From Eledone cirrhosa (taxonomy: Eukaryota): a stretch of DNA of 64,000 nucleotides. Below are positions 1 through 64,000 of the stretch, in pieces. A model generated the notes under the pieces. That model was not told the DNA's origin. It searched no databases and saw only the letters and a program-made list of their open reading frames with translations. The position numbers and the translations under genes are program-made. How positions within the stretch are numbered: position 1 is the stretch's first letter; every line of letters begins with the position of its first letter. The stretch is from positions 281,108,001 through 281,172,000 of the forward strand of contig OZ024742.1 in the NCBI GenBank assembly GCA_964016885.1. The letters are read 5' to 3'.

Positions 1-65
1 CATTATAATTTTAAAGGATTGTAAATAAAACGAGTAAATCAGACAGAGTTGGAATTCCTTTTATT

Positions 66-68
66 AAT

Positions 69-150
<82 letters not shown>
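66..150. repeat. (TA)n microsatellite
   Basis: Near-perfect TA run; similar runs at ~353-390, 467-506, 4090-4170 and 4610-4662. Confidence 0.95.
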
Positions 151-153
<3 letters not shown>

Positions 154-350
154 TGTGTGTATATAATTTCACCAGTCCTCCTGTCATTTTACTCAATAAT
201 AATTAACTCCGTTCTCGCACCACCAACAAGTTTCAATATAAACGAAGATGGATGAGTTGCATTTGTCTGGTACTTTTCCTAATATTACATCACGGTTGAC
301 TATACGGAATGACCAGTTCTATCTAGTGATGAACCAACAAACCTAAATGA

Positions 351-392
<42 letters not shown>

Positions 393-464
393 ACTAAAGT
401 CTTAGTTTATTCCAGAAATAGCCGTCGAAACGGCTTGAGCTCTGCCGTCGGGGTCATACTTTCT

Positions 465-507
<43 letters not shown>

Positions 508-508
508 T

Positions 509-633
509 AGAAAGTATGACCCTAACGGCAGAGCTCAAGCCGTTTCGACGGCTATTTCTGGACTAAACTAAGACTTTAGTCCAGAAATAGCCGTCGAAAC
601 GGGTTGAGCTCTGCCGTCGGGGTCATACTTTCT
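509..633. mobile_element. Palindromic foldback/MITE-like element (~59 bp arms), plus an extra arm copy at 391-466
   Basis: agaaagtatgaccc...tttctggactaaa / ctaagac / tttagtccagaaa...gggtcatactttct forms a near-perfect hairpin next to (TA)n. Confidence 0.6.
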
Positions 634-1980
634 CCTATTGCCCACTCTACTACCCTAAATATTGAGTACTCTGGTGTGTTATGGTCCATCTGGTTCCTTA
701 CCACAACTCCTTCGTTTATAGACATGTAGACATACATCTACACATACATATATATTGTAGTAACATGTGCTGCAACTTAGATGTACTGCTGCCTCTTGTT
801 TTCCCTTCTCTATCGGTAGGTCTTTCTTTTTTTTTTGTCGTTCTCTTCGTTACCGTCTGTGTTTTCTTTTTTTTTGTTTTATTTCTTTTTTGTCTTCTTT
901 TCCACTGATAGCCATCTCTCTTAGTTTTCAACTCACTGTGGTGAGATGTACTGTCTTCAATGCGTTAGAAATATCAGTGATCCAGAGAAGACAACCCATG
1001 AGTGGAAATTTTCCTTGTGTCTATGTCTTAGATAATATTTTGCCTTGTGCACGGCAGATTGTCTGACATACGTACTCTGGCAAGTTTGCAGCATACTATA
1101 ATGAATAGTGACTACTACAGCCGGGTGTTTTTCTCAAATTTCTCAGAGACCATCAGAATAGGAACAAGAGGGGCCAGATGGCGAGATGAATTCGAACCGT
1201 AATTAAATACCAGTATGTTTCACCATAACCATTTCAAGTTATAGCGTCATAGCTATATTAGCGCACAGTAATGTGTTTCGAGTTTACCTAAGGTTCTGTG
1301 GGACATGTCTCCCACCTCATCGTACATGTCAACATATCAATATACTTTCATTTTTCTACTGTAATGCTTGTTAGTATTTATTCTTTACAAATTAATTTCT
1401 ACTTATTTTTCCCTACTTAATGTTTATTATTCATTCATCCTTCCCAGCACGCTGTTTCTTGCTTGTTGTTTACCCCGTGTACTTCGCTTTCGTGTTCTCG
1501 CCAACGCATAGCTCCCGCGGCTAATAATAGATATCATAATGATTATGATGAATAATAAAGAAAGTATGATGAACATTCAGAAATGGCCATAGAATAACCA
1601 CACGAACGGAATTGAAAGCTTCTTGAATTGAAATATTAATTAGAAAACATCAAAATTTTACAGAAGAATTAAAGAGTGCCAGGGGCTAGTTTAGGGTTTA
1701 TATACAACTTTCTAAATTGTTATATACACTAATTTATATAATTCATTCAAGTTCACACACACATAAAAGAATAATAATTAGAATGTTTATACAACCCCAT
1801 CAAATTCAGTTGTACGTAAACGAAGTACTTTTCCGAAAGTCAGCTGAAGTAGTGTTATATAAACAATTAATTTAATTTGGTAGACTTTAACAACACTGAA
1901 CGTAAGAAACATATACTAGCTTTGAATTATTTCATGTGTCAGTACCAAATTAGCCAGGTATATCAAGTGTTAGCTGATTA

Positions 1981-2043
1981 ACAGTGATCATCTAGTGGGT
2001 AGGACTCTAGGTGGTAGGTCAGGTTTGTTTCCTAGTCACTGCA
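1981..2043 (+). pseudogene. Degenerate tRNA-His-like pseudogene (internal deletion)
   Basis: acagtgatcatctagtgggtaggactc...cctagtcactgca resembles metazoan tRNA-His GCCGTGATCGTCTAGTGGTTAGGAC...CCTGGTCACGGCA. Confidence 0.55.
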
Positions 2044-2466
2044 GCTACTACCAATTATTTCATTTACTTTTTAGAATTAATGTTTAGAGAAATGAATACA
2101 TAAATAGATAGATATGCAATGCTTTTCTCAGTTTTTGTGTTTTCTGGTTATCATTAGAAAGGTTTGCGTGATGGATATTAAAGAAAGAACGGATCGGATA
2201 AAGGAAGAATTAAAAATACCGTAGGCTAGATTAAGATTTGTATACACATTTTTGAATAGTTTTGTACATTGATTTATAAAATTCGTTCAATTTCTGATGT
2301 ACATAAATAGAATAATATTTCAGAAACCAGCTGATGCAGTGTTATATAAATAATAAGAATATATCTTTGTAGAGTTTGACAACACACAACGTAAGAAACA
2401 TATGTTAGACAACATCTTTCAAATGCCAGTATTAAATTGGCAAACGTTGGTAAATGTTAACTGATG

Positions 2467-2539
2467 GCTGTGAGTTTCTGGTGTTTAGGATCCACACGTT
2501 ATGTCCGTGGGAACCCAATTTCGAATTTTCTTCTCAGCA
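2467..2539 (+). pseudogene. Degenerate tRNA-His-like pseudogene
   Basis: gctgtgagtttctggtgtttaggatccacacgttatgtccgtgggaacccaatttcgaat aligns by eye over the full length of tRNA-His (CCACGTTGTGGCCGTGGTAACCCAGGTTCGAAT). Confidence 0.6.
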
Positions 2540-3303
2540 GATAATATAAATAATTTAATTTTTCTTTCAAATTGATTGTTAAATAAGAAAATAGATATGC
2601 AATACATTTTTCATTTCCTGTAGTTTTATACCCCCAAAAGTTTGCTTTTAGGATATCAGTAAAAGAAAGATACAACATCAGATTTATGTAAACGAAGTAA
2701 TTAAACAATGTTGTTGGTTGATTTAAAGGTCTTATAGTACTTCCTAAGTTGTTTCTTACATCGATTTGTACACTTTCATCAATTCGGTTATACAAATATG
2801 AATATTATTAGAATATATACGCCAATCCTGATAATAATCTTTGAAGAGCCAACAAAAATGTTATATAAAGTATCATTTTTACAAAACTGACTGTACAAAA
2901 CATATACACGTTCTAATATATTTCTTTTTATTTATCTATAAATATATAGATAAATAGATAGGTCGTATTACATCTTCGTGTATCATGGTTATAGCGAGAA
3001 AAGAGATGTATCATTGAAGGAAAAGGCCAACTTCAGATATGTGCAAACCAAAAGAATTAAACAATTCTGGCGGCTAGATTTAGTGTTATATACAACCTTG
3101 TAAATAGGTTTATACATTGATTTATATACTCATTTAACTTCAGATGTACACGAATGAAATATTTCAGAAGCCAGGTGAATCAGCGTTAAATAAACAAAGA
3201 TAATATCTCTTTGTAGATTTTTCACAACACAAAACACAAACAACATCTATTAGCTAACATATGTATCTATTATTATACTTGAATTAATAAATATTTTCTG
3301 ATA

Positions 3304-3337
3304 GCTGTGGTCATCTAGTGGTTAGTATCCCAAGTTG
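3304..3337 (+). pseudogene. 5' half of tRNA-His-like pseudogene, truncated at the anticodon loop
   Basis: gctgtggtcatctagtggttagtatcccaagttgt, followed directly by an inverted-repeat element. Confidence 0.5.
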
Positions 3338-4090
3338 TAAATATATCGCTTACTGCTGGAAGTATGAGGTCAGGACGTTAAAGTGACCCACACATAAACA
3401 GGCCGTTAGTAAAAGCCGGAATATTATAGACCAAACTGTGAGACGTTACGTCCTATAGAATGGAAATAGCTATCTGAAGAGCTGATCTTTCCGCTGGAAA
3501 TTCTCTGAATTTCCAATCTTTTGTGAAGCGAAACCATCGGTAATAGCATTTTGGACAGGTGAATATTTAAATCGTATTTTAACTTATTTAAAAGATTGTT
3601 TAATGTTTGCTTGTTCCGCTCATCTCAATTTTATAGTTCTGGTATCTCAAATTAGTACCATTGAACAACAAATGTATTATAGACACCCTATATATTGCCG
3701 TAGGTACTTAGTACCTGTGGGGATATTAATCTCATTGTATGTATATTCTCCATGTGTGTAGAGAACAAAACGTTGTATGTTGTTGCTATTTTTAGTGGCG
3801 TGGCAAACAACAAGTCTATAATATTCCCGCTTTTACTAACGGCCTGTTTATGTGTGGGTCACTTTAACGGCTTGACCTCATACTATCTGGCAGTAAGCGA
3901 TATATTTACAAACTGTGAGACGTTACGTCCTATAGAATGGAAATAGCTATCCGTTGGTAATTCTCTAAATTTCCAATCTTTTGTGAAGCGAAACCGTCGG
4001 TAATAGCATTTTGGCAGGTGAATATTTAAAGCGTATTTTAATTTCTTTAAAAGATAGTTTAATGTTTGCTTTTTCCGCTCATCTCAATTG
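3334..4090. mobile_element. Inverted-repeat element (IR 3334-3431 / 3814-3911) with direct duplication (3432-3630 / 3909-4090)
   Basis: ttgtaaatatatcgcttactgc...atattatagac is reverse-complemented at 3814-3911; caaactgtgagacgttacgtcc...catctcaatt is repeated directly. Confidence 0.7.
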
Positions 4091-4092
4091 TA

Positions 4093-4170
<78 letters not shown>

Positions 4171-4612
4171 GTTCACTCTGAATCCGAGAATCATCCGGTT
4201 TCCGAAATAGAATATTATTCTACGACTCCATTTATACCATAAACGTGGTTTTGTCTTTTTGTGTAATTGCTCTCATTGTCCACATAACGACCTATTATCT
4301 TCGCTTTTTTCCGTTTATAGCCAGGGAACATCTTCACGAACCAAAGTATGGTATTCTTGTTTTCCTTCGGCTGCAACGTTTTCAAAATATTTACTTCTGC
4401 GTTCGCAGATTGATTTTTTTAGTTTCAGACAATCCCGTTAAGGGTGAAATCAGCGATTATTTGCTTTAATTTTAATCTGTTATTTTAATAAATATTTGGT
4501 CTAGGGTTCTTATATATTTGATATATATTTATCATTATTGAGCCCTCTTTGGATTTTAGTCTTCATATTTATTATTATTACTATATATATATGAAATGAA
4601 AGCATGAGTATG

Positions 4613-4666
<54 letters not shown>

Positions 4667-4890
4667 TATTTGTGTGAAAACAATGAAAATATATATAAAA
4701 GTATGGAATATTTATCTCTCTCTAGCCCCAGCCTCTCTCTATCTCTCTCTCTCTCTCCTAAATGAAACAGTTCTATTCCTGGAGAAGCCTTTTCTATATT
4801 AAATATATATATATATTTATATATATATATATTTATATCAATCTAAGTATGCACACGTACACACGTATATATATATACACACACACACGT

Positions 4891-4964
<74 letters not shown>

Positions 4965-4966
<2 letters not shown>

Positions 4967-5520
4967 CTTATTTTACGTCTTTCATATAATTGTTCTGCAT
5001 CCTCCTGCATTGAACCACCTAGGTACTATGACATAACTTATTTGCTAGCATTAGTGTACATCTGTACGCATATGTTGGTAAATGTACTAATTCTCTATAT
5101 TTATCTCCAAATTATTTATTTGTTGAGCAAACCTGCCAAATCCACTACTAACTCATTGTAGTGGTAGTAGGCTTTTGTCATTTTACCACCCCACTCCTTC
5201 CGACTAGCCTCAGTGTCACGTGATTGATTCTTTAGAATCTGCTATTTGACCAGAGACAGTGAACTTTTTCAGTGCTTTGAAATTCAGTCCCCGCTAGCTG
5301 TTCCATCCACCGAATTATTATTATTTTTATATGAATCCCTAGTGTCCGCGCATTGCCTCGAGACTTAGCTGAGAATAGACTCCCTGATGACGTAATGAAT
5401 TCTCGACGGTTACATTGCGTAACTATCTTTATCCCATTACAGAAACTAATTAGTTGGAGTGAAAATTTTAGTAAGTAAGTTAATTTTTACTTTTTTAAAT
5501 GTTCTTATTTTACGTCTTTC

Positions 5521-5525
<5 letters not shown>
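4965..5525 (+). mobile_element. ~537 bp unit bounded by a 24 bp direct repeat and containing a hammerhead motif (Penelope pLTR / retrozyme-like)
   Basis: ttcttattttacgtctttcatata occurs at 4965-4988 and 5502-5525; non-coding; lies between microsatellites. Confidence 0.5.
5379..5460 (+). ncRNA. Putative type I hammerhead ribozyme
   Basis: actcc CTGATGA c-gtaatg [loop] cattac-a GAAA c-taatta-g TT ggagt: stem I actcc/ggagt, core boxes, stem II gtaatg/cattac, palindromic stem III, GUU triplet. Confidence 0.6.
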
Positions 5526-5551
<26 letters not shown>

Positions 5552-6209
5552 CTTCGTTTGCAAACAAACGGCCCGATTAAAGCTGCGCCGTGCCGATGAT
5601 AAATCATCATCTGTTCGCTCAACACTGTCATTAAGGAACAATGAACATGTTTCTGGATCATTACCCTTCATCTGGACTGTACAGCTCTGCCAATCTGTTG
5701 AAAGGTTGAAAATAAAAGATTTTTCAGAAGAACACATCGACTGAGTAGCCTCATTTGCATACCGAGCGAGTTACGGCTAACCGTGTCGAAAACTAAAAGT
5801 ATATGTGCGTGTATGTCTATGCGTCTGTGTGTATATATGTATACGTGTGTATGTGTGTATATGCATGTCTGTGTATGTATGTATGTATGTATGCATTTAG
5901 ACACGGTATAATGTTTCTGAAGTTCACGAATTTGAGATGTTGCATTCAGTCCGACCACGTTGCATCTTCTGCAAGAGTCTATAGCAGAGTCCATGAGATT
6001 TATTTGAAGCTATGAGAATGAATATATAGATATACATTTATGTGTGTGACAATGTAAACATGTGTTATTTATATCTTTCTTTAGTTGGAGTCACGGTATA
6101 TCAGTTGTCTAAATCTTCAGCAATCGACAGTGAAATATATTACTAATGGGTGTATAAAGTCACAAAATATGGTAGTGGAATACCTCTTCCTCGGATTCGA
6201 TGACGATCT

Positions 6210-6460
6210 TTCGGGACAGCCTACTCGTGGAATTAACCTGTAAGTAGTTGAGCTTCCCCTAGACACGCATACTTAAAGCATAATTTTGAGGAGAATTCAG
6301 TGTGACATGCTGTGTGACAAGACTTGGTCTTTGGTTAACAGACACAGTGCATCTGAAGAGCATCCGAATACATTTAATCTATCGAATTTCACTCACAATT
6401 TATGGATCGACTCGAGGTTATAGTAAAGATGCCATGCTGCGGAATCTCACCTGGCACGAA
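6210..6460. mobile_element. Old SINE-like dispersed repeat fragment (related copy ~10950-11200)
   Basis: Degenerate motifs shared by the two loci (tcag..tgaca...gtgtga.aag; ga.(t/c)cga.g.tat.gtaaa...agatgcc). Confidence 0.3.
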
Positions 6461-7650
6461 ATAATTAAATATTATTAGCACTGTGTGCTACTAGCTGCAA
6501 TGTTGTATTAAATAGTACAATAAGCAGATGAAATCTACTGTAATACATATCCGTACATATTCAATACGATATTCAACCGAAGGTTCCTATTTCACTCAAA
6601 ATTCACAGATAAATGGGCCAGTAACAGCAAACTGAATATACCAGCTTACATATATTGAGACAGCTGAAATATTGTATAAATACGTACCTGTACAAAATCA
6701 ATTCTCTATTTAACCGGAGCTGCGCAAATGTGTATTTACATAAATTCGACAGACTGACTCTGCAAACATGGGGCTAGAGTTGTGAACTCTTAAATGCCTT
6801 AATTTATATTCTTCTCATTACTAACTGCATTGTTTATTACTGGGGACTATGTTGAAAAACCAAACCTCATTCGGGCAATCCATGAGTGTTTCGTGGTCTG
6901 CTTATACATATATATGTGTAAGCTTGTAAACATGTCTTATTGTTTTAACTAGAATCGAAATTCAGTTGATATTTTTCACTATAAGGAGAAATAATACATA
7001 TAGCCTTAATATTTGAAGGCAAGGTTACAAGAACCGCAGGGGGAAGCTATGTTATGAGAAGATCTAATTTTATACAAAACACATATGCTAATGGCTAGCT
7101 TGCGAGATAGATAGATACGTGCCCTCAAACATACATGCATATTTAAAGGAATATATACATTCATATGTATATACATACACACGCATATACATATGCCTAT
7201 ATATATATATATATATGTATATGTATGTATATAAACATGTGTGTGTATGGGTGCAAATGTATATATATATATATATATATATATCATTGATAATTGTCAC
7301 AGTTGAAGTCTGTTGATGCTAATCTGTTTGATGATCTGAGTGGTAGATCAGGTTCTGTTGATAGAGTTCGTCATCATAGACATGAAAGTATATGAAACTT
7401 TCATTTGCCGTTCCTACGAAACATCTGTAAAACATAAATGTCATACAATGTCATTTACAAATTATGGCTTTATCTGATTTATCAGAGTAATGTGTCCACC
7501 GCAAAATAAACGTACAGTGTTTCTTAAAGAAGTTTCTAAAACGATTTTATAAGCTTATGGACGTACACACACTTTTTCAGCTAGTAAAGAAAGCAGTCAT
7601 TTCTGCTCGTCGTTTTGTGAGACGTAGTTATTGAAATATTTACAGCATGT

Positions 7651-7800
7651 AAGGTGGCCAATTGGCAGAGTCGTTAAAACGGGAAATTCTTTGCGGCATT
7701 GGGTTTCGGATTTTCTGCGGTCTCTGAGATCACATCCTGTCGAGTTCAACATTGCCATCATCTTTATAGGTCGATATCAATTTACCAGTCATGTATGAGA
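7651..7800 (+). mobile_element. Degenerate copy of the tRNA-derived SINE
   Basis: ggtggccaattggcagagtcgtta...tctgagatcacatcctgtcgagttcaacattgcc...ggtcgata...taccagt matches the SINE layout. Confidence 0.5.
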
Positions 7801-8224
7801 ACGATTCTGACTGGATATCTCTTCATTTTTACTCTCTTTCTCTCTCTCCTCTAGCAGAAGTCGACTGCATACAGACCAACAGAATGACGGGTTCCACCTG
7901 GCTTAAAGTGACCAAGAAGGGCTCTCACAACTCCAGCAGGTGTTACGGGTCCATATATTCATTGTATATATATCACGCTGCTTTGCCTAGAGGGTGCGTT
8001 GCAATATCTTTGATTCGATTCGAATAGCGGCTTAGTGACTGGAGTGAAATTTCGTGAGGATATGGCATCCCGTTCAGGGACAGGCTCGAGGTGTTCACTC
8101 CCAGTGACATAAAATCGCGTTCAGTAGCACTGTATGGAATCTTCTACATTAGCCTTATGGTTACAAATATCTTGTGAGTGGAAGTCGTAGAAGAAAATAA
8201 AAACTGTGTGGAAGCCTGCTGTTT

Positions 8225-8346
<122 letters not shown>

Positions 8347-10789
8347 CCATGGTTCGACGGAACGAAATTGTTAAAATAGATACCAGTCTTGAAGCAATTA
8401 ATTGCTGGCGTGGATGTGATCGACTAAATCCTATTAAGTAGGAGTCTCAAAAGACTAAAACAAAGTAAAAATATGAATACGACCTTTGCGTGTCGGACTA
8501 AAAGATAGAGCAATAGGATAGTGAATGATCACGACTAACATTGGATAATCCTTATATAAATACAAAATATCTTTGACATGTAGTTTAGTGATGGCGAGCG
8601 TACGTGATGTAGTGAGCCAAAAATAATTTTTATTTCAACTGATGCTGGAAGACATTACCAACTTTCTTTTGTGCGTGAACATTAAATATTTGATATGAAA
8701 CATTAAGTATGTTGATTTCAGAGTTCAACATTTTTTCAATACTTCAACATTAGATTTCTTTTCTGCTACGTTTTCCCATCACAAGTTTGAATGTTTCATA
8801 GTGTGATCTCTCTTTTTCACTTAATGTTTGTCCAAATAATTATACACTACGCTGAATTCGATTGTCACTTAAGAATGACTCCAAGGATAAATGATACTTG
8901 CACAGTCATAGAAATCATAGTTAGCTATCTTGTTATTCCACCAAAATGTTATTTTCACTTTCCCTGTACAAGTTTAAAGATATTTTACCATATTTCTTTA
9001 ACTTTCCTATTCAAGTAGAGGTTGGCTGTTTAGTGGATCGTGAAACCTGAATGTAATGTTGACAACATTAATTCTAAATCCTTCAGGTTCATGTTGCGTA
9101 ATAATATTTAGTTTTATTCAACCATTCTTTAAAATTTACAAACGAAATATTTCCGTCTTTATCACGCTTATAATCACTTAACATCATGGAATAACTTTTT
9201 TGAGGTGTTAAGTACCTGCATTCGTGTCATAGCTTTTCGTAAAACAAATATCCAAAGGGTTTAGTCTCTGTTTGTAACAGAGTGTCAAGAATATACACAT
9301 ATTCTTGAACAGGCTTATATCTTTCATGAAGGCAAATTTCGCATGTGTTTATCTCCTATGCAACTGTCTGTGAGTTTAACCCTTAGTAGAGTGTATGTAG
9401 ATATTATTCAATATATGATAGTGGATCTCTTCCCAAAGAAAACAAATCATAAACATATTTTTCCTTATTCGATGCTTTACTATGTTGCGTTGCTAAAAAT
9501 ACTTTGGGTGAAGTTTTGTAGATGGAAACTATAAGGAAGGTCCTTGTATGTGTAGTTCCTAAATTCATCAGCAATGAAGCCTGTTGTATATAAGTTTCCA
9601 AATCCATCATCAATGTTTGTATAATTTCAGTACCTTAAACCCACAGTAGACCAAATGAAAAGTAAAGACAATGCAGCCTTAAGACAAGCAACACGTATTT
9701 TCTCTCAATTTTCTCTTTTCTCCGCTTTCGTTTTTACTTTCATATTATTTTCTTTTTCTTTTCTCTCAAATCTACTCTCTTACCGCTTTTTATATATTCT
9801 GATGAACCACTAATCTCTTTAATATTGGGACGGCTTTCCAGCTATATCAAGCATTCAACTACTATATCATCATTGTATTGCATTGGGCTACTGTGTTGGC
9901 GGCTTTCCTGGTTGGCAGCTTTTCTTATATATGTTGGTATGTATATATATATATATATAGTGTCTGTGTATCTGTGTACATGTGTGTGTGCGTGTGTGTT
10001 TGCCTGCCCGTGTATGTATATATATAATTTTATATACATATTTACTTACTAGTGAGGATCTTTTTCCCACACCCTTGTTTAAACACAAAACCCATATATT
10101 TATTTCTGGCGAGAAAATGCATTGTGTTCTCCGTTTCTCTTTCCCCACATAAAGGTTTCATTAAAGATGGTTTATGAAAGTAGCAAAACAAGACTATAGT
10201 TGAACAAGGTCAAAACCTAATAGATTAGCCAGTATATATTGTTCAAGGGAGAAAAAGAATAGTACAGAGGCGCGACCTAACTCATAGTTCAGCAGCCGAT
10301 ATAAGTAGTACAAATGGTTTATGTATTTAAAATGTTAGTTCATTTTATTCGAATTATGTTGTCCTAACACCACATTTAAGCTTCAGCGTGATGTTCACAA
10401 GATCATGAAATAAATTGTCCTCTAAGTGACTCTTCCAAATACAAATATGGTTTCCATGTATTCTAAAACAGTTAAAACAAATGTAAATACAGTACTCTCT
10501 AAATGAATCCAGTAGCCATTTGAATAATTTCACTTTATTTTATTTTATGAACGTGAAACAACGAAGAAAATGAATTTCTTCTTTTGGAACACCAGTAAAA
10601 TATTTCAACCCGTCTATAGTTGAACAGATAGTACACAGTTCTACCACAGGTAGACTATTTGAATCCCCCATTCAGTTACTGACAGACAAACTGAGAATAA
10701 AATGAATAATTGTTATCTTTCCATTCTTCACTTTCATTCCCTTTCTCTCTCTGTTTTCAAATATGTTCCATATTGTGTATCGATATTTA

Positions 10790-10790
<1 letters not shown>

Positions 10791-10859
<69 letters not shown>

Positions 10860-10930
10860 CCACACACACACATACCCACAAATACATACACACACACACA
10901 CACCCCCACACACACACACAAACACACACC
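10791..10930. repeat. (CA)n microsatellite
   Basis: Direct inspection. Confidence 0.95.
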
Positions 10931-12331
10931 TACATACATTCTTCCCTAATATTAACGAGATGTAGATGAATATTTCAGACACGCTCCTCTTTAACAAATT
11001 CTCAAGTCAGCATGACACAGTGTGAGAAGTCTGACTCATTTGAATTAAAGGAATCATCCATCTGACGGAGTTCCACACAGTTTTAGTTTACTTAATATTA
11101 ATTCTGAAGCTTTCGTTTGACCCGAAGCTATGGTAAAAGACCAAGATGCCCACGATGTCACAGATGGCTCAAACTAGGAACATCAAGTCTTCTTGCAATA
11201 CCTGTGATCGCATCTTTTCAAAAACTGGACCAATGAATATTGAATGTTGTGAGGCACTAATTTTTACATAGTCAGTTTCAAAGATGATCCTTCATTTGCT
11301 CGATAAAATGAGCGGCCAATTAGAGAATCAACATATAAGCGGCTGATGATTATTTCAAATACACTTGGTATATCCTTAAAGTGATTCTCAAGCGAAATCA
11401 GCATATCACGTAGTAAAAAGAATCAAACCCAGAATGTCATGATTTCGAGATGAACTTCTTAAACCACTCTGCCATGCCTGTATCTATAACATATATGTGG
11501 AACTGGTTCAATACTGGAATATATTCGCATTTTATCTATTTCCATCCAGTATTTACAATGTTGTGCATCCTTAATATATTATAGAGTTTTAATATATTAC
11601 CGCGAGGACACATGTTCAGAACTAAAGTCAATGTGATGATATGCCTTATCAAACAAACTCATCCATATTTTTCCAATAAATGTGTAAAGTCTATGACTCA
11701 AATACGCAGTATCGATTTCTTCTTTTTCTAACGAAAAACTCCAAACTGAATAAGAAACGAAACATTTGTAGAGAGAGAATACATGTAGACAAATAAATCA
11801 ATTCCAATATACTGCTGATAATTATTTTAGCGATAACAAATCGATAAACAATCATTTATACATAGCTTTGTATTGAACTCATAGTTGTATATGAGAAGGA
11901 AGGTTAATAAAATAAACCACGAAAAACTAATATTCATCTAATATTTCATGACGAAATAGAAAAGTGAACGTGATATATAGATTAACTGCTGTGAAGAAAC
12001 ATGGGAATAGACACGATACGAATAGGCGGTTCTTTATCTACACAATAATATATACGTACACATATGTTAGTCTCTCTTTTTTTAATTTCGAATTCATTTT
12101 TTGCCTGGCCACCTTCCCGGAGGCAAGGTTGTAAAGAAATAAATTTCCGTCCGTCGTTTCTCTTGCAGTTATTCAACATTTTTTGAATAGATAGAATGTT
12201 TTTTTTACAGATATTGAAGGTGCCACGTGTCAGAACTCTTGTTGCTTTGTAGTGTATGAATTAAGGAGCTGCATTATCAAGAACACACGTTCTGTGACAG
12301 GTTGGTCAAGCGACTCAGTATATAATCTATA

Positions 12332-12504
12332 GGGCGGTGAATTGGCAGTATCGGTAGAGGGTCGGACGCCATGCTTTGACGTATGGAGTTACGGCCCTTG
12401 CCATTCTGAGTTCAACTTTGCCTTTCATCTTTACGGGGTCGATAAAATAAAGTACCAGTAATGCACTGGGTAATTGCTGGACTTGTGTCAAAAGTAGAAA
12501 CAAT
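12332..12504 (+). mobile_element. tRNA-derived SINE with 13 bp target-site duplication
   Basis: A-box-like tggcagtatcggtag and B-box-like gagttcaa; TSD tatataatctata at 12319-12331 and 12505-12517; at least four more copies in the window. Confidence 0.85.
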
Positions 12505-13619
12505 TATATAATCTATATTTCACTCTAAGACTAAGAGAAAAGAGTTTCATTACCAGCTTAGGTAACAATTCCATTACTTACTTTGGCCTTGTTCTAACAC
12601 TGGCTAAAATACTTTGAGTATATCTATCTCCACTGCTGAATAGGTTTCTAGATAGCAAAATTATCTACTACTTATAGAAAATTTTCTGAGCATTTGGGAG
12701 AGTACATTGACTAAGAAATCTTCCTGTTAACTACACCAGTGTACCTCTCATATATCCCGTCTACCTGCGTTGTCAGCCTACCTGCGACGCCGCTACCTCT
12801 CATGTGCAGCTATTGTCCATACTGGATACACCGTAAGAAGTTTCTATCTACACCCGTTAAGCATATTGAGAAAGACCATTTGTATATACGTAATTGCGTG
12901 TGTACGTATGTGCACGTATGTCTTACGTGCGTGCCTATGTCTTAACAACAATATCTGGTCGATGAGCCTATATCTACCTGTCAGTGTGTATTGGCATATT
13001 CTAGATTATTTATACTTTCTCATTTCTGCTGAAGACCCGCACCACTTTTTTTCTATTGGTATTTCAGAATAGTAGCATAACTTTCAGTGTACGTAAATCC
13101 CAACACTCATGTTTGTGGAGATATACATTATTGGCTAACAATCGATAGCTAATGACATTGTGATTAAGCGTTTCGTCACGATTTTCTCGTTTCGGATTAA
13201 GCTATGTGTCCTGCGCATCGTAGCCAGTGTTATGAATTTTCCCTATATACGTCCTCCCTATTCAATCTATTCGTGTATCGACCATATTGAGCTTTTCTTG
13301 CAATTGTTATAGCATGGCATCCCGAAAAATTCTTTTTAGTAAACATTTTAGCGTTTTCTTTATTTTCCCAGTAGTTTATCCATATTATATGCCTTTTTCG
13401 TAAATATCTGTCATTTCGCCTCCTGCTTTGTATGAGGCTTGCCCATTACTTTATTGTTATTATTTTAGCAGTATTTATTCTGTCTCTGCGTTTTGACTTC
13501 GAATCATATTTATCCGCGGTCGATAAAAAACATTTCTAGTCACATATAGGGTCCAATATAATCGGCATTCCCCTCCCCCATCAAAATTACTGACATTATA
13601 ATTTTATTATTATTATCAT

Positions 13620-16600
13620 TTTTTTCATTTATCTTGCTTTATGTTCATACGAGTTATCATCAAGTCACAACCAGTGACCTCAAGAGAAAACAAGGTCCAC
13701 CATGTTCAAGAAAAAACACATACAAACATGTATCTTTAAGTGTTTACACTTGTAATGTAATTATATTGACAGCCACTTCCTTAGTATATGGGCATTTCCC
13801 GTTAATACTATCTTTTGTATTTCTTTTATACGCGGGTTTTCTGGGATTTGAGATAAGTAATCATTATACCCTTTAGGTATCATTCCTAGAACGACTACAA
13901 CCACTGGCATTGATTTAGTTCTCAACTTTTTTTCCAATCTCTATTTCCAGGTCTTTATTCTTGCTCAATTTTTCAAACGTTTTTATAGAAACATTCTTGT
14001 CTATAGGTACGGTCATCTCAATTAGCAGGCATACCCTTTTTTTAAAGTCCTCAGTATTATATCAGGTCTCTTTGCATCTATTATTCGGTTTGTTTGGACG
14101 CTAAAGTTCCACAAAATTGAGATGTGACATTTTTTCAAGTGCGGGAGGTTGTTTATGCTCCCACCAATTCTTTTGATGAGGCAGGTTAAAATGCTTACAC
14201 ATTATCCAATGTATTGTGCCGCTCTGTCGTGCCTGTTTAGGTATTCGGTTGGAGCTCTAGGACTGCACATTGAGATTATATGATCAATGTTCTCTGGTTA
14301 TATTTTTAAATACACGGCATGATGGGTTGCATCAATTTTTTACGATGTTGGCTTGATAATTTTTAGTTGGCAGAGACTGATATCGTGCTGATAAAATCAG
14401 TCCTTCGGTATCCGTTTTCAGTCCCGTGGATGCCATCCTCTGATGGACTAAATTTTTGTCTACATCAATATTATTAGCTCTTTCTGGGTTATTTCCCTAC
14501 AGAGGCTTTTCTTGCCATTTTATCGCCAGTTTCTTTAGTACATCTTTCTTTGCAGTTACTTTTACCTGCTTTGCTTTTTCTGTGTTTGTAACGAAGTATG
14601 ATATTTTGTTGCTTTCATGTGCCAAAACGAGTTTTATCATGTAGATAATCCAATTGTTGCACTCTAACTGGATTAATCCACGTCCTCCTTCTTTCCTAGG
14701 GAGATATACTCTATATGTATCTGCCTTAGGGCGATGTATTCTATGCATGATTAAGAATTTAAGATTTTTCTAACTTTCGTATCGAGTTTACAGATCTCTG
14801 TGCTTGACCAGTTGATGACATTGAAACTGTAAATTTCTACTGGTATGGCAACTGTGTTTATAGCATCGATCCTATTCTTTGCAATCAATTCCTTTCTTAA
14901 AATTGCTCTTACTCTGCGGTAACATTCCTTCCTTATCCTTTCCCTCATTAACGAGTGCTTGATTCCGTCTCCTTCACAAACACCTAGATATTTATAAGTT
15001 TCTTTTGATCAATTCTCTTATCACATTCCCTCGATCAAAATTAACGTCTGAACTTCTCAGCAGCTTTTCTGTGATGAACGTGGCGCATTTATTTAGTCCA
15101 GACTTAATTTTAATATCATAACTGAACTGCTTCACAGTGGATAATAGCCCTTGTAATTGCACATAATGTTTTTGCAAATAGCTTCCTGTCATCCATGTAG
15201 AACAAGTGATTAAGGATTTTGTCATAGAATTTATATCCATGTTTTGTTTCATTGAGCAATTTACTTAATGGTATGAGTAGGATGCAGAATAAAAACGGTG
15301 ATAAAGAGTCACCCTGAAAAATTCCACAATTCACATCAACTTCTTCAGTGACTTTTTTTCACAGTTCAAAGTTAGTGTTGTTTTCCATGCTTCCATACTG
15401 AATGACAGGAATCTCCTGACAACAGAATATATTTTGAAAATCTCTAAACACTTTTAAAATCCAACTGTGTGGCAAACTATCAAATGTTTTTTGTAATCTA
15501 TTCAACAATTTATAGATTTTTGTGTCTATTATGACATTCTTCCAGAATCATTTTGTCAATCAAAAGCAGATCCTTACAGCCATATGAGCCTCGTTTACAT
15601 CTTTTCTGCTCATTGGGGAATATATCATTCGCTATCAGGTGATCATATGTATATTCAGTTAGGATTGATGTTACGATTTTATACATTGTGTTCAAGTAAG
15701 TTATCGGTCTGTAATTTGTTTGATTATTTGTCCCTTTATTCATCGGAAGTAAGAATCTAATGCCATTAATGTCATGATGGTATCTTTTAAGGCTCCTTAA
15801 CCATTTTATTGTAAAGTTGGGTTAATAGCCAAGAGACTCTGTGAAGGCATTTATCAAAAGATTTCCATTTGCTGGATTTTCCAAGAGCTAAACGCAGATG
15901 TTCAACTGTTATATTTTCCCATGTTTGTTCCTCAAAGAGAACATTATCTTGACTTTAATCTCTTTATCCAAGGATCATGTATATTATGAACTTTTTCTTC
16001 GGCCCAGATCTTTTTGAAGCATTCTTGCACTTCTTCCTTGGGTGGCATTGATATATCAGTTATTGTTGACTCGCCAATTTTTCTATAAAATATTTGTTGG
16101 TTATTTTTTAACATGTTATTATCCTTATAGAATCTGGAGCGTTTTTCTAAGAGCCTTATACGAACGCTTTGGCCGGCACTTTTGGCTTGTTTGTTTCGAT
16201 CATCCTGTGTATGTCGCTTTTTGATTTTATATTGTATTTTCTTTTCAATTTTATGAGTTTAGATTGTTTAACATGTTCACCTACTTTATAGTTTGCTAAA
16301 ATTTCTGTCAGATCGAAGAAGATTTATTTGGTGATTGATGTTCTCTTGCCAAGTAGGATTTTTGTGGGCATTCCTTTGTTTCTTTTCAATTTTCACGCTA
16401 CATAAGTGAATAGAGACTTAAGCCGATGCATATTAAAGATGATTTAGTACAGTAATATTTAGTTTATTTGTGGTGATAATGTCTTTGAGAGCTATCCGAG
16501 TCTTGCGTATTATCCTCTGATTTTGTTTGGAATTCTGGATTTTATGGAGAGTGTCTCGTTCCTCCGTGTCAGATTCTTTCATTTTCAGCCATTCAATCAT

Positions 16601-16842
16601 AATTTCATTCTTCAAGTGTGCGAGTTCATTTGCATTTATTTCTTTATCATTGATAATCGCTTCATTGTCTTCATTTTGAGTTCCATCTTGAACATGCACA
16701 CCTTCCACTTTTTCGATCCTTTCATTAATTTATTCTGCTCTCAGTAATTCCGTCCCCTCCCTGAGATTTAAAGTGTTACAATTTCCTTCGTTTTCCCTGG
16801 CACATGTTTCCTTTTCCCTTCGATGAGTTTGTGCTAATTGCT
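13620..16842 (-). mobile_element. R4/Dong-like non-LTR retrotransposon, family A copy A1 (old, degenerate, 5'-truncated)
   Basis: Fragmented ORFs with [21 protein letters not shown] and YLPRKEGGRGL; 3' UTR matches other A copies and ends at a short ATT tract. Confidence 0.9.
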
Positions 16843-17467
16843 GACTTGTTGTTTATGTCGAACATCTGCTGCGGCGTGTAGGACAGAACCGGCTATCAGC
16901 TGAGTCCATTATGAAGATTGTTCCACCGCCCTCCTTTAAGCAGGAGGGACAGGCAGTTTTTATCTGCCTGGTGGCCATGGTAAAAGAGGTCGTATGGTGG
17001 ACGAGTCTCAAACGGTTGAAGACGGGCACTTTCCTCTTCGGTGACGCCCTCATTAACGTTTTCACCTGAAAATAAAAATCAGGGTGGAGAGTGAAGTGCT
17101 GCTTTCCAGCCAGTTTGTTGAAAGTTGAGAGAGTGAGGCAAGAATGGCCCGTGTGGATAGGCATAATCTGAGAGTGTGCCTGTAGTATCGTAGGAGGAAA
17201 AGTGGAAGAGGGGATTTGCCCTAGCGGTCAGGTTGACCGGGGCATTTTGTGAGCTTTCTCCACGAGAGACTGTCGGACGTCTTCCCCTATTGGGGAATTA
17301 TTCCTTTGTTTTCATTTTACTATTACATCCTTTGTTTTTGCTTTTTATATATATATAAACTTTGTTTTTTCTTACACACAGAAATGTCTCTTTCTACCGT
17401 CCTGTACCGTCATGGGCTGTGCTTAATGTTACATTTTATGTCGATCCTTGTGTTTAATAAAGAAAGC
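16838..17467 (+). mobile_element. Tx1-like LINE 3' fragment C0 (diverged subfamily)
   Basis: Homologous to the ORF2 C-terminus and 3' UTR of C1-C3 (gctgacttg..tttatgtcgaaca; ttaataaagaaagc followed by (ATT)n). Confidence 0.9.
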
Positions 17468-17489
17468 ATTATTATTATTATTATTGTTG

Positions 17490-17690
17490 TTCTTTGATGT
17501 TATTTAACTGGAAAGTTAAATTGAAAGGAATATCAAACTGCTACCTGCAGCCTCAGATATTCAGGACGTATCGGAGGATTTTTGCTGTTCCCAGCAAGCA
17601 TGCCTTTTGAAGTGCTCCAAAAAAGCGAGACTGGACTAATCTTCTTTAACCATCCTTGGAAGCTCTTTTTGATAGTACCTAGTGCGCCTA
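17490..17690 (-). mobile_element. Family B 3'-end fragment B0 (~200 bp)
   Basis: ctacctgcagcctcagatattcaggacgtatcggagg... matches 27910-28060; ATT tracts on both sides. Confidence 0.85.
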
Positions 17691-17847
17691 TTATTATTAT
17701 TATAGTTGCATTTATCTTGCTTTATGTTCATACGAGTTATCACCAAGTCACAACCAGTGACCTCAAGAGACAACAAGGTCCGCCATGTTCAAGAAAGAAC
17801 ATACATATACACACTTGCATCTTTTAGTGTTTAGACTTGTGATGTAC

Positions 17848-20800
17848 TTATATTGACAGAATCTTCCTTAGTATATGGGCAGTTCCCATTAGTACTATCT
17901 TTTGTATTTCTCCTATACGCGGGTTTCCTGGGATTTGCGATAAGTAATCATTAGACCCCTTAGGTATCATTCCTAGAGCACCTACAACCACTGGTATTGT
18001 TTTAGTTCTCAATTTCCACATTTTTTCAATTTCTATCTCCAGGTCCTTATACTTGCTCAATTTTTCAAATGTTTTTATAGATACATTCTTGTCTACTGGA
18101 ACGGACATATCAATTAGCAGGCATACCCTCTTTTTAAAGTCTTTCAGTATTATATCACGTTTATTTGCATCTATTTTTCGGTCTGTTTGGATGCTAAAGT
18201 TCCACAAGATTGAGATGTGATCTTTTTCAAGTATGGGAGGTGGTTGATGCTCCCACCAATTCTTTTGATGAGATAGGTCAAAATACTTACACATTATCCA
18301 ATGTATGTATTGTGCAGCTCTGTCATGCCTGTTTATGTATTCGGTTGGAGCTATAGGACTGCACATTGAAATTATATGATCAATCGTCTCTGGTTGTTTT
18401 TTACATACATGGCATAAAGGGTTGCATCCACTTTTTATTATGTTGGCTTGGTAATTTTTTGTTGGCAGACACTGATCTTGTGCTGATATAATCAGACCTT
18501 CCGTCTCCTATTTCAGTCCAGAGGATGCCAACTACTGATGGGTTAAAGTTTTGTCAACATCAGGATTGTTAGCTCTTTCTGGGTATTTTCCATACAGAGG
18601 CTTTTCTTGCCATTTCTTACTTTGCAGTTACTTTTACCTGCTTTGCTTTTTCTGTTTTTCATTTCAGCAGTAAATGGAACTTCTGAGATTTGTAGTCCAT
18701 TACTGTATCTTTGTGCATCTTTTGTAATTGAGTATGATCTTTTGATGCTTTCGTGTTTCAAAACGAGTTTGATCATCCAATCATGTGATTCCCTTAGATA
18801 TGTAGATAATCCAATTGTTGCAGTTTTCAACGCAATCTCTAACTGGATTAACCCACGTCCTCCTTCTTTCCTAGGGAGATATATTCTATCTGTATCTGCC
18901 TTAGGGTGATGCATTCTGTGCATGGTTAAGAATTTTCTAAATTTTGTATCGAGACTACGGTTCTCTGTGCTTGACCAGTTGATGACATTGTAACTGTAGG
19001 TTACTACTGGTATGGCAAGCGTGTTTATGGCATCGATCCTATTCCTTGCTTTAAATTCTGTTCTTAAGATTGCTCTTACTCTGCGGTAACATTCCTTCCT
19101 TATCCTTTCCCTCATTGTCGAGTGCTTGATTCCGTCTCCTTCACAGACACCTATATATTTGTATGTTTCCTCTTGATAAAGTTCTCTTATCACATTTCCC
19201 TGATCAAGATTAATGTCTGAACTTTTCAGCAGCTTTCCACTGGTCAACTTATGCGCATTTATCTAGTCCAAACGCCATTTTAATGTCATCACTGAACTGC
19301 TTCACAGTGGATAATAGCCCATGTTTTGCAAATATTTTCAGGTCATCCATGTAGAACAAGTGATTAATGGTTTTGTCATAGACTTTATATCCATGTTTTA
19401 TTTCATTGAGCATTTTACTTAATGGTATAAGTGCGATGCAGAATAAAAACGGTGATAAAGAGTCACCCTGAAAAAGTCCACAATTAATATTAACTTCTCC
19501 AGCTTCCAGTGATTTTTTTTTCACTATTCAAAAGGAGTGTCGTTTTTCATGTCTTCATACTGAATGACAGGAACCTCCTGACAACGGAGATATTTTGAAA
19601 ATCTCTAAACGTTTTGCAATCCAACTGTGTGGCAAACTATCGAATGCTTTTTTATAATCTTCCCAAGCAATTGAAAGATTGTTGTGTCTATTATGACAAT
19701 CTTCCAGTATCATTTTGTTAACCAAAAGCTGATCTTTACAGCCGTATGAGCCTCGTTTACACCCTTTCTGGGAAATAGATCATTTGTTATCAGGTGGTCA
19801 TATGTATATTCATTTAGGACTGATGTTAACATTTTATACATTGTGGTCAAGCAAGTTATCGGTCTGTAATTTCTGGGATTGTTTGTCTCATCATTCTTCG
19901 GAAGTAGGAATGTAATGCCGTTAACTAGCCACGATGGTATCTTTTCTGGCTCCTTAACTATTTCATTGTAAAGTTGGGCTAACAGATCATGAGACTCTGT
20001 GGAAAACATTTATCCAAAAATTTGGTATTTGGTCTTTTCCCAGGGATTTCCATTTGCTGGTTTTTCTAAGAGCCAAACGCAACTCTTCAACTGTTATATT
20101 TTCCCATATTTGTTCCTCAAGGTGAGCTGTATCTTTCATTTGTCTGTCTATCCATGGGGTATGTATATTATGAACTTTTTCTTCGGCCCAGATCTTTTCC
20201 CAGAATTCTTGCACTTCCTCCTTGGGTGGTATTGATTTAGCAGTTATTGTTGACTTACCAATTTTTATGTAGAAGTTTCTTTGGTTGTTTTTGAACATAT
20301 TATTGTCCTTATAGAATCTAGATCGTTTTTCAAAGCGCCTTATACGAGCAGCTTTGGCCGACACTTTTTGCTTGATTACTTCTATCAGCATGTCTATGTC
20401 ACATGTTGATTTTATACTGTACTTTTTTTTCAATTTTCTAAGTTTCGTTTGTTTAACATGTTCACCTACTTTGTAGTTTGTTAAAATGTCTCTGTCAGAT
20501 CGGAGAAGGTTTATTTGGCGATTGATGTTCTCTTGCCAAGTAGATTTTTGTCGGAATTCCTTTGTTTTTTTCACTTTCACTCCACATAAGTGAGTGGGGA
20601 CTTTAGCCGATGCATAATAGAGGTGATTTAGATCAGTAATATTTATTTTGTTTGTGATGATAATGTTTTTGAGAATTATGTTAGTTTTGTGTATTATCTT
20701 TTGGTTCTGTTTGGAGTTCTGGATCTTAGGGAGAGTGTCTCGTTTACCCATGTCAGATTCTTTCATTTTCATTCATGCAATCAAAATTTCATCCTTCAAG

Positions 20801-21436
20801 TTGGCAAGTTTATTCTCATTCATTTCTTTATCATTTCTGATCTCATTATTTTCATTTTGAGTTTCATCTTTAGCATGCACTCCCTCCACTTTTTCGATCC
20901 TTTCTTTAATTTGTTCTGCTGTCAGTGATTCCGCCCCAACCCTGGGATTCGAAGTGTTACAATTTACCTCGTTTTCACTGACACATGTTTCATTTTCCCT
21001 TCGCTGACTTTGTGCTAATAGCTTGATCTGATCAATTTCTATATCAGTTAGTAACTTTTTTTTACAATATTTCTTCGTATATTGGCTAGTTTGTTACTGT
21101 CAATATAGCCTCTGTTTTGGGGATGTTTCTTTTTCCAGTTGATATATGTCTGTTCTGTATTTGATCTACTTGCTGGGTAGTACATGGCAGTGTAGAAAGC
21201 CTCAAGTACTTCTTTATTGTCTTCCCTTGATCATTTTCCTCTCTTTTTCTTGGTGGGGAGCATGGAGGGCCAACAGTAGGAGTATACCAGTTATGGGAGG
21301 TCTCCAGCTCCGAAGTGATGGGAAGGTTTGAACCATTAGCTGATTTTTCGACCCCAGTCTGGCTCCTCTCTGAGGGACGTGGCCCTTTTTGACCCGGGTG
21401 ACGGCCGATCCGGTATGAGATTTTATCATTAGACAT
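17848..21436 (-). pseudogene. Frameshifted single ORF: RT, CCHC knuckle, restriction-like endonuclease
   Basis: MSNDKISYRIG start; NYRPITCL; QGDSLSP; YMDD; RHD...DIIL...LIDMSVP...KLSKY...VVGALG, all in broken frames. Confidence 0.9.
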
Positions 21437-22137
21437 TTACTTTATTTTGTCGCGTTTTATCCTTATCCGCCAAGGGGTAATCATTTCGTGTTACCACTTC
21501 TAGGACGAGTGTAAACCAAGACTAGAGGGGTCGTCCTCCTCTAGAGACACGACTATTCCTCGCTGGCCGCCATCCCGGTATTTCTTGGTCACGTGGTTTT
21601 GTTTTTTTGTTGTTTTTAAATTGTTATTATCATGAGTGGTTCCTTAATGTGAGCATTGCGTGGCTTAAGAATGAAATTATTATTAATAATATAATATACT
21701 TTTTGTTGAAGTTGCCTGTTGTTGTTGTTGGCTCTGTCGGTGGTGGTGCTGGGGCATTTTCTATTGTTGGTGGGGAAGGGGGGAGCCAGCAGTGCCATAG
21801 CCGTTGACGTTTGACCGTCTACTGATACCGCCACTTTCCCCTTTCTTAAGTTAACAGAAGGTAGTGGGGGAATAGTGGTGGTAGCAATGAAGTAGTGGTG
21901 GCGGCGGTGATGGGATAGTGGTAGCAATGATGGAGTGGTGGCGGCGTCGGTGACTATAGTGATGGCGTTATCGTTACTTAGTTCTGTTGAATAGACTGTA
22001 GTAGGATCCGTTTGTTTGATCTGTATATCTATGCGGTTTGTCGCGTATGTTTAATATATATGTTGACATATTTCCTTAATATTTGAATTAAACATTTTGA
22101 GAAAACTTGAGATACAATAATAGTAATTATTATTATT

Positions 22138-22317
22138 GGCATTGGCAGTATCGGTAGAGGCTCGGATGCCATGCTTCCCAGCATAGTTACATCCCTTTAC
22201 GGTCTGATTTCAAAACCCGCCAAGGTGAACTTTGCCTTTCATCGTTACGGGGTAGATAAAATAAAGTACCAGTAATGCACTGGGTATTTTGCTGGCCTTG
22301 GGCCAAAAGGTAGAAAC
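22138..22317 (+). mobile_element. SINE inserted in the A2 5' UTR
   Basis: Absent from the homologous A5 position (~56200); flanked by duplicated aattattattat. Confidence 0.9.
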
Positions 22318-22707
22318 AATTATTATTATGCTGGCATTGGTGGTGGTGGTGAAAATGCCGTTATCTGGCTGTTGTATTTAGTGTACACAGACGCGTGATG
22401 GGATAGGTGGTGTATCTAGGTTGTTGTGGTCGTGAAATTGCTGTTATTTGGCTGTTCTATATAGTGTAGACAGAGGGGGTTTTCTTCCACTTTCTTTTTT
22501 GAATATAAAATTTATAATACAAAATTGAATATTTGAGCGATATAACAGAATATTATTGGTCCTCATTTCCTGAAAGTTAAGCCCGGTCCTTAATGTCACA
22601 TTTGTACTACAAATTGTTATATCACAATGGTTTTAAATATGTTAAAAATCAAAAAACTTACTGAAGCTTTTCCATAACACTCCATCCACCGCGAGCATCT
22701 CTTCCAG

Positions 22708-22741
22708 TCTTCTTCTTCTCTTCTTCTTCTTCTTCTTCTTC

Positions 22742-22791
<50 letters not shown>

Positions 22792-22857
22792 GTTGTTATT
22801 CCTTGAATCTCAGTCATTGATGTTGGTTAACTGGAAAAAATTATTATTATTATTATA

Positions 22858-22912
<55 letters not shown>
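22708..22912. repeat. (TTC)n-(ATT)n tract containing a ~40 bp 3' tip of family B (22800-22838)
   Basis: ccttgaatctcagtcattgatgttggttaactggaaa is identical to the B1 3' end at 27849. Confidence 0.85.
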
Positions 22913-22913
<1 letters not shown>

Positions 22914-23622
22914 AGTTGCATTTATCTTGCTTCATGTTCATACGAGTTATCACCAAGTCACAACCAGTGACCTCAAGAGACAACAAGGTCCGCCATGTTC
23001 AAGAAAGAACATACATACTCACACATGCATCTTTAGTGTTTAGACTTGTGATGTACTTATATTGACAGAATCTTCCTTAGTATATGGGCAGTTCCCATTA
23101 GTACTATCTTTTGTATTTCTCCTATACGCGGGTTTCCTGGGATTTGCTATAAGTAATCATTAGACCCCTTAGGTATCATTCCCAGAGCGCCTACAACCAC
23201 TGGTATTGTTTTAGTTCTCAATTTCCACATTTTTCCAATTTCTATCTCCAGGTCCTTATACTTGCTCAATTTTTCAAATGTTTTTATAGATACATTCTTG
23301 TCTATTGGAACAGACATAGCAATTAGCTGGCATACCATCTTTTTGAAGTCCTTCAATATTATATCAGGTCTATTTGCATCTATTTTTCGGTCTGTTTGGA
23401 TGCTAAAGTCCACAAGATTGAGATGTGATCTTTTTCAAGTATGGGAGGTGGTTGATGCTCCCACCAATTCTTTTGATGGGGCAGGTCAAAATGCTTACAC
23501 ATTATCCAATGTATGTATTGTGCATCTCTGTCATGCCTGTTTATGTATTCGGTTGGAGCTATAGGACTGCACATTGAAATTATATGGTCAATGGTCTCTG
23601 GTTGTTTTTTGCATACACTGCA
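22913..23622 (-). mobile_element. Family A copy A3, 3' fragment (endonuclease domain and 3' UTR)
   Basis: VCKKQPETIDHIISMC...RHD, RPDIILKD, VVGALG; 3' UTR as in A2 and A4. Confidence 0.92.
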
Positions 23623-26600
23623 AAAACAAAATACAGAGGGAAACAAATAAATTAAGAAACAAAAATGTTAGGACAGATATGCCACCATCCACACCAGCAT
23701 CACCAACACCATCACCATCATTAACCCCAACACCACCATCACCTACACCACAAAAGTCACCAAAATGCGAAACAGAAACAAACCCACAACAAACGCAAAC
23801 AAAACAAAACAACCAAAACGATACACACTACACAGCATTAAATTTGAACAACAAACAATTATTACACTACATCCAACACAACACCAGCATCACAGAAAAA
23901 GACTACACAACAACCCCAAAATTCACACCACCTCCACACATACAAATCACTCGCATCACACAGAAAAAGTACATGACACTAAACAGAAATTCCCCAAAGA
24001 CATCGGAGACTTCCGACAAGCACTCTCCAGGAGGATTTATAAGGACATCATTCCTGAGGAGGCCACAAGCAGTGAAAAGGATGGAAAAACCGTCCTTCCC
24101 CTACGAGAAGTAAGGTAAGTGGTCTTTCCCATCTTTTCCACTCCTTTTCAACATGACCTCACTCAGAATAGGCAGCATAAATGCGCGTGGCTTGGGGTCG
24201 TCATGGAAGCAGGGCCACCTGCTCAACGACCTCAGGTCACTAAACATAGATGTAGTGGCCATCAGCGAGACCAGAATCTCCGAAGCACAGGCTTTCGCAC
24301 CGATCTTCGGCGGCTACGATGTGAACGCATCTCCCAGCCGTCCGGGATCGGGAGGAGGAGTTGCTGTGCTTTTTCGGAGAGATTTGGATCTTGCCATACG
24401 GGCCATCTTCCTGGACCCAGAGGGTAAGTTGGTGTTGCTGGACGTGACCAGCGGAGACGGGCAAGCTTTCAGGTTAGTGGCCGTCTACGCCCCGACAGGA
24501 GCAGGGCGGCCTGATTTCTTCCGGCGTCTGGAGACCTTTCTTGGAACGTCCCGCTCTTTAGTGTTAGTGGGCGACTGGAACGGGATCTTAGATGCACGCT
24601 GGGACTGTGTGGGATTAGCGGATAGGGGTGGAGGGTGCAAGAGCCTCACCAACCTGCTCAGGCGTTTTGAACTGTCTGACAGGTACCGAATGGATTTCCC
24701 GAATGTACCAATGTGGACTTGGACAAATCGCATAGGGTCACCCAGATCATATCTAGATAGAGTATTTTGTAGGGAAATAGATAGGTCTAGCATAGGCTGT
24801 CCACAATTCAAGATAGTCAGCTACACAGACCACATATTCGTGAACTGTGTGCTTGACTTAGATAGGCTTCATAGACGAGGACCCGGCTACTGGAAGCTAA
24901 ACGCGTCCCTACCAGCGCGCAAGGCCTACAGAGACCGGATTAGCGAACTAGTTAAGCGGGCGTTGACGGGGGCCATCGTCAACAACAAGTGGTGGTTTGC
25001 CCTGAAAAGAGCAACTAGAATAGAGTCCATTAGGTTTAGTAAGACTTTAGCAATAGAGAAAAATAGAGCAGAGGGAGAATTAGTTAGAAAGTTAGATGAG
25101 GCGCTTAGCAAAGGCATCGCATCTGACGTACTTGCGGCGAAATTGGCCCTTGACCAATTCTTCAATGCAAAGCACGAAGGCTGCGTTGTCAGAGCTAGGG
25201 TGCGTGCTCTCAGACACGAAGGGACGAAAGCCATTCAATGGGCCCGAGTGGCGGAGGCGCGTCGTGGCAACAAAGCCACGATCCGGTCTTTGGTGGACCA
25301 CGACGGGCGCATGCTACTCGATCCCGGGCAAATGTGTGAAGCTTTTCAGCGACACTTCGCCCAACTGTTCGGGGGCAGTGGCGGGCCGGATCGAGGGATG
25401 GACTTTAGTGTCTACCTCGACGGACTGCCGCGGATTTCGGCCACTGAAGCGGAGTGTTGCGAAAAGCCGATAACAACCGCTGAAGTACGGGATGCAATGA
25501 CTAGTTGCACAAGGGGTAAATCGCCTGGTTTGGATGGTCTGCCCTATGAACTTTACGTACAAATGCCAGACTTGTTCAGAGGCCTCTTGGCGGACGTCTA
25601 CTGCAACTGGCAACAGAACGGGAGAATTCCCAGCTTGTGAGCCGAAGAGCGGTGGCGCTGCTGAGAAAGGATCCGAACAAGGGGGATAACATAGATAATT
25701 TTAGGCCCATAATTCTGCTAAACACAGAGTTCAAGATTTTGGCCAAGGTGCTAGCAAAGAGGTTGGCGCTTGTCGTTGGTGGTCTGGTGGGAGAGGCGCA
25801 GACATGCGCCATTCCCGACAGTTCCATCCACGACAACCTCCACCTCTTGCGATACATTGTAGAGAGGGTAGCTAGGGAACCTGGCACGGGTGGGTCTTTG
25901 ATAAATTTAGATCAGTCGAAAGCCTTCGATAGGGTCGACCATCGTTACCTAGCGGCAGTCCTGAGGGCGGCTGGCTTTGGGCCCGACTTCAGAGGCTGGA
26001 TCGCTGCCATGCACGGCGACATCTGCTCTGTAGTGAGAGTGAACGGTCACCTTTCGGAACCGTTCAACAACATGCGCTCGGTCCGCCAAGGATGTCCCCT
26101 CTCGACCCTATTGTACGTATTGACTCTCGAGCCATTACTGCACAAACTGGAGACGTTGAGGGGGGTCCCGCGCGAACTAGGATGCGGAAGATCCGTGTCA
26201 GCATATGCCGACGATGTCACCGTCGTGGTGTCGAACGCCAAACACATCGAGACGATCGGCACTACACTAAAAGAATACGAAGCGGTGACAGGAGCAATGA
26301 TCAACCAAGAAAAGTCAGTGGGCCTGCAGCTCGGCACCTGGAGAGGCAGGTCCATGCCGTCCAACACCGTTGTAGGGCGCTGGACGGACGGGCCGGTTAA
26401 ATTGCTAGGGGTCTGGTTCGGTCCAGACCTCCAGACGGACAAAAACTGGGACGAGGTGACGAGCAGGGTGTCTTCTCTCACCCAGAAATGGGCCGAGAGG
26501 AAGCTATCCTAGAAAGGTCGAGCGGAGGTGGCTAACGCGTACATCGCGTCCGTCATCTACTACCGCCTGACCGTCGTACCTTGTCCTAAGCCCCGCCTTA

Positions 26601-27815
26601 CTGCGCTGGAGCGTTTTCTCTTTCGCTTCTTGTGGAAGGGACGCGCTCCGATGGTCAGGCGGTCCATCTGCTGTCAACACCCGCTACGTGGAGGGCTGGG
26701 CATGCCGTGGCTGATGATGTGCAGACACGCGCTCAGGCTACGACATCTCCACCTCTTCCTCGACGGTGATCAGGTGTGGTCGCCGTTTGCTAGACACGTT
26801 TTTCCCCAGCTCGTCTCCTTGACGGAGCTGCAGTCCTGGGTCAAGCGAAGACCGAGAGGGAGCGCTTGGAGACTGGATAGTCTTCAGGCGCTCACAGCCC
26901 TCGACCAATCGGGCAATGTGATCGGTGGAAACTCCACCTTGGCGTTCTATAGGGGTTTAGTGGAGGGGAAGAGCGACGACGTACTTGGAGAAACTCTAGG
27001 CGTCGACGAAAATCAACTAGCCAATCTCTTCGGAAGGACTTTCGGGCCGGGGTCTATGGACAACTTCCAGAAATGCCTGGCCTGGCAGTGCTACTGGGGT
27101 GTTTGCCAGTTCGGGATAAACTTTACAGGCATGGAGGTGCCGTCAGCCGGGCATGTCCGAGATGCGCACAGGGCGACGAAACCGTCCTGCACGCACTCGT
27201 CCAGTGTCCGAGCATTGCTGACTTGTGGGTTTATGTCGAACACCTGCTGTCACGTGTAGGACGGATCCAGCTATCAGCTGAGTCCATCGTGAGGATTGCC
27301 CCGCCCTCTTCCTTTAGCCGGGACGGACAGGCAGTTTTTATCTGTCTGGTGGCTATGGCGAAAGAGATAGTATGCTGGACACGTTTGAAAGGGCTGAAGA
27401 CGAGCACTTACCTCTTCGGTGATGCCCTGATTAACTTTTTCAAATTTCATCTGAAAAGGAAAATCAGGGTAGAGAGGGAAGTGCTCTCTTCCCAGCATTT
27501 TGTTGAAAGATGGGTGAGAGAAGCAAGTATGGCCCGAATGAATGGGCCTTCTCTGAGTATGTGTCTGTAAATTAAAGGTGGAAAACTGGGAGAGGGCACT
27601 TACCCTGGTGGTCAGGGCCACTGTGGTCTTTTAATGGGCTTTCTCCACAAATGTCCCTCGGAAGTCTCCCCCATATTGGGGAATTTTTCTTTGTTATTTT
27701 ATTTCAACCTCTGTTTTTTTTTACACGCAGAAATGCCCATTTGTACCGTCCTGTATTGTCCTGTACTGTCCTTAATGTCTACTTTATGTAAACCCTTGTG
27801 GTTAATAAAGAAAAC
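23621..27815 (+). mobile_element. Tx1/L1-like LINE copy C1 (5'-truncated within ORF1)
   Basis: ORF1 C-terminus matches C3; ORF2 APE-RT; ends with aataaagaaaac followed by (ATT)n. Confidence 0.93.
24153..27570 (+). pseudogene. ORF2: APE endonuclease, RT, C-terminal CCHC (frameshifts and a stop)
   Basis: SINARG, ISET, VYAP, VGDWN, SYLDR, TDH (APE); FRPI.LLN, LDQSKAFDRVDH, VRQGCPLS, YADD (RT); CPRC...ETVLHALVQC. Confidence 0.93.
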
Positions 27816-27848
27816 ATTATGATTATTATTATTATTATTGTTGTTATT

Positions 27849-30800
27849 CCTTGAATCTCAGTCATTGATGTTGGTTAACTGGAAAGTCCGTTGGAATGAA
27901 TATCAAGCCACTACCTGCAGCCTCAGATATTCAGGACGTATCGGAGGGTTCTTGCTGTTCCAAGCAAGCATGCCTTTTGAAGCGTTCCAAAAAGCGTGAA
28001 GGGGCCGATTTTCTTTAACCATCCCTGGAAACTTTTGGAGATAGTGCCCAGTGCGCCTATGACAATCGGGATCACTTTGACCTTATGGCAGTTCCAAATC
28101 CTTTTCACCTCCCAATTTAGGTCCTGGTATCGGTTAATTTTCTCCCTCTCCTTCTCTTGCACTCTCGTTTCGAAAGGGCAGGCCACATCCACAATCAGAC
28201 ACGATCTTTTTTCTTTGTCCACAACCACCAGGTCAGGTCTATTGTGTTCCAGTTTTTTGTCCGTCTGTATCCTAAAATCTCACAGCACCTTCACCTGATT
28301 GTTCTCCATCACCGCTTCTGGCCTATGCTCATACCATTTCTCAGAATGTGGTAAATTGTTTACTTTGCACAGGTGCCAGTGGATCACCCTGCCCATCACA
28401 TCGTTTCTCCAACCCTTATAGTGGGTCTGGGCTAGGTGTTTACACTCGGACACAATGTGAGCCACAGTCTCCTCTCTCTCTCCACAGATCCTGCACAGTG
28501 GGCTAGCCTCCTCCTTGTAAATATGGTGCTTCAACCACTTCATTTTGAGGGCCTGCTCCTGCGCAGCCATTAGCCTTCCTTCTATAGCCTTTTGAGGTCT
28601 CCTCTTCTCAACCAGTTCCATGTCTGTGGATCTCTAAATTCAGTTTTCTCAAAGAAGGTACTATGAAGGGATTTTCCCTTAAGGCTGCTCTTCCTCCTTG
28701 ATGTTATTTCCTCCTTGGACATCCCCTGGCCTACTGACCCCTCCTTCAGTACAGTTCTGAGCATTGGCTCCTTACTATAGGTCGCGTATTTGTATATGTT
28801 GTTTTTCTCCATCTGAACACAGTCCTCTATGCTGATAAGACATCTTCCACCCTCAGATCTCCTTAAGTAGAGTCTATCGACATCACTCCTCTTGTGGAAC
28901 ATGCTGTAGATAGTCAATAGCTTCCTAGTCTTCCTATCCATTTCTTTTTGTTCAGCAACATTCCATCTCAGAATTCCCGCACTGTACCTAATAATAGACA
29001 CAGCTCGGGAATTTACTGCGCTTATGGCATTTCTGCTGTTCAGATGTGACTTCAATACGCTCCTTACTCTCCGAATGTATTCAGTTCTTAACAATTCCTT
29101 CATTTTTTTGTTCTTTATGCCATTAGCCTCCAGAACGCCCAAATACTTGTATCCTTCCTCAGAGTCAATTTCCTTTATCATCTCACCTGTTTGTATCTGG
29201 ATCCCGTTACTTCTGCTCAACCTACCCCTCCTCATCACAATGACTCCACATTTACTAATACCAAACTGCATACATATATCACTGCTGAAAATACGGACAG
29301 TGTCAACAAGCACATCCAACTCCTTCTCACTTTTCCCGAAGAGCTTAAGATCGTCCATGAAGGGGAGGTGATTGATGGTAAGCTCTCCCTTTCCCAACTT
29401 GTATCCTGCTCTCCCTTTTCGCAGCATAATGGTCAAGGGCATCAGGGCAAGGACAAACAACAGAGGGGACAGGCTATCTCCCTGGAAGATAACTCTCTTG
29501 ATCTTCACGCTTCCCAAGGATACTCCAGTTGATGTCAACTCTGTCTCCCAGGACCTCATACTCCTGCCCAGCAACTGTCTGATGTTATCTGCCACCCTGA
29601 AGATCTCCAGGCTTTTGGTGATCCAAGAATGAGGCACCATGTCAAATGCCTTTCTGTAGTCTATCCATCCCATGGCAAGATCAGTGTGTCTCCTCCTGCA
29701 ATTCCCCATTACCATCTTATCAATAAGTAACTGGTCCTTTGTACCACGTGACTTCTTTCGGCATCCTTTCTGTTCATCCGGTAACATGTTGTTTGTGTGG
29801 AGGTGATGGTAGGTTTCCTCAGACACAATGCTCGTCAACAGTTTCCACATTACGGACAGACATGTGATAGGTCTATAGTTGGTAACATCATTACCCTTGA
29901 TTCGGTCTTTCATTATCAGAACTGTGGTACCTTTTGTCAACCACTCTGGCACCTCACCCGACACCAAGCAGTCATTGAACATGGCCGTCAGCTTCGGGTG
30001 GAGGGATGTTAAATTTTTAATCCAATACCCCTGCACACCATCTGGGCCTGGTGATTTCCAGTTGGTTAGTTTTTTGCCCTGCCCCTTAAGAGTTTCAACT
30101 GTGATACTCAAATCAGTTTGTTGGTGTGCCTGCTCACCGATCTCCCTCTGTACTGTCTCAATCCACCCTGCCTGGACATTATGTCTAACATCCTGTTCCC
30201 ATATTCCTCTCCAGAATGTTTTAGTTTTCTCCGCCCCAGGAATCAAGTCGTTGCCTCTTTCTTTCCCCTCAAGCTGTCCAAACAGCATCTTCTGGTTGTT
30301 GTCGAACATGCGGTTCTGTTTATACTGACTGACTCTGTTCTCGTATCGCCTGCTTTTTGCACTCTTTGCTACAATGCGTTGCTTCAGTTCCTCTATGATA
30401 ATATTTAGCTTTTTCCTCCTAGATTTGTACTTTATTTCCAGTCTATTTTTAGTGCCTATGTTTTTTAGTGTCCCATTCAGTAGTGACTCAAGCTTTCCTA
30501 TGTCATTTCTCATTTCCCCGATTTGACCACTCAGTCGTTTCTTCCACAACGGCTCTGCTCTTTCTTGTCTGTTGTTTCCTCTCGCTTTTATACCAAGTAG
30601 TTTCCTCACCGTATTTGCTGTTACTTTGAGGATATTGTTGCACTGGTGAAGGCTCCTCGCCTCAAGGTATGGGATGACTTAGTTTACCTTAGCTGTTGTT
30701 TCTTTTAACTTTTTCTTGTCTACAAATCTTAGGTTCATAGGTCTCCCACTATCATTGTTCAATTCATCTACCACTAAATTTAGGATGTCAACCGAATCTT

Positions 30801-32038
30801 GTCCTAGCCCGTCAGCATTCATCTCCTCAGTGGCCGTATCTCTGTTCCAGGTATTATTTATCTCAGTATTCAGATCATTGTCTGATTCGGGTGGTTCCTC
30901 CGTTCTCAGGACCTCTTCACCTTCATTTCCCACTGGCTCGCTTGTCTGGCATACTACACCCGCCATCTCCAAGCCATTCTCTCTGCTCAGTTCCTCCAGT
31001 TCCAGCTCGCTTATCCACCCATTAGTTCTTATTATCCGAGCCTGCCCGGCCAATTTTTGTTCATCTAATTTAAATAGACCAATCTCGTTCCAGATATTAT
31101 ACATCCGTCTCCTGTAGCCCCTCTCCTTGGGGTTACTTTTCAGGTAACATTGCATAACAGTTCTATTCAATTCTTTCGTACAGATGGTTCTGCCCCCTTT
31201 CCTTCTTCTTCTTCCTCCAACATCAGCAGTATTTGGTTGACAGTCAGGTTCCTGCTGCTGAGCCAGGGGGCACCTGTTGGGTGAGAGTCTGTCACATGAC
31301 GTTCTAGTCTCCATTTCACCGTTATTCGAACTGTTTATGTTCGATATTTAAACACTCTTATCGAGGATTGGCGAATGTATGGTTACATAGCCATCTGTGG
31401 TTTCGCCGTTCCACTTGGCCCTTGTGTGGCATTATCACCACGCTGTATACGAACACACATAAACAAACAAACACACAGGCAGAAAAAACCCCAAAAATGA
31501 ATAAGCATAAGTTTCATTGTAATGTAGTATTCGAATGTCTGACTTAGTTTTTGTTATTTTAGTTTTAGTTTTTCCCCCCTCTTGTCTGTCCGTCCGCCTG
31601 CTTCTCTCTTCATTCTTATTTTCTTTACGTTTTTTTGTTTTTTTTTGTTTTTGTTTTCCTCTGTTTGTTTTTCTCGTTTTTTGCTGTTGTTGCTGTGCTG
31701 CTTTGGTTTTGTTGTTTGTTTTTTTCTTTTTTCTTTTGAGTCTATCTATATATTTTGATGCCTTCCTCTTTTTTAGTAGTAGGAATTCTATAATGTGGTG
31801 GCAGCAGCCAGCTGGGTGAAGTGGACACTGGCGGCGGTAGCGATACTGAGAATGTGGTGGTGGTGATGTCGATACCGAGGCAGTGGTGGTGGTGATGTGG
31901 TCGTATTACCGTAGTGATGGTGTTGTAGCGGTGGTAGCAGTGAAGGAGTGAAGGAGTGGTGGTGGCGGTGCTGGGATAGTGGTGGTAATGATGGCAGTAG
32001 TGAGCGGTAGTGGTGAAATTGCCGTTATCTGGCTGTTG

Positions 32039-32044
<6 letters not shown>
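27849..32044 (-). mobile_element. R4/Dong-like element, family B copy B1, near full length
   Basis: Bounded by ATT tracts on both sides; colinear with B2. Confidence 0.92.
27923..31346 (-). pseudogene. Family B single ORF (RT, CCHC, RLE), few frameshifts
   Basis: 675 aa intact piece with KSPGPDG, NYRPITCL, IDYRKAFD, QGDSLSP and FMDD; CRICGEREETVAHIVSEC; IVDVACP...EKINRY...IGALG. Confidence 0.92.
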
Positions 32045-32095
<51 letters not shown>

Positions 32096-32096
<1 letters not shown>

Positions 32097-34112
32097 AGTT
32101 GCATTTATCTTGCTTTATGTTCATACGAGTTATCACCAAGTCACAACCAGTGACCTCAAGAGACAACAAGGTCCGCCTTGTTCAAGAAAGAACATACATA
32201 TTCACACATGCATCTTTAGTGTTTAGACTTGTGATGTACTTATATTGACAGAATCTTACTTAGTATATGGGCAGTTCCAATTAGTACTATCTTTTGTATT
32301 TCTCCTATACGCGGGTTTCCTGGGATTTGCGATAAGTAGTCATTAGACCCCTTAGGTATCATTCCCAGAGCGCCTACAACCACTGGTATTGTTTTAGTTC
32401 TCAATTTCCACATTTTTCCAATTTCTATCTCCAGGTCCTTATACTTGCTCAATTTTTCAAATGTTTTTATAGATACATTCTTGTCTATTGGAACAGACAT
32501 ATCAATTAGCAGGCATACTCTCTTTTGAAAGTCCTTCAATATTATATCAGGTCTATTTGCATCTATTTTTCGGTCTGTTTGGATGCTAAAGTTCCACAAG
32601 ATTGAGATGTGATCTTTTTCAAGTATGGGAGGTGGTTGATGCTCCCACCAATTCTTTTGATGGGGCAGGTCAAAATGCTTACACATTATCCAATGTATGT
32701 ATTGTGCAGCTCTGTCATGCCTGTTTAGGTATTCGGTTGGAGCTATAGGACTGCACATTGAAATTATATGGTCAATGGTCTCTGGTTGTTTTTTGCATAC
32801 ACGGCATAATGGGCTGCACCAATTTTTTATTATGTTGGCTTGGTAATTTTTTGTTGGCAGACACTGATCTTGTGCCGATGTAATCAGTGCATCAGTCTCC
32901 GATTTCAGTCCAGAGGATGCCAACCACTGATGGGTTAAAGTTTTGTCAACATCAGGATTGTTAGCACGCTCTGGGTATTTTCCATACAGAGGCTTTTCTT
33001 GCCATTGCTTAGCCAGTTTCAGTAGCAGTTCTTTCTTTGCAGTTACTTTTACCTGCTTTGCTTTTTCTGTGTTTTCCATTTCAGCAGTAAATGGGACTTC
33101 TGAAATTTGTAGTCCATTACTGTATCTTTGTGCATCTTTTGTAATGGAATATGATCTTTTGATGCTTTCGTGTTTCAAAACGAGTTTGATCATCCAATCA
33201 TGTGATTCCCTTAGATATGTGGATAATCCAATTGTTGCAGTTTTCAACGCAATGTCTAACTGGATTAACCCACGTCCTCCTTCTTTCCTAGGGAGATATA
33301 TTCTATCTATGTCTGCCTTAGGGTGATGCATTCTGTGCATGGTTAAGAATTTTCGGATTTTTGTATCGAGCCTACGGATCTCTGTGCTTGACCAGTTGAT
33401 GACATTGTAACTGTAGGTTACTACTGGTATGGCAAGCGTGTTTATGGCATCGATCCTATTCCTTGCATTAAATACCGTTCTTAAGATTGCTCTGACTCTG
33501 CGGTAACATTCCTTCCTTATCCTTTCCCTCATTGTCGAGTGCTTGATTCCGTCACCTTCACAGACACCTAAATATTTGTAAGTTTGTTCTTGATCAAGTT
33601 CTCTTATCACGTTCCCCCGATCAAGATTAATGTCTGAACTCTTCAGCAGCTTTCCTCTGGTGAACGTTGCTTTGGCGCATTTATCTAGTCCAAACTCCAT
33701 TTTAATGTCATCACTGAACTGCTCCACAGTGGATAATAGCCCTTGCAATTGTTCTTCATTTTTTGCAAATAGTTTCAGGTCATCCATGTAGAACAGGTGA
33801 TTAATGGTTTTGTCATAGACTTTATATCCATGTTTTGTTTCATTGAGCATTTTACATAATGGTATAAGTGCGATGCAGAATAAAAGCGGTGATAAAGAGT
33901 CACCCTGAAGAATTCCACAATTAATATTAACTTCTCCAGCTTCCAGTGATTTTGTTTCACTATACAAAAGGATTGTCGTTTTCCATGTCTTCATACTGAA
34001 TGACAAAAACCTCCTGACAACGGGGGATTTTTTGAAAATCTCTAAACATTTTTCAATCCAACTGTGTGGCAAACTATCGAATGCTTTTTTATAATCTATC
34101 CAAGCAATCGAT
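32096..34112 (-). mobile_element. Family A copy A4, 5'-truncated, with an uninterrupted reading frame
   Basis: ATT tracts on both sides; truncated at the IDYKKAFD motif. Confidence 0.93.
32240..34072 (-). CDS. Uninterrupted 610 aa C-terminal part of R4/Dong-like RT-RLE protein (truncated, probably not expressed)
   Basis: QGDSLSP, YMDD, YKYLG, CRVCKKQPETIDHIISMC, RHD, RPDII, LIDMSVP, K..KY. Confidence 0.85.
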   Translation of the reverse strand: MPHSWIEKCLEIFKKSPVVRRFLSFSMKTWKTTILLYSETKSLEAGEVNINCGILQGDSLSPLLFCIALIPLCKMLNETKHGYKVYDKTINHLFYMDDLKLFAKNEEQLQGLLSTVEQFSDDIKMEFGLDKCAKATFTRGKLLKSSDINLDRGNVIRELDQEQTYKYLGVCEGDGIKHSTMRERIRKECYRRVRAILRTVFNARNRIDAINTLAIPVVTYSYNVINWSSTEIRRLDTKIRKFLTMHRMHHPKADIDRIYLPRKEGGRGLIQLDIALKTATIGLSTYLRESHDWMIKLVLKHESIKRSYSITKDAQRYSNGLQISEVPFTAEMENTEKAKQVKVTAKKELLLKLAKQWQEKPLYGKYPERANNPDVDKTLTHQWLASSGLKSETDALITSAQDQCLPTKNYQANIIKNWCSPLCRVCKKQPETIDHIISMCSPIAPTEYLNRHDRAAQYIHWIMCKHFDLPHQKNWWEHQPPPILEKDHISILWNFSIQTDRKIDANRPDIILKDFQKRVCLLIDMSVPIDKNVSIKTFEKLSKYKDLEIEIGKMWKLRTKTIPVVVGALGMIPKGSNDYLSQIPGNPRIGEIQKIVLIGTAHILSKILSI

Positions 34113-34344
34113 ATTATTATTATTATTATTGAATGCCATGGTTGACGGAGGCTCGGCTCTGTAAGGTATAGTAATTTTTAACCGTTAAAACAATTGTAAA
34201 TTGTTTAAAACTTGAACCAAATTGTTGATAAAGACACCCTCCTCCTCGTGAGAGGGGTATTTCTGTCCGTTATTTGGCCCTTCGGGGTTAAATAACCAGT
34301 TATTGGGTTTTGTACCCAAAATTTCATTTTAAACAAAAAACAAC

Positions 34345-36432
34345 ATGGCTACGAAAAAGAAATTTCATACGTCACTCCCACTCATTCCGTCTTCTTCTTC
34401 CTCAATCATCACTACAGCAGAGAGAAGATTGTCTCTCTCCCTCCCTTCTTTAAATGTGTCTCTCTCCCTCCCTTCTCTTTCGCAAGTGACGAAAGAAAAG
34501 AAAAGTCTCGTGCAAAGCGTGCAAGGTTTCTCCACGACGACGACGACAGCGACGAAACAGGTGTGCGGGAAATACGAAAACCCAGTTCATTCGTCTGACG
34601 TCAGGAATAATAGCAGTAGCAGCCGTAATAACAACAGCAACAGTGACAATGAAAACAACAGTAGCAGCCGCAACAGCATCACCAGCAGCATAAACAACAA
34701 CAGGATTAGCAGCAGCAACACCAACAACAACCACAGCAACAGCGGCGGAGGCAGTAGTCGTAGTACCTGCAGCAACAACAAAAGTACCAGCAGCTCTGAC
34801 GGCAACAACAACAGCAGAGAAAAACCAATCTCATTTGCAGGTATTGCGAAAAACTTGGAAACAATCCTCATAACAAATGAGGAATTAGAGGAAGCGAAGA
34901 GATGGTGACAAAGAACGGACACCGAGCAATCTGCAAGGCAGCGGAAAAATTTTTCGAAACCCAAGAGCACTGTACGGTCACGTACCGTACAGTAAGTACA
35001 AAATCCCGTAGGGTGGAAAGAGCCACAGAGGCCCAAATACAAAAAGCCTTGGGGTCTGTGTGGCAGCGGAAAACGCACATCACCCGAGGCAAAAAATATG
35101 CCACCGTAGACGTACTTTTTGCCACACCCCAGGAGGCAAAGGCCCAATCAGTAGTGACCCTAAGGAGCGAGGAAATGGTGTTGGTGCCCTCCTACTGCGG
35201 GCAAAAAATTGTGAGGGTCAAACTGACCCACGTCCCCCCCCCCGGAATGACCCCTTCTTGGCTGGCCGCGTCTGTCCTCGTCAGAATCGAGGACAAAACA
35301 ACTGTACTGCAAGTACAGAAAAAAGTAAGAGAAGATTGGGTCGGCTCCTCCATTGAGATGCTAATCCAAACCAACCAGGAGTGCATCGAAGCTATCCCGG
35401 ATGTGATAGACTTCGATAACGGCTCATAAGTGTTGAGGGCAAACGCCCGAAATGCTTTCGCTGTGGATCGAAGACTCACCTCAGGGCCTTCTGCAACGAG
35501 AAGACCCTGAGAAAGGAGAAAACCCCCCTCCTTCCGAATCCGGCTCCACGGCTACCAGCAACAGGACAAGCGGCAACCAGGAACGATAGGTCCGTGGCAC
35601 CCATACCCACTCCACGGAAATCAAAAACAGCAGCAGCAGTGGAAATATTAACAACAACAACAGCAATACCAAATGCAGCTGCAACAGAGACTCCAGTGCA
35701 AACATCACCAACAACAACAAGTGAAAGAGTGGAGCTGGTACCCCTCCCCGACCTCACAGAATCAGACATGGAGTGTGAGGTGGGAGAGGGATGGCAAAAG
35801 GTCGCAAGAGGCACAAACGCAGAAGCAGCGCATCGTCGCCTTTGAAAAGGGAGGAAAGAAATGAGAAAAGGGTAAAGTCTACTGCAAAGAGACCCACAGC
35901 AGCAACACCACCAACACCATCACCACCCACACCAGCACCACCATCACCACCGGCGACAACCCCACCGCCAACAACACCTTCAACACCACCACCACAAGCA
36001 CCAACATCGCAAACACAACAACAAAACACACACACCCAGCAACAACGACAAGAAAATAGCAGAACCACACCCCACCCCCAGAAAAACAAATGCACGGCAA
36101 TAAACACACACAACAAGAAACTAATGACTTACATAATTGAACACACAGACATTTCACAACAGGACTACATAATACCAGCACCAATCAAAACGCCAACTAA
36201 CATAAGACTGCTAAAAATAGCACAGAAACAATACACAAACATTAAAACGAAATTCCCCAACGCAGTTGGTGATTTCAGGGACCTAGGAGGAACCATCAAT
36301 CGAAGAGTATATTCAGACATTCTCTTAGAAGAGCCGACGACCAGCCGAAGGGACGATTCAACGGTCCCTTCACCAAACGATCAAGTGAAAAGGGATGTAA
36401 AAACCATCCCTCCTCTACCAAAAGTACGGTAA
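34345..36432 (+). pseudogene. ORF1 (gag-like): low-complexity N-terminus, putative RRM-like core, CCHC knuckle, Pro/Thr-rich linker; frameshifted
   Basis: CFRCGSKTHLRAFC encoded at ~35451-35493; core homologous to C3 ORF1; ends ...PLPKVR*. Confidence 0.8.
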
Positions 36433-36467
36433 GTGGTCTTTCCCATCTTTTCCACTCTATTTTAAAC

Positions 36468-39400
36468 ATGACCTCACTCAGAATAGGCAGCATAAATGCG
36501 CGTCAGGGAAGCAGGGTCACCTGCTCAACGACCTCAGGTCACTAATCATAGATGTAGTGGCCATCAGCGAGACCAGAATCTCCGAAGCACGGGCCTTCGC
36601 ACCGATCTTCGGTGGCTACGATGTGTACGCATCGCCCAGCCGTCCTGGATCGGGTGGAGGAGTTGCTGTGCTTTTTCGGAGAGGTTTGGATCTCGCCATA
36701 CGGGCCATCTTCCTGGACCCAGAGGGTAAGCTGGTGGTGCTGGACGTGACCAGCGGAGACGGGCAAGCTTTCAGGCTAGTGGCCGTCTATGCCCCGACAG
36801 GAGCAGGGCGGCCTGATTTCTTCCGGCGTCTGGAGACCTTTCTTGGAACGTCCCGCTCTTTAGTGTTAGTGGGCGACTGGAACGGGATCTTAGATGCACG
36901 CTGGGACTGTGTGGGATTAGCGGGTAGGGGTGGAGGGTGCAAGAGCCTCACCAACCTGCTCAGGCGTTTTGAACTGTCTGACAGGTACCGATTGGATTTC
37001 CCGAATGTGCCAATGTGGACTTGGACAAACCGCACAGGGTCATCCAGATCATATCTAGATAGAGTATTTTGTAGGGTAATAGATAGGTCTAGCATAGGCT
37101 GTCCACAATTCAAGATAGTCAGCTACACGGACCACAAATTCGTGACCTGTGTGCTTGACTTAGATAGGCTTCATAGACGAGGACCCGGCTACTGGAAGCT
37201 AAACGCGTCCTTACCAGCGCGCAAGGCCTACAGAGACCGGATTAGCGAACTAGTTAAGCGGGCGTTGACGGGGGCCATCGTCAACAACAAGTGGTGGTTT
37301 GCTCTGAAAAGAGCGATTGGAATAGAATCGATTAGGTTTAGTAAGGCTTTAGCAATAGAAAAAAATAGAGCAGAGGGAGAACTAGTTAGAAAATTAGACG
37401 AGGCGCTTAGCAAAGGCATTGCGACCGACGTGCTTGCGGCGAAATTGGCCCTTGACCAATTCTTCAATGCAAAGCACGAAGGCTGCGTTGTCAGAGCTAG
37501 GGTGCGTGCTCTCAGACACGAGGGGACGAAAGCCGTTCAATGGGCCCGAGTGGCGGAGGCGCGTCGTGACAAGAAAGCCACGATCCGGTCTTTGGTGGAC
37601 CACGACGGGCGCATGCTACTCGATCCCGGGCAAATGTGTGAAGCTTTTCAGCGACACTTCGCTCAGCTGTTCGGGGGAAGCGGGGGGCCGGGTAGAGGGA
37701 TGGACTTTAGTGTCTACCTCGACGGACTGCCGCGGCTCTCGGCCACTGAGGCGAAGTGTTGCGAAAAGCCGATAACAGCCGCTGAAGTAAGGGAGGCAAT
37801 GACTGGCTGCACAAGGGGTAAATCGCCTGGTTTGGATGGTCTGCCCTATGAACTTTACGTACAGATGCCAGACTTGTTCGGAGGCCTCTTGGCGGACGTC
37901 TACTGCAACTGGCAACAGAACGGGAGAATTCCCAGTTCTGTGAGCCGAGGAGCGGTGGCACTGCTGAGAAAGGACCGAACAAGGGGGATAACATAGACAA
38001 TTTCCGGCCCATAACTCTGCTAAACACAGAGTTCAAGATTTTGGCCAAGGTGCTAGCAAAGAGGTTGGCGCTTGTCGTTGGTGGTCTGGTGGGAGAGGCG
38101 CAGACATGCGCCATTCCCGACAGATCCATCCACGACAACCTCCACCTCATGCGATACATCATAGAGAGGGTAGCTAAGGAACCTGGCACGGGTGCGTCCT
38201 AGATCAATTTAGATCAGTCGAAAGCTTTCGATAGGGTCGACCATCGTTACCTAACGGCAGTCCTGAGGGCGGCTGGCTTTGGGCCCGTCTTCAGAGGCTG
38301 GATCGCTGCCATGCACAGCGACATCTGCTCTGTGGTGAGAGTGAACGGTCACCTGTCGGAACCGTTAAACATCATGCGCACTGTCCGCCAAGGATGTCCC
38401 CTCTCGTCCCTCTTGACTCTCGAGCCATTACTGCACAAACTGGAGACGTTGAGGGGAGTCACGCGCGAACTAGGATGCGGAAGATCCGTGTCAGCATATG
38501 CCGACGATGTCACCGTAGTGGTGTCGAACGCGAAACACATCGAGGCGATCGGCACTACACTAAGAGAATACGAAGCGGTGACAGGAGCAATGATCAACCA
38601 GGAAAAGTCAGTGGGCCTGCAGCTCAGCACCTGGAGAGGCAGGTCCATGCCGTCCAACAGCGTCGTCGGGCGCTGGACGGACGGACCGGTTAAATTGCTA
38701 GGGGTCTGGTTCGGTCCGGACCTCCAGACGGACAAAAACTGGGACGAGGTGACGAGCAGGGTGGCTTCTCTCACCCAGAAATGGGCGGAGAGGAACCTAT
38801 CCCTGAAAGGTCGAGCGGAGGTGGCTAACGCGTACATCGCGTCTGTCATCTGCTACCGCCTAACCGTCGTACCTTGTCCTAAGCCTCGCCTGACTGCGCT
38901 GGAGCGTTTGCTCTTCCGCTTTTTGTGGAAGGGACGTGCTCCGATGGTCAGGCGGTCCATCTGTTGTCAACACCCGCTACGTGGAGGGCTGGGCATGCCG
39001 TGGCTGATGATGCGCAGGCACGCCCTCAGGCTACGACATCTCCACCTCTTCCTCGACGGTGATCAGGTGTGGTCGTCGTTTGCTAGACGCGTTTTTCCCC
39101 AGCTCGTTTCCTTGACGGAGCTGCAGTCCTGGGTCAAGCGAAGACCGAGAGGGAGCGCCTGGAGACTGGAATGTCTTCAGGCGCTCACAGCCCTCGACCA
39201 ATCGGGCAATGTGATCGGTGGAAACTCCACCTCGGCGTTCTATAGAGGATTAGTGGAGGGGAAGAGCGACGACGTACTTGGGGAAACTCTAGGCGTCGAC
39301 GAAAATCAACTAGCCAATCTCTTTGGAAGAACTTTCGGGCCAGGGCCTATGGACAACTTCCAGAAATCTCTGGCCTGGCAGTGCTACCGAGGAGCCTTGC

Positions 39401-39863
39401 CAGTTCGGGATAAACTCTACAGGCATGGGGTGCCGTCAGCCGGGCATGTCCGAGATGCGCGCAGGGCGACGAAACCGTCCTGCACGTACTCGTCCAGTGT
39501 CCGAAAATTGCTGACTTGTGGGTTTATGTCGAACACCTGCTGTCGCGTTTAGGACGGATCCGGCTATCATCTGAGTCCATCGTGAGGATTGCCCCGCCCT
39601 CCTCCTTTAGCCGGGAACGGCAGGCAGTTTTTATCTGCCTGGTGGCCATGGTGAAAGAGATAGTATGGTGGACACGTTTGAAAGGGCTGAAGACGAGCAC
39701 TTACCTCTTCGGTGATGCTCTGATTGACTTTTTCAAATTTCATTTGAAAAGGAAAATCAGAGTAGAGAGGGAAGTGCTCTCTTCCCATCATTTTGTTGAA
39801 AGATGGGTGAGAGAAGCAAGAATGGCCCGAGTGAATGGGCCTACTCTGAGTATATATCTGTAA
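36468..39863 (+). pseudogene. ORF2 APE-RT of C2, disrupted
   Basis: Same motifs as C1, in 479, 413 and 115 aa pieces. Confidence 0.92.
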
Positions 39864-40359
39864 ATTAAAGGTGGAAAACTGGTAGAGGGCACATGCCTTG
39901 GTGGTCAGGGTCATTGTGGCTTTTTACTGGGCTTTCTCCACAAATGTCCCTCCGAAGTCTCCCCCCTATTGGGGAATTTTTCATTGTTATTTTGTGTTAC
40001 ATCCTCTGTTTTGTTTTTTACACGCAGAAATGCCCATTTGTACCGTCCTGCATTGTCCCGCACTGTCCTTAATGTCTACTTTATGTAAACCCTTGTGGTT
40101 AATAAAGAAATCATTATTATTATAATTATTATTATTATTATTATTATTATTGGCGACCTACGTAGTAAATCGTATCATCGTGAGCTCCGCAAAGGTTTGT
40201 TATTTCCGTTTGTTAAAAATTGTCATTTATGGAAAATTTTATTGTTAACTGTTTATAAGCGCACATACATTGTTTTCCGAAAAGGACACCCAAAAAGATT
40301 GGGGCCTTGTGCCCAAAATTTAAACTTTTATTATTATCAAAAAAATTTCTCTGAAAAAA

Positions 40360-42352
40360 ATGGCTAATTCACCTCTGCACGAAGCAGCTGAAAGCCTTCC
40401 TCACAAATTAACACCTCACACCGACACCACCATTGTAAATGTTACTACGTTTGCCAACACAAAACAAATATAAGCAGTAGCAATATTTTAAATTTGTCTC
40501 AGGCAGACATTCATTTCCCGCCATTACCAATGACTGCAGGTGTTAAAGCCTCCACCACCACCGCGACAACCACCACCCCCACCACCACCGCGACAACAGA
40601 AACAAAAGAAGAAAAAAATAAATTAACTCGTGATGTCGAAATGAAATCAAGCAAAATGGACTCTTCCGCACCGAAGACGAATGACGTCACCACCACCACA
40701 ACTGAAACAAAAATTAAGATTACCACAAATAACGATAGCAACAACAACAACAATGACATTATAAAACCGACCCTCAGTTTCGCCATCGTAGCAAAACAAT
40801 TCGAAGCGTTCACGGTAACTCAAGAAGATTTAGAAAATGCCAAACAAATGGTAAAGAAAGATGGGTACAGGGTCAGCCTCACCCCCCCCCACACCTAATA
40901 AAATGGAGCATCGGCGCCTGTGCACCGTGTCGTATAGAACAATAAATGTAAAATCGCGCCGAGTGGAACGGGCATCCGAGTCCCAAATCCAAAAAGCTTT
41001 GGGACATGTGTGGGCAAGAAAAACCCACATCAGACGTGGGAAAAGTATGGAACCGTGGATGTGTTCTTTGAAACACCAGAGGAGGCTAGAGGACACTCCA
41101 TGGCCCCATTAAAAAGTGACGACCTCACACTCGTCCCAAGCTATTGTGGCCAGAGACTCGTAAAGGTCAGGGTGACCCACGTTCCACCGGCCATCGAAAT
41201 TCCCTGGCTAATAGCGGCTGTCCTCGCCGGCATCGAAGCCAACACGAAAATAATAGCAGTAGCAAAAGAAAAGCAGGAAAACTGGTCCGGTTCTGGGATG
41301 GAGCTCCTGATCCAAGCGGACCAAAAAAGCATTGAGGAGATCCCAGAGGTAATAGACCTCACTGACGGCAGCCACCTCACGGTAATTGTCGAGGGCAGAA
41401 GACCTAGGTGTGTCGTTTGTGGTGAAGGAACCCACCTAAGGGCTTTCTCTTCCCTCAGGTTAAAAGGTTGAGGCCACCTCTCCTACCCACACCAGTGACA
41501 CAACCATCAACACCACCAGTAGCAGAGATGGCAGCAACAACTGTAGCAGCAACAACAGAAGCAACTATAACAGCAACAACCCCAGCAATAGTAGCAAAAC
41601 CAACACCACAACCACCACCAGCAAAACCAACACCACCACCACCCAACGCTTCAGAACTAGCACCAGCGCCTACACCATCCACCACACCACAACCAAAAGT
41701 AACGGCTGTGGAGGATTTTCCACTCCCCGGCCTATCACAACTGGAGACAGATTGTGACGACGAGGAGTGGGAAACGATATCCGGAAAAAAAAAAGAAACC
41801 AAAAAAGAAAAAAATTCTCTTCCTTCCCCCTCCAAAAACAAAATACAGAGGGAAACAAATAAACTAAGAGACAAAAAAGTTAGGACAGATATGCCACCAT
41901 CCACACCAGCATCACCAACCCCATCAACCCAAACACCAACACCATCACCATCATTATCCCCAGCACCACCATCACCTACACCACAAAAGTCACCAAAATG
42001 CGAAACAGAAACAAACCCACAACAAACGCAAACAAAACAAAACAACCAAAACGATACACACTACACAGCATTAAATTTGAACAACAAGCAATTATTACAC
42101 TACATCCAACACAACACCAGCATCACAGAAAAAGACTACACAACAACCCCAAAATTCACACCACCTCCACACATACAAATCACTCGCATCACACAGATAA
42201 CGTACATGACACTAAAACAAAAATTCCCCAAAGACATCGGAGACTTCCGACAAGCACTCTCCAGGAGGATTTATAAGGACATCCTTCCTGAGAAGGCCAC
42301 AAGCAGTGAAAAGGATGGAAAAGCCGTCCTTCCCTTACGAGAAGTAAGGTAA
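40360..42352 (+). pseudogene. ORF1 of C3, frameshifted (start uncertain)
   Basis: CTVSYRTINVKSRRVERASESQIQKALG, LVPSYCGQ, EGRRPRCVVCGEGTHLRAF; ends ...LPLREVR*. Confidence 0.78.
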
Positions 42353-45300
42353 GTGGTCTTTCCCATCTTTTCCACTCCTTTTCAACATGACCTCACTCAG
42401 AATAGGCAGCATAAATGCGCGTGGCTTGGGGGTCGTCATGGAAGCAGGGTCACCTGCTCAACGACCTCAGGTCACTAAACATAGATGTAGTGGCCATCAG
42501 CGAGACCAGAATCTCCGAAGCACAGGCTTTCGCACCGATCTTCGGCGGCTACGATGTGTACGCATCTCCCAGCCGTCCGGGATCGGGGGGAAGAGTTGCT
42601 GTGCTTTTTCGGAGAGGTTTGGATCTTGCCATACGGGCCATCTTCCTGGACCCAGAAGGTAAGTTGGTGGTGCTGGACGTGACCAGCGGAGACGGGCAAG
42701 CTTTCAGGTTAGTGGCCGTCTATGCCCCGACAGGAGCAGGGCGGCCTGATTTCTTCCGGCGTCTGGAGACCTTTCTTGGAACGTCTCGCTCTTTAGTGTT
42801 AGTGGGCGACTGGAACGGGATCTTAGATGCACGCTGGGATTGTGTGGGATTAGTGGATAGGGAAGGAGGGTGCAAGAGTCTCACCAACCTGCTCAGACGT
42901 TTTGAACTGTCTGACAGGTACCGAATGGATTTCCCGAATGTACCAATGTGGACTTGGACAAATCGCATAGGGTCATCCAGATCATATCTAGATAGAGTAT
43001 TTTGTAGGGAAATAGATAGGTCTAGCATAGGCTGTCCACAATTCAAGATAGTCAGCTACACGGACCACAAATTCGTGACCTGTGTGCTTGACTTAGATAG
43101 GCTTCATAGACGAGGACCCGGCTACTGGAAACTAAACGCGTCCTTATCAGCGCGCAAGGCCTACAGAGACCGGATTAGCGAACTAGTTAAGCGGGCGTTG
43201 ACGGGGGCCATCGTCAACAACAAGTGGTGGTTTGCTCTGAAAAGAGCAATTAGAATAGAGTCCATTAGGTTTAGTAAGACTTTAACAATAGAGAAAAATA
43301 GAGCAGAGGGAGAATTAGTTAGAAAATTAGATGAGGCGCTTAGCAAAGGCATCGCGACCGACGTACTTGCGGCGAAATTGGCCCTTGACCAATTCTTCAA
43401 TGCAAAGCACGAAGGCTGCGTTGTCAGAGCTAGGGTGCGTGCTCTCAGACACGAGGGGACAAAAGCCGTTCAATGGGCCCGAGTGGCGGAGGCGCGTCGT
43501 GGCAACAAAGCCACGATCCGGTCTTTGGTGGACCACGACGGGCGCATGCTACTCGATCCCGGGCAAATGTGTGAAGCTTTTCAGCGACACTTCGCTCAAC
43601 TGTTCGGGGGCAGTGGCGGGCCGGATCGAGGGATGGACTTTAGTGTCTACCTCGACGGACTGCCGCGGCGTTCGGCCACTGAGGCGGAGTGTTGCGAAAA
43701 GCCGATAACAACCGCTGAAGTACGGGATGCAATGACTAGTTGCACAAGGGGTAAATCGCCTGGTTTGGATGGTCTGCCCTATGAACCTTACGTACAAATG
43801 TCAAACTTGTTCGGAGGCCTCTTGGCGGACGTCTACTGCAACTGGCAACAGAACGGGAGAATTCCCAGCTCTGTGAGCCGAGGAGCGGTGGCGCTGCTGA
43901 GAAAGGATCCGAACAAGGGGGATAACATAGACAATTTTAGGCCCATAACTCTGCTAAACACAGAGTTCAAGATTTTGGCCAAGGTGCTAGCAAAGAGGTT
44001 GGCGCTTGTCGTTGGTGGTCTGGTGGGAGAGGCACAGACATGCGCCATTCCCGACAGATCCATCCACGACAACCTCCACCTCATGCGATACATCGTAGAG
44101 AGGGTAGCTAGGGAACCTGGCACGGGTGGGTCTTTGATCAATTTAGATCAGTCGAAAGCCTTCGATAGGGTCGACCATCGTTACCTAACGGCAGTCCTGA
44201 GCGCGGCTGGCTTTGGGCCCGTCTTCAGAGGCTGGATCGCTGCCATGCACAGCGACATCTGCTCTGTAGTGAGAGTGAACGGTCACCTTTCGGAACCGTT
44301 CAACCTCATGCGCTCGGTCCGCCAAGGTTGTCTCCTCACGTCCCTATTGTACGTATTGACTCTCGAGCCATTACTGCACAAACTGGAGACGTTGAGGGGG
44401 GTCCCGCGCGAACTAGGATGCGGAAGATCCGTGTCAGCATATGCCGACGATGTCACCGTAGTGGTGTCGAACGCGAAACACATCGAGGCGATCGGCACTA
44501 CACTAAGAGAATACGAAGCGGTGACAGGAGCAATGATCAACCAGGAAAAGTCAGTGGGCCTGCAGCTCAGCACCTGGAGAGGCAGGTCCATGCCGTCCAA
44601 CAGCGTCGTCGGGCGCTGGACGGACGGACCGTTTAAATTGCTAGGGGTCTGGTTCGGTCCAGACTTCCAGACGGACAAAAACTGGGACGAGGTGACGAGC
44701 AGGGTGGCTTATCTTACCCAGAAATGGGCCGAGAGTAAGCTATCCTAGAAAGGTCGAGCGGAGGTGGCAAATGCGTACATCGCATCCGTCATCTACTACC
44801 GCCTGACCGTCGTACCTTGTCCTAAGCTCCGCCTGCCTGCGCTGGAGCGTTTGCTCTTTCGCTTCTTGTGGAAGGGACGCGCTCCGATGGTCAGGCGGTC
44901 CATCTGCTGTCAACACCCGCTACGTGGAGGGCTGGGCGTGCCGTGGCTGATGATGCGCAGACACGCGCTCAGGCTACGACATCTCCACCTCTTCCTCGAC
45001 GGTGATCAGGTGTGGTCGCCGTTTGCAAGACACGTTTTTCCCCAGCTCGTCTCCTTGACGGAGCTGCAGTCCTGGGTCAAGCGAAGACCGAGAGGGAGCG
45101 CTTGGAGACTGGAATGTCTTCAGTCGCTCACAGCCCTCGACCAATCGGGCAATGTGATCGGTGGAAACTCCACCTTGGCGTTCTATAGGGGATTAGTGGA
45201 GGGGATGAGCGACGACGTACTTGGAGAAACTCTAGGCGTCGACGAAAATCAACTAGCCAATCTCTTCGGAAGGACTTTCGGGCCAGGGCCTATGGACAAC

Positions 45301-45964
45301 TTCCAGAAATCCCTGGCCTGGCAGTGCTACCGAGGAGCTTTGCCAGTTCGGGATAAACTCTACAGGCATGGAGGTGCCGTCAGCCGGGCATGTCCGAGAT
45401 GCGCGCAAGGCGACGAAACCGTCCTGCACGCACTCGTCCAGTGTCCGAGCATTGCTGACTTGTGGGTTTATGTCGAACACCTGCTGTCACGTGTAGGACG
45501 GATCCAGCTATCAGCTGAGTCCATCGTGAGGATTGCCCCGCCCCCTTCCTTTAGCCTGGAAGGGCAGGCAGTTTTTATCTGTCTGGTGGCCATGGCGAAA
45601 GAGATAGTATGGTGGACACGTTTGAAAGGGCTGAAGACGAGCACTTACCTCTTCGGTGATGCCCTGATTAACTTTTTCAAATTTCATTTGAAAAGGAAAA
45701 TCAGGGTAGAGAGGGAAGTGCTCTCTTCCCAGCATTTTGTTGAAAGATGGGTGAGAGAAGCAAGTATGGCCCGAATGAATGGGCCTTCTCTGAGTATGTG
45801 TCTGTAAATTAAAGGTAGAAAACTGGGGGAGGGCACTTGCCCTGGTGGTCAGGGCCACTGTGGTCTTTTAATGGGCTTTCTCTACAAATGTCCCTTGGAA
45901 GTCTCCCCCCTATTGGGGAATTTTTCTTTGTTATTTTATTTCAACCTCTGTTTTTTACACGCAG
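42349..45964 (+). other. Putative spliceosomal intron spanning all of ORF2 (equivalents 24115-27730 and 36429-40027)
   Basis: Donor AG|GTAAGT at the ORF1 stop; acceptor ttttttacacgcag| in the 3' UTR; the join keeps the ORF1 frame open to a stop just before AATAAA. Confidence 0.5.
42387..45807 (+). pseudogene. ORF2 APE-RT of C3, nearly intact (one frameshift near 42430, one TAG at 44746)
   Basis: 777 aa and 347 aa pieces in the same frame; full APE, RT and CCHC motifs. Confidence 0.93.
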
Positions 45965-46048
45965 AAATGCCCATTTGTACCGTCCTGTATTGTCCTGTAC
46001 TGTCCTTAATGTCTACTTTATGTGAACCCTTGTGGTTAATAAAGAAAA

Positions 46049-46049
<1 letters not shown>

Positions 46050-46118
<69 letters not shown>
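46050..46118. repeat. (ATT)n tract between C3 and B2 (tail-to-tail)
   Basis: Direct inspection; equivalent tracts at 17468-17490, 27816-27848, 32042-32095, 34112-34130, 40113-40151, 50437-50476, 51717-51752, 56609-56633 and 56821-56860. Confidence 0.95.
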
Positions 46119-46119
<1 letters not shown>

Positions 46120-49100
46120 TTTGAGTCTCAGTCATTGATGTTAGTTAACTGGAAAGTTTGTTGAAATGAATATCAAGCCACTACCTGCAGCCTCAGATAT
46201 TCAGGACGTATTGGAGGGTTCTTGCTGTTCCCAGCAAGCATGCCTTTGAAGCGTTCCAAAAAGCGTGGCGGGGACAATTTTCTTTAACCATCCCTGGAAA
46301 CTTTTTGAGATAGTCCCCAGTGCGCCTATGACAATCGGGACCACTTTGACTTCATGGCAGTTCTAAATCCTTTTTACCTCCCACTTTAAGTCCTGGTATC
46401 GGTTAATTTTCTCCCTCTCCTTCTCTTGCACTCTCGTGTCGGATGGGCAGGCCACATCCACAATCTGGCACGATCTTTTTTCTTTGTCCACAACCACCAG
46501 GTGAGGTCTATCGTGTTCCAGTTTCTTGTCCGTCTGTATCCTAAAATCTCACAGCACCTTCACCTGATCGTTTTCTATCACCGCCTCTGGCTTATGCTCA
46601 TACCACTTCTCAGAATGTGGTAAATTGTTTACTTTGCATAGGTGCCAGTGGATCACCCTGCCCATCATATCATGTCTCCAGCCCTTATAGTGAGTCTCGG
46701 CTAGGTGTTTACACTCGGATTCAATGTGAGCCACAGTCTCCTCTCTCTCTCTCCACAGATCCTGCACAGTGGGCTAGCCTCCTCCTTGTAAATATGGTGT
46801 TTCAACCACTTCGTTTTGAGGGCCTGCTCCTGCGCAGCCATTAACATTCCTTCTGTAGCCTTTTTAAGGTCTCCTCTTTTCAACCAGTTCCATGTCTGTG
46901 GATCTCTGAATTCAGTATTCTCAAAGAAGGTACTATGAAGGGATTTTTCCTGAAGGCTGCTCTTTCTCCTTGATGTTATTTCCTCCTTGGACATCCCCTT
47001 GTCTATTGTCACCTCCTTCAGTACTGTTCTGAGCATTGGCTCCTTACTATCAGTCTCGTATTTGTGTAGGTTGTTTTTCTACATCTGAACACAGTCCTCT
47101 ATGCTGATAAGACCTCTTCCACCTTCAGATCTCCTTAAGTAGAGTCTATCGACATCACTCCTCTTGTGGAACATGTTGTAGATAGTCGATAGCTTCCTAG
47201 TCTTCCTATCCATTTATTTTTGTTCGGCAACATCCCATCTCAGAATTCCCGCACTGTAACTAATAATAGACACAGCTCGGGAATTTACTGCACTTATGGT
47301 ATTCCTACTGTTCAGATGTGACTTTAATACGCTCCTTACTCTCCGAATCTATTCAGTTCTTATCAATTCCTTTTTTTTTGTTCTTTATGTCATGAGCCTC
47401 CAGAACACCCAAATACTTGTATCCTTCTTCAGTGTCAATTTCCTTTATCATCTCACCTGTTGGTACCTGGATTCCGTTACTTCTGCTCAATTTACCTCTC
47501 TTCATCACAAGGACTCCACATTTACTAATACCAAATTGCATACATATATCAGTGCTGAAAATACGGACAGTGTCAACAAGCACATCCAACTCCTTCTCAC
47601 TCTCCCCGAAGAGCTTAAGATCGCCCATGAAGAGGATGTGATTGATGGTAAGCCCGCCCTTTCCCAACCTGTATCCTGCTCTCACTTTTCGCAGTACACT
47701 GGTCAGGGGCATCAGGGCAAGGACAAACAACAGAGGGGACAGACTATCTCCTTGGAAGATACTTCTCTTGATCTTCACGCTTCCCAAGGATTCTCCAGCT
47801 GATGTTAACTCTGTTTCCCAGGACTTCATACTTTTTCCCAACAACTGTCTGATGTTATCTGCGACCTTGAAGATCTCTAGGCTTTTGGTGATCCAAGAAT
47901 GAGGCACCATGTCAAATACCTTTGTGTAGTCTATCCATCCCATGGCAAGACCAGTGTGTCTCCTCTTGCAATTCCTCATTACCATTTTATCAATAAGTAA
48001 CTGGACCTTTGTACCACCTGACTTCTTTCGGCATCCTTTCTGTTCGTCCGGTAACAAGTTGTTTGTGTGGAGGTGATGGTAGATTTCCTCAGACATAATT
48101 TGTTCTACTTTTGGCACCAGGCCAGCAATTATCCCAGTTTATTACTGGTACTTTATTTTATCGACCCCGTAAGGATGAAAGGCAAAGTTAACCTCGGCGG
48201 GATTTGAACTGAGATCATAAAGGGAGGTAACTCTATGCTTCAAAGCATGGCGCCCGACCCTTTATCGATACTGCCAATCCGTTGTCAACAGTTTCCACAT
48301 TACGGACAGACATGCGATAGGTCTATATTTGGTAACATCATTACTCTTGATTCGGTCGTTCATTATCAGAAATGTGGTACCTTTTGTCAACCACTCTGGT
48401 ACCTCACCTGACATCAAGCCGTCATTGAACATGGTTGTCAGTTTCGTGTGGAAGAGATGTTATATTTTTAATGCAATACCCCTGCACACCATCTGGGCCA
48501 GGTGATTTCCTGTTGGTTAGTTTTTTGCCCTGCCCCTTAAGAGTTTCAACTGTGATACTCAAATCAGTTTGTTGTTGTGCCTGTTCAATAATCTCCTTCT
48601 GTACTGTCTCAATCCACACTGCCTGGTCATTATGTTTAACATCCTGCTCCCATATTCCTCTCCAGAATGTTTTAGTTTGTTTCGCCCCAGGGATCAAGTC
48701 GTTGCCTCTTTCTTTCGCTTCAAGCTGTCCAAACAGCATCTTCTGGTTGTTGTGGAACATGCGGTTCTGTCTATACTGACTGACTCTGTTCTCGTATCGC
48801 CTGATTTTTGTACTCTTTGCTACAATGCGTTGCTTCAGTTCCTCTATGATAATATTTAGTTTTTCCTCCTAGTTTTGTACTTTATTTCCAGTCTATTTTT
48901 AGTGTCAATATTTTTTAGTGTCCCATTCAGTAGGGACTCAAGCTTTCCAATGTCATTTCTCACTTCCCTGATTTGACCACTCAGTCGTTTCTTCGACCAA
49001 GGCTCTGATCTTTCTCGTTTGTTGTTTCCTCTCGCTTTTATACCAAGTAATTTCCTCACCGTATTTGCTGTTGCTTTGAGGATATTGTTGCACTGGTGAA

Positions 49101-50437
49101 GGCTCCTCGCCTCAAGGTATGGGATGACTTTTTTTACCTTAGCTGTTGTTTCTTTTAACTTGTTCCTGTCTAAAAATATTAGGTTCATAGGTTTCCCACT
49201 ATCATTGTTCAATTCATCTACCACTAAGTTTAGGATATCAACCAAATCTTTCCTAGCCCATCAGCATTCATCTCCTCAGTGGCCGTATCTCTGTTCCAGG
49301 TATTATTTATTTCAGCATTCAGTTCATTGTCTGCTTCGGTTGGTTCCACCGTTCTCTCGACCTCTTCACCTTCATTTCCCACTGGCTCGTTTGCCTGGCA
49401 TACTACACTCTCCATGTCCAAGCTAATCTCTCTGCTCAGTTCCTCCAGTTCCAGCTCGCTTATCCACCTATTAGTTCTTATTACCCGAGCCTGCCCGACC
49501 AATTTTTGTTCATCTAATTTAAATAGACCAATCTCGTTCCAGATGTTATGCATCCGTTTCCTATAGCCTTTCTCCTTGGGGTTACTCTTCAGGTAACATT
49601 GCATAACAGTTCTATTCAATTCTTTCGTCCAGTTTGTTCTCATCCCTTTCCTTCTTCTTCTTCCTCCGACACCAGCAGTATTTGGTTGACAGCCAGGTCC
49701 CTGCTGCTGAGCCAAAGAGCACCTGTTGGGTGAAAGTCTGTCACATGACATTTTAGTCTCCACTTCACCGTTATTCGAACTGTTTAGGTTCGACATTTAA
49801 ACAATCTTATCGAGGATTGGCGAATGTATGGTTACATAACCACCGGTGATTTCATCACCTCCGGTGATTTCGTCACTCCCGGTGATTTTTGGCAGTATCA
49901 CGCTGTAGACGAACATAAATAAACAAACAAACAAACAGGCAAACAAAAAACCCAAAATGAATAAGCATAAGTTTCATTGTAATGTAATGTTTGAATGTCT
50001 GACTTAGTTTTTCCCTTCCCTTCTCTGTCCGTCTGTTTGTTTTTCTCTTCATTTTTCTTTTCTTTACGTTTTTCGTTGTTGCTGTGCTGCTTTGATTTTG
50101 ATTTTGGTTTTTTGGTTTATTTATATACTTTAATGCCTTCCTCTTTTAGTGGGGACACTACGATGTAGCAGGGGTAGTGGTAGAGAATAGCGGCGGTAGT
50201 GATAATGAGGCAGTGGTTGTTGTGGTGGTGGCGTTGCTGTGCTAGTAGTACCTAGCAGGAGGTAGCGGGAGAGAATAGCGGTGGTAGCGATGATGAGGCA
50301 GTGGTGGTGGTGATGTGATCGTAGTACTGTAGTGATGGTGTTGAAGTTGGAGTAGAAATAGAGGTTGAGGTAACATGACCAGAGTTTTTAGCGTGGTAGT
50401 GGTGGTGGTGTTGGTGGTGAAATTATCTTTAGCTATT
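46119..50437 (-). mobile_element. Family B copy B2, near full length, degenerate, SINE-interrupted
   Basis: ORF starts MSNLNSSNNG at 49796; colinear with B1; ATT on both sides. Confidence 0.92.
48098..48280 (-). mobile_element. SINE inserted into the RT region of B2
   Basis: Reverse complement of the SINE at 56637; absent from B1 (29821-29840) and B3. Confidence 0.9.
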
Positions 50438-50476
50438 TATTATTATTATCATTATTATTATTATGATTATTATTAC

Positions 50477-51716
50477 TCTTTGAGTCTCAGTCATTGATGT
50501 TAGTTAAATGGAAAGTTTGTGTCAAGTTTGTGTCAATTTTCTATATCATCTCACCTGTTGGTACCTGGATTACGTTGCTTCTGCTCAATTTACCCCTCTT
50601 CATCACAAGGACTCCACACTTACTAATACCAAATTGCATACATATATCATTGCTGAAAATACGGACAGTGTCAACAAGCACATCCAACTCCTTGTCACGA
50701 TTCCCGAAGAGCTTAAGATCGTCCATGAAGAGGAGGTGATTGATGGTAAGACCTCCCTTTCCCAACTTGTATCCTGCTCTCACCTTTCGCAGTTTAATGG
50801 TCAGGGGCATCAGGGCAAGGACAAACAACAGCGGGACAGACTATCTCACTGGAAGATACCTCTCTTGATCTTACCGCCTCCCAAGAATTCTCCAGCTGAT
50901 GTTAATTCTGTTTTCCAGGGCTTCATACTTTTGCCCAACAACTGTCTGATGTTATCTACCACCTTGAAGATCTCTAGGCTTTTGGTGATCCAAGAATGTG
51001 GCACCATGTCAAATGCCTTTTTGTAGTCTATCCATTCCATGGCAAGAGCAGTGTGTCTCTTCTTGCAATGCCTCATTACCATCTTATCAATAAGTAACTG
51101 GTCCTTTGTACCACGTGACTTCTTTCGGCATCTTTTCTGTTCGTCCTGTAACAAATTGTTTGTGTGGAGGTGATGGTAGATCTCCTCAGACATAATGCTT
51201 GCCAACAGTTTCCACATTACGGACAGACATGTGATAGGTCTATAGTTGGTAACATCATTACCCTTGATTTGGTCTTTCATTACCAGAACTGGGGTACCTT
51301 TTGTCAACCACTCTGGTACCTCACCTGACATCAAGCAGTCATTGAACATGGTTGTCAGTTTCGGGTGGAGGGATGTTATATTTTTAATCCAATACCCCTG
51401 CACACCATCTGGGCCTGTTGATTTCCAGTTGGTTAGATTGTTGGCCTGCCCCTTAAGAGTTCAACTGTGATACTCAAATCAGATTGTTGGTGTACTTGTT
51501 CACTAATCTCCTTTTGTACTGTGTCAATCCACACTGCCTCGTCATTATGTTTAACATCCTGCTCCCATATTCCACTCCAGAAAATTTTAGTTTGTTCCGC
51601 CTCAGGGATCAAGTCGTTGCCTCTTTCTTTCCCTTCAAACTGTCCAAACAGCATCTTCTGGTTGTTGTCAAACATGCGGTTCTGTCTATACTGACTGACT
51701 CTGCTCTCGTATCGCC
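50477..51716 (-). mobile_element. Family B copy B3: 5'-truncated, with ~1.3 kb internal deletion removing the endonuclease
   Basis: The ~45 bp 3' tip is joined directly to RT sequence homologous to ~47432. Confidence 0.88.
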
Positions 51717-51752
<36 letters not shown>

Positions 51753-51753
<1 letters not shown>

Positions 51754-54700
51754 AGTTGCATTTATCTTGCTTTATGTTCATACGAGTTATCACCAAGTCA
51801 CAACCATTGACCTCAAGAGACAACAAGATCCGCCATGTTCAAGAAAGAACATACATACTCACACATGCATCATTAGGTGTTTAGACTTGTGATGTACTTA
51901 TATTGACATAATCTTCCTTAGTATATGGGCAGTTCCCATTAGTACTATCTTTTGTATTTCTCCTATACGCGGGTTTCCTGGGATTTGCGATAAGTAATCA
52001 TTAGACCCATTAGGTATCATTCCGAGAGCGATTACAACCACTGGTATTGTTTTAGTTCTCAATTTCCACATTTTTTCAATTTCTATCTCCAGGTCCTTAT
52101 ACTTGCTCAATTTTTAAAATGTTCTTAGATACATTCTTGTCTATTGGAACGGACATATCAATTAGCAGGCATACCCTCCTTTTAAAGTCCTTCAATATTA
52201 TATCAGGATTATTTGCATCTATTTTTCGGTCTGTTTGGTTGCTAAAGTTCCACAAGATTGCGATGTGATCTTTTTCAAGTATGGGAGGTGGCTGATGCTC
52301 CCACCAATTCTTTTGATGGGGCAGTTCAAAATGCTTACACATTATCCAATGTATGTATTGTGCAGCTCTGTCATGCCTGTTTAGGTATTCGGTTGGAACT
52401 ATAGGACTGCACATTGAAATTATATGGTCAATAGTCTCTGGTTCTTTTTTACATACACGGCATAATGGGCTGCATCCATTTTTTATTATGTTGGCTTGGT
52501 AATTTTCTTTTGGCAGACACTGATCTTGTGCTGATATAATCAGTCCTTCAGTCTCCGATTTCAGTCCAGAGGATGCCAACCACTGATGGGTTAAAGTTTT
52601 GTCAACATCAGGATTGTTAACTCGTTCTGGGTATTTTCCATACAGAGGCTTTTCTTGCCATTTCTTAGCCAGTTTCTGTAGCAGTTCTTTCTTTGCAATT
52701 ACTTTTACCTGCTTTGCTTTTTCTGTGTTTTCCATTTCAGCAGTAAATGGGACTTCTGAAATTTGTAGTCCATTACTGTATCTTTGTGCATCTTTTGTAA
52801 TGGAGTATGATCTTTTGATGCTTTCGTGTCTCAAAACGAATTTGATCATCCAATCATGTGATTCCCTTAGATATGTAGATAATCCAATTGTTGCAGTTTT
52901 CAACGCAATCTCTAACTGGATTAACCCACGTCCTCCTTCTTTCCTAGGGAGATATATTCTATCTGTATCTGCCTTAGGGTGATGCATTCTGTGCATGGTT
53001 AATCATTTTCAAATTTTTGTATCGAGCCTACGGATCTCTGTGCTTGACCAGTTGATGACATTGTAACTGTAGGTTACTACTGGTATGGCAAGCGTGTTTA
53101 TGGCATCGATCCTATTCCTTGCATTCAATTCCGTTCTTAAGTTTGCTCTTACTCTGCGGTAACATTCCTTCCTTATCCTTTCCCTCATTGTCGAGTGCTT
53201 GATTCCGTCTCCTTCTCAAACACCTAGATATTGTAAGTTTCCTCTTGATCAAGTTCTCGTATCACATTCCCCCGATCAAGATTAATGTCTGAACTCTTCA
53301 GCAGTTTTCCTCTGGTGAACGTTGCTTTGGCGCATTTATCTAGTCCAAACTCTATTTTAATGTCATCACTGAACTGCTTCACAGTGGATCTTGCAATTGT
53401 TCATAATTTTTTGCAAATAGTTTCATGTCATCCATGTAGAACAAGTGATTAATGGTTTTGTCATAGACTTTATATCCGTGCTTTGTTTCATTGAGCATTT
53501 TACTTAATGGTATAAGTGCGATGCAGAATATAAGCGGTGATAAAGAGTCACCCTGAAAAATTTCACAATTAATATTAACTTCACCAGCTTCCAGTGAATT
53601 TGTTTCACTATTCAAAAGGAATGGCGTTTTCCATGTCTTCATACTGAATGACAAAAACCTCCTGACAACGGGAGATATTTTGAAAATCTCTAAACATTTT
53701 TCAATCCAATTGTGTGGCAAACTATCGAATGCTTTTTTATAATCTATTCAAGCAATAGATAGATTTTTGTGTCTATTATGACAATCTTTCTGCTCAATGG
53801 GAAATAGGTCATTTGTTATCAGGTGGTCATATGTGTATTCAGTTAGGACTGATGTTAAAATGTTATACATTGTGGTCAAGCAAGTTATCGGTATGTAATT
53901 TTGGGGATTGTTTGTCTCATCATTCTTCGGAAGTAGGAATGTAATGCCGTTAACTAGCGATGATGGCATCATTTCTGGCTCCTTAACTATTTCATTGTAA
54001 AGTTGGGCTAACAGCTCATGAGACTCTGTGAAGGCATTTAACCAAAAATGTTGTATCTTGTCTTTTCCTGGGGATTTTGATTTGGTGGTTTTTCTTAGAG
54101 CCAAACGCAACTCTTCAACTGTTATATTTTCCCATATTTGTTCCTCAAGGTGAGCTATATCTTTCATTTGTCTGTCTATCCATGGGGCATGTATATTATG
54201 AATTTTTTCTTCGGCCCAGATCTTTTCCCAGAATCCTTGCACTTCCTCCTTGGGTGGTATTGATTTAGCAGTTATTGTTGACTTACCAATTTTTCTGTAG
54301 AAGTCTCTTTGGTTGTTTTTGAACATATTATAGTCCTTATAGAATCTAGATCGTTTTTCAAAGCGCCTTATTCGAGCAGCTTTGGCCGGCACTTTTTGCT
54401 CTATTATTTCTATCAGCATGTCAACTCACATGTTGATTTTATACTGTCCTTTTTTTACAATTGTCTAAGTTTAGTTTGTTTAACATGTTCACCTACTTTA
54501 TAGTTGTTAAAATGTCTGTCAGATCGGAGAAGGTCTATTTGGCGATTGATGTTCTCTTGCCAAGTAGATTTTGTGTGGGAATTCCTTTGTTTTTTCATCT
54601 TCACCCCACATAAGTGAGTGGTGACTTTAGCCAATGCATAATAGAGATGATTTAAATCAGTAATGTTTAGTTTGTTTGTGATGATAATGTTTTTGATAAT

Positions 54701-56600
54701 TATGTTAGTCTTGTTTATTATCTTTTGGTTCTGTTTGGAGTTCTGGATCTTAGGGAGGGTGTCTCGTTCCCCCATGTCAGATTATTTCATTTTCATCCAT
54801 TCGATCATAATTTCATCCTTCAAGTTTGCAAGTTCATTCTCATTCATTTCTTTATCATTTACGATCTCATTATTTTCATTTGGAGTTTCATCTTGAGCAT
54901 GAACTCCCACCACTTTTTCGATCCTTTCTTTAATTTGTTCTGTTGTCAGTAATTCCGCTTCAACCCTGGGATTCGAAGTGTTACAATTTACCTCGTTTTC
55001 ACTGACACATGTTTCATTTTCCCTTCGCTGACTTTGTGCTAATAGCTTGATCTGATCAATTTCTATATCAGTGTGTAACTTTTTTTTTACAATATTTCTT
55101 CGTTTATTGGCTAGTTTGTTACTGTCAATATAGCCTCTGTTTTCGGGATGTTTCTTTTTCCAGTTGATATATGTCTGTTCTGTATTCGACGTATTTGATG
55201 GGTAGTACATGGCAGTGTAGAAAGGCTCAAGGACTTCTTTATTATCTTTCCTTGACCATTTTTCTCTCTTTTTCTTTGGATTTCTTGGGGGTGAGCATGG
55301 AGGGCCAACAGTAGGAGTATTCCGTTTATGGGAGGTCTCCAGCTCCGAAGTGATGGGAAGGTTTGAACCATTAGCTGATTTTTCGACCCTAGTCTGGTTC
55401 CTCTCTGAGGAACGCGGCCCTTTTTGACCCGGGTGACGGCCGATCCGGTATGAGATTTTATCATTAGACATTTACTTTATTTTGTCGCGTTTTACCCTTA
55501 TCCGCCAAGGGGTAATCAATTCATTTTACCACTTCTAGGTCGAGTGTCAACCAAGACTAGAGGGTCGTCCTCCCCTAGAGGCACGGCTATTCCCCGCCGG
55601 CCGCCATCCCGGTATTTCTTGGTCACTTGGTTTTCTTTTTTGTTGTTTTTTAAATTGTTATTATCATGAGTGGTTCCTTAATGTGAGCATTGCGTGGCTT
55701 AAGAATGAAATTATTAATAATATAATATACATTTTGCTGAAGTTGCCTGTTATTGTTGTTGGCTATGACGGTGGTGGTGCTGGGGCTTTTTCTATTGTTG
55801 GTGGGGAAGGGGGAGCCAGCAGTGCCATAGTCGTTGACGTTGGGCCGGTGGCCGGGTCACTAAGTCAATCTATTTATATATTTTGCTAGCCTATCCCTTG
55901 TCTAGTGATACCGCCACCTTCCCCTTTCTTAAATTAACAGAAGGTAATGGGGGAATAGTGGTGGTAACAATGAAGGAGTGGTGGCGGCGGTGATGGGATA
56001 GTGGTGGCAATGATGGATGGAGTGGTGGCGGCGGTGACTATAGTGATGGCATTGTCGTTACTGAGTGTTGTTGAATAGACCGTAGTTTTGTTAGCTGTGT
56101 ATCTATGCGTTTGTCGTGTATGTTTAATATATGTGTTGACATATATTAAACATTGGAATTAAACATTTTGTTAAAACTTGAGACAATAATAATAGTAATT
56201 ATTATTATTATGCTGAGATTGGTCGTGGTGGTGGTGAATTGCCGTTATCTGGCTGTTGTATTTAGTGTACACAGAGGGGTGATGGGGTAGGTGGTGTATC
56301 TAGTTTCCGGTGTTGGCGAAATTGCTGTTATTTGGCTGTTCTATATAGTGTAGACAGAGGGGGTTTTCTTCCATTTATAACCATTTATTTTTTGAATATA
56401 AAATGTATAATACAAAATTGAATATTTGAGCGATATAACTATATATTATGGATCCGAATTTTTCCGAGACTTGAGTCGGATGGGTTATGTATCATATGTA
56501 CTAAGAATTGTTATTTCACAATTGATTTAAATATGTTAAAAATCAAAAACTTACGGGAGCGACTTCATGACCTTCTAACCACCACGTGCGTCTTCTTCCC
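51753..56600 (-). mobile_element. Family A copy A5, near full length, frameshifted (ORF 55471-51898)
   Basis: Colinear with A2; RT, CCHC and RLE motifs; ATT tracts on both sides. Confidence 0.93.
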
Positions 56601-56636
56601 TTATTCTCTTATTATTATTATTATTATTATTATAAA

Positions 56637-56820
56637 GGGCGGTGAATTGGCAATATCGGTACAGGATTGGGCGCCATACTTTCTAGCATAGTTACGTCCC
56701 TTTACAGTCTGAGTTCAAATCCCGCCGAGGTTAACTTTGCCTTTCATCCTTACGGGGTCGATAAAATAAAGTACCAGCAATGTACTGGGTAATTGCTAGC
56801 CTTGTGCCTAAAGTAGAAAC
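56637..56820 (+). mobile_element. tRNA-derived SINE within (ATT)n
   Basis: gggcggtgaattggcaatatcggta...gagttcaaatcccgcc...aagtagaaac, flanked by ATT repeats. Confidence 0.9.
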
Positions 56821-57379
56821 AATTATTATTATTATTATTATTATGATTATTACTATTATTGTTGTTGTTGTTGTTGTTGTTGTTAAAAGAAATGAACCAT
56901 CAATAGAAACACTTAAAAGGAGATGAAACTGATAAGACACAATATACAGGAATTAAGGAGTAAAAAGACGACAATACTTTGTAAAAATTCATATAAATAT
57001 ATGAAAAAACAACATGACAAAACCAGAAATAAGTTAATGAGATATGAATACAGTAGCCATTAGCTACAGCTTCAATACACGAAGAATTAGTAGTTAAATG
57101 AACTGAATAACGTAGATATGAATCCTAGAAAAATCGTATTGAATTCATTCCGGTCAGACCGTATTAAAAATTATATAGATAAGACAAAGTTACCCTATGC
57201 AAAATGAGAGAGAGAGCAGTATACAAATAGAAAACAATAACAAATGGTATACAAACAGAAGAAAATTAACTAGACTAGATCTAGTTATAGAAATTAACTT
57301 AGAATTAACTGAAGCGAGGTTGATTAGTATAAGACAATTTGAAAAGAGAAAAACAATGAAAGCATTTAGTTGTATCTCT

Positions 57380-57403
57380 CACACACGTATATATATATTA
57401 TAT

Positions 57404-57492
<89 letters not shown>

Positions 57493-57500
57493 CATATATA
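57380..57500. repeat. Compound (CA)n(TA)n microsatellite
   Basis: Direct inspection. Confidence 0.9.
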
Positions 57501-57698
57501 TACTTATGTGAAGAACCAATATATGTGTATACGTGTGTGTGTGTAGGTGTGTGAATGTAAGCAAAAAGCGTGAAAGTAAGTGGATTGAAGGAAACAGCTT
57601 AGATGAATATGTGATAAAAGAAATAGGTATTAAAGTATTTAATCAACATATTAAAGATAGAATCAAAGCGGAAGTAAAATGTTTAAGCATATTAGTGT

Positions 57699-57865
<167 letters not shown>

Positions 57866-58492
57866 TGCATGTATGTATATATAATAGACCTATAGATAGA
57901 TATATTATAATCTTCGCTCCGACATAGCTGTATATACGTAAGTATGTGTATTTTACATATTTTGTATATCTAAACATCTGAAAGACTTTCACTATGAATG
58001 TTGGGACCTGAGGGCTGGCGCCATCTGGCGAATTCCAACAAAAGCAAGAGAAGGTAATTACCGACGATCATTTCTGGGTGATGGCGGTTATCAAAACAGT
58101 GATATCCTAAACTGCTCTCTGCTGGAATTTAATATAGGCGAAAATATATAGTTTTGATGCCTATGTACATGGGCTGGCCGAGCCGAACGACAGCTCCATA
58201 TGCAGATGGGACCCCGTTTTCTTGCCATTTATTACTTCCCCTTTTGTGAACTATTACCACGTGATAGTTGTCGCTTTCGAAAGAGACTACGATCACAGGT
58301 AGTCATTTGAAATTCTTCCGGGTGAGAGAAGGTTCACTCTGAAAAGTTATATTCTCCTAGTCTGCATACTCAATTTTATAGAATTTTAGGCTGCTCTTCA
58401 GGATGAATACGTAGTAGAAACATAGAAGTAATTTGAAATTTTTTTTTTTTGTCTTAATTACGTTACGTTACCAATTATCTATCTATCTATCT

Positions 58493-61400
58493 CCGGATGG
58501 TATAGACGTGCTTCACATCGGCTCCTCGATTATTGGATATATTACAGGTTAATAGTAAGTGTGTGTTCTTGCGTTATTGTGTTAATTAACCCCCTTGCCT
58601 GGGTCTTCGGACATTAGGGCTTAATTTATTTCACCCCTTTGTGGGTGAAAATGTTCATCCTAAAAATTTTGTGATTGTCTCTACGCTAGTGGTAATGGAA
58701 TCCATTACCACGAGTAATGATGACACGCCCACTAAACAATCTGAAGGAGAGCGTGTAGTTGAGGCAACAAGCCTCCCTACTGAAAAAATAATGATTATTA
58801 GAAACATTGAAAACATGGAGCCTAACCCCAATGAAAAAAATGTGAAAAAAATTGACTCGGAGAAATTGCCAACATTAATGGATGCCGTTTCGATTTTTCA
58901 CGGTGCCACGCCTACCAGAAAAGGTGAAAGAGAATTAGTAGCTGTGACTACAAGTCTCTCGGATACTGAAAATATAAGTGAACTTTTTTAAGAAATGGTG
59001 TCTAACCCCAACGGGAAAAAAATGTGAACGCGTACACCAACATAAATAACACAAACACAACAAAAAATGATAATTGTAACAACAAAAAACAAGAAAACAA
59101 CCACATTTCGACAAATGTAAAGAAAGTGGGGGCGAACAAAATGACGTTCGCTCAAACTACCAAAAAAAAACATTGTGTATGAACCTATTGACATTTCGAA
59201 CATGGCCCAGCAAATGGAAAATGCACGGAAGTATATAACTTTGGAGGAGAATGGTCTATTTTCTTTAAATTCTCCCTCAGAGCTAAAAAAGGAAAATAGC
59301 TTAAAATGTATTATTTATAGGACAATATCAAACAAAACCCGTAAGCCAGTACAACTCACACAGACAGAGATTGAACTGGCTTTAAAAGATCATCTGAAAA
59401 ACATTGTATTCATTCGGAAGGATAGACTCTACGGTAGTCTATCCATCCGAATGAAAGATAAATTGACGGCCGAAAAACATTCCCTGGCCTCAATTGTGTC
59501 CCCCTTATTTATCTTCTTCCCTACTTATTTGGGAAGAAGAACACAAAGATTGACCATATACAGTATCGATCCACATATTGATTTCTGGGCGGTTCTGTGT
59601 GGCCTCTTCGACTTGAAAGAGGATGAAGTAATTTCGGTAAGTAAGACTTCCAGCAACGTGTTCGGTGGAACTAGCCTGCAAGTTCTGATGCAAATGCAGC
59701 CAGAACGAATTGCTAGGATACCCCCCCCCCCCCCCAGAAAACCAGAAAACAAATACAATAACACCCACACCACAAACACGAGCCGAAAATGAACCCCTCC
59801 CCTCGAATACGGAAGACGGGGGGGAACACTTTCATAAAGTTAAAAGAAAAAAAAGAAAACACACCACAGGAACACAAATACAAACAACCCCTCCCCAATA
59901 CATAACACAGATATCAACACAAAAAAAACACACAACAACAGCAAACAAAAAACATCACTCAAAAAGAAAAATATGCCTACACTTACATAAATACAATAAA
60001 CAAAAAACTGTTAAACGTTATTTATAATAGGAGGGCAGAGGATTGGCAGTAGCGGTAGAGGGTCGGACGCCATGCTTTCTAGCGTAGTTACGTCCCTTTA
60101 CGATCTGAGTTCAAATCCCGCCGAGGTTGACTTTGCCTTTCAACCTTACGGGGTCGATAAAATAAAGTACCTGTAATTCACTGGGTAATTGCTGGCCTTG
60201 TGCCTAAAGTAGAAACAGTTACTTATAATAACAACTTAATAAAAACCGAAGGTTCGAATTTCGCACAAGCAATGGGGCTTCCCCATCTAAAAATGATAAA
60301 AGCCCCAATGGACATTTACGAAACGTTAAAAGACACTTTTAAAGAGGACTGGGGCCCCCTTGCGTCAGACCCATTAACCGTGTCCTCCTAAAAAATGCCC
60401 CCCACCCCCCAGACACCCACACAACTCCAAACACCTCAACCCCACCACTCACTGATGCCCTAAAATTCCACAAACCATCACCCCACCCAACAACCTAAAC
60501 CGCACCCCCATGGAAATTGTGCGGCCCAGTCCCCGGGACGCAGAGAGGTAAGTGCCTTTTTTCTTTACCACCAACATGACTGTGTTGAGAATAGGTTGTC
60601 TAAATGCGCGTGGCCTGGGCTCACCTTGAAAGCAAGCAATGCTTCTAAAAGACCTCAGGTCACGATGTATAAATGTGATGGTTATTTGCGAGGCCCGGAT
60701 CAGCAGCGTGCGACAGCTGTCCTCACCTTTGATGACATTGAGATGCACGCATCTCTCTGTCAGCCCGGAGGTGGGGGTGGGATTGTCGCTCTGCTGCAAG
60801 AACATCTGGGTCTCGCTACACAGACGGTACGCTTGGACCCGGAGAGTCGACTAGGTTCAGGATCTTGGCAGTGGTGAAGGCGGAGCTTTTAGGCTGGTTG
60901 CCATTCAACGGCCCTTTTCGGTCAACGCGGCCGGACTTCTTCCATCGTCTGGAGACTTTTCTAGGGACGTCCCGCTCCTTGCTTTTAGTGGGGGACTGGA
61001 ATGGTATCCTAGATGCACGTTGGGACTATGTAGGGGCATGTCCTGATAGAGGGGCTTGTAACAGCCTCATTGGGTTAATCGGCCGATTCGACCTGGCCGA
61101 TAGATATCGACTAGATTTTCCGACTGTGCCAACCTGGAGTTGGAGAAACCATAGCGGTCAAACTAGATCGTACCTAGATAGGTTCTTAGTTAGAAATAAG
61201 GATAGGGACTTTTTAAGTTGTATAAATATGCTCATGGTTGGCTATTCCGACCACAAGTTAGTGACCTCCATGGTCAACCAACCTTGATAGAACGCATAGA
61301 CAGGGACCGGTTCCTGGAACTCAACTTGTCCTTACCGGCAAGTAAATCTTACAGGAACCGGATTAGTACTTTAGTTAATGAGCGGTTGATGGGCGCCATC

Positions 61401-64000
61401 GTCAACAGCAGGTGGTGGGGGCTCCCTCAAAAGAGAGATTAGAGTAGCTTCAATAAGAGTTAGTAAGGAGTTAGCCTCTGATAGAAATAGGAAGGAAAGG
61501 GAGTTGGTAGATAGTGTAGAAGAGGCAATTAGAAGCGGCAACGTAGCCAGAGTGCTAGCGTCGAGAACGGCCTTGGGCCAGTTCTTCGACGCGAAACACG
61601 AAGGCTGCGTTGTCCGAAGCAAAATACGTGCTCTGGGATACGAGGGGACCAAAGCTGTTAGCTGGGCCCGCGTGGCAGAAGCCAAAAGTGGGATTAGATC
61701 CACTATCCGGTTTTTGCGAGACCAGGATAGACGGGTGATCCTTGAACCTAAGCAGATGTGCGAGGCCTTTCAAAGGCACTTTGCCCGATTGTTCGGAAGG
61801 GACGAGGGGCCGGATGGGGATCTGGACCTCGGTCCATACCTCGACGCCTGCCACGTCTTTCGGACGAGGAAGCGAAGTCCTGCGAGAGGCCGATCTCAGC
61901 TGCTGAGTTAGGGGACGTGCTGAGCCAATGCGGTAGACGCAAATCTCTAGGCTTCGATGGTCTTCCATACGAACTGTATTTAAGTATGCCGGACTTGTTC
62001 TTCGATCTCCACGAAGCTGTCTAATGCAAGTGGCAACAGAACGGGAGAATTCCCTGTTCTGTGACTAATGGCGTAGTCTCGCTAGTGAGGAAGGACGAGA
62101 ACAAGGGGCAACGAAATAAGTAATTTTAGGCTCATAACACTGCTAAATGCAGAGTTAAAGATTTTGGCCAGGGTGCTAGCAAAGAGGGTGGCGTTTGTCG
62201 TGGGCAACTTGGTGGGAGATGCGCAGAGATGCGACATCCCGTCCAGGTCCATTCAGGATAACCTCCATCTCATGCGATAGATCATAGAGAGGGTTGGGAA
62301 TGAACCCGGCTTTTCGCGGGGGGGGGGGGGGGGGGGGCTGATCAACTTGGATCAATCTAAGGCGTTCGATAGGGTCGACCATCGTTACCTGGATGCCGTG
62401 CTAGTGGTGGCAGGTTTCGTACCCGTTTTCAGGGGCTGGATCACAGCCATGCACAGCAGCCGCATCTGCTCCTGGGTCAAGGTGAACGGCTACCTCTCGG
62501 AGCCGTTCGAAATCACGCGGTCCATCCGACAGGGATGCCCTCTCTCCTCCCTTCTATATGTATTGGCCCTAGAGCCACTGCTGCGGAAGTTGGAGTTGTT
62601 ATAGGGCATCCCTTTGGAACTGGGATTGCGGAAAGCGGTGTCGGCCTACGCCGATGACGTGACAGTAATGGTGTCACCGCCTCGGAAATCGGGGTCATCG
62701 GCACCTTACTGGAGGAATACGAAACGTTTACAGGGGCTAAGCTGAACCGGGACAAGTCAGTTGGTTTTCAACTCGGCGAGTGGAGTGGCAAACCGATGGC
62801 CTCCAATGGAGTCGTCGGACGTTGGACGGAGGGCCCGGTGAAGTTGCTCGGGGTCTGGTTCGGCCAGTCCTCCAGGTGGGGAAGAACTGGGGCGAGGTAT
62901 CGAACAGGGTGTATGCGCTGACGCGGAATTGGGCTGGGTGCAAACTATCCCTTAAAGGTCGGGCGGAGGTGGCGAACGCTTATATAGCGTCCGTCATCTA
63001 TTGCCGCCTGGCCGTCGTGCCTTGCCCAAGCGAAACGCTCACCAAAATGGAGCGCGCATTCTTCCAATTCCTTTGGAAGAAGCGGGCTCCTTTGGTGAGG
63101 AGATCCATCTGTGGTCAACACCCTTCGAAAGGAGGGCTGGGGATGTCGTGGCTGCTGATGCGTAAACACGCATTAAGGATACTGCACCTCCAGGTATTCC
63201 TAACCGGTCAACCGGTGTGGCCCCGTTTGTGAGGCGAGCCTTTCTGAGACTCGTCTCGCAAACCGAGCTGCAGTCCTGGGTCAAGCAAAGACCAAGAAAA
63301 CTGGGCGCCTGGCACACCGAGTGTGCCCAGGCGCTCACGGCTCTCCGGCAGGCGGACCCGGCTATCGGTTGAGACTCCACCTCGTCATTCTATAGAGGGA
63401 TGGTGGTTAGTAGGTGCGACGACGCCCTCGGACAAGCCCTAGGAGGAAGACGAACTGGCCAGCCTATTCGGGAGGTCATTTGGCCCGGGACCTATGGACA
63501 ACTTCCAGAGGTCACTGGCCTGGCAGTGCTACCGAGGGGCGCTGCCCGTTCGAGAAAAGCTCTACAGACACGGGCGCCCGGGTAGGGACCCCTCGAAAAA
63601 AATATGTCCCAGATGCGTGCGCGATGAGGAAACTGTTGCGCACGCATTGGTACACTGCTCGTGCGTTGCCGATCTGTGGGGCTATGCCGAACGACTGCTG
63701 TCCCGGGTGGGACTAATTCGGTTGACCACTGAGTCCATTGTAATGATCAAGTCGCTCCCCCCCCTTCAAAAATGAAGGAGAGGCGGTCTTCCTCTGGGTA
63801 ATAGCCATGGTGAAAGAGGTGGTATGGTGGACACGTTTGAAAGGGCTGAGGTCGGACACCCATCTCTCCGGCCAACAACTAGTCCTTTTCTTTAAATACC
63901 ATTTTAAGAGAAGGATCAGAATGGAGAAAGAGGTGCTCTGCCCTAGCAAGTTTTATGAAAGGTGGGTGAAAGTAGCGAGAATGGCCCGTGTGAATGGGCC
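58493..64000 (+). mobile_element. Divergent Tx1/L1-like LINE D, degenerate, running off the window (ORF1 ~58641-60551; ORF2 from 60576); 5' boundary uncertain
   Basis: CIIYRTISNKTRK and FFPTYLGR in ORF1; RIGCLNARG, VGDWNG, SYLDR, YSDH, DQSKAFDRVDH, IRQGCPLS, YADD and CPRC..EETVAHALVHC in ORF2. Confidence 0.88.
60031..60217 (+). mobile_element. SINE inserted in ORF1 of D with 13 bp TSD (1 mismatch)
   Basis: gttatttataata at 60017-60029 and gttacttataata at 60218-60230. Confidence 0.9.

Follow-up and report, generated by a model that had tools for sequence, protein, structure and literature searches.

A nest of R4/Dong-like and Tx1-like retrotransposons in opposite orientation on an (ATT)n microsatellite of Eledone cirrhosa

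Dong retrotransposons of insects, molluscs and cnidarians have, in the accessible text of two accounts (PMC7998251, PMC3812793), a (TAA)n target read in the sense direction, and those of Bombyx, Anopheles, Biomphalaria and Darwinula have a single ORF with RT and a C-terminal restriction-like nuclease; a Myb/SANT-like domain at the N-terminus and no zinc fingers are described in the available part of PMC7998251. Elements of the Tx1 clade show target preference (>20% of flanks), and some use other microsatellites. Kibi on (TC)n, Koshi on (TTC)n and crocodilian elements on (TTCC)n/(TTTC)n have two ORFs, APE, RT, a zinc knuckle and microsatellite on both flanks, and SINEU and Tx1-Mar have a target preference in common (all from the accessible portion of PMC4494074).

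Opposite use of one repeat is not new in principle. As far as the available text of PMC7265360 goes, the Bombyx mori elements TRAS1 and SART1 insert into one simple repeat facing opposite ways, which is determined mainly by the endonuclease; both are R1-clade APE elements and their repeat is the telomeric (TTAGG)n, whereas the partners described here are RLE and L1-group APE elements on a plain microsatellite, so that the resemblance is one of working only. In Octopus vulgaris Dong-R4 (5 families) and L1-Tx1 were recently active, SINEs make up 11.6% of the genome and there are unexplained element hotspots, 288 in number (PMC13282606), some of which a common microsatellite target would simply explain. 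Each insertion habit is known singly, and it is their combination that is modestly novel.

The window, a stretch of 64,000 nucleotides of Eledone cirrhosa DNA, contains at 13606-56884 (about 43 kb) a nest of 14 retrotransposon copies, 10 RLE-type and 4 APE-type (Table 1). Self-BLAST and element ends place all 10 R4/Dong-like copies, which fall in two families, A and B, on the minus strand and all 4 Tx1-like copies, C0-C3, on the plus strand, just as a sequence-only reading had listed them. Its further claim that most junctions are ATT tracts on the top strand is borne out at 14 of the 16 junctions, both borders and the terminal SINE being included in the count; those at 16842 and 23618 have none. 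Pure ATT runs occupy 495 of the 43,255 bases of the nest (1.1%), and tract phase is 23 ATT to 1 AAT in the nest and 3 to 2 in the left flank. Under random orientation 10 of 10 copies one way has p~0.002, and 4 of 4 the opposite way only p~0.06; wherever the Dong tail itself forms the tract, its polarity depends on that of the element. The tracts at 34113-34130 and 56611-56631 are each flanked by two 5′ ends and so are not tails. Nest copies do keep their strand by family, but 'strict', the word first applied to the opposite polarity, is too strong given the two ATT-less junctions, the outlying copy C4 and the SINEs that lie off tracts.

Table 1. Elements and tracts of the nest and its right flank (window coordinates)
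Feature	Position	Strand	Remarks
Left border tract	13606-13614	+	imperfect (ATT)3
A1	13615-16842	-	oldest of family A, 12.4% from A3, 5′ part absent
C0	16843-17467	+	3′ fragment of older APE subfamily (74% to C1-C3), joined to A1 without ATT
B0	17486-17689	-	family B, 5′-truncated, 204 bases, between ATT6 and ATT4
A2	17702-22707	-	family A, full-length, ORF broken, ATT tract within 5′ UTR
SINE	22138-22318	+	in ATT tract of A2 5′ UTR; same site in A5 empty
Compound tract	22708-22791	+	(TCT)12 + (ATT)16
B tip	22792-22839	-	abortive family B copy, 48 bases, 46/46 identical to B1 3′ end
A3	22912-23617	-	family A 3′ part, 706 bases, joined to C1 without ATT
C1	23620-27821	+	APE element without 5′ part, ORF2 broken
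B1	27840-32043	-	family B, full-length; RT, CCHC knuckle, PD..D nuclease motif
A4	32095-34112	-	family A, 5′-truncated; 623-codon open frame (RT to RLE); flanks ATT17 and ATT6
(ATT)6	34113-34130	+	between 5′ ends of A4 and C2; target remnant
C2	34131-40112	+	full-length APE element, own 5′ UTR and ORF1, ATT at both ends
C3	40152-46049	+	full-length APE element (APE, RT, zf-RVT), ATT at both ends
3′-terminal hairpin of C3	46025-46037	+	CTTGT loop; also at 27791, 40088 and SINE 3′ ends
B2	46119-50436	-	family B, full-length, subfamily differs from B1
SINE	48100-48280	-	within B2, ATTAT site, no tract
B3	50475-51718	-	family B, 5′-truncated, internal deletion near 50517
A5	51752-56608	-	family A, full-length, ORF broken
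Terminal SINE	56632-56821	+	between ATT7 and ATT7
Right border tract	56822-56884	+	compound (ATT)n(GTT)n
C4	~58490-64000+	+	related APE family outside nest, 5′ end approximate

The nest probably grew as elements inserted separately into one (ATT)n/(AAT)n microsatellite, the two Dong-like families nicking the ATT-reading strand and the Tx1-like family, together with the SINE that it likely mobilises, the AAT-reading strand. What is observed in favour of this is the strands, the tracts, the distinct break points and divergences, the domain content and the 3′ end common to the SINE and family C. On the model of target-primed reverse transcription, which the nest leaves unchanged, the nicked strand would prime the cDNA, so that the strand cut would fix the direction of the element, and every insertion would leave tract on both sides and thereby one more target. 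The sequence-only reading had proposed insertion into one microsatellite, opposite-strand nicking and target regeneration; the first, as independent events, is supported and the other two would follow from that mechanism. B0, the B tip, A4 and B3 have different truncation points, yet AAT stands directly 5′ (in sense) of all four. The two tract-free A/C joints are likely to be later microhomology deletions or deletions at insertion; at the A3/C1 joint there is an 8-base inverted repeat. Of the long copies, the nine that were checked are all broken today. Read-through as a source of dsRNA or piRNA, also suggested earlier, is possible, and an AATAAA 6-7 bases ahead of the tract in C0-C3 could end their transcripts there.

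Had the nest grown mainly because a few C-B-A units were duplicated, segmentally or in tandem, the polarity counts would not be independent, and some features have that look: the 6.3 kb block 23618-29829 has a 94.6% match to 41830-48099, the order C-ATT-B occurs three times, A3 and A4 differ at only 15 of 706 bases, and an identical one-base tract variant is found at 22855 and 40122. Inside the block, however, C diverges by 3.0% (114 of 3742 positions, C1-C3) and B by 7.0-9.1% (138 of 1976, or 7.0%, for B1-B2; p=2.6e-11 for the contrast), so that the C-ATT-B blocks are not one joint duplication. B1 and B2 have unlike 3′ ends, the break points are all different and the 5′ halves of C2 and C3 are unlike. 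This origin is therefore very improbable, and segmental duplication as main cause, largely refuted by the unequal divergence of C and B, was rejected. Misjoins classically occur at simple repeats, no listed contig spans the stretch and no locus-spanning read was seen, but an element order made by the assembly, through joining of repeat reads at ATT tracts, is hardly credible: identity between long copies never exceeds 98% (divergence is at least 2%, and break points differ copy by copy), random joins would not preserve strand by family, the tract-free joints show microhomology or a short inverted repeat, and the same junction types recur in contigs from a public run.

Returning to separate insertion, families A and B have the R4/Dong layout of RT (RVT_1 E 9e-22 and 3e-20) followed by a CCHC knuckle and a PD-(D/E)xK nuclease, with no APE domain; by motif patterns, the knuckle is present in B1, A2 and A5 and RPD..D in B1 and A3. 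Residues 2-567 of A4 match R2 proteins (E 2e-17). In the RT tree A and B cluster with 11 relatives, none of these named Dong or R4, at 100/100, and stand apart from one another, so that two lineages occupy one nest, a difference from the described Dong elements. The two N-terminal frames, where a Myb/SANT-like domain would lie, gave no Pfam match, and by eye the N-terminus of B resembles that of the relative L003. The 5′ HDV-like ribozyme of B. mori Dong (PMC3774820) has no counterpart here in a weak test, there being no Rfam ribozyme match and no hit in 7 regions to a descriptor of our own run without a positive control. Read in sense, (TAA)n flanks the 3′ ends of 10 of 10 copies and the 5′ ends of 8 of 10 (in A2 a TCT run intervenes). 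Two of three Dong-like relatives at 40-41% identity (L001, L003) have (TAA)21 and (TAA)31 on the 5′ side in sense, and the third, L002, has no tract within its 2115 bases. Those two relatives and the Dong target given in the accessible text of PMC7998251 support the TAA-sense insertion claimed at the outset for the RLE families.

Family C has the Tx1 layout of ORF1 followed by an ORF2 with N-terminal APE, RT and a zinc knuckle (Exo_endo_phos E 2e-12, RVT_1 E 1e-26, zf-RVT E 2e-08), and L1 ORF2p is its best solved relative (E 4e-37). In the RT tree it joins 7 relatives, most of them unnamed, in a clade supported at 100/100 and separate from two plant proteins. 'Tx1-like' is the sequence-only label, based on the structure and the preferred target; the protein searches for family C brought up nothing named Tx1. 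A protein atlas gave generic APE/RT clusters only. Treating C2 and C3 as a single family from end to end was rejected, their 5′ 2.2 kb being unalignable. Kibi and Koshi are alike in organization, but the flanks of C are (ATT)n, equal to (TTA)n and one base from Koshi's target as written, instead of (TC)n or (TTC)n; our literature search found no ATT target for Tx1.

Copies outside the nest come from contigs of run X1, in which three A copies, cut short at 32416, 32494 and 32605, and a single C copy, cut short at 39857, adjoin an ATT tract with the polarity of the nest. The joints recorded are restricted to copies with a flank that matches the stretch; 4 of the 15 listed carry ATT with none reversed, a further 771 joints and 3681 loose ends lying beyond the listing, which shows existence rather than frequency. 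Raw reads of X22 and X23 cover 6 and 4 of 30 bins with ACC-rich simple sequence only and are uninformative.

The claim that the APE family likewise inserts in the ATT sense stands on C2 and C3, whose 5′ ends are the two intact ones of the nest, and on the public contig copy, all with ATT upstream. These are the only three informative 5′ junctions, 2 of the 4 C 5′ ends in the nest being uninformative, and the tract upstream of C3 doubles as the C2 tail. C4, about 70% identical to C1-C3 and not mentioned before, does not conform, having (TATC)4 at 58476-58491 and no ATT on its 5′ side, and the nearest relatives in long contigs (43% identity; L084-L125, L131) form head-to-tail arrays with junctions without ATT. 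With three of the five SINE copies, whose 3′ ends are of C type, lying off tracts at sites that start ATAT, GTTAT or ATTAT, such data would suit an arrangement in which microsatellite specificity belongs to the Dong-like families only, the Tx1-like family having a loose, fixed-polarity ATTAT-like site and an ATT tail made by slippage; its copies would then gather in the nest by reason of dense tracts and weak selection. That is unlikely, since both intact C 5′ ends and the truncated genomic copy adjoin (ATT)6 or longer, and no C copy interrupts another element although tracts are so small a part of the nest.

Under the preferred reading, insertion of both element classes into the microsatellite, the SINE has a place as well. 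Three copies, unmentioned in the first reading, lie in the nest. Their sharing of a 3′ end with the Tx1-like family is new here: the last 22 bases agree with C0-C3 at 15 of 22 in register and with A and B at 5-6 of 22, and of the 11 window positions that reach 15/22, 10 are SINE or C sites. The shared end includes the hairpin, with a four-pair stem picked by eye, in which 90.4% of cells are paired (slid controls 25-58%) and two-sided changes occur at 4 of 4 pairs; its folding is no better than that of shuffles in 8 of 11 segments. From this shared end and hairpin the Tx1-like family is likely the mover of the SINE. L1-group SINE/LINE pairs of maize/sorghum and Chlamydomonas similarly have a common 3′ hairpin with the loop kept and the stem covarying (PMC3472496); the present pair has about 22 bases in common, together with the ATT tail. 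A Tx1-like partner would extend these few pairs and name the engine for the octopod SINE. It is conceivable, if doubtful, that an octopod Tx1-like lineage which has become specific for (ATT)n, the opposite strand of Dong's long-standing target, recognizes its RNA by a 3′ CUUGU-loop hairpin and thereby drives a major octopod SINE family, with strictly polarised, self-enlarging nests of RLE, APE and SINE elements at ATT microsatellites genome-wide and read-through antisense to the other class. APE and RLE enzymes on opposite strands of a three-base repeat would also lend themselves, as a clean pair, to nuclease assays. In the window ARAGORN found no tRNA genes, and Rfam gave no match at gathering score and 6 weak ones (five dinucleotide repeats and one terminal tract), taken as chance. 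NCBIfam gave only sub-threshold matches to group II intron RTs, and metagenome matches comprise 80 loci at 22-37% identity. One SINE copy agrees at only 10 of 22 ungapped, owing to an extra base, and two of the off-tract SINEs carry duplications of 11 and 13 bases.

The nest of LINEs on ATT tracts, with opposite polarity for its two classes, that was proposed in the sequence-only reading is real and is mostly accounted for by known biology. Its order (see table) comes from self-comparison of the window and pairwise comparison of the cut elements, and N is absent from the whole window. ATT is present at 14 of the 16 junctions, with pure ATT runs making up 495 of the 43,255 bases, the tract phase (ATT:AAT) is 23:1 in the nest versus 3:2 in the left flank, and all 10 RLE copies (families A and B) point one way (p ~0.002). 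The four APE copies (family C) also share a direction, which taken alone gives p ~0.06, so the claim for this class needs junction evidence. Since tracts adjoining a Dong tail must read ATT, they are not independent; those that are lie between A4 and C2 and between A5 and a SINE, each between two 5′ ends, and between C2 and C3, where no RLE element adjoins.

Features of the nest and its surroundings (window positions except where a locus is named; strand in brackets; the figure after ATT or TCT is its copy number)
Feature	Position	Observation
Left flank	1-13600	AT-rich, many dinucleotide repeats; long (AT)n, (CA)n, (TG)n runs; no ORF of at least 150 codons
Right flank	57390-57860	likewise AT-rich, with (AT)n, (CA)n, (TG)n runs
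Small flank repeats	e.g. 3335-4094	inverted or direct
Nest, part 1 (left)		ATT3, A1(-), C0(+), ATT6, B0(-), ATT4, A2(-)
Nest, part 2		TCT12+ATT16, B tip(-), ATT, A3(-), C1(+), ATT6, B1(-)
Nest, part 3		ATT17, A4(-), ATT6, C2(+), ATT13, C3(+), ATT23
Nest, part 4 (right)		B2(-), ATT13, B3(-), ATT11, A5(-), ATT7, SINE(+), ATT/GTT
Palindromic tract variant ATT-ATA-AT	13595; 22852, 40119	left border; internal tracts
Family A first 400 bases	22330-22707, 56210-56608	end in internal (AAT)3-4 tract
B3 internal deletion, 1.27 kb	50505-50540	11-base direct repeat at joint
C2 versus C3	34131-36380; 40152-42300	different 5′ UTRs and ORF1s
C/SINE 3′ hairpin, 150-190 bases into 5′ UTR	C2 34303-34319; C3 40302-40314	in C3 followed by short TTA run
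Same hairpin, 5′ UTR of MAG relatives	L087:7026-7040	
Similar hairpin in C4	58630-58651	
(TATC)4	58476-58491	near C4 5′ end

Families A and B, two lineages in a tree, have RT, a CCHC knuckle and a PD..D nuclease motif without an APE domain, and the A4 protein is similar to R2 proteins. Family C has APE, RT and zf-RVT domains; L1 ORF2p is its nearest solved protein, and among named relatives the APE protein comes closest to one of Argonauta hians (57%), which makes an octopod host likely. Dong-like and Tx1-like are putative labels, given for the order of the domains and for the target; no named reference protein was among the matches. None of the nine long nest copies checked is intact, as their longest stop-free frames are 104-777 codons versus 1100-1250 in intact relatives. 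C2 and C3 have ORF2 in common, 5% apart, and joints between the two types in contigs of the public run X1 (34649 and 34728 to 40736, 36003 to 41582) suggest that parts of ORF1 have been exchanged. The first 400 bases of family A, 81% conserved versus 90% in the remainder and carrying two copies of the motif that starts B1, could derive from a one-time neighbour picked up through read-through. The B3 deletion starts a few bases from the end point of the B tip, some 45 bases from the 3′ end.

An apparent 6.3 kb repeated block splits on comparison, C1 and C3 showing 114 differences in 3742 and B1 and B2 138 in 1976 and 163 in 1783 (114/3742 versus 138/1976, Fisher p = 2.6e-11); by these unequal distances the nest copies are probably separate insertions. 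Within family A the distances are 2.1% for A3-A4, 4.5-5.5% among A2, A4 and A5, and 12.4% for A1-A3, which at 0.0036 per million years (PMC13282606), assuming an octopod host, gives about 3-19 million years since shared templates, a rough upper bound on insertion age. The two tract-free joints both bring an A 5′ end to a C 5′ end with both partners shortened, one with 2-3 bases of microhomology and the other with two extra bases, which bring an inverted repeat to its full 8 bases. Either a later deletion by repair or one made during insertion would fit both joints.

Tract-joined A and C copies exist elsewhere. Four of 24 listed public runs were compared with 32080-41800; the elements lay outside the coverage of two raw-read runs, and the contigs of X1 (which may be the source sample) and X6 cover all 30 bins. 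Of the 15 joints listed, three link the tract at 34110-34112 to family A copies broken off at 32416, 32494 or 32605, and one links the tract to a family C copy broken off at 39857, each backed by at least 20 letters on either side; none of the 15 has reverse polarity at the tract. This establishes existence and not frequency, because a further 771 joints and 3681 loose ends lie outside the listing and only flanks matching 32080-41800 can appear as joints. Dong-like eukaryotic retrotransposon contigs (40-41% identity) lie inside three bacterial MAGs, presumably as host contamination: in sense, (TAA)21 precedes the truncated L001 and (TAA)31 the full-length L003, and no tract occurs at L002.

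Opposite polarity stands within the nest, but "strict" is weakened by a 180-base SINE. Two of its five copies in the window lie inside ATT tracts and share the plus strand with family C; the three outside tracts, with a C-type end, have sites starting ATAT, ATTAT or GTTAT in SINE sense, two with duplications of 11 and 13 bases. For the SINE in A2, A5 provides the empty site. Of the final 22 bases of the terminal SINE, 15 agree with the C0-C3 ends, in register with the tail, versus only 5-6 for A4, B1 and B2; 15/22 is reached at 11 of 128,000 positions (five SINEs, four C ends, one C3 5′ UTR site, one by chance). Thirteen hand-picked segments show covariation in a four-pair stem with a CTTGT-type loop (90.4% paired; two-sided change in 13 cells; shuffles 0/500; slid controls 25-58%). 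As the segments are related, were chosen for the motif and mostly fold no better than shuffles, a 3′ hairpin common to C and the SINE is only likely. Family C would, judging from these ends, mobilise the SINE, and its nuclease would therefore also accept short ATTAT-like sites.

Target-primed reverse transcription uses the nicked strand as primer for cDNA (PMC1919474). A minus-strand element would be primed by the top strand, which reads ATT and would pair with a UAA tail, and a plus-strand element by the bottom strand, which reads AAT and would pair with an AUU tail. Because either insertion would split and renew the tract, targets would multiply, all of one polarity. From layout alone, antisense read-through between the classes is possible. 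Dong insertion at (TAA)n is described in insects, molluscs and cnidarians (PMC7998251, PMC3812793), as are a Dong ribozyme (PMC3774820), Tx1 targeting of (TC)n, (TTC)n, (TTCC)n and (TTTC)n (PMC4494074), opposite-direction insertion of TRAS1 and SART1 into one repeat (PMC7265360) and L1-group SINE pairs (PMC3472496); octopus repeat accounts (PMC13282606, PMC8967140), in the portions covered, make no mention of target sites. The literature searched held no ATT-targeting Tx1, no Dong/Tx1 nest and no octopus SINE with a Tx1 partner; a record may exist in Repbase Reports, supplements, Ohshima and Okada 1994 or Kojima and Fujiwara 2004. ATT is probably a new Tx1-type target, one common to Dong in mirror polarity, and family C a likely SINE partner.

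A deep ATT habit of family C is weakened by its relatives. C4, just outside the nest, has (TATC)4 near its 5′ end; it may belong to a sister family that targets a different T-rich microsatellite, and it runs past the end of the window, where its 3′ end lies. Of 48 relative loci, 43 (40-50% identity) come from one contaminated MAG, mostly as head-to-tail arrays whose junctions have no ATT tract. These loci (L084-L125, L131; contigs CAXXMW0100000xx of 13-94 kb, filed as an Arenicella MAG, 43% to C3) probably represent animal host DNA that was binned with bacteria. The APE retrotransposons largely filling them have a period of ~6.4-6.9 kb and no microsatellite at their junctions. ORF2 stays open over 1138-1146 codons in 19 of the 20 copies checked, and the remaining one is interrupted where its locus ends; the arrays appear young and self-targeting.

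Follow-up and report, generated by a model that had tools for sequence, protein, structure and literature searches.

Splicing of L1 RNA is mostly regarded as damage, and LINE proteins prefer their own RNA (cis-preference). ORF1 of the Tx1 clade carries a CCHC zinc knuckle, and the Tad element obtains short ORF1-region RNAs via early polyadenylation. LINEs are thought to need an unspliced bicistronic RNA, from which ORF2 is translated via reinitiation (PMC2881922). The precedent for subgenomic splicing comes from LTR elements, the plant Ty1/Copia elements EVD (PMC5580714) and BARE1 (PMC3735527), in which a conserved splice creates an RNA coding for nothing but the structural protein, which is made in larger amounts than the enzyme; in EVD this splice is coupled to premature termination (PMC5580714). 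Human L1 possesses functional donors and acceptors, but its SpIREs arise from intra-5'UTR or 5'UTR/ORF1 events and are internally deleted RNAs that do not bracket ORF2 (PMC5860796). Introns or subgenomic RNAs are also listed for the non-LTR elements Tad, TART and Penelope/Athena; the TART introns are antisense, and the relevant passages of the source describe none of these elements with a sense intron spanning ORF2 (PMC1636488). The ORF1-only HAL1 (half-L1) derivatives are given no splicing origin in the corresponding part of PMC5753468, and the portions of the Tx1 literature searched, including PMC4494074, report no conserved donor-acceptor architecture. In Octopus vulgaris, L1-Tx1 is among the recently active groups, with 13 families and 421 insertions (PMC13282606).

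The DNA analysed here (the window) is a stretch of 64,000 nucleotides from Eledone cirrhosa, with copies of one LINE family (C) and of a divergent family (D). We propose, with a probability of roughly 0.55, that they belong to an L1-group (Tx1-like) LINE lineage that carries its own spliceosomal signals at the ORF boundaries, and that splicing would yield an ORF1-only mRNA. The copies and their main parts are the following.

16837..17465, + strand: copy C0, an old 3' fragment, about 78% identical; candidate acceptor ending at 17381
23618..27816, + strand: copy C1, 5'-truncated within ORF1; GTAAGT donor starting at 24115, candidate acceptor ending at 27730
34131..40112, + strand: copy C2, with a different ORF1 (40-70% amino acid identity to C3); GTAAGT donor starting at 36429, candidate acceptor ending at 40027
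40152..46049, + strand: copy C3, a near full-length L1-group (Tx1-like) LINE between (ATT)13 and (ATT)23
40360..42352, + strand: C3 ORF1, with frameshifts, stops and a decayed zinc knuckle; its stop TAA lies within the donor
42387..45807, + strand: C3 ORF2, with APE endonuclease, RT and zf-RVT and no sense AATAAA
46050..46118, + strand: (ATT)23, tail or target microsatellite
58500..64000 (5' end approximate), + strand: divergent family D; GTAAGT donor starting at 60548 and overlapping the ORF1 stop, 3' UTR beyond the window

Family C has the layout of the L1 group, with a separate upstream ORF1, a poly(A) signal in the 3' UTR, a simple-repeat tail and 5'-truncated copies. Its ORF2 matches Exo_endo_phos, RVT_1 and zf-RVT in Pfam, and among solved structures human L1 ORF2p is the closest relative (E 3e-135); ORF1 of C3 and of P0028 gave no Pfam match. 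An ORF2 with APE, RT and zf-RVT and a zinc-knuckle ORF1 are shared with the Tx1 elements Kibi, Koshi and Keno; Kibi and Koshi are flanked by (TC)n and (TTC)n (PMC4494074), whereas C2 and C3 are bordered by (ATT)n at either end. The 5'-truncated C1 and C0, the latter without ORF1, lack this arrangement. A preference for certain target sequences is common in the Tx1 clade but not general, and the copies that bear on it here are few. C3 is a decayed copy: besides the damage to ORF1, its ORF2 is interrupted by a frameshift near 42428 and by a stop codon at 44746-44748, which are not common to most aligned contigs. Family D differs from C3 with about 70% nucleotide identity in ORF2 and about 22-25% amino acid identity in ORF1.

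Two further relatives, M1 and M2, with about 43% amino acid identity in ORF2, were found in host-animal contigs of another genome (G001), the only one of the 49 genomes in the family search around it that contains the element. In a quick RT tree of 42 rows without named Tx1 references, C, D, M1 and M2 group into a single clade (SH-aLRT 99), with no supported grouping with U2-inserted or 5S-adjacent elements. The zf-CCHC match in M1 ORF1 is above the cut-off (21.3 bits vs 20.8), that in M2 below it. The search for relatives with a longer (fused) ORF2 gave only two weak matches (31-33% identity), the Rfam search of six M loci and the window no match, and the scan of viral contigs nothing. The last 86 nt fold into weak structures that differ between C3 and C0, as computed without a shuffle control. 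A telomeric role for the arrays of G001 was also considered; no telomeric repeat is among the tandem repeats listed.

The splice-like signals of C3 are given below, with the boundary marked by a slash.

42349..42354, + strand: donor D1, AG/GTAAGT (phase 2); it overlaps the ORF1 stop, with a pyrimidine-rich spacer after it
42398..42400, + strand: first AG after D1, a CAG in ORF2 codons 4-5; rival proximal acceptor, 52-nt intron
45815..45820, + strand: weak donor-like GTAGAA after the ORF2 stop (GTGGAA in C1 and C2, absent in C0)
45941..45964, + strand: candidate acceptor, a T-rich tract plus CAG with 14/20 pyrimidines
45965..46049, + strand: candidate terminal exon of 85 nt and 19 codons, with its stop at 46023-46025 and AATAAA at 46038

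As the initial annotation had it, the TAA inside GTAAGT is the ORF1 stop in C1, C2, C3 and D (preceded by CG in C2), and the T-rich CAG acceptors end where it placed them. Scored by matches to MAG/GTRAGT, the consensus of U2-type 5' splice sites, the donor reaches 8-9 of 9 in C1, C2, C3, D and M1, and 5 of 9 in M2. The pyrimidine tract plus CAG is present in 4/4 C copies, about 85 nt ahead of the tail and with no invariant branch point, within a 3' UTR that is conserved throughout; in C3 it is joint third of 44 AG-free YAG sites. The octopod acceptor is moderate only, at its 14/20 pyrimidines, which counts against our reading. Joining donor and acceptor by coordinates would remove 3616 nt (C1), 3599 nt (C2) and 3616 nt (C3). 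The donor had been described as kept despite strongly differing ORF1 sequences. The C2 ORF1 does differ, yet DNA homology returns about 45 nt ahead of the donor, and because the donor region of C1-C3 is shared by descent, the window offers only two semi-independent cases (C and D). For reference, counting the two strands of the window together, GTAAGT encloses 31 of 2445 TAA triplets (1.3%), and a donor scoring at least 8 of 9 occurs in about 1-2% of the 21-nt windows of these elements.

D1 might instead be joined to the first downstream AG, removing a mini-intron of 42-53 nt and fusing ORF1 to ORF2 in frame. In C1, C2, C3 and D alike, this AG falls within one and the same Arg codon of ORF2, in phase 2 (in-frame introns of 52, 53, 52 and 42 nt), behind a pyrimidine-rich spacer, the search having started at +30 in C and +10 in D. 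However, such a phase match is a one-in-three chance shared by descent, the site in D is GAG, and a length of 42-53 nt does not exceed the usual lower limit of animal introns. A fused RNA copied in cis would lose the intron, yet it is kept in all four copies, and the fusion is impossible in M1 because the ORF1 stop precedes the donor. We consider such an octopod mini-intron highly improbable.

The initial annotation further proposed a hidden terminal exon that gives ORF1 a new C-terminus. Joining does extend ORF1 in frame, by 19 codons past a split Arg with the stop ahead of AATAAA in C1-C3, and the CG of C2 preserves this Arg in both readings; these features would fit a selected, functional extension of about 20 residues in a second ORF1 isoform. 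The third-position changes cited for C0 proved to be a selection of cases, as C0 and C1/C3 differ by 3.5 synonymous and 7.5 non-synonymous changes over 16 codons, after which the C0 frame is shifted by one base. The dN/dS of the exon is 0.73 (C0 vs C1/C3) and 0.69 (C2 vs C1/C3); the ORF2 tail has 0.49 (C0 vs C3). These values, all from small numbers, give no sign of coding constraint on the exon. In addition, the exon contains three copies of a 10-nt unit, and M1 makes no ORF1 extension, its ORF1 stop preceding the donor. A selected isoform is very unlikely, and the 19 extra residues are probably incidental. The predicted C-terminal extension was found in 0/11 ORF1-like proteins examined, which counts against our ORF1-only reading. 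For Octopus sinensis and O. bimaculoides, the ORF1 searches led to RefSeq models of the ORF1-only kind; the sequences examined are without the extension, and these models are not counted as support.

The evidence outside the window comes from M1 and M2. In M1, AAG/GTAAGT lies 1 nt past the ORF1 stop; 61/62 M1 ORF1-end markers in G001 precede a 16-mer with this donor, and the 62nd is probably a one-base-insertion variant that retains GTAAGT. The hexamer is invariant, with variable +7 and +8 positions. M2 is without D1 (TAATG stop-start overlap, best donor score there 5 of 9), so that the conservation expected in related families holds for the M1 donor at the ORF1 end and fails in M2, which has another donor and acceptor. 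A second donor, GTRAGTA, occurs at, or 17 nt past, the ORF2 stop in 35/35 distinct M1 3' segments, where +3 (A or G) is its one variable position; in the single M2 segment it lies 43 nt past the ORF2 stop, and C3 has its weak donor-like 45815..45820 at this place. After the second donor come a U-rich variable stretch, a branch-like triplet T-n-A that never changes, a pyrimidine tract that varies in length and a TAG that is likewise invariant, and this acceptor, within the 3' UTR, is complete in 35/35 M1 segments. A GGGGA-T-rich motif common to both families sits before the acceptor in C and after it in M1, and the two acceptors may therefore be non-homologous. The intron of about 250 nt thus delimited in the M1 3' UTR was lost in 0/60 testable units. 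Two observations on M1 count against our reading: D1 would face competition from the second, proximal donor, and cis-preference does not account for the retained 3' UTR intron.

As controls we used distant L1/Tx1-like loci, 83 examined per test, which are few, partly interrelated and automatically called. A donor of at least 8 of 9 was found near the ORF1 stop in 2/20 scorable control loci and near the ORF2 stop in 0/30. For the first donor, present in 3/4 lineages, the Fisher p is 0.018 with C and 0.067 without it; for the second donor, a feature found post hoc, it is 0.006. M1 and M2 alone as independent tests (1/2 vs 2/20) give a non-significant p = 0.26.

These numbers bear on the alternative that the signals go unused, as by-products of shared ancestry, of the T-richness of LINE 3' UTRs and of TAA stops whose flanks are favourable. 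As TAA lies within GTAAGT, the overlap is inherent to any phase-2 match (PMC2911113); control L004 has the same donor/ORF1-stop overlap as C, L016 likewise scores 8, and the nature of the controls and the lack of D1 in M2 also count in favour of this alternative. On the other hand, the M1 donor and ORF1 stop do not overlap, the M1 hexamer is fixed amid changing neighbours, the second donor changes only at the tolerated +3, and at least one exact GTRAGT stands at an ORF end in all three lineages. Unused by-products are, in our estimate, improbable. Because the signals recur in M1/M2 and are rare in the distant L1/Tx1-like controls, it is likely, as judged from sequence, that splice sites are built into the element.

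Under our preferred reading of an ORF1-only mRNA, a single pre-mRNA of family C would be transcribed. Left unspliced, it would be the bicistronic genomic RNA, in which the donor TAA terminates ORF1 and ORF2 is translated, and would serve as the template copied to new sites. Splicing from D1 to the acceptor near the 3' end would produce a short ORF1-only mRNA, with excess ORF1 protein and less ORF2 as its presumed purpose. The intron would not be lost because the spliced RNA yields no ORF2 and LINE proteins favour their own RNA. As neither C3 nor M1 has a sense AATAAA in ORF2, an ORF1-only RNA cannot come from polyadenylation at a canonical signal there. The family would work like EVD and BARE1, and could be seen by analogy as a further variant of the Copia-like subgenomic-RNA strategy, here with the enzyme ORF as the intron and the normal 3' end kept.

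We then consider the products expected from such splicing. No match to the ORF1-to-3'-end junction turned up in 68 G001 loci or in the window, and precisely spliced copies were found at 0/62 ORF1 ends in G001, which counts against our reading. Retrotransposed spliced C RNA would look like HAL1; the HAL1-like ORF1-only copies that had been suggested were found neither in the window nor in G001. A search of sequencing runs with 40170-42400 listed no RNA data set, which has no bearing on expression. Contigs of four sets of unrecorded library type were aligned to 40170-46049 under permissive settings (85% likeness, 2% share); the 15 joints listed do not include the predicted one, and 1065 more are unlisted. 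In X1, the contig depth summed over ORF1 and the terminal exon, which is not equal to copy number, does not clearly exceed that over ORF2, and one X8 contig runs unspliced through the donor, from a C2-type ORF1 into ORF2.

Alternatively, the donors may bind U1 snRNP and be seldom joined to the element's own acceptor, serving to block premature polyadenylation across ORF2, to retain RNA in the nucleus or to splice to downstream host exons. Conservation is far stronger in the donors than in the octopod acceptor, and the 3' UTR intron of M1 is never lost. Another GTAAGT stands about 30 nt from the M1 5' end, and no acceptor for it is evident ahead of ORF1. At four-fold sites of ORF2 the share of A is low in C3, M1 and M2 (0.14-0.21; as low in only 1/19 controls), which fits an avoidance of early poly(A) signals. 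The complete acceptor in every M1 segment is needless for U1 binding alone, and we regard this explanation as rather unlikely.

A wider version of our reading, which we hold only tentatively, is that two alternative 5' splice sites, one per ORF end, with a common 3' UTR acceptor regulate this LINE clade. If so, there would be three RNAs: an ORF1-only RNA, a 3'-UTR-spliced bicistronic RNA to be translated, and an unspliced RNA as the sole template for copying. The pools for translation and replication would then be separate, contrary to the usual cis-preference of LINEs, the host could silence the element through splicing, and the octopod families would have retained the first donor only and M2 the second only.

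If the ORF1-only reading is true, a LINE lineage keeps splice sites at its ORF boundaries over about 1 substitution per RT site. A non-LTR element would then express its genes in a retrovirus- or Copia-like manner, and the lineage would offer a route to how an excess of ORF1p arises and how a retroelement retains an intron.

The donor motif GTAAGT overlaps the ORF1 stop codon in C1, C2 and C3, copies of the LINE family C, and in the divergent related family D, as seen by inspection of the window sequence. All eight donor and acceptor sites (8/8) lie at the positions claimed by the initial annotation:

24115 to 27730, C1, donor start to acceptor end, 3616 nt
36429 to 40027, C2, donor start to acceptor end, 3599 nt
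42349 to 45964, C3, donor start to acceptor end, 3616 nt
60548, D, donor start (the 3' UTR lies beyond the window end)
17381, C0, acceptor end (this copy is without ORF1)

A junction made between donor and acceptor at these coordinates takes out the listed segments and, as had been claimed, leaves an open frame of 19 codons that ends in a stop shortly before AATAAA. The chance level is 1.3%, 31 of the 2445 TAA triplets in the window sitting in GTAAGT. The window provides only C and D as separate donor cases, rather than four, because the region is common by descent in C1-C3. Contigs of the sequencing runs X1 and X5 link 46047 or 46049 back to 45955, so that the terminal ~93 nt are repeated in tandem; this unit (45955-46049) begins within the T tract, 10 nt 5' of the acceptor.

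The ORF2 of family C contains APE, RT and zf-RVT domains, with human L1 ORF2p as the closest solved relative and a relative from Argonauta hians at 57%, while ORF1 has relatives in Octopus sinensis and O. bimaculoides; from these relatives an octopod is the probable host. Family C likely belongs to the Tx1 clade; the quick tree search covered 42 rows with no named references. C2 and C3 are arranged head to tail, each flanked on either side by (ATT)n, both ORFs of C3 being decayed, and their neighbours are LINEs of a different kind on the minus strand. These neighbouring families, A and B, have (TAA)n tails and carry, besides an RT, a motif of the restriction-like endonuclease type at the C-terminus. 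They face family C tail to tail, nested in (ATT)n, and together occupy:

13595-16842, minus strand
17689-22700, minus strand
27816-34113, minus strand
46086-55841, minus strand

We take them to resemble Dong/R4. This label also follows the accessible text of PMC13282606. The 5'-truncated ends of C0 (16837) and C1 (23618) each stand head to head with a 5'-truncated A element, with an overlap of ~5 nt. Near-identical ORF2s bear different ORF1 types (36384 vs 42305 in the window; contigs C15 and C19 of the metagenome-assembled genome G001), the switch point in family C lying ~45 nt upstream of the donor, and ORF1 subfamilies are also mixed within the arrays of the related family M1. The C-terminal part of P0037, an Octopus sinensis gene model, matches family C ORF1 and is apparently a LINE piece captured by a host gene isoform.

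The comparative set came from a prokaryote-genome scan that gave 46 loci, 43 of them in G001. The small contigs of G001 are AT-rich and animal-like, with tandem LINE arrays at ~43% ORF2 identity, and are apparently host contamination. Its contigs C2-C19 (L081-L151) carry intact LINEs head to tail with a period of about 6.4-6.9 kb in a bacterial MAG, and contig C16 holds an array of an LTR-type element. The G001 LINEs fall into two families, M1 and M2, which belong to a single clade together with C and D (SH-aLRT 99, quick tree of 42 rows).

The initial annotation's expectation that the signals are conserved among relatives held in M1, which has both the ORF1-end donor (D1) and an acceptor, and failed for D1 in M2. 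M1 presents GTAAGT one base past the ORF1 stop, in the context AAG/GTAAGT, and the donor-bearing 16-mer is present at 61 of the 62 ORF1-end markers of G001, the remaining one probably being a one-base-insertion variant; the hexamer is fixed, with +7 and +8 variable. A second donor, GTRAGTA, lies 17 nt past the ORF2 stop or overlaps it, the latter being the same arrangement as that of D1 and the ORF1 stop in C. The acceptor, ~250 nt further on, is built from a T-n-A triplet that never varies, then a pyrimidine tract whose length does, then TAG, and it accompanies the second donor in 35/35 distinct 3' segments (8 of these aligned); M1 units are related copies and were counted as a single lineage with internal variation. 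An extra GTAAGT occurs ~30 nt from the M1 5' end (L086:3732-3737), with no evident acceptor ahead of ORF1. In place of the donor of M1 and C, M2 joins ORF1 and ORF2 by a TAATG stop-start overlap (L116:7676-7680); CAG/GTAAGT is found 43 nt past the ORF2 stop, together with a strong acceptor. Family C is without a good second donor. Excision of a mini-intron of 42-53 nt, fusing ORF1 to ORF2, is a very improbable use of these signals.

Among 83 distant L1/Tx1-like control loci, 20 were scorable at the ORF1 stop, the other 63 being dropped for no endonuclease start (26), too little 5' DNA (15), no Met (11) or no ORF1 (11). A donor score of at least 8/9 was found at the ORF1 stop in 2/20, L004 having an exact GTRAGT over the stop, and at the ORF2 stop in 0/30 scorable controls of the 83. 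With controls that are partly interrelated and automatically called, and a score that counts matches to a consensus instead of using a trained model, Fisher p was 0.018 for D1 in C, D and M1 (3/4 lineages), 0.067 with C left out and 0.26 when just M1 and M2 are counted; for the second donor, compared post hoc, it was 0.006. Clade ORF2s are A-poor at four-fold sites (0.14-0.21), a level equally low in just 1/19 controls, L051 being excluded for its doubtful ORF1 call. That the signals are unused by-products is unlikely; the architecture is real at clade level and probably functional. Two distant marine elements also show donor-like sites that lie at the ORF1 stop or close to it (L004:1454-1459, L012:1440-1475), and the feature may recur outside the clade. 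Control elements L019, L026 and L027 end in U2 snRNA (Keno-like), and L001 adjoins 5S rRNA.

The hidden terminal coding exon proposed for ORF1 was not borne out. Over 16 exon codons dN/dS is 0.73 (C0 vs C1/C3) and 0.69 (C2 vs C1/C3), compared with 0.49 for the ORF2 tail (C0 vs C3), and the C0 exon shifts frame after codon 16. Since the ORF1 stop of M1 lies in the exon, splicing would leave M1 ORF1 unextended. The predicted extension was found at the C-terminus of 0/11 ORF1-like proteins (10 sequences, 9 relevant when the unrelated P0032 is excluded; P0033 not included). A functional C-terminal extension, open as the frame is, is thus hardly probable. The M1 second donor is constant while the nearby stop shifts between subfamilies; the donor position at the ORF end is the constant feature, the peptide is not.

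Precisely spliced genomic copies, also anticipated, gave 0 junction matches in the window and 68 G001 loci. The M1 donor-to-donor spacing of 5.3-6.9 kb leaves no room for inserted ORF1-only units. The short M1 3' UTR intron is kept in 60/60 testable units (59 by pattern, 1 by unchanged distance), from 63 markers of which 3 at contig ends were untestable.

Judging from sequence, we give a probability of roughly 0.55 to a model in which the unspliced RNA would serve as genome and sole ORF2 source, and splicing from D1 to the 3' UTR acceptor would yield an ORF1-only mRNA. An mRNA with its stop at or close to a junction is spared by nonsense-mediated decay, and the ORF1-only mRNA would escape it for that reason. 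Because of cis-preference, the ORF2-containing intron would never be lost. For the kept 250-nt intron of M1, cis-preference is no explanation; its retention would require that this intron carry a promoter or replication signal, or that the RNA pools be separate. U1 binding to the donor without splicing to the 3' UTR is an unlikely explanation, though the least so of the alternatives.

The proposed strategy would work like the spliced GAG-only RNAs described for EVD (PMC5580714) and BARE1 (PMC3735527), in the accessible text of both. L1 likewise has functional splice sites, the events described in the available part of PMC5860796 being in the 5' UTR and ORF1, and introns are listed for Tad, TART antisense RNA and Penelope (PMC1636488, in part). 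HAL1 is ORF1-only (PMC5753468, accessible sections). The available text of the octopus repeat annotation (PMC13282606) lists active L1-Tx1 families with no mention of splicing or introns, and that of a bivalve survey (PMC10294476) mentions no such architecture. In the literature searched, which took in few subscription papers or Repbase entries, no Tx1-like LINE was reported to have an intron that spans ORF2.
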